A DNA stretch of 62,410 bases from Rhina ancylostomus (lineage: Eukaryota), in the NCBI GenBank assembly GCA_030265395.1, contig JARFYF010000001.1, positions 96,092,722 through 96,155,131 of the forward strand. Reading direction: 5' to 3'. The notes beneath the pieces were generated by a model. It ran no database searches, had not been told where the DNA came from, and saw nothing but the letters and a program-made list of their open reading frames with translations. The number at the start of each line of letters is the position of its first letter. Within the stretch, counting starts at the first letter, position 1. The position numbers and the translations under genes were made by a program. This document shows, piece by piece, positions 1-62,410 of this stretch.

Positions 1-639
1 CCAAGACCAGATCTGATGCTGAATTTATGCAAGGCACCATCATGAATTGTTACCTGTTTTTCATTTGTGTTGTAGTTGCCTAGGTCACCACTCCCAATAA
101 TAAGCCATTCAGGATAGGACTGGAGTTTTTAAGTCCTCTGAATGACCCTTACTTGGAATCTCTTGTAATAATAAAAGGAGGCTAGAGTGGTATACCAGGT
201 TACTATATCTTAACATAAAAGGTCCAACTCTTTTAAACAGGCTTCAAGATCCCCAACCATTATGTGCTTCAGAAGAATATTTTCCTACATTGCTATCAAA
301 TGTGATTCAAAAATCAATCAAACAATTTGGATGCATTTTTAGTTGGTGTTTGTTTTTTGTTATGATTATGAAGCAGTGTACTTTCTCCTGTAGTCTCTCA
401 TAGGTAATTGGAAAGTTGTTGTTTACCAAGAGATGAAAAATTCATAGGAGAAATGGCTTAAATATTGCCAAATGTGCATGACTGCAGATGTCAGACAACA
501 AGAAGGAGCAGAAAGAGAACCAAACCCCATTCATCAATGTAGCCCTTTGCAAATTTTAGAGGATTTTATTGGTGAGTTCAGAGTTCTGTTTTCCAAATGA
601 TCATCTGGTTAGTAGCAAATTTAAAAAAACTGTAGGTTA

Positions 640-1100
640 ATTAGCCCCTCAAGCCTGCTCATTCAATGAGATGATGGTTGTTCTGTGACTTAAAAATCCA
701 TAACCAACTTTTCTCCATTTGAAGAATCCATCAGTTACCAGATTTAAAATTAACAATTGACCCAGTAGCAGCTACCATTTGCAGTAAAGAGTTCCTAATG
801 CCCTCCATTTCCTGTGTGTAAGATTTCCTAATTTCACTCCTGAGACCTGAATTTAGTTTTGAGACCATGACCTCTAGTTCAAGACTCCCCAGGATTAACA
901 AGACAGCGTAATTTCCCTTTTTGAAATGAAAAGTTAATTCAAATTGTTTGTTAAACTTCTATATAAATTCCAGGGAATACAGTCCTAAACTGACATCTCT
1001 CTTTGCAATTCAACCTGTAGTCAAGGCATCATTTTGGTTAATCCATTCTTCCTAAAAGGCCAATGTGTACTTTTTATGTTGTTGTGCTCATAATTCTTGC
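640..1100 (-). mobile_element. Degenerate CR1 LINE 3' fragment
   Basis: Starts with AGCCCCTCAAGCCTGCTC-ATTCAATGAGAT, the reverse complement of the CR1 3' terminus also seen at 18050 and 36100; decayed ORF2 C-terminal sequence follows. Confidence 0.7.
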
Positions 1101-1608
1101 AGTAATCCAGGGTTTAGTCGAACCTATGAACAAATCCATCAACATTTGCCACACTGAATGACAGATGGAGAATTAATTCACTGTCATGAAACCAAGCTTG
1201 TAAATGCTTTTGCAGAAACTCATCCTGCTCTGTGCTTCCAAGTGTTCGGTGTGGATGTACTTATCTAGAAAATCAATAATCTTGTCAATGCTTTTAAAAG
1301 AAAAGGATGTATGTTGAAATGCAAGAACTGCAGTCTTAATATAACTTAATATTCTTGTGCCCCTCAATGAAATGCAAATTTTGATGGCATTCTAACCAGA
1401 ATATTCTGAATATCAAGGTGATCAGCACAATGAAAACCAGAGAACTCACTGTGCAATTTTCCTAGTAATTAATGTGGAATTGTTAAATATTAAAATATTT
1501 ACAATTTTTATTGTGACTTATTATAACAAGTATGTAATTATGTTATTTACAAAATTTGTAATTATATTATAATCCCAGCTGGTTGATGCTCCATTGGAAA
1601 TGATAAGT

Positions 1609-1920
1609 AAAGCTCTTGCATTTCTATAGTGAGTTTCATGACTTCAGGATAGTCCAAAACAGAGGCATTAATTAATATTGTAGAAAATACATTGGCAATG
1701 TCCAATGGACCAGTGAGAAAAAAATACCATAAGATCAGTCTTTTTTTTTGATGTCAGTTGCAGAGTCAATGTAAGACATTGGGAGAACTTCCAGACTCTT
1801 TGAAATATGCTATGGGATCATTTACTTTCAACCGAGGAAGGATGGCATTTGGCTTAATTTTTTATCATAATGCTGCGCTTTCCCACTGCTCCACTGAATC
1901 TCAGCCTAGATTATTATTTG
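1609..1920 (-). mobile_element. DeuSINE (SacSINE1/AmnSINE1-like) remnant
   Basis: Reverse-strand L2-type tail (CTTGCATTTCTATAG...CATGACTTCAGGA) plus Deu-domain-like GGGAGAACT...ATGGGATCATTTAC and CACTGAATCTCAGCCTAGATTAT; family recognised from memory. Confidence 0.7.
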
Positions 1921-3744
1921 TTAATAGCCAGAAATATTTTATGGAAAAGCATTCAGTGTTCATATAACATAAAATTACATGCCATCGTTTCAGTATCCAG
2001 ACCATTGATTTGCAGTTATTCGGTGAAGTTGGAGCAATTTTTAAATTATTTTTTCAGTATGTGGACATCACTGGCAAGGGCTGCTGCCCTTTCCAAATTC
2101 CAAATTAGCCTTGAGTAATTGGTGTCATCTATCTTTGTGAACTGCTGCTGACTGTCTGCATGCTTACAAATATCAGGTGTGCAGTCAGACGACAAGGAGG
2201 AAGTTATATCTCATGGCCTTCTCTGTTATATCTGATACTTGATCTCTGCTGGAGAGAGGATGAGAGAAGTTGTTTCACTTTCTCTGTAGGACTGCTAATG
2301 TTTATCTTAATTAATATTGCATCACCTTTGAGGAATATGGAAGTCTGCCTAATTTTACAAAGCAATGTGATAAGTCTTTTTTTCTGAATCAGAGAATGAA
2401 ATTTCAGTAACTTGTCATATGAAAACTGTTTAGCAAACTGGGAAGAATTGGTGAATCAGTGGAAGAGAAGTGAACTCAGCATTAGTGTGAAGATCTGGGA
2501 TTTGACAATATTTTTTGTGTTGGCTGTGCATGAATTGAAACTGTCTGTACATTGTGTTTCCCTCTTGAATCATTGTGGTGCCTGATGTTGGGAAATTGTG
2601 ATTAGATTTCCTGTAACTATGGCAATTTTTCATTTCAGTTTAAATTTAGTTTTGCTTTTTTTGTTTGAAATTCTGTTGACATTTTTTAATGGTTCAGTGG
2701 GTTGCTCAATAAATACATTTCAAACTTTTACCAGAAGCAAAACACATTCAAATGGGTTGGATTTCATTTCATGTCCCTCAAAGATATACAAGTTATGAGG
2801 GGTGAGGGATGTGGGGGAATTGCATTTGAACTTTGGACAGTGCTTAAAATGAGTGATATTGCAGTGACAACTTCGACTGATCTTCTCCACTGATGTCAGG
2901 ATAATCTAGTGTGGTAAATAACAGATGGCTAGTTTGTAAGAGCTCATTTTGAACTATCAGCCAAAGTTTGGGATACCTTCTAATGATTAAGGAAAACTAA
3001 AAACTGTCCGTTGATGTGCTTTGCCTTTCATTACTGACTGGTAGAATCAAACTCCTGAAGTCAGTTTACCTCTAACCACAATTCTTCTGTCTGGTAGAGA
3101 ATTTTGTTTATCTATCCTTGCACACAATGCTGGCACAGCACCACAATGATTAACAGTTAAATGTTCCAATGGATTTAATAGGTCCCCTTGCTATATTCTA
3201 TGCATGTTTTTTATCGTCTGTTTTGAACCAAAACTATTTCAAGTGCATTGTGAAAATCAGAGGAAGTGTGATGCTGAGGGAGGATGAAGAAATCACAAAA
3301 TTTGTTTCATTCTCTTTTTAGGACTCCTATCCGTTCACTCCTATCCCATGGGGGGCCTTTATATTCAATAATGGTCTACTAGAATTCCTTTCCCAAGTTA
3401 GATCAGAAAATTTGCTTTACATTGATGCCATAGCTGCAGCTTTCAAAACACCTTTAAACACAAAGAATAAATTATAAGAGGTGGTATTACCCATGAACTT
3501 AAAAGTTGCTATCAATGAAATTCTGTGCTATTTGTGCAGTGCTCTTATGAATTTTAGCAGAAGATTTTAAATGTGCTGTTAAACCAGAAGAGGAATAGCA
3601 TGCAAATCTGCTCACAGNNNNNNNNNNNNNNNNNNNNNNNNNNNNNNNNNNNNNNNNNNNNNNNNNNNNNNNNNNNNNNNNNNNNNNNNNNNNNNNNNNN
3701 NNNNNNNNNNNNNNNNNAGCTCTGTTTTGTTTTTGAAAAGGAAT

Positions 3745-4078
3745 GTTACAGGACTTATATTTATATAGCATCTTTCTCATTTATAGAACATTCCAAAATT
3801 ATGGACAACCCAATGAACAGCTCTTGAACTGTGGTTATACATTTTTATTTAGAAGAACATGAATGTCAAGTTGCAATCTGTAAGGACCTTCACTTTGAAA
3901 GGAAATTTGTGCTGTAGATGGGAATAAATATTGGCCAATACTACAGCACTCTCTACTCCTGTTTGAACAGTACCATGGGATCCTGTATTTTTAATCATTC
4001 AGAGACCCTGGCCACATCTGAAATAAAGCACATCAGACATGGCAGTGCTCTCCAAGTACTGCACTCAATATTAGATTG
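3745..4078 (-). mobile_element. DeuSINE remnant
   Basis: GACTTATATTTATATAGCATCTTTC tail; GGAATAAATATTGGCCA; GAACAGTACCATGGGATC; CAGTGCTCTCCAAGTACTGCACT; homologous to 1609-1920. Confidence 0.65.
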
Positions 4079-4079
4079 T

Positions 4080-4655
4080 TCAGAGGCTTTCAGTGTGGTT
4101 GAAAAAGTGTTGCTCTTGTAGTTATCACATGGTGAAGAATCATGTCCACTCTGTCTCTGGATAAACAGAACCCATACTATGAAGTCGGAAATAGTTCTTT
4201 GCAATCTGGGTAGAGGTGGTTGAGGGGGACTTCTGGCAGACTGGAATATCCTTCTTCTCCCAGACGTGGGAGATGAGGTGGTGACTTTGTGACTAAAGTT
4301 CCTTTCTGCCAAATTTTAGAACTCCAGCCAGGATACCATCTGCTTCTGACATCTTGTTGATTTTCAACTGGCACATGGCATAATCTTATCAGTCAGAGTT
4401 AGTGGCAAGACTTACTGGACAGTTTGCTGTGAGATGGAGTCAAGGGCACTTATGTCGAGGTCAGAGTCATAGTTGAGGAAATCCTCAACGTCCTTTCCGG
4501 CAGGCACCAACTGCCTGTCTGTGTTTGATAATTTCATTTTTTTCCTGTCTTTCAGTGGGGTAGGGCCCTTATTTCTGAATCCACACATGTTATGGTGACC
4601 AATGTGTTCCTGGACTTCCTCTGCTCTTTCCACCAGACACATGCCCACCATCCAG
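4080..4655 (-). mobile_element. RTE-clade LINE ORF fragment (inverted 5' arm)
   Basis: Minus-strand translations VERAEEVQ..GPTPLKD..EDFLNYDSDLDISALDSISQ, ADGILAGVLKFG and VPLNHLYPDCKELFPTS.YG match the RTE linker and start of RT (ILLNRL..EELLPESQCGF); many frameshifts. Confidence 0.8.
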
Positions 4656-4658
4656 GAA

Positions 4659-5672
4659 TAGAGAGGGACAGCGAAGAATCCTCCTCATTTTTGGCTGCCC
4701 ACAGAAATTTGTCTCCATTTTATGNNNNNNNNNNNNNNNNNNNNNNNNNNNNNNNNNNNNNNNNNNNNNNNNNNNNNNNNNNNNNNNNNNNNNNNNNNNN
4801 NNNNNNNNNNNNNNNNNNNNNNNNTCCATTTTATGTTTGCTTAGTGTATGGTTAGAGTTAGCTGTGATCTTACCCAATGAGTTCACAATGGATCCAATCT
4901 CGGGGCAATAAACAATCTGCTGGAGGAAGCGTTCTGATGCACGGTTTCAACTTGAAGCATCGACAATTTCTTTCCTCCCACAGATGCTACTCGACTTGCT
5001 GAGTTCCACCAGTACATTGTTTGTTGCTCCAGATATCAGAGTCTGCAGTCTCCTGTGGATCCAATCTCAGTGCAGACTGACATCAAGCAAGTCTGTGTCA
5101 TCACCCCCACATATATTTTAATCTTTCTCACCCCAGGCCGTACTTTCCCTCCAACAAGCTTCTCATTGGAATGGAACTCACCTTTAGAACTCATGGAAAA
5201 CTGTCAACCTACAACATCTTCTCCAGAACATGGGATACCCTAATCACAGTGGTCAGACTGCAGTATGAAGATGATGTTTATGCATGCATGCATTCAGAGG
5301 TTGATCTCAGTTATCATAAACTTTTCTGTGCAGAATCCACCTAACTTTCGCAAATGGAAGGTCCCCTACCAGCTCTCCTCACTGTACTATGCTACCTTCC
5401 AGCACTGAATGCCCACGGTGAAATGCTGAAAAATGTGAATTACTTCCCATGTTTTTGGAGACAACTCTCAGCCACTGCCAACATCAGAGAGGAAATTCAC
5501 CATGACCTTCAGTGTGCCAGCACAACTTTCCTCTATTTGAGGAAAAGGGAGTTTGAAGAGCAGGTTTGAACAGCAGCAGGTTTGCTGGGCAGCAATGATC
5601 CCTGCCCTCCTGAGTACTTCTGAAATTTGGACGACATACAGCAGGCACCTTAAGGCACAGGGAGATAACACA
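4659..5672 (+). mobile_element. RTE-clade LINE RT fragment, interrupted by a gap and a Penelope-derived insertion
   Basis: FGCPQKFVSIL; DPISVQTDIKQVCVITPT (cf. TGVKQGCVIAPT); LQYEDD (YADD); EEIHHDLQCASTTF.YLRKR.FE; AAMIPALLSTSEIWTTYSRHLKA; homologous to 41280-42075. Confidence 0.85.
4902..5055 (+). mobile_element. Short fold-back Penelope pLTR-derived element with 13-bp TSD
   Basis: TGGATCCAATCTC at 4889-4901 and 5056-5068; removing the insert restores the RTE sequence; antisense arm AAACAATCTGCTGGAGGAA then sense arm starting at a degenerate hammerhead motif (CTGATGC 4934-4940). Confidence 0.85.
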
Positions 5673-5937
5673 TCTTTAATTCACTCCTGTAGGACTAATT
5701 CTAATTTTAAGATTGTCTTCCTTTTTCTTTGATTCCTCACCAGAGAAAATATTTCTTTGTTGTCAAACTTGAAATCCTTACAAAAGCTTAAACAGTATAA
5801 TCAGATCAGCCCTCAGGCACTTAAGAGAATACACAAATGTTCCAATAAATTTAACCCTCTGATAAGCTGCCTAGATCATGAGCTGGAATGAGATTCAAAT
5901 CCACAAATTGAGGCAGGTAAGTAAAGGTAACACTAAT

Positions 5938-6159
5938 TTAAAAATAGAAGCAGATAGTGCTGGAAATGCTCAGCAGGTCAAGCAGCACCTGTGGAGGGAT
6001 AAACCGTCAGTGTTTCAGGTCAGCTCTGACAAAGGATCTTTGATCTGAAGCACTAACACTGTGTTTATAGATGTTGCCTGACCTGCTGAGTGTTTTCAGC
6101 ATTTTCTGTTCTTATTCTGGACTTCCTGCACAAGCAGGGTTTATTTCTTGCTTTTTGGT
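5938..6159 (+). mobile_element. Fold-back Penelope pLTR-derived element with 10-bp TSD
   Basis: Inverted arms TGCTGGAAATGCTCAGCAGGTCAAGCAGCA / TGTTGCCTGACCTGCTGAGTGTTTTCAGCA; TAACACTAAT at 5928-5937 and 6160-6169. Confidence 0.8.
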
Positions 6160-6994
6160 TAACACTAATCCAAAATGGTCACAAGTATAAATCAGTATCA
6201 AACAATTTGCAGAATTACTTTACTCTGACAGATTGTGCCTGCAGAATCATTTCCTCCAAGTAACTTTTTCAACCATAATAGATAAAACATAATGAGATTC
6301 TGTTAGTGGTTGATAACAATTGTCCAAAATTAATCAGGTTTTCATATAAATATATTGTTAAACACATGAGTCACATAATTGGAGCAACATAGCAAATGGC
6401 TGCATTTTTGAGTGATGCAGTATTCATGTATCATTGAATACAATGAAATATTTCCTCCTATGACGATTGTAGTAAATCAGGCTGATTAATTAGTGCTTTG
6501 TTTCAGTTTTGCCAAAGCTATTAATCCATGTCACCTGATGCGTGGTCAGTACACTCCATAGCTGTGTGCAAAGACTGATTGGATGTGGATGTTGGACGAA
6601 CACTAAGGGGCAGACGAGCTTCATGCCAAAGTAACTTTATTTTGGAATATCACTCCCCAAGTTTTCCAGCAACTGTTCCTTACGCAAAAAAAAAGTTTTT
6701 GCCATGAGGAATTAGTAAAGTATGTTGCTCAGCATGGTCATTTTCTCAGACTTTTACATTAGGGTTGATACCTCTGAATTATGAAAAAATGTATTGGCCA
6801 GTCTGCTTAGTTCACTGAAAAAAATGTTCCAGGATTTATTTTATGATTCTAAAAGAAAGTGGTATCGATATAAAAAAACCTGGCTGACAAAATTTAAAAG
6901 GAATCTATGGTCTCAGTGAGAGATGTAATTGTATTTGTTCACAGCAATCAAAGTAGCTTCAACAGCCTAGAAGTCAGTGGGTGAGATGTAAGTG

Positions 6995-7352
6995 CAAGTT
7001 TGGCTCACAATGGTATTATTCTCACGTCTGATTCAGACTGTGGGCTAAAGCGACAAGGTCAGTGGCAAGCTCTTTCAAGTGTGTTAAACCAAAGTGGACT
7101 TTGGGGGGGTGGTCCCTGAACACTTCAAAAATATCGCCCAGTTTGAAGCCAATGTTCATCTATCCACTGAATATCATTAAAAACTGGGTGGATCATCTCA
7201 GATGGTATTTGTAAGATCCTGCCATGTCTCACTGATTCCAGTAGTTTTCAGTTTGTTATGGGCACTGCACTTCAGAGAGTCAATTGCTACCTTTTGAGAT
7301 GCACTAGGGTATTTTGAGGATGTGACAGAAGATTTACCAATGCAAGTTCTTT
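6995..7352 (+). mobile_element. DeuSINE remnant
   Basis: Degenerate head GGCTCACAATGGTATTATTCTCACGTCTGA; 3' part CACTGCACTTCA...TTTTGAGGATGTGACAGAAGATTTACCAATGCAAGTTCTTT (L2-type tail). Confidence 0.6.
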
Positions 7353-7391
7353 ATTACATTACTTTTCTTATCTGACCCTGTGAAACTATTG

Positions 7392-7752
7392 TATGTGGTA
7401 GTGATAGAGGACTCAATAGTCAGGGAAACAGATAGGAGCTTCTGTGGCAGTGAACATGAGACCCGGATGGTATGTTGCCTCCCAGGTGCCAGGGTCCGGG
7501 ATGTCACTGATCGGGTNNNNNNNNNNNNNNNNNNNNNNNNNNNNNNNNNNNNNNNNNNNNNNNNNNNNNNNNNNNNNNNNNNNNNNNNNNNNNNNNNNNN
7601 NNNNNNNNNNNNNNNNTGTTGGATAGGCATATGGAGGAGTGTGGGATAGAGGGATATGCGGGAGGAAAGGGTTAGATAGTGTGAGGTGTGGTTCGATGGG
7701 CGGCACAACACAGTGGGCCGAAGGGCCTGTATTGTGCTGTATTGTTCTATGT
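7392..7752 (+). mobile_element. CR1 LINE: ORF1 esterase fragment, N-gap, 3' terminus
   Basis: VVIEDSIVRETDRSFCGSEHETRMVCCLPGARVRDVTDR is the SGNH/GDSL esterase of CR1 ORF1 (GDS motif mutated to EDS); after the gap comes the CR1 3' end GGGCCGAAGGGCCTGTATTGTGCTGTATTGTTCTATGT. Confidence 0.85.
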
Positions 7753-8030
7753 AAACACCAGAAGATGTTTTTCCAGATTATACTCCCAATTGACTAAGAA
7801 CTCAAGGATCTGATTACAAAGACGTGTTGTCCAGTGTTACATTTTCAAATCTGCTGCCCAGTCCTCCTTCACTAAGGCTTAGGAATGATGGGGGCAGGGG
7901 CAGGTTTAGGGGCATGGGTTGCATCTGGAAAGTGGGGGAAAGGAATCAGCCCTCTTATGAGAAAATCAGAGTGCAACTAGCACTTAACTGGAGACCAAAG
8001 GTGGGGGGAGAATGAATATTTGACTGTTTG

Positions 8031-8219
8031 GAAGGAAGGCACTGTGGTTGGGTATTGGAAGGGAGGCACTGTGTTTGGTTGTTGGAGGAGACGCACTGTG
8101 GTTGGGTATTGGAGGAGAAGCATTGTGTTTGGTTATTGAATGAGAGGAGGTGTGGTTGGGGATTGGAGAGGAGGAGCTGTGGTTCTCAATTTGTTGGGAG
8201 GTGCTGTGGTTGGAGGATT
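8031..8219. repeat. 27-bp minisatellite, about 7 degenerate units
   Basis: Units such as GAAGGAAGGCACTGTGGTTGGGTATTG, GAAGGGAGGCACTGTGTTTGGTTGTTG and GAGGAGACGCACTGTGGTTGGGTATTG at 27-bp period. Confidence 0.9.
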
Positions 8220-9409
8220 TTGGAACTGAGTACCTTTCAGATCAGGTACCCAGAGATCTGGTTGAATATTAAGGTGGAAGAAATTGGTGCAATGCCAGGA
8301 ATGGGTGGCATTAAGGATCTATGTACGTAATGTACTTGTAGCTCTCCCAGACTGGCATTGTGGCTGAAGATCACGTTATAGTGGGTGTGTCTGATGATGG
8401 ATAGTCCCACAACAACATGGCTTAATTCAGCTGAGACATTGCTATTCCTTCCATGCATGACAGGTCTATCAAATTTGTTATAGCAGCAAATGCTCCATCA
8501 AATTTTCCTGGTGTTGCAGAATGACTCAGAAATACTCATTATCCTGTTTCATTGAAAAAGGGAAAATCAATTTTCATGTGCATGGTACTAAAAGCAGTGT
8601 GAGGCAATTCAATTTCCAGGCAATTGAAATTAGGAGATAGTGTTGGTGATCAGACACCCATATACATTCCAGCTGTCGTAAGCAGTTGGATTGCAGTGAG
8701 CTTTTCACACACTGTGGAAATAGCAACAATATACATTCTTGGGATCAGCCCTGTTTTGCACATTCCTTTCAAGAACTACATCCTGGGAGATTCAAATCAG
8801 ACACAACGATATGAGAGGAAGAGAATTTTTTATCACCTGGATTTTTGCATGTTTAATTTTATTGATTACAAGTTTTCAAATGACTGTATATGAAGGGTAC
8901 AATAAAGCTCCCTTGTTTGAGCGAATTACAATTTCATGCACTGAACTCTGGTCTGGTGTAGGTAAGGGAGAGAATCTGACAGACCTGAGGCATTGTTGGC
9001 AGTGAAGTTCGCTGATTAGATAAGGTGCCTGGGGCTAGTGGACAAAGTACAAAGGGTGGTGGTTTTGCTGATTGGGACTGCGACCTGGGGAGGATACAAG
9101 TTGACGGTGAGTGCGCCTGTGGGAGGTTGTAGTGTGTGGAGGTTGATGGGTTGTTTGGTGCATCGGCCAATTAGACGGTTAGACGTAAGATCAGTGGATG
9201 GGGCAAGTCTGGGTCTGAGCCGATTACTGGGTTAAGTAGGGAAAAGGGCTTTTGAGACCAAAGGCTAGGGAGTTGCCCAAAGGAAAGATTGTAAATGTAT
9301 GAGTTCTTAAAGTGATTTTTCAGTCTGGCACTTCGCCATAAGGATTTTGTCACATTGGAAATGTCTGATTGTGGTCGCTTCTGGGACTCATGGCTCAGTT
9401 TCATTCACA

Positions 9410-9507
9410 TGAAATGTCGACTGTCCATTTCCCTCCACAGATGCTGCCTGAGCCGCTGTATTTTGTTTGTTGCCCCAGATTTCAGCATGTGCAGTCTCTT
9501 GTGTCTC
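9410..9507 (+). mobile_element. Penelope pLTR-derived fragment
   Basis: GAAATGTCGACTGTCCATTTCCCTCCACAGATGCTGCCTGA...GCAGTCTCTTGTGTCTC, same family as 14638 and 61477; begins in the 3' half of the hammerhead motif. Confidence 0.8.
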
Positions 9508-10369
9508 CAAAAGGAAGGCTGTGTGGGGAATGACCTAATTTAAAGCATTTCTGATTCGGGGATTGTATGAGGGCGGACCAGATCAAATGTCCAGAATGAA
9601 GCAAAACAACCTGGAAATGGTCATTAGAGCTTGTCACCCTATTGCAAATGTAATTTCAACTGTGTGATGCTGAATTGAACTGCGCTGCCCAGTTAAACTT
9701 TGAGTNNNNNNNNNNTAGATTCTCTTGGTCATAAATGTTAGTTGGGTTCAATAATGCTAAACTACATTGGGTACCTGGAACAAGATGGCCAGTTGACTGG
9801 CTCAGTAATAACCACTTGTAAGGGGATCCTTGTGCAAGTTTTTCTTGATCTATTTTGGACTTCTTGAAATCCTTTCACTCAGATTGTCAATGTGGACATT
9901 CACAACAGAGGACACAGATACTGTATGTGTCCTAAAATGAAGAAACATAACTCAGTACTGGAAAGTTTATTATTACATGAAAAGAGCTTTGTGTCTTTCT
10001 TTTGAGGACTTTGACATTTATACACATAGTTGTTGAGATTGTTTATTGTATTAACGTAATTTATGATTTAAAAATGGAAGCCAGTGAACTATGCAAAAGT
10101 TGAAGCTGCATGTAAACAAAATGATAATGGAAACTATTTGAAGTATTGAGAAAGTTGGAGATATTTCTGATAAATTTTGGCGGTATCCATCTGAGGGCCA
10201 TTCAACAGGGAGTAGAAATAATTAAAAATGATATATTTGACTTCTTCTGACAATGTACAATGATTCCATACTGAAAGGAAATCTGTAAATCATCTACAAT
10301 CTCATGAGCACTGATTCCAACTCCACTCTGCAGTCTCCTCTTGCTTTCTGTCCTCCCCTGCACCCTTTT

Positions 10370-10655
10370 ATCCTTCCTTTCTAGGCTCCTGACCCCTTAT
10401 CTCCCTCTTGACTCTCTTCCAGTGATGCTAGAGCCTCTAAACATCACAGTATCTCTGGAATTCACTCCCTGAAGTCTTCAGTCTCTCTAATTCTCTGGCC
10501 TCCTTCACCACCTTTTCCACTTGTGGTTCAGTCTTCTCTCTGACTGTTCTTCCCTGTCCCAGAGAGCTAATGAAGGTATGTTCTTTTTATTATTTCTCTG
10601 GGAAGTCCCCTGAGGAATTTTGTACATTAAAGGTACTATCTATTACATTGTTGCT
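10370..10655 (+). mobile_element. Degenerate L2 LINE 3' end
   Basis: CTCTGGAATTCACTCCCT..., ending CTCTGGGAAGTCCCCTGAGGAATTTTGTACATTAAAGGTACTAT..TTGTTGC; resembles 27590-27832. Confidence 0.5.
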
Positions 10656-11544
10656 TGAAAGACCTGGACTCCAATTTATAGATAATAATCCCTGGGAACA
10701 ACAGAGAGTAGGTAGGGGTTAGGGCAAAAGGGATGTGATTCGAAAGAATGTCAGACTGTTTGTAAGAGGTTAAGGTTTCATATCTCTCAATGGTGTCACA
10801 ATGAGCATATATTCATTCAAACCACATATAACAGAGTATGTGTGTTAAAGGAAGGAATTAATGGAGCTGCTTCCTTTCAGGACAATCACATGCTCACTCA
10901 CACTAAATTGCCACTCAAGGAATAATAAAGTACTGTTGAGAGGATCAATGCTGATGAGTTGAATCCTCATCTTCACAATGTGATCTAGTATTACTCGAAC
11001 AGATTAACCAGTGGGGAGAAGCAGAGCCTCTTAAAGAAGAGAAAGCATTGTTCTGTCAATGGAACATCATGCGTATTTACAGATCTAAACTGGGCAGGTC
11101 GGGGTGGCAGTTGAAGTGCAGCAGATTGATCATACAGAATGTTGCTGAAAGAAATGCTGTACAGTGTTTCATTTGCTTGCAATGTTGGTGCAGCGGTTAG
11201 AGTTGGAATTTCATGAGCACACAAACCAATTAGTGAATACTGAACTAATTTGCATGGCAACTGTCCTGCCCCCTGCTGATGCTCCTCTGTCACGGCTGAA
11301 CTGCACACCTCCTGTTGGTTGTTGTGCATAGTTACTGCTCTTGGTCTTCCAGCTACACAGAATGCAGGGAACTGTAATTGGTTAGGATTCTACCACACTG
11401 TCATATAGCAGCACAAGGCCATATTTGTTTTAGCATCCCATTGCTTTGCTCTACAGCAATACTGGTTGAAGCACATGCCCCTTATAACCATGTTCCACTG
11501 TAAAGAAGGGGAGCCTGGAAACAATCAGGAAGAAATTGGACAAC

Positions 11545-12040
11545 AGGCATTGCTGCTTCTTTACAGCTCCAGGTACCCAGATTTGATCCTGATCTGTGCT
11601 GCTGTCTGTGTGGAGTTTGCCTGTTGTTCCTGTGACTGCATGGATTTCCATGGGTGCTCCAGCTTCCTTTCACATCCTAAAGGAGTGCTGTTTGTTAGGT
11701 TAAAAACACAATGATGCTGGAGGAACTCAGCGGGCCAGNNNNNNNNNNCCTTGGAGAAAAGCAGGTGGTCAACGTCTCGGGTCAGAACCCCTCTTCAGGA
11801 TGAATCCACGGATGCTGCCTGACCTGCTGAGTTCCTCCAGCATCATTGTGTTTTTCATCTGGAGTCCAGCTTATGCAGTCCTTTGTTTCTTCTGTTTGTT
11901 AGGTTAATTGGCCACTGTAAATTGTTGCTCGTGTAGCTGGGTGGCGGGAGTTGATCAGCCTGTGAGAGAGGGTACTAACAGGGAAACAAGTAGGGGAATG
12001 GGATTGATGAGATTGTTCTGAGAACTTGCATTGACTTGTA
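11545..12040 (+). mobile_element. tRNA-derived V-SINE (HE1-like) with a nested insertion
   Basis: B-box-like GATTTGATCC; V-domain GTCTGTGTGGAGTTTGC...GGGTGCTCCAGCTTCCTTTCACATCCTAAAG; resumes at 11892 after the insert. Confidence 0.8.
11704..11891 (+). mobile_element. Fold-back Penelope pLTR-derived element with perfect 16-bp TSD
   Basis: CTGTTTGTTAGGTTAA at 11688-11703 and 11892-11907; arms ACACAATGATGCTGGAGGAACTCAGC / GCTGAGTTCCTCCAGCATCATTGTGT are exact reverse complements; hammerhead-like motif on the minus strand at 11767-11801. Confidence 0.9.
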
Positions 12041-12879
12041 AAAAAAAATGAAAACATGAGAAATGAGATAAGAACAATTGCAGTGAAATGCTGGATAAAA
12101 GGAGATGGGAATATGGTAAAAGTCTGACTCACACAGGAAAATTACAGTGGGTCAAAACATTGAAATCCTCAGAGGAAATGATTACAGATCAAAGATAATA
12201 GAATAATATTTTTGTTTTTGCAATTAATGCTTTGTTTTTATTTACTTCTGTTGACAGGATATGGACATCACTGGCATAGCCAGCATTTATTGCCTTTTGC
12301 CTGTTAAATCGTAAACAATTTAATAGAATTAGAACATGTGATGGAGAATTGAGCAGCATTTAATAGTTCAAGAAAAAGAACTAGCTCTGTGAGGATGATG
12401 TACTCTCGGGTTCCAGTGTTCATTGCGCAATTACATTTGATATATTCAAGTTTAAGGCCAGATTTATAGAGTTAAGGAAATGCTGATATTCAGGTTTTTG
12501 AGGTGATTAAGAAGGCTTCAAGGCCTGAAAAAAAGAATGATTCAGATCAGTGGAAAAATGGCTACCAAAATATGCTGACAAACACGAGAAGGGATCCAAA
12601 GGAATTATTTTGAAATAAATGGCAGCCATTTCGCCATCTGGTAAAATCCTGATAATACCTCTGAGGAACAATTTGGTGGAAATGTTGTTTAAAGTCAAAA
12701 GTGGGAAATGTATTATATAAATATTTTGTCAGATTTCACAGATAAGCACTCAACAAATTCCAGATCCAATCAGAACCATCTAAGAATCATTTAACATTTG
12801 CAAAGGTTAGTGAATCACATGTTGAGAAAGAGCAGCATTCTGAACTACAAAGGAAAGGATGGCTTCTGGCCCACCTCTT

Positions 12880-13432
12880 CATTGTTATTTTTCATGTATT
12901 CATGAAACATAGAGTTTGCTGGCAAATCAAGTGTTTATTACCCAGTCTTAATTACTCTTGAGAAAGTTATGTGGAACCACCCTCTTGGACTTCTGTAGTT
13001 TATATGTTCAAAGACGCCTCACAGTGCTGTTAGGCAGAAAGTTCCAGGATTTTGGCACTGAATTAAAATGAAGGACTGGCAATATATTACCAGGTCGGGA
13101 AGATGATATTTAAGATGGTAACAGAACACCAAACAAGTGGGGACTGCTNNNNNNNNNNTTGAGGAAAGTATCGAGCTGTTTTTGTCTTTCGAGAGCTGTA
13201 ATCATCCCAGGCAAATGAAGAGTATCCATTCATGCTTCTGACATAATCTTCCTGCTGTCATTGAAGAATTTGGGGATTCTGAGGCTGGATCATTTGCACT
13301 GGAATATCCAGGCTCTGTGCTGCTCTTTGTAGACATGGTATTCATATAGCTGATCCAGTTAAACATCTGACCAAGAGGAACTCCTGGAATGTTTATAGTG
13401 TTAGTAGACTTGACAATGGTATTGCCATTAAA
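12880..13432 (-). mobile_element. CR1-group LINE 3' fragment (family of 55550-56920)
   Basis: TTTGCTGGCAAATCAAGTGTTTATTACCCAGTCTTAATTACTCTTGAGAAAG is the reverse complement of the terminus at 56850-56905; shorter relics at about 2050-2160 and 12250-12300. Confidence 0.65.
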
Positions 13433-14129
13433 GAGCTAAAACTTCACATCATGTTGGTGAACTAGTATCCATCCCCCACATTCAGCCCATGGGCCACCTG
13501 AGTATCTCAGTTTTACAGAACAATGATGTCCTTTTTCTGAATGGCTTGCTTCGTGCCATTACAATTCCATGATCCAATGGTTCCTGTCCTGACACGACCA
13601 CGTGTAGATTAGTAATCAGGACTGTAGGCTACAGTCTTTCCAGATTAAAGGTCAGGAAAATAATTTGCAGACCTTTATCATAGAGGTTCAGTATTGCTTT
13701 TCTCTCCAGCATTTTGAAGTAAGTCCTTGAGATGTTTCGATCAAGATTGTCCAAAGCAGTCCTCATTCAGAAATCAAATGGTTTGAAAATTTGCCCTTGG
13801 AATTCTGCTGTTTAGGAGGAAAGGAAGTGAGGGCCCAACAAATTGTAGATCTATTAGTTTAATATATGTTGTGAGGAAGTATTAGACTATTATTTGGGGA
13901 CAGGGTGACTGAGCAGTCGGAAAGAAGGAACTTCCTACCTAGCTGAATTTTTGAGGAGGTCATGTTAAATGAGAAGCAGTCTTTGGGTGTTAATTATATT
14001 TTTCCAGGAGATACTTGATGAGGGATTCTTAACAGGATTGAACACCATTGGATTGGCTGTCACTAATAGACATGAATGTGAAGTTAGTCATGAGCAAGGA
14101 AAAAAGGGTAATGGCAATATACTGAAATT

Positions 14130-14399
14130 AAGATAAGATCTTTATTAGTCACATGTACATCGAAACACACAGTGAAATACATCTTTTGCATAGAGTGTTC
14201 TGGGGGCAGCCCACAAGTGTCGTCACTCTTCCGGCACCAACGTAACATGCCCACAACTCCTAACCCATATGTCTTTGGAATGTGGGAGAAAACCCACACA
14301 GACACAGGGAGAACATACAAATTCCTTACAGACAGCACGGGATTTGAACCCGGGTCGCTGGTGCTGTAATAGCATTATGCTAACTGCTACACTACCATG
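14130..14399 (-). mobile_element. Young tRNA-derived V-SINE with AATAAA/(TCTTA)n tail
   Basis: Minus strand reads GGTAGTGTAGCAGTTAGCATAATGC (A box), GACCCGGGTTCAAATCCCG (B box), V-domain, then tail GTGACTAATAAAGATCTTATCTT; five copies in the window. Confidence 0.9.
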
Positions 14400-14637
14400 A
14401 TTTCCCCATATTAATCTTTACCAGAACTTTAGTTTTTCACATTTATCAAAGATAAAGGAATGGAGAGTTTGCTAATAATAAATTAGTAATTACAGTGAAT
14501 GGAGAGCAAGAGAATATTTCAAAGGGAAAATTGGAAGATTAATTAAGTGGCCTGAGCTTTGGCTAATGGAATTCCATAGGGCAAAGTGGGAGGTTATATG
14601 AAATCTCAGTGGCAAAAATGTGGAGGATGGAGATTTA

Positions 14638-14737
14638 GAGCAACAAACTAAATGCTGGAGGAACTCAGCAAATCAGGCAGCATCTGTGGAGTGGAATGGA
14701 CAGTTGACATTTCGGATTGAGACCCTTCATCTGGACT
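14638..14737 (-). mobile_element. Penelope pLTR-derived element starting at a hammerhead-like motif
   Basis: Minus strand AGTC-CAGATGA-AGGGTCTCAATCC-GAAAT-GTC-AACTGTCC...GCTGAGTTCCTCCAGCA. Confidence 0.85.
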
Positions 14738-17700
14738 CGATAATGATAATGTCATTAAATTTCAAGATGAAACTGAAGAGCTAAATCTTAACATCAGCTT
14801 GGTCTACTATTGTTCAGCCCAAGGACTTCATAGTGGTCTTTGTTGTAGTTTTGTCATACATCAACAACACATGCTTGTTCATTTGAAGTTCATCACTTTG
14901 AGATTTATAGTTTACTTCAAGAGGGCAATGCATCTTGCTCCAAAGTCATGTTAAAATGCCTGCTATCTTTGTACTAAAAGCTTGATGTAGATCCATCCAG
15001 CAGTGTGTTCCTTGCACAGAACTGACCAGTTTTGTTGTGTTCTTCTGGTATTCTGAACCTGACTTGTCTCTGAACAACTCGTTTCATGCACTCAATGAAC
15101 TTCTGATTTACTCTTCATTGTGCCATTTGTTGCAGTAATTTAACGATCCACATCACATTCATTTTCCCCCCATACTTGGATATTTGTTTTTCTGCAGCTC
15201 ATATTGTTGTCCACAATGCTTGTAATATCTAAGCTGTATTTTTCAGTTGTGTCTTTTGCCCTGTGCTTTACTGCAGCCCTCCATTCGGTTGGCCATCTAA
15301 TATTTCCAGCCTGATTTTTGAAATCAGCTTTGCATATCGTTATGAACTTCAGTGAAGAGCATGACTCCATCTCACTTAGTAATTCAGGCTGGACTCTAGG
15401 ATTCTATGAAAAATCCAATCTCTTAGGGTAGCAAGTCCTTCAAATCTGTAAAGTTGCAATCATCTGCTCGCAATCTTAGATCCATTAAGAAAGTATCAAA
15501 GGATTCTCCTCTTCCTGGTTATATGTAAATAACTGGTAACAGCCAACTGTTTTGTTTCTAGTTTAGGTTGCAATGCACTGGTAAAGTAAGTAATACATTC
15601 TTTAGCGGCTCTTNNNNNNNNNNNNNNNNNNNNNNNNNNNNNNNNNNNNNNNNNNNNNNNNNNNNNNNNNNNNNNNNNNNNNNNNNNNNNNNNNNNNNNN
15701 NNNNNNNNNNNNNTTCTTTAGCGGCTCTTTTGAGGGGTTCTGTGGTGTGTTACAAATCTCTCCACTTATAACAGGTACAATAATGCCTTTACCTTAGTCT
15801 GCTCCACTATTACCAGTTCAGTATTAAGTATAAACTCTTCCTTCCACTCTCTTCATTTCTTTGACAGATTATTCACCTGGAAATCCACTGACTCCCATCT
15901 CTATTTATTCCATCATCGTCTGTCTCAATTGAAATACATGGCTTACCATCTCTTGGCAAACATCCACATGTTATCTCAGCTGTAATCATGCTCACCATCT
16001 GATATCCCAATTCGGGTACAGCGCCCACGTTTCATAATTTTATCAACCATTCCAATCCTAGTGCTGTGTCTCAGTAGCTACTCTCATTGATTCACAAGGA
16101 AACTGAAGGATATTTGATCATTTAAACTAACAAACCAAGGAACTTTATTTGTAAAAGAATTTATGCTGTACAAAGCAGCATTTCTTACATGGCTGTACCC
16201 ACAGTTTTCCATGCTGAAACCCTGCAGCAATGTTACTCACATGCCCAAAGTTTCGGTAGTCAAAACCCAACCTTTGGAGGGAGTTCAGAAGGAACAAAAC
16301 CATAAAACTAGAGCTCAGCCATTCAGAGCTGATATGAATAAACAAGGATTGGACATTTGGTCGTTGTTTTTATTTACTGCTTGAATGAATTTTATGAAAA
16401 GCCCAATTGCTAAATTACCTACCACAGTCCCTATGTTTCTGCTTGATGACTCTCCTTGGGAGGCTAGGTTATTCAAAGTTTATGTGGTTATACCTTTAAC
16501 TTATATTAGCTGCCAGACTTCATCTTTCTAGCAGGGAAGAGAGCACATTTAATGGAACAGTTCATCCTCTGAAAGGTTATGACTGGAGCCGGACTGCAAG
16601 CGCTGCCAGGCTTCACTCTTCTGGCCTTTACAGCTTTTTCCAAATGAATGAAAATGCACACACTCAGTGCTGGTGGCCAAACTTCACTCTTGTGTTTTTT
16701 CTTGTCTGTGGAGCTTTTATGGAGGGAGCATCGTTGTTTTAATCACTATTCTTTGTGTGCCCAATTCATGTGGAGGGTTATCCACATATCAAACCAGGAT
16801 TCTGAGCAGTAGGCTATGTAAAATTTGTACCTTGTGCGACCCCAACAATGCCTCCAATTTTTTTGGCTTTTCAGAAACTGTTCATGATCTTTGATCAATT
16901 CTAGCCATGTAGTATCTTGTTGCTCACTTGAAGTATAAAAAGTTAAGGGTCTACTGCACCTATAATGGAGCACCTAGTTTGTTCTGGACAGTATAAGACT
17001 CTGCACAACCACAGGGACTGGTGCAGAGTCTGGTTTAAAAGCTGATATGATGGGTCTGCTAAGGCTTGAAGTCTATCAGTTTGTAAATCATAACTTTGTG
17101 TGTAACAGTTATAATGCATGGCAGAAGTCACGCTTTCACTATTGGTCAGGTTCGAGAAATGATTCTCTGTGTGCAGGACATTGAACTCATTCCTGCAGGT
17201 GCTATATTTTTGGATGAAATAACATTGCACCTTTTCAACCAACTTCTGAATAAAGAAATTACCATTGGAAAAAAAATCCATGCAAGAGCTCTAGCAAAAG
17301 ATTAATCCTAAATTTGGATGAGTTAAATAACCATTTCAACTGAACATAAAGTACAAACATAGTAAAATTATAAGGCTGTCCATTATTGTGTGGACTTGTG
17401 GAAAACTTGACAGTTAAGACTTAACCGACATTGCATTTCGCTTGACATGTGTGTTATCTCGAACTCTGAATCTTAAATCTGCACTGAATTAAATTTAGTC
17501 AACCTGGGGCATTCTTAGTATTCAATCTTTTCTACAAGATTTGTATGATTTATCACAGTTGCCAACTAAATAGAAGATTGATTCCTGCATTTCCTTTGGT
17601 CAAATGTTGGCACACAGGCTTCAATAAAGGTTTAACTATTGTTTGTTATAATGCGGGGAGAACTTGAGAGCTCCAACTCACCAGCAAATGTTGCCGTACT

Positions 17701-18019
17701 TCCACCCTCTGACCTTGCGCTGTTTCACATTTCTGAATCAATAGCTGGGTTTAACTTGTCTTTATCTCTTGGAGTTAGGAGTGGATATTACAGAATATTG
17801 GCCACTGTGAAAGAATTCACTAGTACGCACCCTAAGGCTAAAGGATCTCCATTAAACAAACCCAAGTGCACTCATACACGAGCTCTCAACTATGCACATA
17901 CACATTGATCATGTGCAGTATTTATCATTTTTGTAAAGAATAGGAGCCAGATACATAAAGGTGAAGATATTCAGTGAGCAGCCATCAAATGTAGATCTTT
18001 TTTGACGTACTGATTGATG

Positions 18020-18545
18020 AGAACATAAGAAATAAGAGCAGGTGCAGGCCATTTGACCCCTCAAGCCTGCTCTACAATTCAATAAGATCAGCTCCACTTT
18101 CCTGTCTGCTCACTATAATCCTTATTTCCCTTTAAAGTCTGAAAATTCATCTATCTCATCTTTGAAAGTACTTAACCACTCAACTTCCACAACTAAATTC
18201 CCCTTCCAGATGAAACATTCTCTCAACATCTGCCCTGTTAAGCCCCGTCATGATCTTTTGTATTTCAATATGATAGTTTCTTGTTCTGAGGATGAGTTCA
18301 ATCTGCTCAATTTTTCATCATAAACTCCTAAAATAATCTCATACCTGCAACCAATCTTCTCTGCGCTGCCTCTAAAGCAAGAATATATTTCTTTGAATGA
18401 GGAGGCAAAGTTATGCACAGTACTCCAGGTGCAGACTACTGAAATCCCATTCAATTGGAGCAAAATTTCCTTAATGTCTACTACATCTCCTTCGCAATAA
18501 AGCCAAACATCCCTTTTGCTTTTCTAATTACACGCTGTCACAAAC
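18020..18545 (-). mobile_element. CR1 LINE 3' fragment
   Basis: GAACATAAGAAATAAGAGCAGGTGCAGGCCATTTGACCCCTCAAGCCTGCTC terminus; CACAGTACTCCAGGTGC (HLEYC) further in. Confidence 0.85.
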
Positions 18546-19369
18546 TCTCAAAGCATTAAATTACTTTGTAGTATTAATATCGTTCTTGTTCATGGTGTAA
18601 ATTCTGTATTCTACGTTTGCATGCAGCAATTTGTTGTTCATTTACAAAAGTCACAGCTTAAAAACATGTCTCTATTTTTGTAAGGCTGCATCATAGTATT
18701 GGTACAAGAAGAGGAGATCTAGAGATTCATCAGAGAGCTAGGCAGGAAAGCAGAACTGGAATTGCCCTAGAGAAAAACTAATGCACATGGTCACAGCAGG
18801 AGCGAGCAGTTTTTAACAATGCATTCAAATACCTTCCCAGTTTAGTGTGCATCTGGACGATGAAGCATAGATGTTATTTCTGGGAAATTAAGTTGGATAT
18901 TGAACAACATTGAACCTGCAACACAGCAGAAGGCTCTTTGGCCCAACTGGTCCAAGTAATTTGTTTACGCTCGTCACACAACCACCCCTTCTTATAACCG
19001 CTGCCTATCCTGAGCCAAATCTTCCCACTTTTCTCATACCAACTTTAAATGCATCAGTGCTCTCTATTTCAGCCACTTCATGCATCGTAGACTTCCATGT
19101 TTTCTGTGTAAAAAAAAAATTCCTCATAAATTCTTTGATTTTTTTAGTTTAATTATAGCACAATACTCCAGAAACAAAGGTAAGAGAGTAAGCAGGTAAT
19201 AATAGGTATGTTATAATTAGTTTAAAAGTTAAAGAAGATAGTCCACAGCAAAAAATAAAGGTGCTAAGAAAATCTAAAGGAAAGGGGATGAGCCAAATTA
19301 ACTGAGCAGAAGTGTCAACAAACAGGTGAACAGATCAGCACTAAGAAATCATCCAATACACTGAAAAGA

Positions 19370-19812
19370 GGGCACAATGGCATAGTAGGGAGTGCTCCTG
19401 TCACACAGGTCCAGTACCTGACTTCAGTCCTCTCCTCCAATGATGTCTGTGTGGAGTTTGCATGTTCTCCCTGTGGCCTCCTGGTGCTCCATTTTCCTCC
19501 CACATCCCAAGATGTACAGGTTGGTATGGTAATTAGATATCATAAATTACCCCTGGTATAAGAGGGCGGTAAAAGAATTTAGGGTGAAGGTTATGGGCTT
19601 GTGAGAGAGAAAAGGTTACGGGGCAATAAATGAGAGGTTTATGAGTCAAACGCAGGCAGGTAGGACTAGCTCACTGGACAATACAGTTGACATGGATGAG
19701 TTAGGCCAAAGAGCCTGTTTCCATGCCGTATGACTCTATGACAAGGTTTGAAATAATTTTTCTAAGTGCCAGCATGAACTCAATGAGCTGAATAACATCC
19801 CCATGTTATGAT
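19370..19812 (+). mobile_element. HE1-like V-SINE with a nested CR1 3' fragment (about 19641-19743)
   Basis: GGGCACAATGGCATAGT head and V-domain; nested GGCCAAAGAGCCTGTTTCCATGCCGTATGACTCTATGAC flanked by AGGTTT on both sides. Confidence 0.8.
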
Positions 19813-20496
19813 ATGGAGTGAACCTAATGGACATTTATCAATGCATGTAAACAACATGAGGGAAGCTGGTCATTAGCACTGGACTCCCCAAAACTTGCCA
19901 TTGTGGTATCTATGGCTGTTAAAAAGAATTACGTTAGGTAGAATTATGTTAGGTAGAATTAAGCAATTGTGATCTAATCACAAGAGTCTCCAGGAAAACT
20001 GCCACGTAGAATGAAGCCATTGATAGGTCAAAGATGTTCCCTGCGGTCAAAGCTCCGCTTGAATGACAACTCCTCATTAAGCAATGATGGGTAAATGGAC
20101 CTATTTCTGTAAGTTGTTAAGAGCATGGGAAGTAGGAAACAAGAATGGACCACATGGTTACATTGCAAATTAAATTGTTAGTTTACAGTTCAGTGGGAAA
20201 AATGTAAACATGTCCTTGGGCACATCTGGCTACTAAATAAAATTACAGACTGACATACTACTTTAGAGACCTCGCAATGTATTTTTCTCTTATAATGCGT
20301 GCACATAAACAAGTAAGCAGCAACCCAGAAGAAGCTTTTCTTCTCCTCCTAAACTTAAGGCTGTTGAAACCAATTTTATTTTGATATTTTTAAAATTCTT
20401 AATAATTTAATCAAGCAATAAAAAGAATATAGGTTAGTAAAGTTATAGTGTTCAGTAGTTCTTATCAGCATGTAAACTTTGTCTTGTGTATGCTTG

Positions 20497-20590
20497 GAGA
20501 CACAAGAGACTGCAAATGCTGGACTCTGATTCTGACTCAGATGCTGCCTGACCCATTGAGTTCCTCCAGTAGTTTGTATTTGCTCATATA
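20497..20590 (-). mobile_element. Short two-arm Penelope pLTR-derived element with TSD
   Basis: Antisense 3' end GAGACACAAGAGACTGCAAATGCTGGACTCTG joined to sense CAGATGCTGCCTGACCC...TTTGCTC; TATGCTTG at 20489-20496 and 20591-20598. Confidence 0.8.
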
Positions 20591-22062
20591 TATGCTTGTC
20601 CATTCTGAATCTAACTTATCTCATTTAAATTTTGATGCAGAATTTATCAAAGCTGAGGATTTTCAAATTCTATTCCAAAAATGAGAACTGATCATTGTAA
20701 TTATATAGCTCCGCCTGCCATGATAAATCAGATTCAGTGCAGACTGTGAAACAAACTAAAGATTTTCCTTGTTATGCTTCAGCTACTTGCTAGATAAATT
20801 TGTCCAGACAGAAGGACATGCTGAGGAGAATCTTAGTGTGCAAGAGAAAATTGAAGTGCAGCAAGAACAGGGCCTCAACACTTCAAGTTTAATTGAGGCA
20901 CTTTTTGTTGAGTGCAAGTAATCTGATTGCCCATGTTCGTACAATCATGAGCCAATTAATAATGCATTTAAGATGTTAATACAACGTAAATTCACTTTTT
21001 CATTCCTTTGAATTGAAAGCCTTCAGCATAGATTTAGGAAAACTTGCTGGTGCAAAGGAGGCATGTTTCAATTGCACTTAACAGTGGTTTAAAGTTAAGA
21101 GAACTCCACCTCAATAAAGCCTCAGCATTTGCAACAGCTTTGTCATTTCCCTGAGGCAAGTGTTTAGCTGAGTGCTTTTCTGCATGGAGGTTTTTGTGAA
21201 GCTTTGCCAAGGGATACAAACAGGATGGGAGGTGCCATGGATATTTTTAAACACAACATCAGAAGAAGGAGACTGCCACAATCCACAGTGCTGTGTTGGG
21301 ATCAGCGGAGCTGAAGGTGCATAGTGCAGAGCAGAAACCAAATCAGGGGCTGAGGTTGCAGAGTTGCATTGCCCACCAAACAGAGAAAGGCTTGGCTTTC
21401 CTCAACTGTCAAAGCAGCAGAGCTTCTGTGGGCTGCATTGTCATTTTGGGTTGGGGCAGGCAAGTACAGGCTTCCTGCTGGACCAGTTGTTGCAAAAGTC
21501 TCCACTGCCTTCAATGCTTTTGGTTCTGGTCCCTTCCAGGGCACCACTGGAGACTTGGCTACACAAAGGGTAGGTAAGGGATGGGTTGTTTGCAGGGATA
21601 ACCTCCCCCTACGATGCCAATTGTCAGAATAAATCATCATTAGCACTTGCCTTTCCAGCTGAGTTCTGAGAAGTGCATGGTGGCATTTATGACACACACC
21701 TAGAAATCCAAAGACCATCACGGCAGAGCCAGAAGCTGCAGTCCACCATGAGAAATGTTATTCCACTGATGCTCAGGTGATTTGCAATCTCAGCCAAGCT
21801 TTCCATCATGTCCTGAGTGGTAGCCCAATAGATGCCAAGATGCATTCATCCTGTGGTGGTGTAACACTGTATTTATTCAGGGGCAAGGCATTATAGACTG
21901 GCTCATAGGCTGATAGGAATCGAGAGAACATCCTCCTCCAATATTGCCTCATACCACCTGGGAGTGACCCCACCAATGCAGGATGTCAATGTCTCCTCAC
22001 ATGACTGCCATAGAACAAGCGCGTTGTAGCTGTGGCTCAGGTGCATGAAACATCTATTACAT

Positions 22063-22515
22063 CAGGGGCTCCCAACCTTTTCAACTGAAGGCTCCACTTG
22101 TTCACACCCAGTAAAATACATAGCCCCCACCTTCCTGGTAAACCCCTGTTGATGTCACAAGCCATTCCTTTTAAGGAGTTGGGCTGTTCTGAACTTTTGT
22201 GAAGACTGATGACAGCCTTACTCCTGGAATGAGTAAGTATATTTTTATTACTAAGTATATTTTTATGTACTTTTATTCTATTTCTAACTAAATTGCTTTC
22301 AACTGAATCACCAAAGTATGGTCACTATGAGGTTGAGGATAGATAGATTCTTGGTGGTCAGCATGGACGTGGTGGGCTGAAGGGTCTGTTTCTTTGGTGT
22401 ATGATTTTATGATTTCATAATACCATTAAAGCCTCATAAACCCCCTGTAAAATTTGCCTCCGAGCACCCCACCATCCCCACCCAGTGGGCTGCACACACC
22501 AGTTGGGAACCACGG
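22063..22515. mobile_element. Probable non-autonomous hAT (Charlie-like) element containing a CR1 3' fragment at about 22330-22412
   Basis: CAGGGGCTCCCAACC and AGTTGGGAACCACGG are imperfect terminal inverted repeats (11/15) of hAT type; no matching 8-bp TSD seen. Confidence 0.45.
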
Positions 22516-23324
22516 GACACAATAAAGGACAAGAGACCAGCTGAGGAGTTGTGGTTAGAAGATGCACCAACCTCCTGACAAAGTTTAAACAGACTGGAAT
22601 CCCTGTTAGGTGGAGGGTGCATCCTGCAATCTCTGCTAGCCTCCTCTCCACTGTTCCACAATGGATTCTGCCTCAAATTGACTTTCGTGGTACAAGTGGT
22701 CCTAAGCAATACATCTTATTGGATGGTACAAACAAATGGCTATGTAAGGCTATGTCAAACACTTGCATTTGCCCCCTAGATGAATTACAATCACTTTAGC
22801 ATATTGCATTGTCTAAGCAGTCGTCAGGTCCCTGCCCTGACAGCCGATAAACTGTTCTTTGGAGCCCCTGAAGTCTCTGTCAAAGACTGGTCCAACCATG
22901 CCTGTACAGAGGCAAACTTAATGGACAGAAGAGGCAGCAGATCCATGGGCTGGACCAGTGGATGAGAAGGGACACCATCCTAGGCTAGAGTTACATCTGT
23001 CCTACCATTCTGCTGGTGAGGATCTGTAACCCTTTGTAAGGTCAGATGTAGTGTAAGGGATTCACTTTAACTCCATGAGCTTGAGACCTGAATGAGTTTA
23101 TTACTTGGACACCTAACTACAGAGAATACAGAGTTGTACAATGCAATCTGGCATCTTGGCTTGTCTTCTGTAGTTTTATAATTTCCCCACCATTTCTTGA
23201 GCTGTTCTCCTAAAAACTGTTCACGAGCTATCCCTACTTATTCCCTTCACTAAATGCGCAATCTTTCCAATATTAGGTTGAAAGAAATTTCTCATCCTGT
23301 CCTGGCTGCAAGACAAGTGGGAAA

Positions 23325-23750
23325 ACTTTAACTGTGACAGATTGAATAAACTCGGCTTGTTATCTTTGCAGCTGAGGAGATTGAGGGGAGATACAATTGA
23401 AATGCTGAAAATTATGAGGAACCTAGAGAGAGTAAATAGAACAATCCTATTTCCCTTAGGTGATGGATCAAAAGGCAAAGCCCATAAATTTAAATTACTG
23501 GTAACAAGATTAGGGGACTGGTGAGGGAAAATATATTTACCCAGCACATCTGGAGCTCACAGACGTGAATGGGTGATGGAGGCAGAACCTACTTCGTATT
23601 TCAAAGTACTGAGATGTATGGTTGAAGAGCCATGACCTGCAGAGCTGCAAGGTGTAACTGGATTGGGGAGGTCTTTTTTTTTGCAACCGAGAGATGATGG
23701 ACCAAATGGTCATCTCTGATGTTGCATATTTTGTATGCTTTCTATGATTC
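23325..23750 (+). mobile_element. CR1 LINE 3' fragment
   Basis: LNKLGLLSLQLRRLRGDTIEMLKIM...GKAHKFKL is the CR1 ORF2 C-terminus; the 3' UTR ends ..GGACCAAATGGTC..TTCTATGATTC. Confidence 0.85.
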
Positions 23751-23877
23751 GCATCACCCACACATGCATAGCCCAAGCTTGGAAACCCCTTTGTATATGA
23801 CATCATACTTAATAACAGATTCACCCATTCAAAATTATAGCTGGTTGGTATGTACTGAAAACTCATGGAGTTCTAGG

Positions 23878-24143
23878 TAAGATTTCTTTATTAGTCACAT
23901 GTACATTGAAACACACAGTGAAATCCATCTTTTGCACAGAGAGTTATGGGGTAGCCTGCAAGTGTCACCACGCTTCCAGCACCAACATAGCATGCCTGTA
24001 CATCTTTGGAATGTGGGAGGAAACCGGATCACCCAGAGGAAACCCATGCAGACACGGGGAGAATGTATAAGCTCCTCACAGACATCAGCCAGAATTGAAC
24101 CCGGATTGCTGGTGCTGTATTAGCGTTGTGCTAACCACTCCAT
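23878..24143 (-). mobile_element. Young V-SINE (family of 14130-14399)
   Basis: TTTATTAGTCACATGTACATTGAAACACACAGTGAAAT ... GAATTGAACCCGGATTGCTGGTGCTGTA. Confidence 0.9.
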
Positions 24144-24367
24144 AACTTCTGTACATTATAGCTGAGACCATGGCCAGATGTCCAAAGTGGGGATCCTAAC
24201 TGCTTTGTGTTGAGGGTGAAACATTGAAGTGATTAAAATGGGGATGTTTATAGTCAAACAGCTGAAATAATAATTTGATTTTAACTTGCAGTAAACCAGT
24301 GTACTCTTGGAACAAAATAATCAATAATTTGTATCTCTATATATTGATAATTTGGATCTTTATATAT

Positions 24368-26428
24368 TGGTGTTGTGCAATGAACCAGATTTTATTAGAG
24401 AGCTTAAGGCAAAAGAACCCTCAGTGATCATAACATGATAAAATTCACCCTGCAGTTTGAGAGGGAGAAGCTAAAATCAGATGTATCAGTATGACAGATG
24501 AGTAAAGTTAATGACAGAGGCATGAGAGAGAAGCTGACCAAAGTTGATTGGAAGGGGACCCCAGCAGGGATGATGATGGAGCAGAAATGGCAGGAGTTTC
24601 TGGGAGTAATTCGGAAGACACGGGATCATTTCATCCTAAAGAAGATGAAGCATTCTGAAGGGAATGATGAGGCAACTGTGGCTGACAAGAGAAGTCAAAG
24701 ACAGCCTAAAAACAAGAGAGAGGGCATACAATATTGCAAAAATTAGTGGGAAGCTGGAGGATTGGGAAGCTTTTAAAAACCAACAGAAGGTAACTAAAGA
24801 AGCAGTAAGGGGAGAAAAGATGAAATATGCATGTAAGCTAGCCAATAATATAAAAGAAGATACCAATAGTTTTTTCAGGTATATAAGGAGTAAAAGAGAG
24901 GCAAGAATGGACATCAGACCGCTGGAAAATTATGCTGGAGAGGTAGTAATGGGGAACAAAGAAAGGGTAGACAAACTGAGTAAGTATTTTGCGCCAGTCT
25001 TCACTGCGAAAGACACCAGCAACATGTCAGAAATTCGAGAGAGTCAGGGGGCAGAAATGAGTGTAATTGCTATTACTAAGGAGAATGTGCTTGGGAAGCT
25101 GAAAGGTCTGAAGGTGGATAAGTCACCTGGACTGGATGGACTGCACCCTAGGGTTCTGAAAGAAGTATCGTAAGAGACTTAGTAATGATCTTTAAAGAAT
25201 CACTAGGTTCAAGAATGGTTCCGGGGGACTGGAAAATAGCAAATGTCACTCCACTCTTTCAGAAGGGAGGGAGGCAAAAGACAGGAAATTATAGGCCTGT
25301 TAGCTTGACTTCAGTGGTTTGATGTCCATTATTGATGCTTTAAACATCTATTAAAGATGTTTGAGTCCATTATTAAGGATGGAAGTACATGATAAAATAG
25401 GCTGAAGTCAGCATGGTTTCCTTAAGGGGAGATCTTGCCTGACAAATCTGTTGGAATTCTTTGAGGNNNNNNNNNNNNNNNNNNNNNNNNNNNNNNNNNN
25501 NNNNNNNNNNNNNNNNNNNNNNNNNNNNNNNNNNNNNNNNNNNNNNNNNNNNNNNNNNNNNNNNNNAGGGAGTCTGCAGAAGGACTTGGACAGGTTGGGA
25601 GAATGGGCAAAGAAGTGGCAGATGGAATACAGTGTAGGGAAGTCATGCACTTTGTTAGAAGCAATGAAGGCATTGACTATCTTCTAAACAGGGAGCAAAT
25701 TCAGAAATCGGAGGTGCAAGTGGACTTGGGAGTCCTAGTACAGGATTCTCTAATAGTTAACTTGCAGGTTGAGTCGGTAGTAAGGAAGGCAAATGCAACA
25801 TTAGCATTCATTTCGAGAGGACAAGAATGTAAAAAAAGATGTAATGCTGAGGCTTTATAAGGTGTTGGTCAGACCACCTTTGGAGTATTGTGAGCAGTTT
25901 TGGGCTCCATATCTAAGGAAGGATGTGCTGGCACTGGTGAGGGTCCAGAGGAGGTTTACAAGAATGATCCTGGAATGAAAGAGTTAACGTATGAGGCGTG
26001 TGTGATGGCTCTAGGCCTGTACTCACTGGGGTTCAGAAGGATGAGGGGGAATCTCACTGAAACCAACCAAATATTGAAAGGCCTGGATAGAGTGGATATG
26101 GAGAGGATGTTTCTAGTAATGGGAGAGTCTAGGACCAGAGGGAACAGGTTCAGAACAACCCTTTAGAGAATAGAGATGAGGAGGAATTTCTTTAGCCAGT
26201 GGGTGGTGAATCTATGGAATTCATTGCCATAGACAGCTGTGGAGGCCAAGTCATTGGGTACATTTAAAGTGGAGGTTGATAGATTCTTGACTAGTAAGGG
26301 CATCAAAGGTTATGGGGAGAAGGCAGGAGAATGAGATTGAGAAGGAAAATTGAATCAGCCATGATCAAATGGTGGAGCAGACTCAATGGGCCAAATGGCC
26401 TAATTCTACTCCTATGTCTCATGGTCTT
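24368..26428 (+). mobile_element. 5'-truncated CR1 LINE (HER1-like) with disrupted ORF2 and an internal N-gap
   Basis: End of APE domain SDHNMIKF; KVDKSPGLDGLHPRVLKE; DWKIANVTPLFQKG..GNYRPVSLTS; SQHGFLKGRSCLTNLLEFFE; LQKDLDRLGEWAKKWQME; LGLYSLGFRRMRGNL; 3' UTR ending GGCCTAATTCTACTCCTATGTCTCATGGTCTT. Stops and frameshifts are present. Confidence 0.97.
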
Positions 26429-27239
26429 AGAAAAATATGATAAAGTGAATAATCTTAATGCAACTGTTAAAGATGCCCAGGGCTTTGTGCTTATTTTGGG
26501 TTCCATGATGTTTAGCTTTTTTGTTAATCTGTATGGTGTCTCTTTCCACAATCCATGTAATTAAGTTGGAATATTATTTTCAGAGATTTACAGTTTAAGG
26601 GACACAGTCAAAACGTCTAACTTTCAAAGTCTGAAATTTTGCCTTGCACAATAATAAATGGAAAAGTATTTGTACATAAAGAATATATGTTTTCCACTAA
26701 ATTACAGCACAACTCTAAATGATATAAAGAGACCCTGAATGACGTTAGCAATTGTATCTCTTGAGTTTAACATACTGCATATGTTTTTTTGTTTAAAAAT
26801 TGACACACTCTGGGCCAAATGCCCTGGGATTGCAAAAGCTGACTGCTTGTCCTGGGACTAAAGAGGTGTCCTTGATAACCTCATTCTTATTTGAGTTTAA
26901 CAGGTAGATCCGTATGCCAGGATGATACTCACAGCTCTTTGGCCTTGGAAGTGTCATCAGAGGTCCCTTGACAATTCTAACATGTTTCTCATTGGTACTA
27001 TCATCTGAAAACACCTACCCAGTGTCCATATTCCAGCCAATGCTACCTTTCCCCATCCTGCTTGTTCAATAGCTAGTACTGGATGAGGATTTTCCTTCAA
27101 TCCAATTTTCGTCTTTGATTCAACTTTGATTCCAATTTTCTTTTCCATTTACCAATTTCATCTCTCTCTTTGTGTCAACTGTTTGAAATTGTGCCTGGCT
27201 GGTCCAATCTTAGTGTCATACATGAAGGTCAAATAGGTT

Positions 27240-27832
27240 TCAGGCAACACATCACTAAGGCTAATTCCATCCATGTAACATTGCCCCTGCCTCAGCTCCT
27301 AATATTCACATCCATGCCTTTATTCCTTACAGTCTTGCCTATTCCAAAAATGTTCCTGCTCAGTCTCCCTTTTTCTGTCTCCATAAGCATGAAGTCATCC
27401 TACCGTCTGCTGCCCTTGGTCTATCTCGTACCAATTCTGGAGCTGCATGGGTTCCAGGCAACATTCCCTCTCAGTTTTCATGTATTCATAGTCTCACAGC
27501 TCTATATCTCTGTAATCAGCCCTTGAGATAATGGAGTGCTCATACTTTCTCTTCTTGACCATTGCTGACATTAATTGTTCCTCTGGTAGCAGCCACACCT
27601 TTACCTGCCAAAACCCAAAGCTCTGGAATACCTTCACAAAACCTATCCACCTCACTTTCTTTCATTAAGGTTCTCTAAAGGTTACCTCTTGGACCAATTT
27701 TTTGGTCATCTGTCCTATTATCTTCTGGTATGGCTTGGTGTCTGTTATTGTTTGCTAATGTTGATGTGAAACACTTTGGGTCAGTTTGCTATGATAAAGA
27801 AGCTAGATTAATGGAAATTGTTATTGTTGTTC
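27240..27832 (+). mobile_element. L2 LINE 3' fragment
   Basis: IHAFIPYSLAYSK (cf. IHAFVTSRLDYSN); KLWNT; tail GTGAAACACTTTGGG...ATGATAAAGAAGCTAGATTAATGGAAATTGTTATTGTTGTT. Confidence 0.8.
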
Positions 27833-28989
27833 AGACCCCAGAATAAATCTAGAGAATTCCCAAATGTATTAAAGAGCCGCTAAGATATGAAAATTGTGAT
27901 CTTCTTTTGTTATAATCCACAAATTATCTCTTGCAAGACTTGCTATGCATTCCTAAAGTATGTGTGAAATTGAATATATTGTAAAGCTCTACAGCTTTGG
28001 GTAATGTGTACCTGTGAACCAATAATGACCTTATGAGTGCTCCATTCTTGTATCATGACTTAAGCCAAAACTGAAGCCTAACAAGTTCTGTCACTATTAT
28101 ATTTGGTTTCAGAGCTTATTCCCATCAATGAGGTAGGGAGAATTCTGGTTGTTGCATTTATTTAATTATTCTGCACTAATTCTCTTCATGTTTTGAATCT
28201 ACTGTTTATTAGGACCAGCCCTTACTTAGGTTGGGTTCCATATGAGCTTGTCCAATATTTACAGTACAACAATGCAGACAATGTCATCTCTGAGCACATC
28301 TTAGCATAGATTAAACTTGGGGAAGAAGATTTCCTTTTCACTGTTGGAAGATAGAGCTTTGGAATATGTAAGAATAGTGGATTAGTCATTTGACCTCCAC
28401 AGTGGAACAAACATTTCCTTGTAACAGTTTTACCTCCTTGAATAAGTGCTCATAAGTTCTCTGCCTTCTGGCAAGTGCTGACAAAAACTGCTGCTGACGG
28501 CTACTTGCTTTTGAGTTGATCCTTGGTCTCACAAGTGATGTCATCTCCTCCTGACCCTGTTTCAGATATAGTATTGGATGGCACTGGCTCATTGACAAGG
28601 TCACTATATACGGTTGCTTCCACTATTTCTAGTAAATCATTTGTTATTCCATGTCTATTCAAAGAAGAATGGAATGCATGGAATCAAAATTGCACAGGTC
28701 TCAGAAGATCTCATTCTGTTAATAGCCATGACTCGGAATTTCCTGTTGACCAAGCAGAGACCACGTTGTAGCTGTAAAATTCCTCTCCCATTTTCTCATC
28801 TGTTATGGCGATGCATTACTCATCACAAAGGTATCTTTATAATTTGTTTTGCTTGAATTCACACCAGAAATCCAAGATGAGTAATAGTGTTCATCCCCAT
28901 TGTAATGATAATGCCAGGTGAATTTTGATCTGAGCTACAGAGATCGTGTTAGACATCCAGAAAGGCAGTGCACTCACACTGGGTGAGCA

Positions 28990-29145
28990 AACACTGGGAC
29001 AAAGGAAGTTAGGTTGCACAAGAGGCTGAAGCTGGAAGAACACAGAGTTCTTGGATAGATGAGCTGGAGAAGGTGACAGAATTAGGAAGGAGCAAGGACA
29101 GAGAGGGCTTTGAATTTATACATGACCATTAAAAATTGAATTGTA
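28990..29145 (-). mobile_element. L2 LINE fragment
   Basis: GGAAGAACACAGAGTTCTTGGA...GCTGGAGAAGGTGACAGA...GAGGGCTTTGAA is the reverse complement of the L2 segment at 50580-50725. Confidence 0.55.
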
Positions 29146-29954
29146 CTCATTGAAACCATGTTGGTTTTCACTTAATGCAATGCAATGCAATGCTCTACGT
29201 GGGTGTCCCAAATATAGACCCCCTAACATGAACACAGTTTGTACCCAGCCAGTACTAATAAGGGCATTTGAAAATCTGAATTAACATCATCTTGATTCTC
29301 TCATTTTAAAAAAAGCATTAAAAACATGAATGTTTTTCAATTGTGTTGGTAAATCATTAGCCAACCTTAAAGTAAACAGGGCTGTTCAATAATAAAGCCC
29401 CCACTGACAGGTGATTGCTGTGTGTGAGTCATATCCAATTACTAATCCAACTTGGTTAATGAAATATCAAGATATTGCTAAATCTGCATTTTAAATGTTG
29501 AAGCGAAGGGAATTCGTGCAGTGCTTTATCAGATGTTGAATTGATAGTGGAAGTGTTGTCTGTGAAGTAAATCTCTTATAGGAGGCCAGTTAATGATTGT
29601 GGTATGTTAAAAGCAAGCATTCTCGAGTATTATAATGGTGAGCCGTGTGTTTCCAATTTCTATTGTGGAAAAGCTGAGAGAGAATGTAGAAAGGATTTGG
29701 AGGATTAGTGTTCCTGCCTTATTGCTGTTGCGTTAATAGGTTGACATTGTGGATCAAGAGTCAAAGTCATTAAAAAAAAGCCAATTGGAGATAGTGACTG
29801 TGATGGGTTAGAATTACCTTCAGGAAGTTTTTTATGCAAAAATTAAAGACTTTTTTAATGGAAGTTCTTCATGCTCAATGATTCAGTTACTGCCAGCCAG
29901 GTTTGTACTGGTTGCTCATTTGCAGCCTGTCCAAAAATACATCTTTATACAAAT

Positions 29955-29986
29955 CTGATGAAGGGTTTCGACCTGAAACGTTGACT
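29955..29986 (+). ncRNA. Minimal type I hammerhead ribozyme motif (core intact, 5' strand of helix I lost)
   Basis: CUGAUGA-A-GGGU(UUCG)ACCU-GAAA-C-GUU-GACU: core boxes, helix II, palindromic ACGU in place of helix III and an NUH triplet. Transcription and activity are not shown. Confidence 0.7.
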
Positions 29987-30039
29987 GTCCATAGATGCTG
30001 CCTGACCTGCTAAGTTCCTCCAGCTTTTTTGTGTGTCTC
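29955..30039 (+). mobile_element. Penelope pLTR-derived element with 15-bp imperfect TSD
   Basis: TCTTTATACAAATCT (29942-29956) versus TCTGTATACATATCT (30040-30054), 2 mismatches; body ATAGATGCTGCCTGACCTGCTAAGTTCCTCCAGC. Confidence 0.85.
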
Positions 30040-30517
30040 TCTGTATACATATCTAAATCTTTCACTATATAACGTTAAAATGTGAATTTGCTTAGGTTGT
30101 GCACGATCTGTTTTGTAATATTTCTGTGAAGCAACTTATTGAAGCTAATTTCATATTTCACTTGTGCGACATTGCAAAATAGAGATTTGGAGATGGGGAG
30201 TAAGATAGGGAGTGCTGGGACATTTCTGCAGGCATTAGGCCCTAGTAATTTCATTGCACTATTTTGGTTAGGCAGCTTCCCTTCAATTAATTACTTACCA
30301 GTTCTTCAGGCTGCTCTCCCCAACCCCACACCCACCCCACAACACAGCATCAAACCCCACCTACTAGCTAAGCTCATGAACCTTATCTGATACATCCCAT
30401 TCCACTTTCAGGGCCTCAGACCATGACAACTTGAACCAAAGGCCCACATCACCTAGAACCACTGTCAACAGGCTCTGAACTTGCCACTTGCCCGACTGAC
30501 TGCCAATCAGAGGTCAA

Positions 30518-30700
30518 CCCTGAGTCACCACTTACCACCTCTATCGATTTTCCACTCACAGGCACCGGACACACCCCTCCACTCCCTGAATGCTAATCAC
30601 AAATCCCCGAATGACCACTCACCTCCTCCTTCATTTTCCCACCCACAACCCCTGGACACAACACTGCTAATCACAAACCCCTGACTCGCCACTCAACTCA
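30518..30700. repeat. Degenerate C/A-rich tandem repeat, unit about 75-90 bp, 2-3 copies
   Basis: Recurring TTTTCC(C)AC(T/C)CACA..GGACAC..TGCTAATCACAAA..CCC(C/T)GA..CCACTCA. Confidence 0.7.
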
Positions 30701-31374
30701 TCACCAACACAGCACCCAGAGACATCAGACACACACATCCCAGGTCGCTTGTTCAGCACTCCCATCCCTGACCACTGACGGCCACTTCAGTTGTCCCTTG
30801 GGCTTTGGGAATGACTGAATCTGCAAGCGCCAGGCTGACATTGAAATACTTGTTGGTGGCAACAGATGAAGATGGCTCTGTGAGCACATTGAATTCCTAG
30901 GTCCAACCTTTGTGAATCAATCAGAGTCTTTAGGTAACTGGAATTGGCAGTAGCAAACATATGATTTAATAAAGCACTCTCAATGCAATGAGTAATCTTG
31001 TGGCAGCATCACAAAAATTCATAATGGCTGAAAGAAAATTGCCAGTTTTATATATTAAGACATCACCCTTTCAAATCTTATGGCTCTGACCTCTGTTCAA
31101 CGTTACGAACACTAAATTGTTGCGAATGAATGTTAATTAATGATTGGCAGTCGTTTTATTTTCAGAAATTTTACATCTTTTTTGTGGAAAAAATAAATAG
31201 CAATCTGCAACTGCTTTCCTTTTGCAAATTCTCTTTCAGATGAGAACTATCTCACTGCAGAAGGATCTGGCTGTGCTCTATGCATGTTTTCCACTAAGTA
31301 TTTTCTATTAAATCATAACGTGTGCAAAAAAAGGCCCTTATACAAATATATTTATATTCATATATTTTTTCTTT

Positions 31375-31910
31375 ACACAGCACGAGGCCATTCAGCATAT
31401 TGAGTCTATGCTGGCTCTCAGGGCAGTCCCATCAGTGCCATTCCCCTGGAATCTATTCTCTCTCAGATGCCCATTAGCTCTCCTCTGTTTCTCCTACTAT
31501 ACACCTATACCAAGGGCAACTTACAGTGGCCTATTAACGTGCCAAATGGGAAGAAGCCAGAGCACCCATGGGAAAACCATATGGTGTCATGGTTCTGAGT
31601 TCTGGTCCTCAATTTGGCTCCATTAATGCCTTGTTGTCCAGCACATGGATTCCATGCNNNNNNNNNNNNNNNNNNNNNNNNNNNNNNNNNNNNNNNNNNN
31701 NNNNNNNNNNNNNNNNNNNNNNNNNNNNNNNNNNNNNNNNNNNNNNNNNNNNNNNNNAGTATCCTGACTCCAGTCTTGTATCAGTGTGCCACATTTGGGT
31801 TCTCTGTGAGTTTGCTCAGATCAACATTGTGACATATGGCCAGTGGGAGAACTTGCAAACTCCAGACAGACAGCGCCAATCCTGGAGTATCACATGCTGT
31901 GCCACTGTGC
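31375..31910 (-). mobile_element. HE1-like V-SINE with CR1-type tail, interrupted by an LTR-like element
   Basis: ACAGCACGAGGCCATTCAGC tail; GAAGCCAGAGCACCCATGGGAAAACC before and GGGAGAACTTGCAAACTCCAGACAGACAGCGCC after the insert. Confidence 0.8.
31585..31834 (+). mobile_element. LTR-like element (solo LTR or collapsed LTR retrotransposon) with 5-bp TSD
   Basis: TGTCA...TGACA termini; TATGG at 31580-31584 and 31835-31839; central 100-N gap; near-identical inverted copy at 39889-40138. Strand is tentative. Confidence 0.85.
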
Positions 31911-32924
31911 TGATTTTACAACTGTAATATATTGACCATTTCAAGTTAGTAGATAAAGAGAGAAAGTACAATTTAGTGAAAAAGGAGTCCAAGCTCCTTT
32001 TGATAGCTATGAACTATCAAAGTGTTCATAGCTAAAGCAATAAAATCAAGTATTAAAAATCCATTAAACAGAAAACCAAAACCAAGAGAAACCTTGCAAA
32101 CTATTATGAAGCTATTGGAAAGCTATTGACAACAATACTGCAGTGTCTCACTACTACAGGATGCCTTACCTGATCTTTTAAGCCTTCCATCAAAATGCCC
32201 TTTCACATAGGGTGAATGAAAAATACAATCTCAGCAGGAGATTACTTCTCAGTTTGATTGTGCCTAATGCATTTAATTACTAGGTTTAGAAATGTTCTCT
32301 TCTTATTTGTATTCATTTAAATTATAGTGAAAAATTAAAATAAAATTATGTAGAAATTTGCAATCAAAAAATTTACATATCATGTAAAATATTGTACATA
32401 TTTATTTCAAATTTTACTTCATGTTTTGTATTACTCATTCAATGTCCAGCGAAATCATTAAAGTTGTTGTGTACCTGCATTAATCAATTCATGTGCCTTG
32501 TGCACTATCAAGAATCACTTATAGGTTGAATCTACATATCATCCCATTCAAGAGAAATTGTGTTTAAATTGTCACTTTGTTTTCAACTGCTTATCCTGGC
32601 TCAGTGAGCAAATAAAATGCATAGGCTCAACTCCAATACTCGATCAGTGCTAAATGTTTGAGCTCCATTGGTTGAGGTGGAGGAGAGTATCCCATATATG
32701 AAAGGCATCCACAGCACAGCTCAATGTATTTCCTTCAACATGCTCTGTGAAGAATGACAGACTAACTGATTTTCATCCTTCCTGACATGTGGGTCGTAAA
32801 CTAACACTCGTTGATATAAATTTATCAGTTCTCACAGAGATTGAGAGAAACAATAATAAGAAGGCAACTTCTGATGCCAGGTTTGCAGTGCAGGGTTGAA
32901 GATGCAGACGGAGTGCCACAACTT

Positions 32925-33328
32925 TTTTATTTATCATTTATTCGCTGGGTACTGTTGAGAGGATCAGTGTTTTTCATATCCATTTCAAATTGCCTTTGGG
33001 CTGTCTGGCTTACTTGACCATTTCAGGGAATAGTTAAGAGTCAACCATATTGTTTGGGTATGGAGTCATGCATAGGCCAGACTAGGTAAGGACAGCAGAT
33101 ATCCATTATTGAAACAGATGTTTTGTTTTTACATCCAATAGTTACATGATTATCATTACCACAATCAAATTTTGAAGCAACATAGTCCAGCATCTGCAGT
33201 CTCTTATATCTCCAACTAAATTTTGAAATCCAGTTTAAGTTCCCCAGCTTCCAGCGATTTGAATCTGCAGATCAATAGTCCTGATCTCTGGATTATTAAT
33301 CCAGAAACATAACTGCTAAATCACCATG
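32925..33328 (-). mobile_element. Old SINE-like repeat sharing its tail with the CR1-group LINE at 12880 and 56900; contains a 41-bp Penelope-derived insert
   Basis: TCAAATTGCCTTTG..GACCATTTCAGGGAATAGTTAAGAGTCAACCA..GGCCAGACTAGGTAAGGACAGCAGAT; insert AGTCCAGCATCTGCAGTCTCTTATATCTC between AAATTTTGAA copies at 33167-33176 and 33218-33227. Confidence 0.6.
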
Positions 33329-34681
33329 GTCCTTATCTAAGAAAAATTTCAATCCCCCCCCCTTACCCCCACCCACTTCAAGGTTGACAGCCCCACCATA
33401 AGAACCATGAAAGACTGTAAAAAAGCAAAAATTGCCTGTTGCTGTTAATTTTAGAGGAAATCTGGGACTAATTTACATTTTTATTTAATTAGTCAAGAAT
33501 CTATGCTCCACCCAAGGCAATGATTGAAAAATGTTTGACTAAGTGTCATCAAAATAACTTCCATATCCTTTGCCTGAAATGCCATCCTTTAGTCTTAAAA
33601 AATGAATAAAACTTGGCAGGGTACTTGAATAGAAGTCTATTTTACTTCATTTCTTTTCTGTAAGTAACCTTGCAAGAATTAACCTGAAATCTGAAAAATT
33701 AAAACAAACTGCAGAACAGAATTAGAAAAACAAAGTCACATTTGGAAATCTTTCTTTATGCCAGATTGCATGGAGCGGGAAGAAGTTGTTACATGCCTTC
33801 GTTACAAGGCAAAAATACCTCAGTAAATCCAAGTCCTCCCTCAGGAGCTGAAATCTGTTCCATTCTTGGCAATTTGTTGGTTCAGGATCTTTGTTATCGG
33901 CTCCAATTTGACCAATGTTAACATTGATCTGATACAGAGCCTGAATCCGAAGGATGGATCACATCATTAATGGTACCAAGCTTTGAATGCAAGTCTTATA
34001 CAGGAGTTGCGAGAGGTGGTTTGCTTGATGTACCAGCTTTAAAAAAGGGTGTGAGTTTTCTGTGAAGACTTGAAATTTTGCCTAATTTTTGATCAGTGTT
34101 TTACTTTCAACCATTGGCTGAAATCAGAAAGTTGATACAGAGTTCCAGATTTTGTCTTGGAGCCTTCTAATGGCTCCAAATAGACATCTTTGCTGACACT
34201 AATTTATTACTAGAGAACTTACTAGGAGTGTGAGCAACAATTTCCTTCCAAAGACTGATATTTTTTCACTATGCCGACCTATTTAAAATATAGCACAATA
34301 GATTCTATGAAGCATTTTCATCCTTTAGGATTGTGGGATTGTGAACATATTCATTTGTTGCTTCAATTCGTTTATACATAGTTTTCTTGCTTTGTTTCTT
34401 TCAATCATAATGGATGCCCCATGCACTGTTTCTAAGTCCACTGATGGAAAACAATAATTTAGGTTTTAATGTTTGGTACCATTTTAAAACTGTATTTTTC
34501 AAAGGGTTGAAGTCTATCCAGCAATAATTCTTTCAGTGAAGTTATTTCAGAGGAAATGCTAATTAGGCGTAGGAATGATGAATGCCCATTTGGATAAACG
34601 GACACAATCCTGACAATATAATTAAAATGTTCATTAAAAATTCTCCGGCTGCTGATTCTTATAGCTTCTTTGTTAGTTAGA

Positions 34682-34925
34682 GAAAAGGAAACAATTGTAG
34701 TTGATGACCTCAGAATGACTCACTGCCAGAGGTAAATATCTGAAGTGTAGACACTATGATAATATAGGCAAATGCAGTGGTCAAACTCCACGGACAACAG
34801 TGAGTAATCCATAAAGCATTTTAATGGTGTTAGGTGCAGGATTAAGGTCCAGGCTGCCTGCTCCTCTTCGATTAGTCCCATAGGATCTTGAGAGTGTTGA
34901 CAGGTCTTTGGTTTAAGATCTCAGG
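34682..34925 (-). mobile_element. DeuSINE remnant
   Basis: ATGACCTCAGAATG; TGAAGTGTAGACACT; CCTGCTCCTCTTCGATTAGTCCCATAGGATCTT; GGTTTAAGATCTCA. Confidence 0.6.
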
Positions 34926-36072
34926 TAGTCCATGTTATAACGTGCTATGCAGTATTCTAGAAATGGAAAATCAACTATAAAAAGCGATCTGTACTTTGGA
35001 GAGCATGCACACCAGGAAACTGTATCACCGTCCACGTTGACTGTATCAAGGTTCATGTCATTGCTGCATCACTGAAGTGCTGAAAGAACCATGTTGGCTT
35101 TCAATGAAAAAACAAGGCCTTAAAAGGGAATGGTGTGGTGGAACTGGATCATCAATTAAAGCAGCTTTTGTTGGTAAGTCCATTCATGAAAGATGACCAC
35201 AGAATCTTTTCCAATGGAGCAGATGTCTCCAGGTGTTGCATGTGAGGCCTTTGCATTCTTTGATGAGGTGGAAGTGGGAACTGTCACCATAATGATCCCT
35301 CTGACTTGATGTTCATTCAGCTGGCAGAGAAGAGGTAACCCCTATCAACCCTGACCTGCCACTCACAGCAAAAGGGAACCAGATTCAACCCTGTAAGTTG
35401 AAATGGCTGTTCTCGCTGAGAGCCATCACTTCAAGAGCTCCTGCATGGCAGAATAAGGGGCCTGTAAATTCATATTTTCCATGCATCTTCTAAAATTGCA
35501 CTTATCTGTTATCCGTGACAGTGCTGAAGGCCAGGGATTTGTGTTACACGTGTGTAACCCTTTGCAGAAGAAAGACACTCCCCTGCAGCTCTGGAAGGAA
35601 CTGAAGCTGGCTATTTAGGTGTATGCTAGAATCTTCAGCTATGCAATACCTAATCTGATTTGCAATAAAGTGTCAGCTTGAATTATGTTCTCAAGTCTCT
35701 GGACTGGTTTGTGGTTTGCCAGTTCTGGGTCACTGCAGACTGGGAGGTTTTATCATATCACTTGGCCCCACATTCCTGTCAAAGCTCACCAACACGTCTA
35801 TCCTTACACATGCATCTTTTGCAATCCAATTGGCTAGAATAAAGGTTATCCATCCAGCGGATCATGCTTGAGCATCAATCAAAGAGTAGGTGTATATATA
35901 ACTTTCTAGAACTTATAAATGTAAGTGTTCAAAGAAATTGGAAGAAAAACCTTTTTTTGGTGCTTAAGATTTTCTCAAGGCTGTGAAGATTCCTGGAATG
36001 TCAATGACTGGAATGTTCCTGGAAGTTTGCTACCCTAGACAGGGCTAAAATGCATGGCATAGCATTTGGATT

Positions 36073-36542
36073 CATAGAAACATAGAAAATAGGAGCAGAA
36101 CTAAGACGTTCGATCCTTTGGGGCTGTTCCACCATTCAAATCAATTGGATTTATCCACTTCAATACCCCGTTCCTGTCTTCTCTCCATGTCCCTTGATCC
36201 TTTTGGCATTGAGAAATATATCTTCCTCTTTTTTTGAATGTATTTACTAACTTGCCCCGTTCTACTTTCTTGGTAGAAGATTCCCCAAGATCACTATTCT
36301 CTGGCTGAAGAACCTCCTCCTGATTTCAGTTCTAAATGGTACACCCATGTCTTGAGACTGCGTCCTGGTTCTGGGCTCTCCAGCCATCAACAGCATCCTG
36401 CCTGTATCTGGTCTCTCTAGGCCTGTTAAAGTGCTACAGGTTTCTGTCAGATCCCTCTCTTCCTTCACCACTCCAGTGAATACAAGCTTAACTCTCCTAT
36501 CCATTCTCTCCTCATAAATCATTCCTGCCATCCTAGGAATCG
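36073..36542 (-). mobile_element. CR1 LINE 3' fragment
   Basis: CATAGAAACATAGAAAATAGGAGCAG tail; minus ORF MAGMIYEERMDR...FRTEIRRRFFSQRIVILGNLLP is the CR1 ORF2 C-terminus. Confidence 0.9.
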
Positions 36543-38087
36543 GATGAGAGGTACAAGTTCTCTTAGTGAGACAAAGCTGACACCCAAGGCTTAGTCATTC
36601 TTTCTACCGGTGCACAATCTGATCGACAACAAAAAGATAATTTTGCAAATTTGTACACTGCTCAGGTCTATAGCTGGGATCAAAAGTATCACTTTAAATA
36701 CAGTCCAATGTTTCCAGCCACCATCTTCAGTGCAAGTCTTCGTGCCAAGAAGTGTTTTGAACAACTGCAGGTAAATGATGAATGAACCATTCAAGTCTGT
36801 ATTCTGTACAGAGATAAACTGCAGGAAAATTCTTGAGCCATGTTTATCAGGCTGCAGCTGCCACTGAGGTCACAGTACTCTCCAGTCTCACTGATTTACT
36901 TATCTCCTGGGAGAATGGAAAGGCGAAACCACCTGGGGACAGAAAAACTGTTCAGTTGTATCAGCATTTTGATGACACGTAAATGAAATCGCATGGCTAT
37001 GAAATGCTTGATTCTAAAACCTGATTTTTTTGTTGTAAAGTCTCAAATTGTTTGGAAAAAGATTAATTCCCCCTTTTTTTCATTAAATGATGTGTCCCCC
37101 ACACATACCCACCCTAAGGTTAATAACCAATTTAATTCATGTTAGTACATTTGAAGACTGTTTCCTTTCTCATTACACCCTGCTGTCAAGCAATAGTCTG
37201 ACCTTGGCAATTATGAAATCGGCTCTTGTTGCAAATGAGTTCAAATTACTTCTGGCCTAGAATAAATATTATGCTAATAATACCATCTTCAACATGAAGC
37301 TTTGTGTAATTATGCCTTGCATTCTGGGAACTGCTTATTCACTGAAGTGAGAAACCCAAACGCATGAGGCCAAATATTTGGTAACATCTGCCATGCAGAA
37401 CGAGTATGTGGAACCACACTGCTGTGTTGAGTTAGACATTATGCATGCAATTGTTGCAAGTCAGACGTCTTTCTCCCACTGCTGTCTAAAGGAGGGTTGA
37501 TGATCAGGAGTCAAGGGACATGACCTGATTTATTTAGACCCTTGTTTCTCGGGTCCAATGTGGCCAGATGTACAACAGCAGAATTCCCAAGGTGGGCTTA
37601 TGGACATATTTTCCTTCAATTTCTGATTTACTTTCCACTCACATCAGCTTTTAGTGACTGTAGAAACATGTCAAGTTTGGCATCCATCCATTAATCTTTT
37701 GGATGGAGACTCCTCTTTTTTTTCCAGAAATGGGACATCCATTTAATTTCAAACNNNNNNNNNNNNNNNNNNNNNNNNNNNNNNNNNNNNNNNNNNNNNN
37801 NNNNNNNNNNNNNNNNNNNNNNNNNNNNNNNNNNNNNNNNNNNNNNNNNNNNNNTGGGACATCCATTTAATTTCAAACAGGGAGCAAAATTTTGTTTTAT
37901 TTTTGAAAATGTGGATTGCATTTTCTGTGCCACACATGTTGAGCTCTGAAAAGAATAATTTACTTCTGTGTGTATGTTCCAAATCGTAGAATTTACTTCA
38001 GTCGACATCTTATGAATGTGAAAGAGTAAATTTTATAAGGAGTAACATTACCTAATTTGGACTTGATTTCTTTGAAATGGTTATTTA

Positions 38088-38290
38088 CAATAACAAGAAT
38101 CCTGTATTTACAAAGATGTTGTAATACAGTAAAACCTCCTAAAGCTCTTTACTGAAGTTTCATCATACAGAATCTGACACCATGCTACATCGAAGCTATT
38201 AAGTGAGATGGCCAACAGTTTGATCAAAGGCACACTGAGAGTTTTTTCATCAGATAGCTGAAGTAGGGAGGTAAAGCAACATCACATGAT
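38088..38290 (-). mobile_element. L2 LINE 3' terminus, degenerate
   Basis: CAATAACAAG...GTAAAACCTCCTAAAGCTCTTT...TCTGACACCATGCTACAT...GATGGCCAACAGTTTGATCAAAG, reverse complement of 27690-27830. Confidence 0.55.
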
Positions 38291-38699
38291 TTTTGCAGAG
38301 GGTATGCTATGACATCCGATGATCAACTCATTGTTGAACCAGGTATTACATTTGCAGTCTGGTTCAGCTGGAAATAGTGGACAAGATAGAGTAGCAGCAT
38401 CTGTGGACATGACCAAATATATAATCTCTGTTGCTCACATGCTGGGTCTTCCTTGGATGCCATTTGCTACTTTCTTCTCTAGTTATAGAAATTACTCTGT
38501 TGAAGCTGGCACACCTGGCTTCTGTGGTTAATGAATGAAAGCACTAGCATTGCTTTCTGAAGCTCCATTTGCCCAGTTATGGTGCAGCCAAAATTTCAGC
38601 AGTACATGATAACAACACAGGTCTGTTGAGTAGACAATTAATTATCTCTATTAAGGAGCTCAGAAAATAAGATATGAGACTAAACATAAGATGGATGTT

Positions 38700-38770
38700 T
38701 TCAGATGTCAGGCAGCATCCATGGAGAGAGAAATCATTAATGTTTCAGGTGGATGAGCTTTCATTAGAAC
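38700..38770 (-). mobile_element. Penelope pLTR-derived fragment
   Basis: GTCAGGCAGCATCCATGGAGAGAGAAA..TTAATGTTTCAGGT..CTTTCATTAGAAC; ends at a decayed hammerhead core. Confidence 0.65.
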
Positions 38771-39888
38771 ATCTGGGATAGGCTTTTGGCTCAGGAGTAG
38801 ATGGTAACTGCTGAATTCCTTCAAGTTAAAACTGATTCCTGTCATTGGCTGGGCCAGACTTTATCTCATGAAAACCTTCAAACTGCTGAGAATTATCAAC
38901 ACCAGAGTGATTTCTGAGGCTAGCTATGACCATTTAAGGGAGTCAGGAAGAAATTTCCCTTATTTATTTTCCCAAATTGGCTGGAACTTTTAATCATCTT
39001 TCGCAGGAAGTTGCATTGCTTCAGGTGGGATGGAGATGGCACATTTCATGATTCATAAGACAGTGTAATTGTGTGAGGCAGATCATGCTTTCTTGTGCGT
39101 CTGTGCTTAGTTGGTCGTGCTATATCTTCATGATTCATTCTTTTATCTCTTTTGCAAAATAAGTGGTCAGTTGCCAATGTCGATGCTCGCTAATCGCTTC
39201 AGACAAGGAATGTGCTTTATCATCCAGGGTTTTGTAATGGTTCAAAGTAGAGGGTTGCTGCCACAGAATATTATTTTCTTCATTCCAGGAATTTTTGAGA
39301 GAACAATGCAATCCACAAGCTTCTGTACAATGGAGGGTGAGGTATCCACAGAAAGAAATACTTCCCTTTTCACCAAGAGACCTGTCCCAGTTTGCAACCA
39401 CAAAAGAATCAATTGTTTGACATAAGATCAGGTCAGAAGTGGAATGGTGAAGCCACATTCCACAGAATCTACATTGAACTTTATACTCCCAAGAGGTAGA
39501 ATGAAAACTTCCCAGTCTTAAAGTACAGATGCAAAACATCAATTCCTTTACAGGAAACGCAATTGAAACCATTAACCACAGGTGCAATAGAATTTTTTAA
39601 CTGCTTACATGTTTCCAAAACTCCAGTCCATTGATTTTTCTTTAGCTGTTATTTTTATTGTGTATAAGACCAGAAACTGAGGTCATTGAATGCTGAAAAT
39701 GTGTCTTTTCATCCACATATCCTTATGACAGGCATTGCAGGGAATGGGATTGCCCTTTGATTTAGCATCAACACAAAAGGTCGAAACGTCCTCTTTTATT
39801 CACAAGGAAATATGGAGTGAGTCCTGAGACCATGACCCATTCTTCTGGACTCTGAATGCTAGGCACATCAGGACAAGCATTAAGTCTG

Positions 39889-40138
39889 TGTCACAATGTT
39901 GATCCAGAGCAAACTCACAGAGAACCCAAATGCGGCACACTGATACAAGACTGGAGTCAGGATNNNNNNNNNNNNNNNNNNNNNNNNNNNNNNNNNNNNN
40001 NNNNNNNNNNNNNNNNNNNNNNNNNNNNNNNNNNNNNNNNNNNNNNNNNNNNNNNNNNNNNNNCCAGCATGGAATCCATGTGCTGGACAACAAGGCATTA
40101 ATGAGCCAAATTGAGGGCCAGAACTCAGAACCATGACA
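39889..40138 (-). mobile_element. Second copy of the LTR-like element, 5-bp TSD
   Basis: TGTCA...TGACA termini; GTCTG at 39884-39888 and 40139-40143; reverse complement of 31585-31834 with few differences; central 100-N gap. Confidence 0.85.
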
Positions 40139-40741
40139 GTCTGCTTCCTAAATGGCAGAAGGAAACTAACGGTGAATCAGTAGAATCAGAACAATGAAGA
40201 TGGATGGTGTAGGCAGGCAGTTACTGCCAAGAGGCACACTTGAATGGAAATTCATCATGGGAATTTAGTTTGACACATTACCATTGAGACTGTTGCAATA
40301 GAATTACTGGCTTCAAAGTGTGTACCATGCACTCCAAGGAAATACCCTGGTCCATAAATAATATTAAAGATAATATCTTAAAGTACACAAAGCCAAATGC
40401 AGAAGAGAGCAGTGAAAGGATGTTGAGGCAAGCTGTGGGTGGTAAACTCTTCATGACACCAGGCAGAACTAATGAAAAGCTAGCCACTGTTCGAAGGGAG
40501 CTGCCCTTGGGAATGGAGCGTTCTTTCCTTTGGAGCCTTCAACATCTTCAGAAAAGTTGTTTGTATAAAATGATTAACACAAAGCAAACAAGCTTAACCA
40601 AATGGGAGCATGGAGATTCTCCAAGAACTTCAAATATACTTAAACTTAAAATAAGAATTGCAGTCCTTTCATTAAATGTATATCTTGGAAGAAGTATGCC
40701 TTCATCTAAACTCAAAACATGGGGTATCTTTGCTTGCTTAC

Positions 40742-41266
40742 TTCTCCTCAAACAGTCCATCAGGATTGAGGATGATTTGTTTCTACCCCAGTTTTCTGGG
40801 TTCCAAGGTCAATGATGAGGCCAATATGGGAAACACAGAGACATCCACTATTGGGATGGCAGGTATCTTACAGGGCAATCAGGTGGGCAGTTTAAGTATT
40901 GTACTCTCTTTCCAACATTTACACAATATGTGCTTCTGATGCATGGACTCACTGCCATCCTGAATGCTCCTTCTCCACTTTGAGCAGTCATGGATCAGAG
41001 ATTCTCAAGCGTCAGTGGGGACGTTGCAATTTTTTCAAGAAGGCTTTGAGTGCATTCTCGAAGCTTTTCCCCTGTCTGCCTGGTATTCTCTTTCTGTAAC
41101 ATAGCTCAGAACAGAGTGTCAGTTTTAGGAGTCCTGTGTTGGGTGTGTGAACAAGGTTGCTTGCCCTGCAGAGTCAGTTGAATGTGAGTATGGCTTCAGT
41201 GCTCCAGAAGTTGGTCTGCAAGGAAATACTGATGTTACTTGGTTGTCCTTCCATGGAATTTGGAGT
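40742..41266 (-). mobile_element. RTE-clade LINE 3' end
   Basis: Minus strand LQIPWKD...ESLIHDCSKWRRSIQDG matches the RTE C-terminus; plus-strand CAGTCCATCAGGATTGAGGATGATTTGTTTCTAC and GATGAGGCCAAT are the reversed RTE terminus. Confidence 0.8.
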
Positions 41267-41279
41267 TCAAGGCTAAATG

Positions 41280-42075
41280 TCTATGAGCTTTGCCATGTGG
41301 CAACTTTAAGCACCAAGTAGGGGGCAGAACAAACCATCTTATATCACCTTTCTCACCTTCACTAAAGCCTTTGACTCCATCAGCTGGGAGGGAGTGTGGA
41401 GCATCCTCCTCAAATTTGGCTGCCCACAGAGATTTGTATCCATCTTATGCTTACTTCATGATGGCATGATCCCAACTAATGGGACTACAACAAAGCCAAC
41501 CTCAGTGAAGACCAGTATCAAGCCTACATCATTGCAACAGCATTTTTTCAATCTTTCTCATCTCAATGCTTCCTACATGATTAGAATTAATCTTTCTAAC
41601 TAACAGGAAACTATTCAGTTCACAGCAACAACACTCCAGAACTAAGGTCAGCTCAGTAATCGATCTGCAATGTGCAAGTAAAGCATTTGTACATGCTCAG
41701 AGGCTGAGCTCTAAGCCATCATTGACTTGTTTACCAAAGTATATGAAAGGATGAGCCTTATGCTTGACCTCTGCTTGACAAAGGTCTTCTGTCTATTGTC
41801 AGAGGGTAAAACACTATTTTCTGACAATAAAGGCTCATTGTGATACTCTGGAAAAGAAATAGACCACTTCTTGTATCTCAGGAGCCATCTCTCAGTGAAG
41901 CCAGAAATTGGTGATGAAATTTGCCATCATTTTCATTCTGCCAGTACAACATTTGATCAGTTGAAGAAAAGAATGTTTGAAGGTCAAGACCTCAGAGTTT
42001 ACACATGGTCTACTGGGCAGCAGTGATCCTTGCTCTCCTACATGCTTTTGACACCTGTTCTACCTACAGTCACTT
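41280..42075 (+). mobile_element. RTE-clade LINE RT fragment (inverted arm of the insertion at 40742-41266)
   Basis: TKAFDSISWEGVWSILLKFGCPQRFVSILCLLHDGM; YLRSHLS...ASTTFDQLKKRMFE; VYWAAVILALLHAFDTCSTYSH. Confidence 0.85.
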
Positions 42076-43551
42076 ATAATGTTCCTTTAGCATGCATGAA
42101 ACCTGCAGCAGAAGTTTACTGATATGTAACCATTTTCCTTCTATACTGTATATTCATACTGAGGTTCATGTAACCTAGTGTCTCCCCAGATTCTCTTCTG
42201 CTGCTAAACCAACATCTGCTGGCCAGGATTAGTTTCCTGCCCACTGAGGAATAACTGATCCGGTGTTTGTTCTGTAAGCAGAAAATTCAAGGGGTGGCGG
42301 TAACTAATATGTTGAATTTGGCTCTATGGAACTGATATTCCAGCTCATACGGTAGCCCTTCACCGTTCCCTTAACTTGGAACACAGTAGTACATCCTGTG
42401 CCCATGTATTACTCTTCCCCGGTGTTTTCATGGAAGAACTCAAAATAATATACTTTAATACCACCACTTCCTCAGTAAAGTTGGCTATTTATACCATCCT
42501 GTTTTTGCTGTTCTGTGTTATTTAAAGAGCAATATTATATTCAGGGAGGTGGGGGAAGTTAACCTTCAAAAAGTGGGTCGGCTGGATTGGAATGAGTGAT
42601 GGTAAAATCTCAACCAATCTTTCTGCCTGGGGTTGGGTAATGGATGGCAGCTCTCACTATCTTGTTTGGCCATTTACGTAAAATAATAATGAGACTGGGG
42701 TGGGGGGCTCAAACTTAACCAGCTTCACAGGTTTAACCCCCGTATGGCCATAGCAAATAGCTATGAGACCGAAGCAGAGAAGGAAAAGTGTGAGCATCCT
42801 GGGGTGCATTTCACTCCGACCACTTCAGTTTGCCTACTTGCCTACTCCAACGCATCAGTCGTCACAAAATGTACCTTTTCTTTCATCCTTCTATGCCAGT
42901 GCACTTCCCCACCATTCACCATTTACTCTCACCCTTGTCCATAGTCATGAGTCTCCCTCAAAATCACCCTCAGCACAAGGTTTCCGTCCATAGGCTCAAC
43001 ACTGTTTCACTGGTCTCTTGCCACCTTGTGGGAAAAGAAAGCACAAAGCTCAAGGCAGAGGCAGAAAACCTGAGGTGGCCCTTCATTGTAAGCAGGGGAG
43101 GTTGATGAGATTGTGGGGAGAATAGGCCTTTGGGAAAATTTCTGGGTGAACGGCATTGCTCTGTGAGGCAGTGTAAACTTGATGGACTGAATAGCCTCCT
43201 TCTCTGTTGTAAGGAAATATGGAAGTATTTCACTCAGGAACTTGACATGTCCTACAGGAGCTGGTCGAGCTGGAAGTTTCCTCAGAAAGCTAACCAAAGC
43301 TACCCCCCTCGGTATTCCAGCCATAGAATTAATGATGACCAGGGGCTAGCTCAGATACCCACAGCTTGGTGGGGCTCATGTGACAGCTGTGTTTACACCT
43401 GTTGATTCAGACATCACAAATGATAGTAAACAATGTTAAAGACAGGAACAGAGAAGGAGAATCCCTGTAAGAGCATGCTTCACGCTGTGCTCATCTGGAA
43501 GCAGATGCTGCAGTTACAAATAGGATACCTCTGGAGAGCAGCAGTGCATGC

Positions 43552-43742
43552 GTAATAAAAACAGAAAATGCAAGATAGGCAGCATCTATAGATGTAGGAA
43601 CAGAGTTAATGGTTCAGGTCAGAGACCCATCATCAGAGACTGTGTGAAAAACACAATGATACTGGAGGAACTCAGCAGGCCAGACAGCATCCGTGGAGAA
43701 AAACAGGCAGTCAACATTTTGGGTCAGGACCCTTCTTCAGAT
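43552..43742 (-). mobile_element. Two adjacent Penelope pLTR-derived elements
   Basis: First AAAAACAGAAAATGC..GGCAGCATCT..AGAGTTAATGGTTCAGGTCAGAGACCCATCATCAGA; second AAAAACACAATGATACTGGAGGAACTCAGC..GTCAACATTTTGGGTCAGGACCCTTCTTCAG. Both end at the hammerhead motif. Confidence 0.8.
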
Positions 43743-43814
43743 ATACTTTCTTATACCCACGGGTATTCTTCTCTTTCACCTAACTGCCCATAGCCAGTGA
43801 ATTGCAGCATACAT

Positions 43815-43857
43815 GGTATTGTATCATGGTGAAATGTTTATACCATGATACAATACC
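43815..43857. repeat. Perfect 16-bp inverted repeat with 11-nt spacer
   Basis: GGTATTGTATCATGGT (43815-43830) and ACCATGATACAATACC (43842-43857). Confidence 0.95.
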
Positions 43858-44084
43858 GTCCAGCAATCAGACAGTGCCCTTTCTTCACAGGCCCAAAGAT
43901 TATGGGGCTGTAAAAATACAATGATGCAATTTATCTAAAGAAAGTGAAGTAAAATACCAATTTCAGTATGCAAGTGGTCTACCGTGGAAATTGAATTCAG
44001 TGTCAGTGAGAAAGTACTCTCAAAATTATCATGATCACATACTTATATTTCATTACTGAAGCCTTGTTTTAGAAAGCCTGCTTG

Positions 44085-45110
44085 GAACAGGAATAGATTA
44101 TTCAATGCCTTGAGCCTATTCCATAATCAAGTTAATTAATCTGATCTAAATCTCAACTTGATTTATCCATTTTTGATATGCGTCCCTTAAACCCCTCGGC
44201 TTATAAAGCATGGCCAATCCAACTTGAAATAATCAATTTACCCCATATCCACAGCACCATATTTCCACCCTCCTTTCTGTGGATTAAGTGCCTTCTTTGT
44301 CCATCCTAACTTTAATAAGAATGCACTTCATGTTTTGGATTCACTCACCACAGGAAATAGCTTTTTCAAATCTCCCTTTTGAATTCATTTACCATTTTGG
44401 AGACTTCATTTAGGTTTCCACACAACTTTCTAAACTCGGCCAAACACCAGCCAAGCTTCTTCAACCAATTCCCAAATTTTAACTCTATAAGGCCTGATAC
44501 TGGTATGAACATTTGTGCTGGCTCAAATCCAAGTCCTCCCTCAGCTGCATGGCCAAAAATTGAAGGTTCTCCAGATTTGACCTGACCAAGGCCTTAAGCA
44601 GCCAAAGCATCAATTCCTGGCTTTCACATTCTAATTATCTTGAGATAAACAATAAACTTCTGTTATGCTTTGTAAATACTTTAAGAACTGTGCATCTAGT
44701 GATTTCTGGATCCTTGAATCATTTTATCCCTCCACAGCTCCTAGTCATTTGATACAAAGAAAATATTATAAATTGCCCTTCTGTGATGCAAAGTGGATGA
44801 CCTCACACTTTTCCCACAAGAAATGCCACCTGCTCCAATTTTGCCTTGTCTTTGACCCTTTCGTAACTTCTTGTTTCCATCTATGTAAGTCACTTCAGTT
44901 AGCAACTTAGTGTTATCTCTAGACTTGGATTGATAACTTGGATTGATCTCCTGTCAACATAGACAGACAAATCTTGATTCTTTCCACTTGGGTGATTTAT
45001 ATATAGTGGAATACAGTCTATAAATCACCCAGTGGAAAGAATCACTGGGAAACCATCTGTTGCATCTTAGCAACCAGTACAATCTCTTTATCCCCTACTT
45101 CCTCCCTCCC
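44085..45110 (-). mobile_element. Old CR1 LINE fragment
   Basis: GGAACAGGAATAGATTATTCAATGCCTTGAGCCTATTCC terminus; CAAAGTGGATGACCTCACACTTTTCCCACA (KCEVIHF on the minus strand). Confidence 0.75.
44976..45043. repeat. Near-perfect 25-bp inverted repeat inside the CR1 remnant
   Basis: GATTCTTTCCAC(T)TGGGTGATTTATA and TATAAATCACCCAGTGGAAAGAATC; one bulged T, 17-nt loop. Confidence 0.95.
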
Positions 45111-45884
45111 TCCCTTTAAATAATTAGCACACAGTTTTAATCTGCTTGAAAGATTTCAAAACCAATGGATTGTTGAATAATTTTCCAATCTGAATTATTA
45201 TTCTCTTTTTATCACATCTGTATGTTGTCATGCAAATAATTGCTCTAATACCTTAAATATTGGATAAATATTAATGTATCTATTTTTAGTTTAAATCATG
45301 TAAATGTAAAATCTGGATTATTCTTTGGATTTAATTTTATTTTGCAAACAAAAATGTGGTTATTAGAGGCTCTCTGAGGGAAAACATGGGCAAGATTCAG
45401 AAAGTAAAGAGGGGTAACAGAACGGGAAAAGAAAACCTTGTGTTCTTTCTTGTTCTACAGTAAGAAAAGCAAAAAACAAAGGAAAAAAGGATTAAGAATG
45501 CAAGTTATTTTATGTTTTGAAACTAATTCCGCACTGTGGTTTTTACAGCATTCAGTTCTTTGGGCACTGTGGTTGTAGGTTTTCAGGAGCCAGTCGCGTG
45601 AATGGGTTTAAATATCTTTTTCAATTGTTGTAGGAAGTGTCTCACAGCTGCCAGTACATTCAGTTCTGCTGAAATATTCCTCATTCATTATTCCAATATG
45701 AATGACTGTACTTCAGACTTAGAGTGTGGAGCCATTTAACTCTCTTTTTCCCCTGGCTTAAGTTCACAAACCTGGACTGTTATTTAAAACAGTGATCAAG
45801 ATGGGAAACCAAACGGTTTCCTTTCTGAGTCATTATCATTTTCTGCTTTCTGCAAGGTTGGTTCCATACTTTACCTACTGTTGT

Positions 45885-46085
45885 CATCCTTGGCTCTTTT
45901 GTGTCACAAGGTCATAGATTCAAGCCCTGCTCCAGAGACTTGAGACCACAGTCCAAGCTGACACTTGAATGGCCATTAGCATCGGTGCCATCTTTTAAAT
46001 TAAGGCAAGAACTTCCCTCTTGCATAATTCAAGGAAGAGTAGAGAAGTTCGGTTCTCACCAGTGTCCTGTCAATGCCAATGTAGT
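45885..46085 (+). mobile_element. DeuSINE remnant (5' half)
   Basis: AGATTCAAGCCCTGCTCCAGAGACTTGAG..TCCAAGCTGACACTT..GGTGCCATCTTT..GAAGAGTAGAGAAGTTC..CCAGTGTCCTG. Confidence 0.65.
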
Positions 46086-47024
46086 TAATGCCAATCATCG
46101 GTGACATCAGGAATGCTTTGCTCATTGACTCAAACAGCTCTTACCCTTTCACCAAGAAGTAGTAAAATTTGTTTTTAATTTTAAGGTAATCTTCTGTGCC
46201 TTGATTATGTTAGGAACAGGGGAAAGTGGTACACTAAGGTCAAAGGTTCACAAACTTTTTGTGAGGTCTGCTTTCTCTGTACACCTATCCCACCCCAATC
46301 CCACTCCCATTCTCTACATTCTTCACTCACTATAAGCTTCGAACCAATGGCTTTATAATTGCACTCTCCCATCCAACTTATCATACATTCACTTACAAAC
46401 TCCCTCCCAAGGAACTCTGAACCTGTGGTATCCTTGCATATTTGTGAATATTTGAACCACTTTACAATCCCCATTATATATCTCTGAACTACCAAGGAAG
46501 CTCATTCTTGTATCTGTTGATTCCAACTCTGCATTAAACATCAAGATATTCCTAGGATAATTCATGTAAGTAATTTTAATTGGTGCCCTCTATGAAGGAA
46601 TATTCAATGTGTTTCAATCCAGTAATTCCCTTTGTTGATCTAATCTATGCATATTCTTTTATGTGTTTCTCTTTCAGAAGCAACAGTTAAAGTTCCTGGC
46701 TTCTCGATGACCATGCGAGTGTCGTGGGATTGAAGTGCTCTTGTGTTTCTTTGCCCTGCCACTGATTTAATCACATGCACTGATGTGATAGCTTGTTGTT
46801 CCTGTTCACTTATTGATGGACAGTATAACTGAGACAGTAGGGCCAGACAGGCTGGTGCTGTCCTGGCTGTGCCTCCCTTGTCCCTGACCCTGCTGTTGAG
46901 TGTTGAGAACTCCCTTTCAGTGAGTTTCTGCACAGGAAGGCATGTCTAACCAGTGATAACTTTATGCACTCAAGCCCCCCAGAGTGCTCAAATAGAGAAG
47001 TGATTCCTAAAGTCATAGTGATCA

Positions 47025-47345
47025 AGCGAGGAAACAGGCCCTTCAGCCCATTGAGTCCACACCAACCATCAAGCACCTGTCTACTCTAATTCTATTTTCC
47101 TTCTCCTGCATCACCATCAACTTCAGCTGCACCCCAGTTCTATCATCCACCTACACTGGGGCCAACTTACAGCAGCCAATTAATCTACAAACAGCATGTG
47201 TCTTTGTCGTGGAAACCAGAGCACAAGGACGAAATGCACAAGGTCACGGTGGGGGGGGGGGTGTGCGCACAGACGGCACCTGAGGTCAGGATCAAAACTG
47301 GGTCTCTGGAACTATGACACAGCAGCTCTAACTGCTATGTTACAG
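47025..47345 (-). mobile_element. HE1-like V-SINE with CR1-type tail
   Basis: GAAACAGGCCCTTCAGCCCATTGAGTCC tail; GGAAACCAGAGCAC; CACAGACGGCACCTGAGGTCAGGATCAAAACTGGGTC head. Confidence 0.8.
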
Positions 47346-47784
47346 GGTCAGCCATAGTTCTCCTCTCACAGTGCAGAGTCCAAGCCATTGTAAAAATAAT
47401 CTCAGTATTCTCAAAGGTGCTTAGGATCATTTAAAGTTGCAAGTGGTGGAACTTCTAAATCATCCTGTATGACTGCAGGGGCATGTCTTGTACCCTCTTC
47501 CTATAGCTACTATCAGATGTTACCAGATGCTTTTGTCAAGGTCATTTGATTCTAAAAGGTAACTGCGGTTCCAAAGCAAGCTTTTAGAAGGAGACGATCT
47601 TAGGTTAAGAACCACTATTCTCTGAAGTTCCTTGGTTTCACTTGCCCGCAGATACTTACTACTCTGAATTCCTGGGGATGAAATAATTATGTTAGTACTT
47701 GTGAAAAATATGTGAGATCGCTGGCTACATATTACTTACAACCGTATCCTTGGTGTGCAAAATTTAAAAAAATGACCATCAAAA

Positions 47785-47971
47785 AAATGAAGAAGCTGAA
47801 AACCTGAAATCAAAACACAAAATGCTGGAGATGCTTAGCAGGTCAAGAACAGTTAACATTTCGGGTCAAAGATTCTTCAGGAGTTCTGATGAAGGGTCTT
47901 CGACCTGACTTGTAACTGCTTCTCTTTCCACAGATACTGCCTGAGCTGCTGAGTTTTTGCAGCATGTTTTT
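47785..47971 (-). mobile_element. Fold-back Penelope pLTR-derived element
   Basis: AATGCTGGAGATGCTTAGCAGGTCA / CTGAGCTGCTGAGTTTTTGCAGCAT arms; back-to-back decayed hammerhead motifs (minus 47850-47881, plus 47882-47917); possible TSD ATGACCATCA / ATGACCTTGA. Confidence 0.8.
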
Positions 47972-48644
47972 ATGACCTTGATGTTATGCTTATGTGCATG
48001 GGTAGTTCATAATATGAATGAGTGAATGGACAGGTGGAGAAGAAGGAACATTAGGAAATNNNNNNNNNNNNNNNNNNNNNNNNNNNNNNNNNNNNNNNNN
48101 NNNNNNNNNNNNNNNNNNNNNNNNNNNNNNNNNNNNNNNNNNNNNNNNNNNNNNNNNNNNNNNNNNNNNNNNNNCCTGTTCTGTATTCAGTCTCCTCTGC
48201 TGTTTGCCATCTTGCAATGCAAATGGAGGAGGAGAGCCAGAGATTCCTCCGCACAACTCCGAAAGCAATCATGCTCTGTAGATGAAAATCAGATGAATCT
48301 GGAGCAGAGCAATATTGTACCCACTCCTTTGTGTTTTCACACCCATTAGGAAATTCAAATCTTGGATGTTTCAACATGATTTTCATTTGCTCGAACACAT
48401 CTCTCAGCTGTAAAACTCTCCCAAACAGTAGTGTAATGCACAAAATTCACCCACAATGAAATTTTCAAACTTGTTTGCTCAAAGAACAGCCAGGATTTAT
48501 GAACTTTGTTTGCTCTGTAGCCATGCTAAATAAAGGCCCTGCACTCACTGGGATTTCTAGGCTGAAGTGCTGGAAATGTCCTAACTTGCACTGAGTCTCA
48601 TTTACTCATCACCTAGCTTGGTTTTCAATTATAGAGTGACAATG

Positions 48645-48948
48645 TTACAGATTCATTCAGCTCAGAAGCAGTCCCTTCAGCTCACTGGGTCTGCGCTGAC
48701 TATCAACTCCCATTTACACTAATCCTACATTAATCCTGCTTTATTCTCCCTACATTTTCATCAACTCATCCTAGATTCTATCACTCAGTTACACAAAGGC
48801 AATGTACAGTGGCCAATTAATCTACCAACCCCCACGTCTGGGCTGTGAGAGGAAACAGTCATAGGAAGTATGTGCAAACTCCACACAGACAGCACAGCAG
48901 GTCAAGATTTAACCCAGGTTACTGGAGATATGAAGCACCAGCTTTACT
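48645..48948 (-). mobile_element. HE1-like V-SINE with CR1-type tail
   Basis: CAGAAGCAGTCCCTTCAGCTCACTGGGTCTGC tail; GTGCAAACTCCACACAGACAGCAC..GGTCAAGATTTAACCCAGGT head. Confidence 0.8.
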
Positions 48949-48969
48949 GCAGGTACGGTAGTGTAGCGA

Positions 48970-49110
48970 GGCAGGCACGGTGGTGTAGCAGTTAGCATAA
49001 TGCTATAACAGCACCAGCAACCCGGGTTCAATTCCTGCCACTGTCTGTAAGGAGTTTGTACTTTCTCCCCGTGTCTGCGTGGGTTCATCTCCGGGTGCTC
49101 CAGTTTCCTC
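48970..49110 (+). mobile_element. Young V-SINE 5' half (runs into gap)
   Basis: GGCAGGCACGGTGGTGTAGCAGTTAGC..CCCGGGTTCAATTCC..GTCTGTAAGGAGTTTGTAC. Confidence 0.9.
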
Positions 49111-49210
49111 NNNNNNNNNNNNNNNNNNNNNNNNNNNNNNNNNNNNNNNNNNNNNNNNNNNNNNNNNNNNNNNNNNNNNNNNNNNNNNNNNNNNNNNNNN
49201 NNNNNNNNNN

Positions 49211-49578
49211 GGCATGATTGAGGTATATAATATTATGAGTGATATGGACAAATTAGATTGTAGGAAACCTTTCCCAGATGTAGATAAAACTAGAGACCAT
49301 AGATTTAGAATCAGGGAGGGGAGAGTTGAGGGGATCTGAGGAGGACCTTTTCCACCCAGAGAGTGGTGAGTACTTGGAATACACGGCCTGAGAGATTGAC
49401 GAAAGCAGAACCACTGACAGCATTTAAGTAGTGTCGACATGAGCATTTGAATCATGTAGGCAATAGAAGGCTCTGGGCAAAGTGCTGGAAGATGGGGATA
49501 ATATAGACAGGTGCCCATTGGTCAGCGTGGATGTGGTGGATCGAATGGCCTGTTTCCATGCTGTGTTACTCTATGACA
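49211..49578 (+). mobile_element. CR1 LINE 3' fragment
   Basis: MIEVYNIMSDMDKLDCRKPFP..KTRDHRFRI; terminus GAATGGCCTGTTTCCATGCTGTGTTACTCTATGAC. Confidence 0.9.
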
Positions 49579-50264
49579 TGTCAATCTTTGTACGATTAGC
49601 TGTTACTAGCAACTACTCTGCACAAAAGTGTGAGGACAGATGAGGACAACACAGCTTTAATAGGTCAGTAAATATAGATTAAGAGTGACAGTTGTCTAGT
49701 TGCCTGTTGTAATATGAAAGTTTTGACGATTGCACATCATCAGATGTCCAAGCAATCTCCCTGTCTGCATGTAAATACTCTTGGAATGGACTGCTGCCAA
49801 ATGTGATGCTTGAAAAATGGACAAAAGGTTTCTGTCAATAGAAGTTCTCTCGTTAGAGGGTGTAAAGAATGGAGTTTTTAAAAAATCTTTTATCTTGGGC
49901 CAAGGGACTTTATCCAATCGATCAGAAACAATGCAAAAGTGACAGTAGAGCAGGTGCCACAGGATGAATTCACCAACTCTGCCCTGAACTACAGTCAAAT
50001 TCATGCCGTACTCATGTGAGCTAGGCTCAGAAGGAAATATGGGCTTAAGCCAGGCATGGAACTAAGTGGGGTAGGGCTCCTTTGAGCATAGCTCACCCAC
50101 AAAATTCATCCAAATGCATCAACTTGCCATGACATAGGTAACATGCTTAGTTTCTGGGCTTTTGAATTGCTGTTTTGAATTGATTTCAAATTAGTTATAC
50201 ATGTTAAATCTGTATTAATGTTGATAATAGTGCACTTTATGGGTTTACCTGAAGACTTTGTAAG

Positions 50265-50566
50265 GGCAGGCACAATAGTGTAGTGGTTATCGTAACGCCT
50301 TACAGTGCCAGTGACCCAGGTTCAATTCTGTCAGCTGTCTGTAAGGAGTGTGTACGTTCTCCCCCCGTCTGTGTGGTTTTCCTCCGGGTGCTCCAGTTTC
50401 CTCCCACATTCCAAAGATGTATGGGTTAAGAAGTTGTGGGCATGCTGTGTTGGCGCCGGAAGCGTGGCGGTACTTGTGGGCTTTCCCCAGAACACTCTGT
50501 ACAAAAGATGCATTTCACTGTGTGTTTTGATATACATGTGACTAATAAAGATAATTAATCTTATCT
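50265..50566 (+). mobile_element. Young V-SINE, full length
   Basis: A box TAGTGTAGTGG, B box GGTTCAATTCT, V-domain, tail GTGACTAATAAAGATAATTAATCTTATCT. Confidence 0.9.
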
Positions 50567-50574
50567 CTTATAAC

Positions 50575-50728
50575 TCCCTAGTTAAAATGCACGTTCTTGC
50601 CTTCAAATCTCTTTATATTCATTCTCTGTAATCTCCTCCAGTCCTGCAACCCTCTTGCTTCCTCCAATTCTGACCTCCTGAGCATCTTCAGTTTTGTTCA
50701 GTTCAGCACTGATGGGCGTACTTTCACA
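50575..50728 (+). mobile_element. L2 LINE fragment
   Basis: TTCAAATCTCT..TCTCTGTAATCTCCTCCAGTCCTGCAACCCT..TCCTCCAATTCTGACCTCCTGAGCATC. Confidence 0.65.
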
Positions 50729-51894
50729 GGGTGACCAGATAGTGTATGTGAATAAGAGGAGAACTTCTTTGTAAAGGAGATTGGTAAACGGAGTTTGATG
50801 TCTATATCAACAACAAAAGGTGCACAAAGGACTGCCTTGTGGAATCCTCCTCAGTTTCCAGCACCTGCAGTTTAGTATTCAAATGACTTGGCTTGGTGCA
50901 AAATCTCTTTTCTGCTGATTATGTAACTGTATGGTCCATGCTGACCTCACCTGCTCAGTATGCCTCATGTTAATCCAGGTACCCTTCATAATGGGAGAAT
51001 TGTGTTGAATACAAGCTTTGCAGATGGGTGCACTTACAAATGAAATCACCTTCTTTCAAAAGTACGATGCTGGAAGTTTCAAATTAAATCAGAAAATGCT
51101 TGAAAAACTCAGCATGTGGAGGGAGAGAGACGTGAGCTGGGCATTTTCCAGGTGAAAGGCCGTTCTGCCCTACCTCCGTATTCTTGCATACATTCCCATA
51201 TGTGTTGACTCAATTGGGCAAAGCATGGCTGAGCACCAGCCCACACAACAGAACCTCAACACTGCACCCTTCCTGAGCTCCTTCACTCTCCGCAAACAGA
51301 GACTACAAGCTTACTGGCCATCCATCACCGCCTCACAAGGAGTAACCCTTGACAGTTTCCACATGTTCACCAGTCTGTTCATAGATAAGAAAAGACTTGA
51401 GCAACATTTTGGGAGATGTTGTAACAAAGTACTCAGCATCCACAAACTCAATAATATCCTTTAGCACTGTTCTTTACTCGATGAGCTGCTTCAGTGAAAA
51501 GATGTCCTGATCACTAGTGATTCAGTAACCACTTTTCGAACATAACTAACTTGTTTCATTGAGATGGGGATGTAAACTATTTTAATCCTCCTTTTTAAGG
51601 TTAATGTCTGTTGTAATTAGCATTAACATTGCCATGTATAAGAAGTTTTCAAAACATTGCATCCTTTGTGAATAAGAAGTGATACTCAATTAGATTCAGA
51701 TCTAAGATTCATTATCTTTGGACATATTGGTTAAGCTTATTCCTTGGCTGCATCATAAATATCTCATCTCAATTACCTATGAACAGTATTGCAANNNNNN
51801 NNNNNNNNNNNNNNNNNNNNNNNNNNNNNNNNNNNNNNNNNNNNNNNNNNNNNNNNNNNNNNNNNNNNNNNNNNNNNNNNNNNNNNNNNNNNNN

Positions 51895-52040
51895 TGATAT
51901 ACATTGTAGATAACTGTGACCCCAGCACATGCCTGCAGCATGCTGCTAGTTACAGCCTACAATAGACAAAATGACCCATTTATTGCTACTACTTTTCTGT
52001 TCCTTAACCAACCCTCAATCCATACAAGTGTATTATTTTC
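51895..52040 (-). mobile_element. CR1 RT fragment
   Basis: GACCCCAGCAC..CTAGTTACAGCC..AAAATGACCCATTTATT..TTAACCAA, the reversed RQRVGING.FS.W..VTSGVPQGSVLGP region, decayed. Confidence 0.65.
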
Positions 52041-52043
52041 AAT

Positions 52044-52748
52044 TGTTACAGACTAGGTTACTATTGGTGAATGTCCCTTTAAGATAGAGCACAGTGGTGT
52101 GTGTTGCGATGACATCAACAGAAAATAAGAACATATTGACATTTTTGGAGCAGACAGAGAGAGAGAGAGACAGAGAGACAGAGAGACCAGCCTGCTAGTC
52201 TCTATCGATGGATGAAAAACAGTAACTGTGTCTGTCACTACAATCCACGTATGGATTCTTGGAGTAATCTGGTGGAGTCCACTTTATTGTTAACCTGTAG
52301 AGGGAAACAGGTATTTGTGTGGACGGCCACGATTCAAATGCCTTTCGGGCTGAGGCAGATGCAGTGGAGTAGTCACTGCTGAGTACACACTGAGGTGTTG
52401 TTTGGGTTCTAAAGTGGAACATTTGGATTTCGTAATTACTCTCTATTTTCTCTCGACATTTTGTCTTCAGTCAACAGTGGTTGTTGAAGCAGCCTTTGCT
52501 CACGTTTCACCTTATGGCTTGCTGAACTGAACTTTAAGAACCATTCCTGGAATTAGAGTTTGGGAATTTACCACACACACACTTCGAGTTTAGTTTTTGG
52601 GGTTAATGTTTAAGGTTTAACATTTTTACTTCTAACAATCTAACATTTTTACTTTTATTTTTCTTATTGTCATAAGTGGTTATTAATAAAGTAGTTTTTA
52701 ACACTTATATATAGCCCATTATGTTTCTTTTGTTGCTGGTTCATAACA
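52044..52748 (+). mobile_element. Probable solo LTR (705 bp), Gypsy-like
   Basis: TGTTA...TAACA inverted termini; AATAAA at 52685-52690 about 60 bp before the end; internal (GA)n/GACA microsatellite at about 52150-52187; TSD not clear (CAAT versus ATAA). Confidence 0.6.
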
Positions 52749-54239
52749 ATAATTACTGCCCTCATATTGATGAAATCTACATATAAATGTCATTACACAC
52801 CTTAATCTTACATTAGAAATATGACAACAACTTTACCTGGGATTTATACAACATTTGTTTCCATCAGAGGCAGAAGTAAAAGAATAATGATCTCTTTACA
52901 ATTAACACTAAATTCCTTTGGCAAACCTGGGACCTTTCTGACACAAACAAGTGGGTTCAGAGAATTGGTTTGACAGCTTTTCAGTGTCTTAGGAAATTAA
53001 TGGTGTGGAGTTTGTGGTCAGTGGTAACAGTCCTCACAACTGATCTTGAAGAAAGCTGCCCACAAAGATTGAGGAATTGGTTGAGGTCAGTTCAAGGTGC
53101 TCCCTGGCATTCAGCAGCAGTGATGTCATCAAGTTGGCCAATCACATTAAAATTTTTCACAGACAGCAAAGCATATGTAAATTACAGAGATTTCCTTTAA
53201 TATTTTAAGGATTTTATGAATTTCTAAACAAATATTAGAGCAAAATATGATTCATGTAGAAGCTGAAATATCAAATACATTAATATTTAACATTTTACAG
53301 TTCATTGAGTTTTGAAATATTTATGTGACCAATTGACAAACCCATATACATAAGAATTTTCAAGGGACAGAGAATTCTCAAAGCAGTAAATATGGATTAG
53401 TATACCATTAAACCTTACTTAGACCCCTTGCAACAATCTTAATATTTTAGAGTATTTTACAGTGTGACTAATTTGTAAATACCTTAAGTTCACATTAGTT
53501 CAAGTGATTTCTCTTGATGCAGCCTCTAGAGAAGGGATGAATCACTGTCACCAACTTTGAGATTTCCACATTAAACGATACATCCAGATTCTCTGAATGA
53601 CTTGTCCTATTTATTGAGGTCCCAAATGCCTGTTTTCATTACTTCACGTTTATCAGATTGCCCGTTCCAGCAATACTGCATGCAACAAATTTAAGAATTA
53701 AATGCACATGAGCAAATCTATCCAGAAACAGCTTTGTTACATTCACCCCTAACACCAAATTATTGGTCACTCATATCACTCTCATTTATAAACTCCAGTG
53801 TCTGCCAAGTTGTTAAACAGATTTCAATACATTACTGAAATGTAGTGACATCTTTATATACACTCTTTTAAATAACACTCTGCAGGAAGTGACAGAAAGT
53901 GACCTCCATCAGTAAATCAGTCAAGCAGTCTTCCTGTTTTGAAGCATTCTCAAAACCCGGGAGAATAGAGTTGGACAGAATAAAGCTAGATAGAAAAGGT
54001 GCTGTTTGTACACAGATGCCTTGTAAAATTTGCAAGTATATTTTCTATAAAAATAATACATTGTTGAAAATATTAATTATAAACTTGCACAATTTTGTCT
54101 CATCTACCAGATTATAGATAATGGATAAATATCAGAGTGTGAATTTATGGTTTGGAGAGTAGCGGTAATTAGCACCTTTCATATCGAATTGCCTCCAAGG
54201 GTTCTGCAGTGACCTTTTATTTCAATTTAGTTGACATTT

Positions 54240-54470
54240 AGTGTCAGCCTTGCTTCTGAGCAATAAGGTCTTGTGTTCAGGCACTGTTCCAGGGCTGTTC
54301 TTGGAATCCAGGCTGACACTTCAGTGCAATGCAGTTAGAGGTGCTGGATGATCTAATTAGAGTGAGTCGCTGAACTGAAGGTCCAGAATCATCACAGGTG
54401 AATTTACAAGATCTTTTTAAGTACCTTCCTAGCGATTTTTATCCTTAGCCAAAATTATTAATTCAACATT
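54240..54470 (+). mobile_element. DeuSINE remnant
   Basis: GTGTTCAGGCACTGTTCCAG..AATCCAGGCTGACACTTCAGTGCA..AGAGGTGC; homologous to 45885-46085. Confidence 0.55.
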
Positions 54471-55549
54471 AATGGTACAAGCATGGGATTTTATTCCTTT
54501 GGTTATTAACTGTTGTTTATTTTTTGAATTATATTTCTTTGACCTTCTTTCCCATTTCTTTTTGTCTCAAAGATCAGCCCTTCTATCTCTCATCTTATTT
54601 TTTCTTCTGTTACAGAGTTGACGCTGTTGGATCATACTTGACTAGAACCAAATAAACTGCATCCAAACTCAACTCTGTGAGTAGCAATCTATAAACCAAG
54701 GGGATCCAAATATTTGCATTTGAAACGAATCATTCATGTAGAAGTAGAAGAGCAATGACTAAAATTGTTGCTGGCATATCGATGCACATGATGTAGCCAT
54801 GCACAGAGGCCACCTGGGATGTGCAGTGACTTCACATAGTGTGCAGCACTTGTTTTATGTTATTTGTTTGAAGTCCTGTCCATGCATTAGACCCATAAAG
54901 ATAAAAAAGTAGGCCGCTTTCTCAAGAAAATACTAAGGGGCGCCCTCAAGTCTTTGAAATTATGATGGGTTTTGATTGAGTGAATGCAGGGGAGGAGCGT
55001 GACCAGAGGCCGTCTAACTGAGAATCCTCTTTTCTCACAGGCCAGTGGGAACGTGGACACCACAGGGAATGGTCAGAGTCAATGTTAGAGATAAATTTTA
55101 GAAATGGAAGAACAAAAGAGGGAGAAGGAAATAGAATGTTACACTGATAGATATGGAAATACATTAAATATGGAAAAATGGGAGGAGTCTCATGTGAAGC
55201 TTAGGCACCAGCATGCACTGGTTGGGCTGAATGGCCTGTTGATGCTGTGTGATCAAGGATGATTGAGACCTGTCCCAGGTGAGGTTAAAGGGTTTCCCCT
55301 CCCTGAGTCACCGCTAGAGTGTCCCAGGCCAGCAGTTTCCTTCAGCAGGTGCTAGATTGAACTTTCCCCATTCCTGATCATACCGCCACTCACTTTCCCT
55401 CAATATCTATATCCATCATCATCCCATTCATCCAATTATTGACCCTTACCCTGACCTCTACCACCACCCTTGTATTCCCGCCTCAGAATTTCAGTGGAAT
55501 GCTCCCTCTAATCTTCTGCCAGTACACACACAGGGTGTGGGACTCTTAC

Positions 55550-56920
55550 AATAATATCGGAGAGTGGATTCACTGAACAACAATTGACAGAATTGGATTT
55601 GTTCTGCCTTTTGTGAACATAACATACCTGGGTAATTTTCCACTTTGAGTAAATGTCAGTGTTGTAGTTGCTCTGGAACAGCTTGGCTACACTCCCAGTC
55701 AGTTCTGGGCTACAAAGCTTCACCGTTACAACAGAGTGACATTGGAGTATAGATGTTGTTGACAATGCGGTCATGCCCCACTTATTCACCTACTCACTGA
55801 AGCCCGGTCTACATTTTGCTAAATGTTATTCCAGCCTTGTTCCAAACTTGGACAAAGGAGGGGGAATGCAGAAGTGACATGAGATTGACCCTTCTTGACG
55901 TCAAGTAAGTGTCTGAGTTATTGTTGCATTAACAAACACTAATAAAATTAAAGCCATCGGTAACAGGGGAAAATCGACACTGGCTGGAGTTGTACCAATA
56001 TAGAAGGGTGTTGGTGATCCCAGCCATAGGGCATCACAGCAAGACTTCTTTAGGGCAGAGTCTTAGGATCAACCATCTTCATCTGCTTTATTAAATCCAT
56101 CGTAAAGCCAGAACTGGTAATGTTCACTATTGATTCCACAAAGTTGAAGTTGCAACACTTCAGACAATGAAGTAGTTTGTACAACTTGCACATTTTTGAG
56201 CCTTGTCAAATAATTGTCAAATAACATTCAGTACAAGCAAATGACTTCCTTAAAAAGATGGTAGCTTGATCTTTTCTCCTGACAATCAAAGGCAATATTG
56301 ATGTCAAATTTGCTATAATTGAATTGTTGTGGCTTGAAATTTAATTGGACTGGTCATATAAATGCCACAGTTACGAGAGTAGATCAGAGGGTGTGTATCG
56401 TGTGGCAAGTAACCCAATTTCCCATGTACCATGATGGAATTCTCTCCACTTGCCAGGAAAATGCAAGTCCTACAGCACTCATGAAGCTCAGCACCATCTG
56501 GTCCAAAGCAGCCTGCTTGAACGCATCCTATCCACCACAGCAATCATTCACTTATTCCACCACTGGTACACTTGGACTATAGGGAATAGCATGAACAAAG
56601 TCTATTGGTGCAAGCTCTTCATGGCTTCTTCAATACCACTTCTGAAGCTTGCAGCCTTTACCAGCTGGTGAATGGGAACACCATCAACTGTTTGTTCCCT
56701 CCAAATTGCACACCATCCTGATGGGGAAATATAATAGCATTCTTTTTTATTACTGTTACTAGGTCAAAATCATGAAAATCCGTACCTGACTGTATTGTGT
56801 ATATGCACCTTCACTACACAGGTTACACTGTTTCAAGAAGGAGAATTTCTGTTACCTTCTCAGGGTGAATTACAGATGGACAATAAACAATGATCTTGCC
56901 AGTGTCATAAATAAATGAGT
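55550..56920 (+). mobile_element. CR1-group LINE with an inverted 5' arm (about 55550-55745 on the minus strand)
   Basis: Minus: KLCSPEL..AKLFQSNYNTDIY..WKITQVCYVHKRQNKSNSVNCCSVNPLS; plus: VVDNAVMPHLF..ALFQTWTKE..LLDVK, QGSVLGP-like segment, LNWTGHIN, TCQENASPTALMKLSTIWSKAACL; 3' terminus at about 56850-56920. Confidence 0.85.
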
Positions 56921-58147
56921 TTAAAAAGAATCTAATTTGATTAGAGATAGCAGAATCCTTCAGTATGGTTCTTTAAGGAGATCCATGATTAGTTGTCCTG
57001 TTGACCAACAGTCCCCAGGTACTCAGTGGAGGGCGACACAGTCTTTCCATCTCCCATGTGCCGTAATTTGTGCGGTAAAATATCACTGATGGCAAGGATA
57101 ACTCCAGCTTAAAATGCCTGCTGTNNNNNNNNNNNNNNNNNNNNNNNNNNNNNNNNNNNNNNNNNNNNNNNNNNNNNNNNNNNNNNNNNNNNNNNNNNNN
57201 NNNNNNNNNNNNNNNNNNNNNNNNTTTTTTGGCCAGTCATTGCAACATTCAGACAGTGATAACTTGTGGTTGTTTGCCTCTCTTAGAATGTTAAAGTGTG
57301 CAGAGCCAACAGTGACACATGCTAGGTGTCAGTCTGATGAGCCAACTCATTTCATATTGGGTTCCTTTCTTCTGTTCAAATTCAGTTCCCTTGATGACAA
57401 CACTGTTCAAGACAAATAGTCCAAGGACTGAGTGAAAAATTAGAAGAAATATCACCAGATTTGGCATGTATTTGCCAGTTTGTTTTTAGAGCTCCTCAAA
57501 GTAAAAGATGTGGATGCTGAGGAATGCAACAATTAACCACTTAAGGACTTTCACATTGGGTATTATATGGCCAGCTGCAGAATAAGGCTCAGTCTACTGT
57601 GACTCGAGCATACCTTACTTCCAACATCAGAAGTTCATCAACTGTTCCACCAGTGAAACATTTTTCAGTTTCCCATATGAACTGAAAACTTGGGGTTCTC
57701 AGAATGCAATTGTCAATTAACAGTAAATTATAAAAATCTTTGTGCTATTGGACCCAAGGACTGCTAGAAGCTGAGCTGAGACTTGCACTGTTTTGTTTTT
57801 CAAAAGCATAACAATGATGAGACTGTCTCATACTAATTTATAGGTTTTCTGGGAATATAATAATAGATTTTGCCAAAGTTCAGACCTTCCTTCAGTGCTT
57901 GTGAGTTGTACATTTATCTTAATCTTGAAATAAACTGAATGGGTAAATAACAGATGGAAACAGCATCTGATGAATTCTGAAGTGAGACCAGTCAGTGTTC
58001 ATCCCAATCTCAAGAAGAAGAAAAAGGACCATCAAAAGTAAATTCTGCTGAAATTGGTCCATTTATTGAAAAGCATGGCTTATAGCAAATGAATAATTAA
58101 TAGTGACCCTCTGAAAAGATTTAATCCAGAGCCAAAATAAGTTACAA

Positions 58148-58300
58148 CAGGCAGATCTGTGGAGAGAGAAACAATTAACATGTCAGGTCAATGATTCTTC
58201 TTCATGGGTTTGAAATGGTTACTCTGTTTCTTTCTCTACAGATACTGCATGATTTGATGACCATTTCCAGCATTTCAGATTTCTAGTATATGCAGTGTTT
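58148..58300 (+). mobile_element. Old fold-back Penelope pLTR-derived element
   Basis: GGCAGATCTGTGGAGAGAGAAACA / CTGTTTCTTTCTCTACAGATACTGC inverted arms, ending TTTCAGATTTCTAGTATATGCAGT. Confidence 0.7.
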
Positions 58301-58594
58301 CGCTTGTAAATGAATTTCAGATCGCTTTTTGCCTTTTTTCTCCCAGAAAAAAACAGAAGATGTACCAATATTAATATAGTTGAAAAGGGAACATCCATAG
58401 GGAATATAGTTGAAAAGGTTACAGAAATAGGTTATTCATGTGCGTTATTGGTGTACAATCAGTTTGATCCAGTTTTGTGTACAAACATGAAATGTACAAA
58501 AATAATGAGGTATGGTGTTATAAGGAAGCTATGGAGTGTGGTATGGATACAATACATGTGTATTAGTGCTAAAGATAAGGGGGTCTTGCTTTTA

Positions 58595-58883
58595 GCACAG
58601 TACTGTAGTGGTTTGCGAAATGCTATTCCAGTGCCAGCGACCCGGGTTCATTTCCCGCCACTGTTTGTAAGGAGTTTGTACCTTCTCCCCGTGTCTGCGT
58701 GGGTGTCCTCCGAGTGCTCCGGTTTCCTCATTACAAAGGTGTACAGGTTAGGAAGTTGTGGGCTTGCTATGTTGGTGCCGAACTGTGGTGATACTTGCGG
58801 GCTGCCCCCAGAACACGCGACGCAAAAGCTGCATTTCACTGTGTGTTTCGACATACATGTGACAAATAACGATATCTTATTAT
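58595..58883 (+). mobile_element. Young V-SINE, near full length
   Basis: GCCAGCGACCCGGGTTCATTTCCCGCC..GTAAGGAGTTTGTAC..CATGTGACAAATAACGATATCTTATTAT. Confidence 0.9.
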
Positions 58884-58929
58884 TTAAATCAACCAAATCC
58901 AGGTGAACTAACACAATAAAAGAAGTTAT

Positions 58930-59430
58930 GTTGAATTTATGTAGCACCTTGGATGGTCCACTCTTGGAGGGCTATGCAGACATGGTTCTGGTCAGCATAT
59001 TACAAAGAGGAGATGGAGGCACAAGGTTTACAGTGATGGTATCAATGAGAAAGAGTGAACTGCAGTGCTCTAGTTTCCAGAGGGAAAAAGGCTTAGAAGG
59101 GGATTTATAAGTTTATGGAAAGGTACCATAGGATAGAAGTTGAGAAAATGTCTTCACCTGCAATGGCCATATATATTACATTTTTACTCAAATCTAAAAT
59201 GAAATTTAGGAGATAGTGCTTTATTTGCACACTGGTTAAAGTGGAGAAATAATTACTACGAGGAGTGGTTGTCACAAAGAGTAAATGATTTAAAGGGGAA
59301 TTTGGATTAGTGCATGAGAGAAAAAGAATTAAAGGAAATGTTAAATTTGGATGAAGAGGGGTGGGAGGAAGTTTCACTGGAACACTGGCAAAGATCAGCT
59401 GGGCCAACTGACCAATACATTTGATGTAAC
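58930..59430 (+). mobile_element. Old CR1 3' fragment
   Basis: NLCSTLDGPLLE; REKGLEGDL; decayed 3' UTR. Confidence 0.65.
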
Positions 59431-60434
59431 AGGAATTCATATCTAAATAAGTTGCAAAAAAATCCTCACTCCCATGCTCTTTATGATACTTAAGAGTTCA
59501 AGAACAATTTTACCAGAAACTTTCACTACCTGTAAAATTGGTTGTTGCCCCAGGGACACCATGTGATACTGTGATCTACCATGTTTGCACTGGTTCAAGA
59601 AAGCTCTTCAAAGTGCTTTTTTTTTCCTTAGTGGTCTTGAGTTGTTTTACTTTATGTTTCTATGAATAAACATTAGACATAGGGAGTTTAATAGCTTAGA
59701 AATCAACATTTTCCAATTAGTTTAGCTTCATGATTCATGGTCTCAGTACAGAGGTTTCTTGCGGATGCAAGTGCAATTATTGACTTATTCCCTGGGTTCT
59801 CAAGGGCAACAAAGTGAAAATTATCTGAATCAGAATAACAGGTCCATACTAAGCACAGTCTTCTGATGATATGGCAGTTTAATTAGGTAAAACTTCTCAT
59901 TTCATGCCAGAAAGACTTCAAAATGAAAGGCTAATGTGTTTTAAGAATTATTGAAAAAAGTAGCCTGTGATGAGCATAACATAATTCAAATNNNNNNNNN
60001 NTTACATCATTCATTAAGTGAAGATGAAGGTCAGACATCTCAGCAGTCAATTACGACTGCTTACCTTGGCATCAAATCAGACAGGCTTCTTTGATGCAGT
60101 CACATTACAGGACATCTCAAGAGTATTCCCTTCAAAACTCAATGCTCTTAACAGACTATAGGAAATGATGCAAGATTTTGCCCATCGTGTCACATGCAAT
60201 TACTGGCATCTCTCAATGCAAGGGCTAGTAAGTTTCAAAGTGGGCTGTGATCTGCCATGGAACTTGCCATGGAGTCTAACAATAGTTCAGGAGTTCCAAG
60301 AACAATCATTTCCCTGATATCTTCCCCCATTTCATCACACACCGTCCATCCCCTAGCCCCCACCTCATCTTTCATCCCTTTCTGGATTATTTCAAATGTC
60401 ACTTCCGGACAGATCCATAACTCACCTCCATACA

Positions 60435-60655
60435 AACATGGAAATAGGGAATAAGAGTAGACCCTTCAAGCCCACTTGGCCATTCAATCTGACATGGCTG
60501 ATCATCTGTCCAAATACCATATTGGTGCTCTCTCCCATTACATCTTGATGCATGGTGCATATAAAAATACATCCATCTCCTCCTTTAAGGAATTCAGTGA
60601 CTTGGCCTCTAAAGCCCTATGTGCTCGTGAATTCCACAGGTTCCCTACCTTCTGA
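60435..60655 (-). mobile_element. CR1 3' terminus
   Basis: ACATGGAAATAGG..GTAGACCCTTCAAGCCC..CCATTCAATCTGACATGGCTGATC..GACTTGGCCTCTA..GAATTCCACAGGTTC. Confidence 0.8.
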
Positions 60656-60669
60656 TGATGTTTCTAGTC

Positions 60670-61345
60670 ATCTATTTCCAGCGCCTCTGCTCTCACCCCT
60701 TCTCCAGAAATAGAGCAGAGATCCACAGGTCTTCAACCCCACCGCCCTCCACATTCAACACAATTTCCACGTGCGCCAACAAGCTTCCATCCCTTCCCAT
60801 CCCCATCCTCCACCCTCCAACCTTCCAAAGGGACTGGGTTCCCTTTGCGATCCCCTGGTCTGTTCTTCTGTCCCTTTCTTATAGTGATTCCCCCATGCAA
60901 CCACCCAAGGTGCAGGACTTGTACTTCCACGTCTTCACTTCCCATCATCCAGGGATCCAAACAGTCTTTCCAAATAAAATAGTGATTCACTTGCGCTTCT
61001 TCCAATCCAGTGCACTGCACTTGATGTTCAGAATCTGGTCTCCTCAACATTGGAGAAACCAAATACAGATTAGGTGATCGCTTTGAGGAGCACCTGCATT
61101 CAGTCCGCAGAGTACGCCTGCTTTCATACTATCAGAGATATTACCTTTGTTTTACCCATCCCCCCCTCTCTCTCTGCTACTCAAAACTAAGACCATATGA
61201 CCATAACTAACTTGTTTCCTCTCCCAGTTCTGACGAAGGATCCCAGACTTGAAACATTAACTGTTTTTCTTTACACAGATACTGCCTGACCTGCTGCTTG
61301 TTTCCAGCATTTTCTGTTTTTATTTCAGATTTACAGCATTTGCAT
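60670..61345 (+). mobile_element. Penelope-like element 3' remnant: linker, GIY-YIG endonuclease fragment and pLTR
   Basis: About 60893-61111 translates PCNHPRCRTCTSTSSLPIIQGSKQSFQIK**FTCASSNPVHCT*CSESGLLNIGETKYRLGDRFEEHLHSVRR (Cys linker plus GIY-YIG, with stops); the pLTR shared with the short elements follows at 61225-61345. Confidence 0.9.
61225..61263 (+). ncRNA. Minimal hammerhead ribozyme motif in Penelope pLTR (decayed)
   Basis: CAGUU-CUGACGA-AGGAUCCCAGACUU-GAAAC-AUU-AACUG: perfect 5-bp helix I, core boxes intact, weak helix II, ACGU changed to ACAU (CpG transition). Confidence 0.65.
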
Positions 61346-61379
61346 TCTTTAATGATTTTCATTTATTTATAATGTCATA

Positions 61380-62050
61380 GTTTCTCCTCATATCAGTCCT
61401 AAATGTCTTACCCTGTGATCTGCACCATGATGTTGTTCTACACACCCAGACATTCTCTCTACATCAAGTCAGTCTAATGGAGACACAAGAGACTGCAGAT
61501 GCTGGACTCTGGAGCAACAAACAAATCTGCTGGAGGAACTCAGCAGGTAGAGCAGCAACAGCGTGAGTAAAGGAATTGTCAATGTTTTGGGTCGAAACCC
61601 TGTGGGAGAAGGCGGGGTGAGAGCAGAAGTACCAGAAACAGAGGAGATGCGAGATCGCGCTCCATCGACCACAGCAGAAGGGAAGCCGCACTTCCTGAAA
61701 TAGGTCATTTCAGTTGTCCTGGAACAGAAAGCCTCATCTTGTGAGCAGATGCAACAGAAACGGACAAACTGGGAGAAAGGAATGACATCCTTACAAAAGG
61801 CAAGGTGGGAAGAGGTGTAGTCTAAGTAGCTGTGGGAGTCAGGCAGGGTTTTGACCTGAACATTGACAATTCCTTTCCTCATACAGATGCTGCTCGGCCC
61901 AGTGAGTCTTCCAGCAGATTGGTTGTTGATCAACTCAGTCTAGCCTTATCAGGATTTCGCATCAAATATCCTCTCATTCTTCTAAACTGTAGTGAATACA
62001 GGCCTAGTCGATCCAATCTCTCCTCTTGCACCAACAGTCAGCCTCATGAA
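61380..62050 (-). mobile_element. CR1 ORF2 C-terminal fragment hosting a Penelope-derived insertion
   Basis: TTTCTCCTCATATCAGTCCTAAATG before and CCTCTCATTCTTCTAAACTGTAGTGAATACAGGCCTAGTCGATCCAATCTC after the insert. Confidence 0.75.
61477..61928 (-). mobile_element. Penelope mini-element: inverted pLTR arms around an internal RT-thumb coding fragment, 14-bp TSD
   Basis: ATCAAGTCAGTCTA (61463-61476) / ATCAACTCAGTCTA (61929-61942); arms about 61477-61605 and 61840-61928; internal minus-strand DSHSYLDYTSSHLAFCKDVIPFSQFVRFCCICSQDEAF...RKCGFPSAVVD is typical of PLE ORFs. Confidence 0.9.
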
Positions 62051-62290
62051 CCTTTGTTCTGCCATGGCAAATCTGCCAAGCACTGTGCCTTATTCTTTGA
62101 GCATAGTATGATTTAATTTCCTCTGCCTTTTCCCAGTTGGGCATGATAGTCCCTGCAAACTCCCAGGAACTCTTTGTCCTGCTCCTATTTCTCATCTCTG
62201 AGTTGCAGCTTAGAAACAGACCATTCAGCTCAACATTCCATACTGACCAGTTGCTCTCCACTGTCTATCTGTCCCTGTAACACCCAGGTC

Positions 62291-62410
62291 CATAGAACAA
62301 TAGAGCACGATATAGGCCCTTCGGCCCACCATGTTGTGCCGACCTTTAAACCACACCTAAGACTATCTAGCCCCTTCCTCCCACATATCCCCATTTTAAA
62401 TTCCTCCATG
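62291..62410 (-). mobile_element. CR1 3' terminus (runs off the window)
   Basis: CATAGAACAATAGAGCACGATATAGGCCCTTCGGCCCACCATGTTGTGCCG, same subfamily as 7617-7752. Confidence 0.9.

Follow-up and report, generated by a model that had tools for sequence, protein, structure and literature searches.

Separately inserted end-repeat stubs of Penelope-like elements with minimal hammerhead motifs in Rhina ancylostomus

A dense set of small insertions

The window analysed here, a 62,410-nt stretch of the Rhina ancylostomus genome, contains 16 insertions of a hammerhead-bearing unit of about 130 nt. A profile built from 11 window copies produced 26 matches in the window at E<=10, and six subfamily profiles with a cut-off of at least 18 bits produced 20. 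These 20, together with three short fragments found by the 11-copy profile only (4899-4928, 20505-20532 and 33177-33204), make up the 16 insertions. All 15 sites at which the original prediction had placed the unit, whole or in part, were recovered, and a weak sixteenth was added at 51066-51163. As a control for chance, a search at >=18 bits gave 165 matches in 750,066 non-N bases of an unbiased genome sample and 0 when that sequence was reversed. Coordinates such as -2 or +97 are relative to the first hammerhead core base.

4889..5068, plus strand: subfamily A insertion with a 13-bp TSD; full unit at 4931-5055 from -2, short inverted arm at about 4902-4928 (minus)
5928..6169, no single strand: head-to-head pair of subfamily E arms; 10-bp TSD at 5928-5937 and 6160-6169
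9405..9510, plus strand: subfamily A unit starting at about +15, the 5' half of the core missing; tail present; a TSD search found none
11688..11907, no single strand: head-to-head subfamily C pair, minus arm -1..+101 and plus arm +44..+132; 16-bp TSD; older repeat split; a 10-N gap lies inside (11739-11748)
14628..14739, minus strand: single subfamily B unit, -5..+106, without tail; no TSD above chance
20489..20598, no single strand: small head-to-head insertion, a minus tail piece and plus +47..+97; 8-bp TSD; without hammerhead core
29942..30054, plus strand: single unit of subfamily B type that begins at +1..+3, with a 15-bp TSD (13/15) and an intact core pattern
33167..33227, plus strand: tail-only insertion of 41 nt; 10-bp TSD; without hammerhead
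38684..38770, minus strand: old subfamily E unit, -2..+88
43545..43637, minus strand: old subfamily D unit, 0..+106, abutting the copy at 43642
43642..43740, minus strand: subfamily C unit, +1..+99
47774..47970, no single strand: head-to-head subfamily E pair, both arms starting at the 5' wall described below (+1 and -3); 6-bp flank match, at chance level
51066..51163, minus strand: weak old unit (22 bits), absent from the earlier list of 15
58148..58308, no single strand: old head-to-head subfamily E pair, arms +2..+59 and +32..+129
60752..61353, plus strand: longer copy comprising a linker and a GIY-YIG remnant interrupted by stops (60752-61111), a shortened UTR rich in pyrimidines, and a unit with its core at 61230
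61463..61942, minus strand: internally deleted element with a 14-bp TSD (13/14); inverted arm at about 61843-61928 (plus), RT C-terminal fragment at 61849-61601 (minus; P0001) and unit with tail at 61602-61477 (minus)

The repeats were inserted as independent events with TSDs of their own, seven of which were recovered at the lengths previously claimed: 13, 10, 16, 8, 15 (13/15 match), 10 and 14 bp (13/14 match). Among random window pairs, 3.5% of trials give a score of 8 and 0.8% a score of 9, so the 8-bp TSD is the weakest of the seven. The claim that several insertions split older repeats finds support in the sampled sequence at one of seven reconstructed empty sites, 11688, which is spanned by 11 matches elsewhere; for 33167, the sole match is the 33167 site itself. 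The description 'hammerhead-headed' goes too far, as the arms at 9410, 20497 and 33177 start inside or after the core, and what had been taken for a single family proves to be five subfamilies within the window. Head-to-head arm pairs make up six of the 16 insertions, and the insertion at 61463-61942 carries an RT fragment as well. A Pfam scan of 50 of the 82 stop-free frames revealed no host gene domain.

Insertions occur at a density of about one per 5.2 kb. Extrapolation from 145 insertions in 750 kb of unbiased sample suggests about 370,000 genome-wide.

The parent element and its hammerhead

At least seven subfamilies of Penelope-like elements (PLEs), probably of Neptune type, have this unit as their end repeat. 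Its Penelope origin, proposed earlier, is borne out by an intact element of 3,210 nt in the same genome (L211, G000:C2762), in which the unit follows the stop codon of the endonuclease and precedes the next start codon. The stop codon is at 637-639, the core at 929 and the start codon at 1096, that is, at +168. A stop-free frame of about 917 aa, read across the contig's 77-nt end overlap, forms a single ORF with RT and, at its C terminus, a GIY-YIG domain (Pfam RVT_1, E 4.5e-5; GIY-YIG, E 2.3e-4; both below curated cut-offs). Its translation contains VYCIRCSRCGLLYIG, a feature of endonuclease-bearing Penelope-like elements according to PMC8557442. A CX2-5CxxC linker is common to the Neptune and Nematis clades; between RT and endonuclease, it reads CKRRRCYTC in the intact element and PCNHPRCRTC in the window remnant. 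A tblastn search that used the intact element as query recovered, at 60752-61111, the GIY-YIG remnant reported upstream of the 61225 unit (46% identity, E 6e-21).

An exact pattern search of the assembly for this element matched only its own contig. Twenty loci with long open frames and four further stretches yielded no other intact ORF; in the twenty loci, the long frames ran through assembly gaps. It is likely that a Dfam or Repbase library entry already exists for these subfamilies.

The parent element also has an end-repeat hammerhead, a tail on one end, an inverted truncated copy and a variable TSD. Much of this resembles Neptune-type insertions as presented in the available part of Craig et al. 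(2021, PMC8557442), where heavy 5' truncation, an adjacent inverted truncated copy, variable TSDs, a 30-40-bp tail on one end only, a hammerhead near the 3' end and a CxxC linker ahead of the C-terminal GIY-YIG domain are all described. Truncation is portrayed there as variable, whereas the copies studied here have 5' ends that pile up sharply at stem I.

The predicted minimal type I hammerhead is supported by the subfamily consensuses, which can be folded with stems I and II. Across 23 real copies, 79.6% of cells are paired in register, compared with 22-44% when the alignment is slid. The motif comprises the core bases, a stem I of only 3-5 bp, stem II and a helix III reduced to a palindromic remnant. 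Between subfamilies, one pair of stem I alternates between C-G and U-A (7 versus 7), with covariation scores not above the shuffle control. A strict core pattern finds three genuine window copies (29955, 61230 and 47880) and one match outside the copies (12661). An Rfam scan of the window and of L211:880-1100 matched no hammerhead family; these minimal hammerheads fell below the Rfam models.

Short helix I, an extra base before stem II and the palindromic helix III remnant are shared with the minimal PLE hammerheads of Cervera and de la Pena (2014, PMC4209133). The available text of that paper also reports motifs that are for the most part single and dispersed, 'probably related to truncated PLEs', and opposite-strand pairs 100-700 bp apart. 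It names no cartilaginous fish; the ray copies differ in the core variants CAGATGA and CTGAAGA of subfamilies B and C and in a CpG-type decay of the palindrome, seen in most genomic copies.

Start sites, tails and the status of short copies

The 3' ends of the stubs fall at two sites about 30 nt apart, corresponding to the known Penelope 'tail'. Among 70 subfamily C copies, 26 end at +95..+101 and 36 at +125..+133. Since the core of the intact element is at 929 and its start codon at +168, these ends are upstream of the start codon. The unbiased sample holds 145 insertions, of which 125 are single and 20 head-to-head with individual junctions; exactly one arm bears the tail in 16 of these pairs, and both arms in none.

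These properties can be compared with PAc, a Poseidon element of the green anole (Frangieh et al. 2024, PMC11167929), in which two internal start sites define the tail and both target strands are cut and extended. Both systems have two tail-defining sites, a hammerhead about 100-150 nt upstream of them and, probably, extension on both strands. However, the PAc ORF begins in stem II and its start sites are coding, whereas the sites here lie in an untranslated leader. The main text on PAc holds no analysis of the 5' ends of genomic copies.

One earlier reading treated the short copies as a SINE- or retrozyme-like family. Recurring length, separate TSDs and high copy number would suit non-autonomous copies of short master elements, and Penelope derivatives of this kind exist, as the available text of two sources documents (PMC8557442; Li et al., bioRxiv 10.64898/2026.07.22.740005). 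The retrozymes in the latter are, like the stubs, non-coding, hammerhead-bearing and derived from PLE end repeats, with dispersed monomers in the one chondrichthyan reported. They are defined as head-to-tail tandems with a complete hammerhead per unit, in contrast to monomers or head-to-head pairs that end at PLE start sites; a tandem array of the unit was not found in the window. The absence of a Pol III head was confirmed: stubs start directly at the hammerhead, with background sequence upstream and no tRNA or Rfam match.

Short copies occur in every well-sampled subfamily, with divergence equal to that of UTR-linked copies. Across five subfamilies (89 short and 71 long copies), no variant private to short copies survives correction, and none does among 25 short and 25 long pattern-picked copies of subfamily C. 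A tree of copies has 48 changes of short/long label, compared with 50.3 +/- 2.6 in within-subfamily shuffles. The short copies thus do not form a separate lineage, although with 9-26 of them per subfamily and 7-19% decay a minority lineage could stay hidden. A SINE-like family would also need parallel origins in at least five subfamilies and would have to explain head-to-head pairs with individual junctions. By analogy with PAc, it would probably lack a required substrate, RNA downstream of the start sites being missing in stubs (PMC11167929). We consider such a family very improbable; the stubs very probably come straight from the RNA of autonomous elements.

The 5' wall and its possible causes

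The 5' ends in the unbiased 750 kb sample number 153 (145 uncensored and 8 censored), and 71 of them are no more than 10 nt away from the point where hammerhead stem I begins. The stop rate is 4.9% per nt in -10..+9 compared with 0.66, 0.35 and 0.41% per nt in flanking zones. Extreme 5' truncation of PLEs, the other earlier reading, is thus right as to lineage but not as to shape. Ordinary truncation had been expected to leave no variants private to short copies, which is what was found, and a smooth length distribution, which was not: the stop rate rises 7-14 times at the stem I front. In the youngest subfamily the rise is about threefold (12 of 48 uncensored ends at the wall; 22 of 70 copies cut by assembly gaps), and spike size varies among subfamilies.

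Sequence upstream of wall copies has a pyrimidine fraction of 0.51 (n=42), close to the genome (0.50), whereas UTR-linked copies have 0.71 (n=18). Because it is background-like, the wall is not an artefact of missing UTRs, and hidden UTRs of unsampled subfamilies were rejected as its cause. TSDs end at -6..+3 in six of the 11 single copies with a TSD score of at least 9.

Self-cleavage by the hammerhead is an obvious candidate for a cause. The minimal type I fold is compatible with it, as is a low shoulder of ends at +26..+47. Cleavage is predicted after about +28, however, some 30 nt downstream of the wall, where no sharp peak occurs, and for PAc it is dispensable in vitro (PMC11167929). As the source of stub 5' ends it is extremely improbable, and as the cause of the main peak it is largely excluded.

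A pyrimidine-rich run that ends in AG at -3/-2 is present in each of the seven subfamilies. This could be read as a 3' splice site with its tract and CAG, the stubs being copied from spliced RNA whose first exon is very short or comes from the host. Helix I begins at an intron end in D. virilis (PMC4209133, available text), and 2,140 occurrences of a donor-like motif at the stop codon were counted, compared with 41 in a control. Yet the predicted joined form has only six matches genome-wide, four of them UTR variants and at most one a possible ORF-end remnant; splicing from this one donor was rejected as the wall's cause. Moreover, wall copies share no common upstream sequence, and some TSDs abut the element with 0-1 extra base. 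A splice junction therefore seems improbable. Among the contigs of four putative-RNA sequencing runs, those of one run show joints across the UTR, which may stem from other subfamilies.

The wall might instead mark a pause, a fold-back or a joining hot spot on the same parent RNA. After copying of the 5' arm of stem I, the cDNA end could pair with its own copy of the 3' arm, or a ribozyme-protein complex would block the enzyme, and the product would be joined there. In every subfamily the wall maps to stem I, at several junctions the element start or flank is duplicated, and a self-priming tendency has been argued from palindromic junctions of rotifer elements (PMC3846280, available text); the varying spike size also fits. 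Against this, a structural block should lie at the enzyme's first contact with the stem (about +33), where there is only a low shoulder, and stem I is merely 3-5 bp. A one-position excess of G would also go unexplained, and we regard this account as unlikely.

That excess lies at -4: of 71 non-UTR copies, 34 carry G there, when about 25% would be expected (p 3e-5), and 15 carry it at -5, the background level (hand counts among the 100 matches listed). Copies that start at -2 are often preceded by G too (about 32 of 67 by hand count), a case in which an A-to-G change confounds the reading. Exactly one G separates TSD and element at three loci (L296, L326 and L353). Forty loci, hand-picked mostly for having G, include nine with TSD support. 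In six of the nine, 5-13 additional bases are present (one of these six is probably an internal match), and in one there are none; the G might therefore reflect untemplated joining rather than copying of a cap. Initiator consensus sequences and a cap-G signature are marks of RNA 5' ends. Neither the pile-up at the start of stem I nor the preceding G excess was found reported for PLEs in the literature text searched.

On balance, we favour the RNA 5' end as the origin of the wall. The repeats are stubs, each inserted separately, of the end repeats of several Neptune-type Penelope-like elements; they were probably copied directly from full-length-element RNA by reverse transcription that starts in the leader and likely runs off the 5' end at the hammerhead front. 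As in anole PAc, the endonuclease would nick the target and prime reverse transcription there, with internal starts at about +96 or +128, and nicks on both strands would yield head-to-head pairs. The RNA may begin near -3, in an initiator-like pyrimidine-CAGT-pyrimidine motif. Starts in the transcript's first repeat would give run-off stubs of about 100-135 nt, whereas those in the downstream repeat would produce ordinary truncated copies linked to UTR and ORF.

Some points weigh against run-off. The wall is about 10 nt wide, 48 of 153 ends fall short of it at +10..+69, and the spike is only about threefold in the youngest subfamily. PAc belongs to the Poseidon clade, not to the Neptune type. 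For D. virilis Penelope, the available text of PMC4209133 and PMC2377424 places the helix I start at a splice acceptor, which follows the start site after 46 nt of exon and a 75-nt intron; in that element the homologous position is thus not an RNA start.

More tentatively, the stubs could be integrated 'strong-stop' DNAs, from RNA capped at the first stem I base, with starts 100-130 nt downstream on both nicked strands and run-off copying the cap as an extra G. If this doubtful but possible version is true, several hundred thousand stubs preserve, for a whole class of retroelements, the site where transcription starts and the first intermediate, and end repeats may be regenerated by an LTR-like jump from the RNA 5' end to the downstream repeat.

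Minimal hammerheads, inverted arms and tails have already been described for truncated Penelope ends, and the family is ordinary in this respect. The stubs nevertheless offer a natural experiment on how Penelope-like elements regenerate end repeats and make inverted ends. Testable coordinates come from the fixed 3' sites, the restriction of the tail to one arm, the wall of 5' ends and a possible cap-derived G, and the intact element supplies both template and protein for such tests. For annotation they carry a warning, as these repeats of about 130 nt would be mistaken for a SINE or MITE.

Recurring units and their insertion

The short hammerhead-bearing units (stubs) are real recurring components of the window. 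Three motifs of the unit are repeated on both strands, and a profile made from 11 window copies yields 26 matches. Subfamily profiles give 20 window matches of at least 18 bits, which together with three short fragments represent 16 insertions, or one per 3.9 kb. An unbiased sample from this genome, made up of the window, its 100-kb flanks and thirty 20-kb blocks taken from seven further contigs, covers 862,410 bases, 750,066 of them non-N. It contains 165 unit matches, versus 0 when the sequence is reversed. These correspond to 145 insertions, or one per 5.2 kb.

All seven target-site duplications (TSDs) proposed originally are recovered as described. TSD scores of at least 9 occur in 11 of 65 single copies examined in the unbiased sample (null 1.2%) and in 11 of its 20 head-to-head pairs (null 4.5%). 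The proposal that several insertions split older repeats holds for one, since an older repeat is restored at one of seven reconstructed empty sites. At 43545-43740 on the minus strand, units of subfamilies D and C adjoin head to tail, where one unit was possibly inserted at the head of the other.

Other features of the window
11552-11680, 14126-14399, 19416-19510, 23878-24147, 48856-49085, 50269-50553, 58595-58885: abundant dispersed repeat family
8028-8216: tandem array of about six 27-nt G-rich units
41310-41600: weak reverse transcriptase (RT) family match (Pfam E 9e-4) within a repeat common to 4663-4724
31621-31817 and 39907-40103: apparent inverted pair ('197-nt, 96%')
61463-61942: miniature of the element layout (inverted arm, RT fragment, unit with tail, TSD)

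We take the abundant dispersed family to resemble tRNA-derived vertebrate SINEs; the insertion at 11688 splits one of its repeats. The repeat with the RT match is probably a LINE remnant unrelated to Penelope elements. The inverted pair is largely an artefact, because each arm includes a 100-N assembly gap.

Parent element, ribozyme motif and short copies

Among the listed loci picked by endonuclease or RT sequence, the unit follows a pyrimidine-rich UTR, mostly of several hundred nucleotides. Clustering of the UTRs defines six subfamilies (A-F); judged by the unit alone, 65 of 71 long, UTR-linked copies fall in the same subfamily as their UTR. A stepwise upstream walk through the RT reached the intact parent element L211 (G000:C2762:1-3287), a complete tandem unit of Neptune type that represents a seventh subfamily. 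The ends of its contig overlap by 77 nt to give a single 3,210-nt unit, in which the assembly may have collapsed several near-identical copies. Its stop-free frame of about 917 aa encodes an RT and, beyond a CxxxxCxxC linker, a GIY-YIG domain that has two cysteines within it. Positions are counted from +1, the first base of the core motif CTGATGA, with the preceding base as 0. With the core of L211 at 929 and its start codon at +168, the unit both forms the 3' end of genomic copies and provides the leader for the following ORF, an arrangement shared with other Penelope-like elements. Four public sequencing runs, filed under four different organisms, match the UTR and leader of L211 at 95-100% identity, so that either the organisms are close relatives or a young element is widely shared. 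Judging by its repeat types, the host is probably a shark or ray.

The original prediction described the units as hammerhead-headed. Subfamily consensuses do fold as a predicted minimal hammerhead, in which stem II and a stem I of 3-5 bp flank the core and only a 4-nt palindrome takes the place of helix III, but only three window copies keep the strict core. This fold follows the minimal, dimer-type design described by Cervera and de la Pena (PMC4209133). In 23 real copies, pairing holds for 79.6% of cells in register versus 22-44% after sliding; one pair of stem I switches among subfamilies, with covariation no higher than in the shuffle control. The Rfam scan that had been suggested gave no match for the hammerhead motif. 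Core variants are subfamily-wide in B (CAGATGA) and C (CTGAAGA). Both subfamilies are present at high copy number, which suggests that activity of the predicted ribozyme may be relaxed in them.

Variants private to short copies, as might mark a family inserting on its own, did not emerge. After correction, no column distinguishes short from long copies in five subfamilies drawn from unbiased plus search-picked loci (26/14, 22/14, 20/11, 9/17 and 12/15 short/long; best p 0.009, in D). Similarly, no column separates 25 short from 25 long C copies, whose divergences are 7.8 and 7.5%. Short and long labels are intermixed on a tree of 160 units: the label changes 48 times, and shuffling within subfamilies gives 50.3 +/- 2.6 changes, with 52 of 200 shuffles as low. 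A minority of short copies could form a lineage of their own. Assignment of the stubs to SINEs or to retrozymes was rejected by membership tests.

The ends of the units and the origin of the wall

The 5' ends of stubs pile up at the front of hammerhead stem I (the wall), about 30 nt upstream of the predicted hammerhead cut. Among 153 hits reaching +80, 71 begin in -10 to +9, 48 in +10 to +69 and 4 in -40 to -11, and 16 extend to the profile edge. The stop rate is 4.9% per nt at the wall versus 0.35-0.66% elsewhere. In a young subfamily C set (the first 70 of 3,222 exact matches to an internal pattern; 0 in the control), these rates are 1.6 and 0.47-0.65%. After exclusion of 26 inverted and 3 gap-cut copies, 42 wall copies were usable; the sequence upstream of these is background-like, with the element signal fading between -1 and -4. 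Eleven single copies with strong TSDs have six boundaries at -6 to +3, two at +37 and +57, and three at -23 to -31, of which two have a small inverted piece and one is probably a false match.

In the C set, 26 of the 3' ends fall at +95 to +101 and 36 at +125 to +133. The longer end (the tail) is on exactly one arm in 16 of 20 head-to-head pairs and on both in none, like the one-sided tail known for Penelope-like elements (PMC8557442). In PAc, a Poseidon-clade element of the green anole, the tail is the stretch between two internal start sites, and both target strands are cut and extended (PMC11167929). The wall is the starting point of 22 of the 40 arms.

Bases -4 to 0 can be read in three ways at once: they make up the 5' side of stem I, look like a splice acceptor and match what we take to be an initiator-like motif. 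The stop codon of several subfamilies lies within a near-perfect splice-donor-like motif (GIY-YIG loci such as L038, L047 and L078), and at its distal end their UTR carries a site that resembles a splice acceptor. The wall might thus be a splice junction joined to the donor-like motif at the stop codon. This model fails: joined genomic copies are essentially absent (6 versus 2,140 unspliced matches genome-wide), and at most one of the 6 looks like an ORF end.

Alternatively, reverse transcription would run off the 5' end of the RNA at the wall. An extra 5' G is a sign of cap copying. A total of 3,102 matches retain A(-3) while lacking C(-4). Of the first 100, 29 judged by eye to be UTR-linked were excluded; at -4 the remaining 71 carry G in 34 cases, A in 25 and T in 12 (p 3e-5 versus base composition), with position -5 at background. 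G is likewise common before copies starting at -2. A lone G lies between TSD and element at three genome loci (L296, L326 and L353), although that in L353 could be an A-to-G change; other examined loci have longer additions or none, and the whole set was selected mainly for carrying a G. On balance, these observations favour run-off at an RNA 5' end but do not prove it. Evidence against run-off comes from Drosophila virilis Penelope, in which the matching position marks the end of an intron, about 120 nt downstream from the start (PMC2377424, PMC4209133).

Structural features other than the wall and the G excess are all described for Penelope-like elements. No report of such stubs in cartilaginous fish or of a 5' pile-up at stem I was found in the literature searched, a search outside which lay subscription journals, Repbase, Dfam and supplements. 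This analysis adds the G excess, a parent element that is intact, controlled estimates of stop rates, a test for a short lineage and grounds for rejecting one splice model. The stubs offer one useful mechanistic lead.
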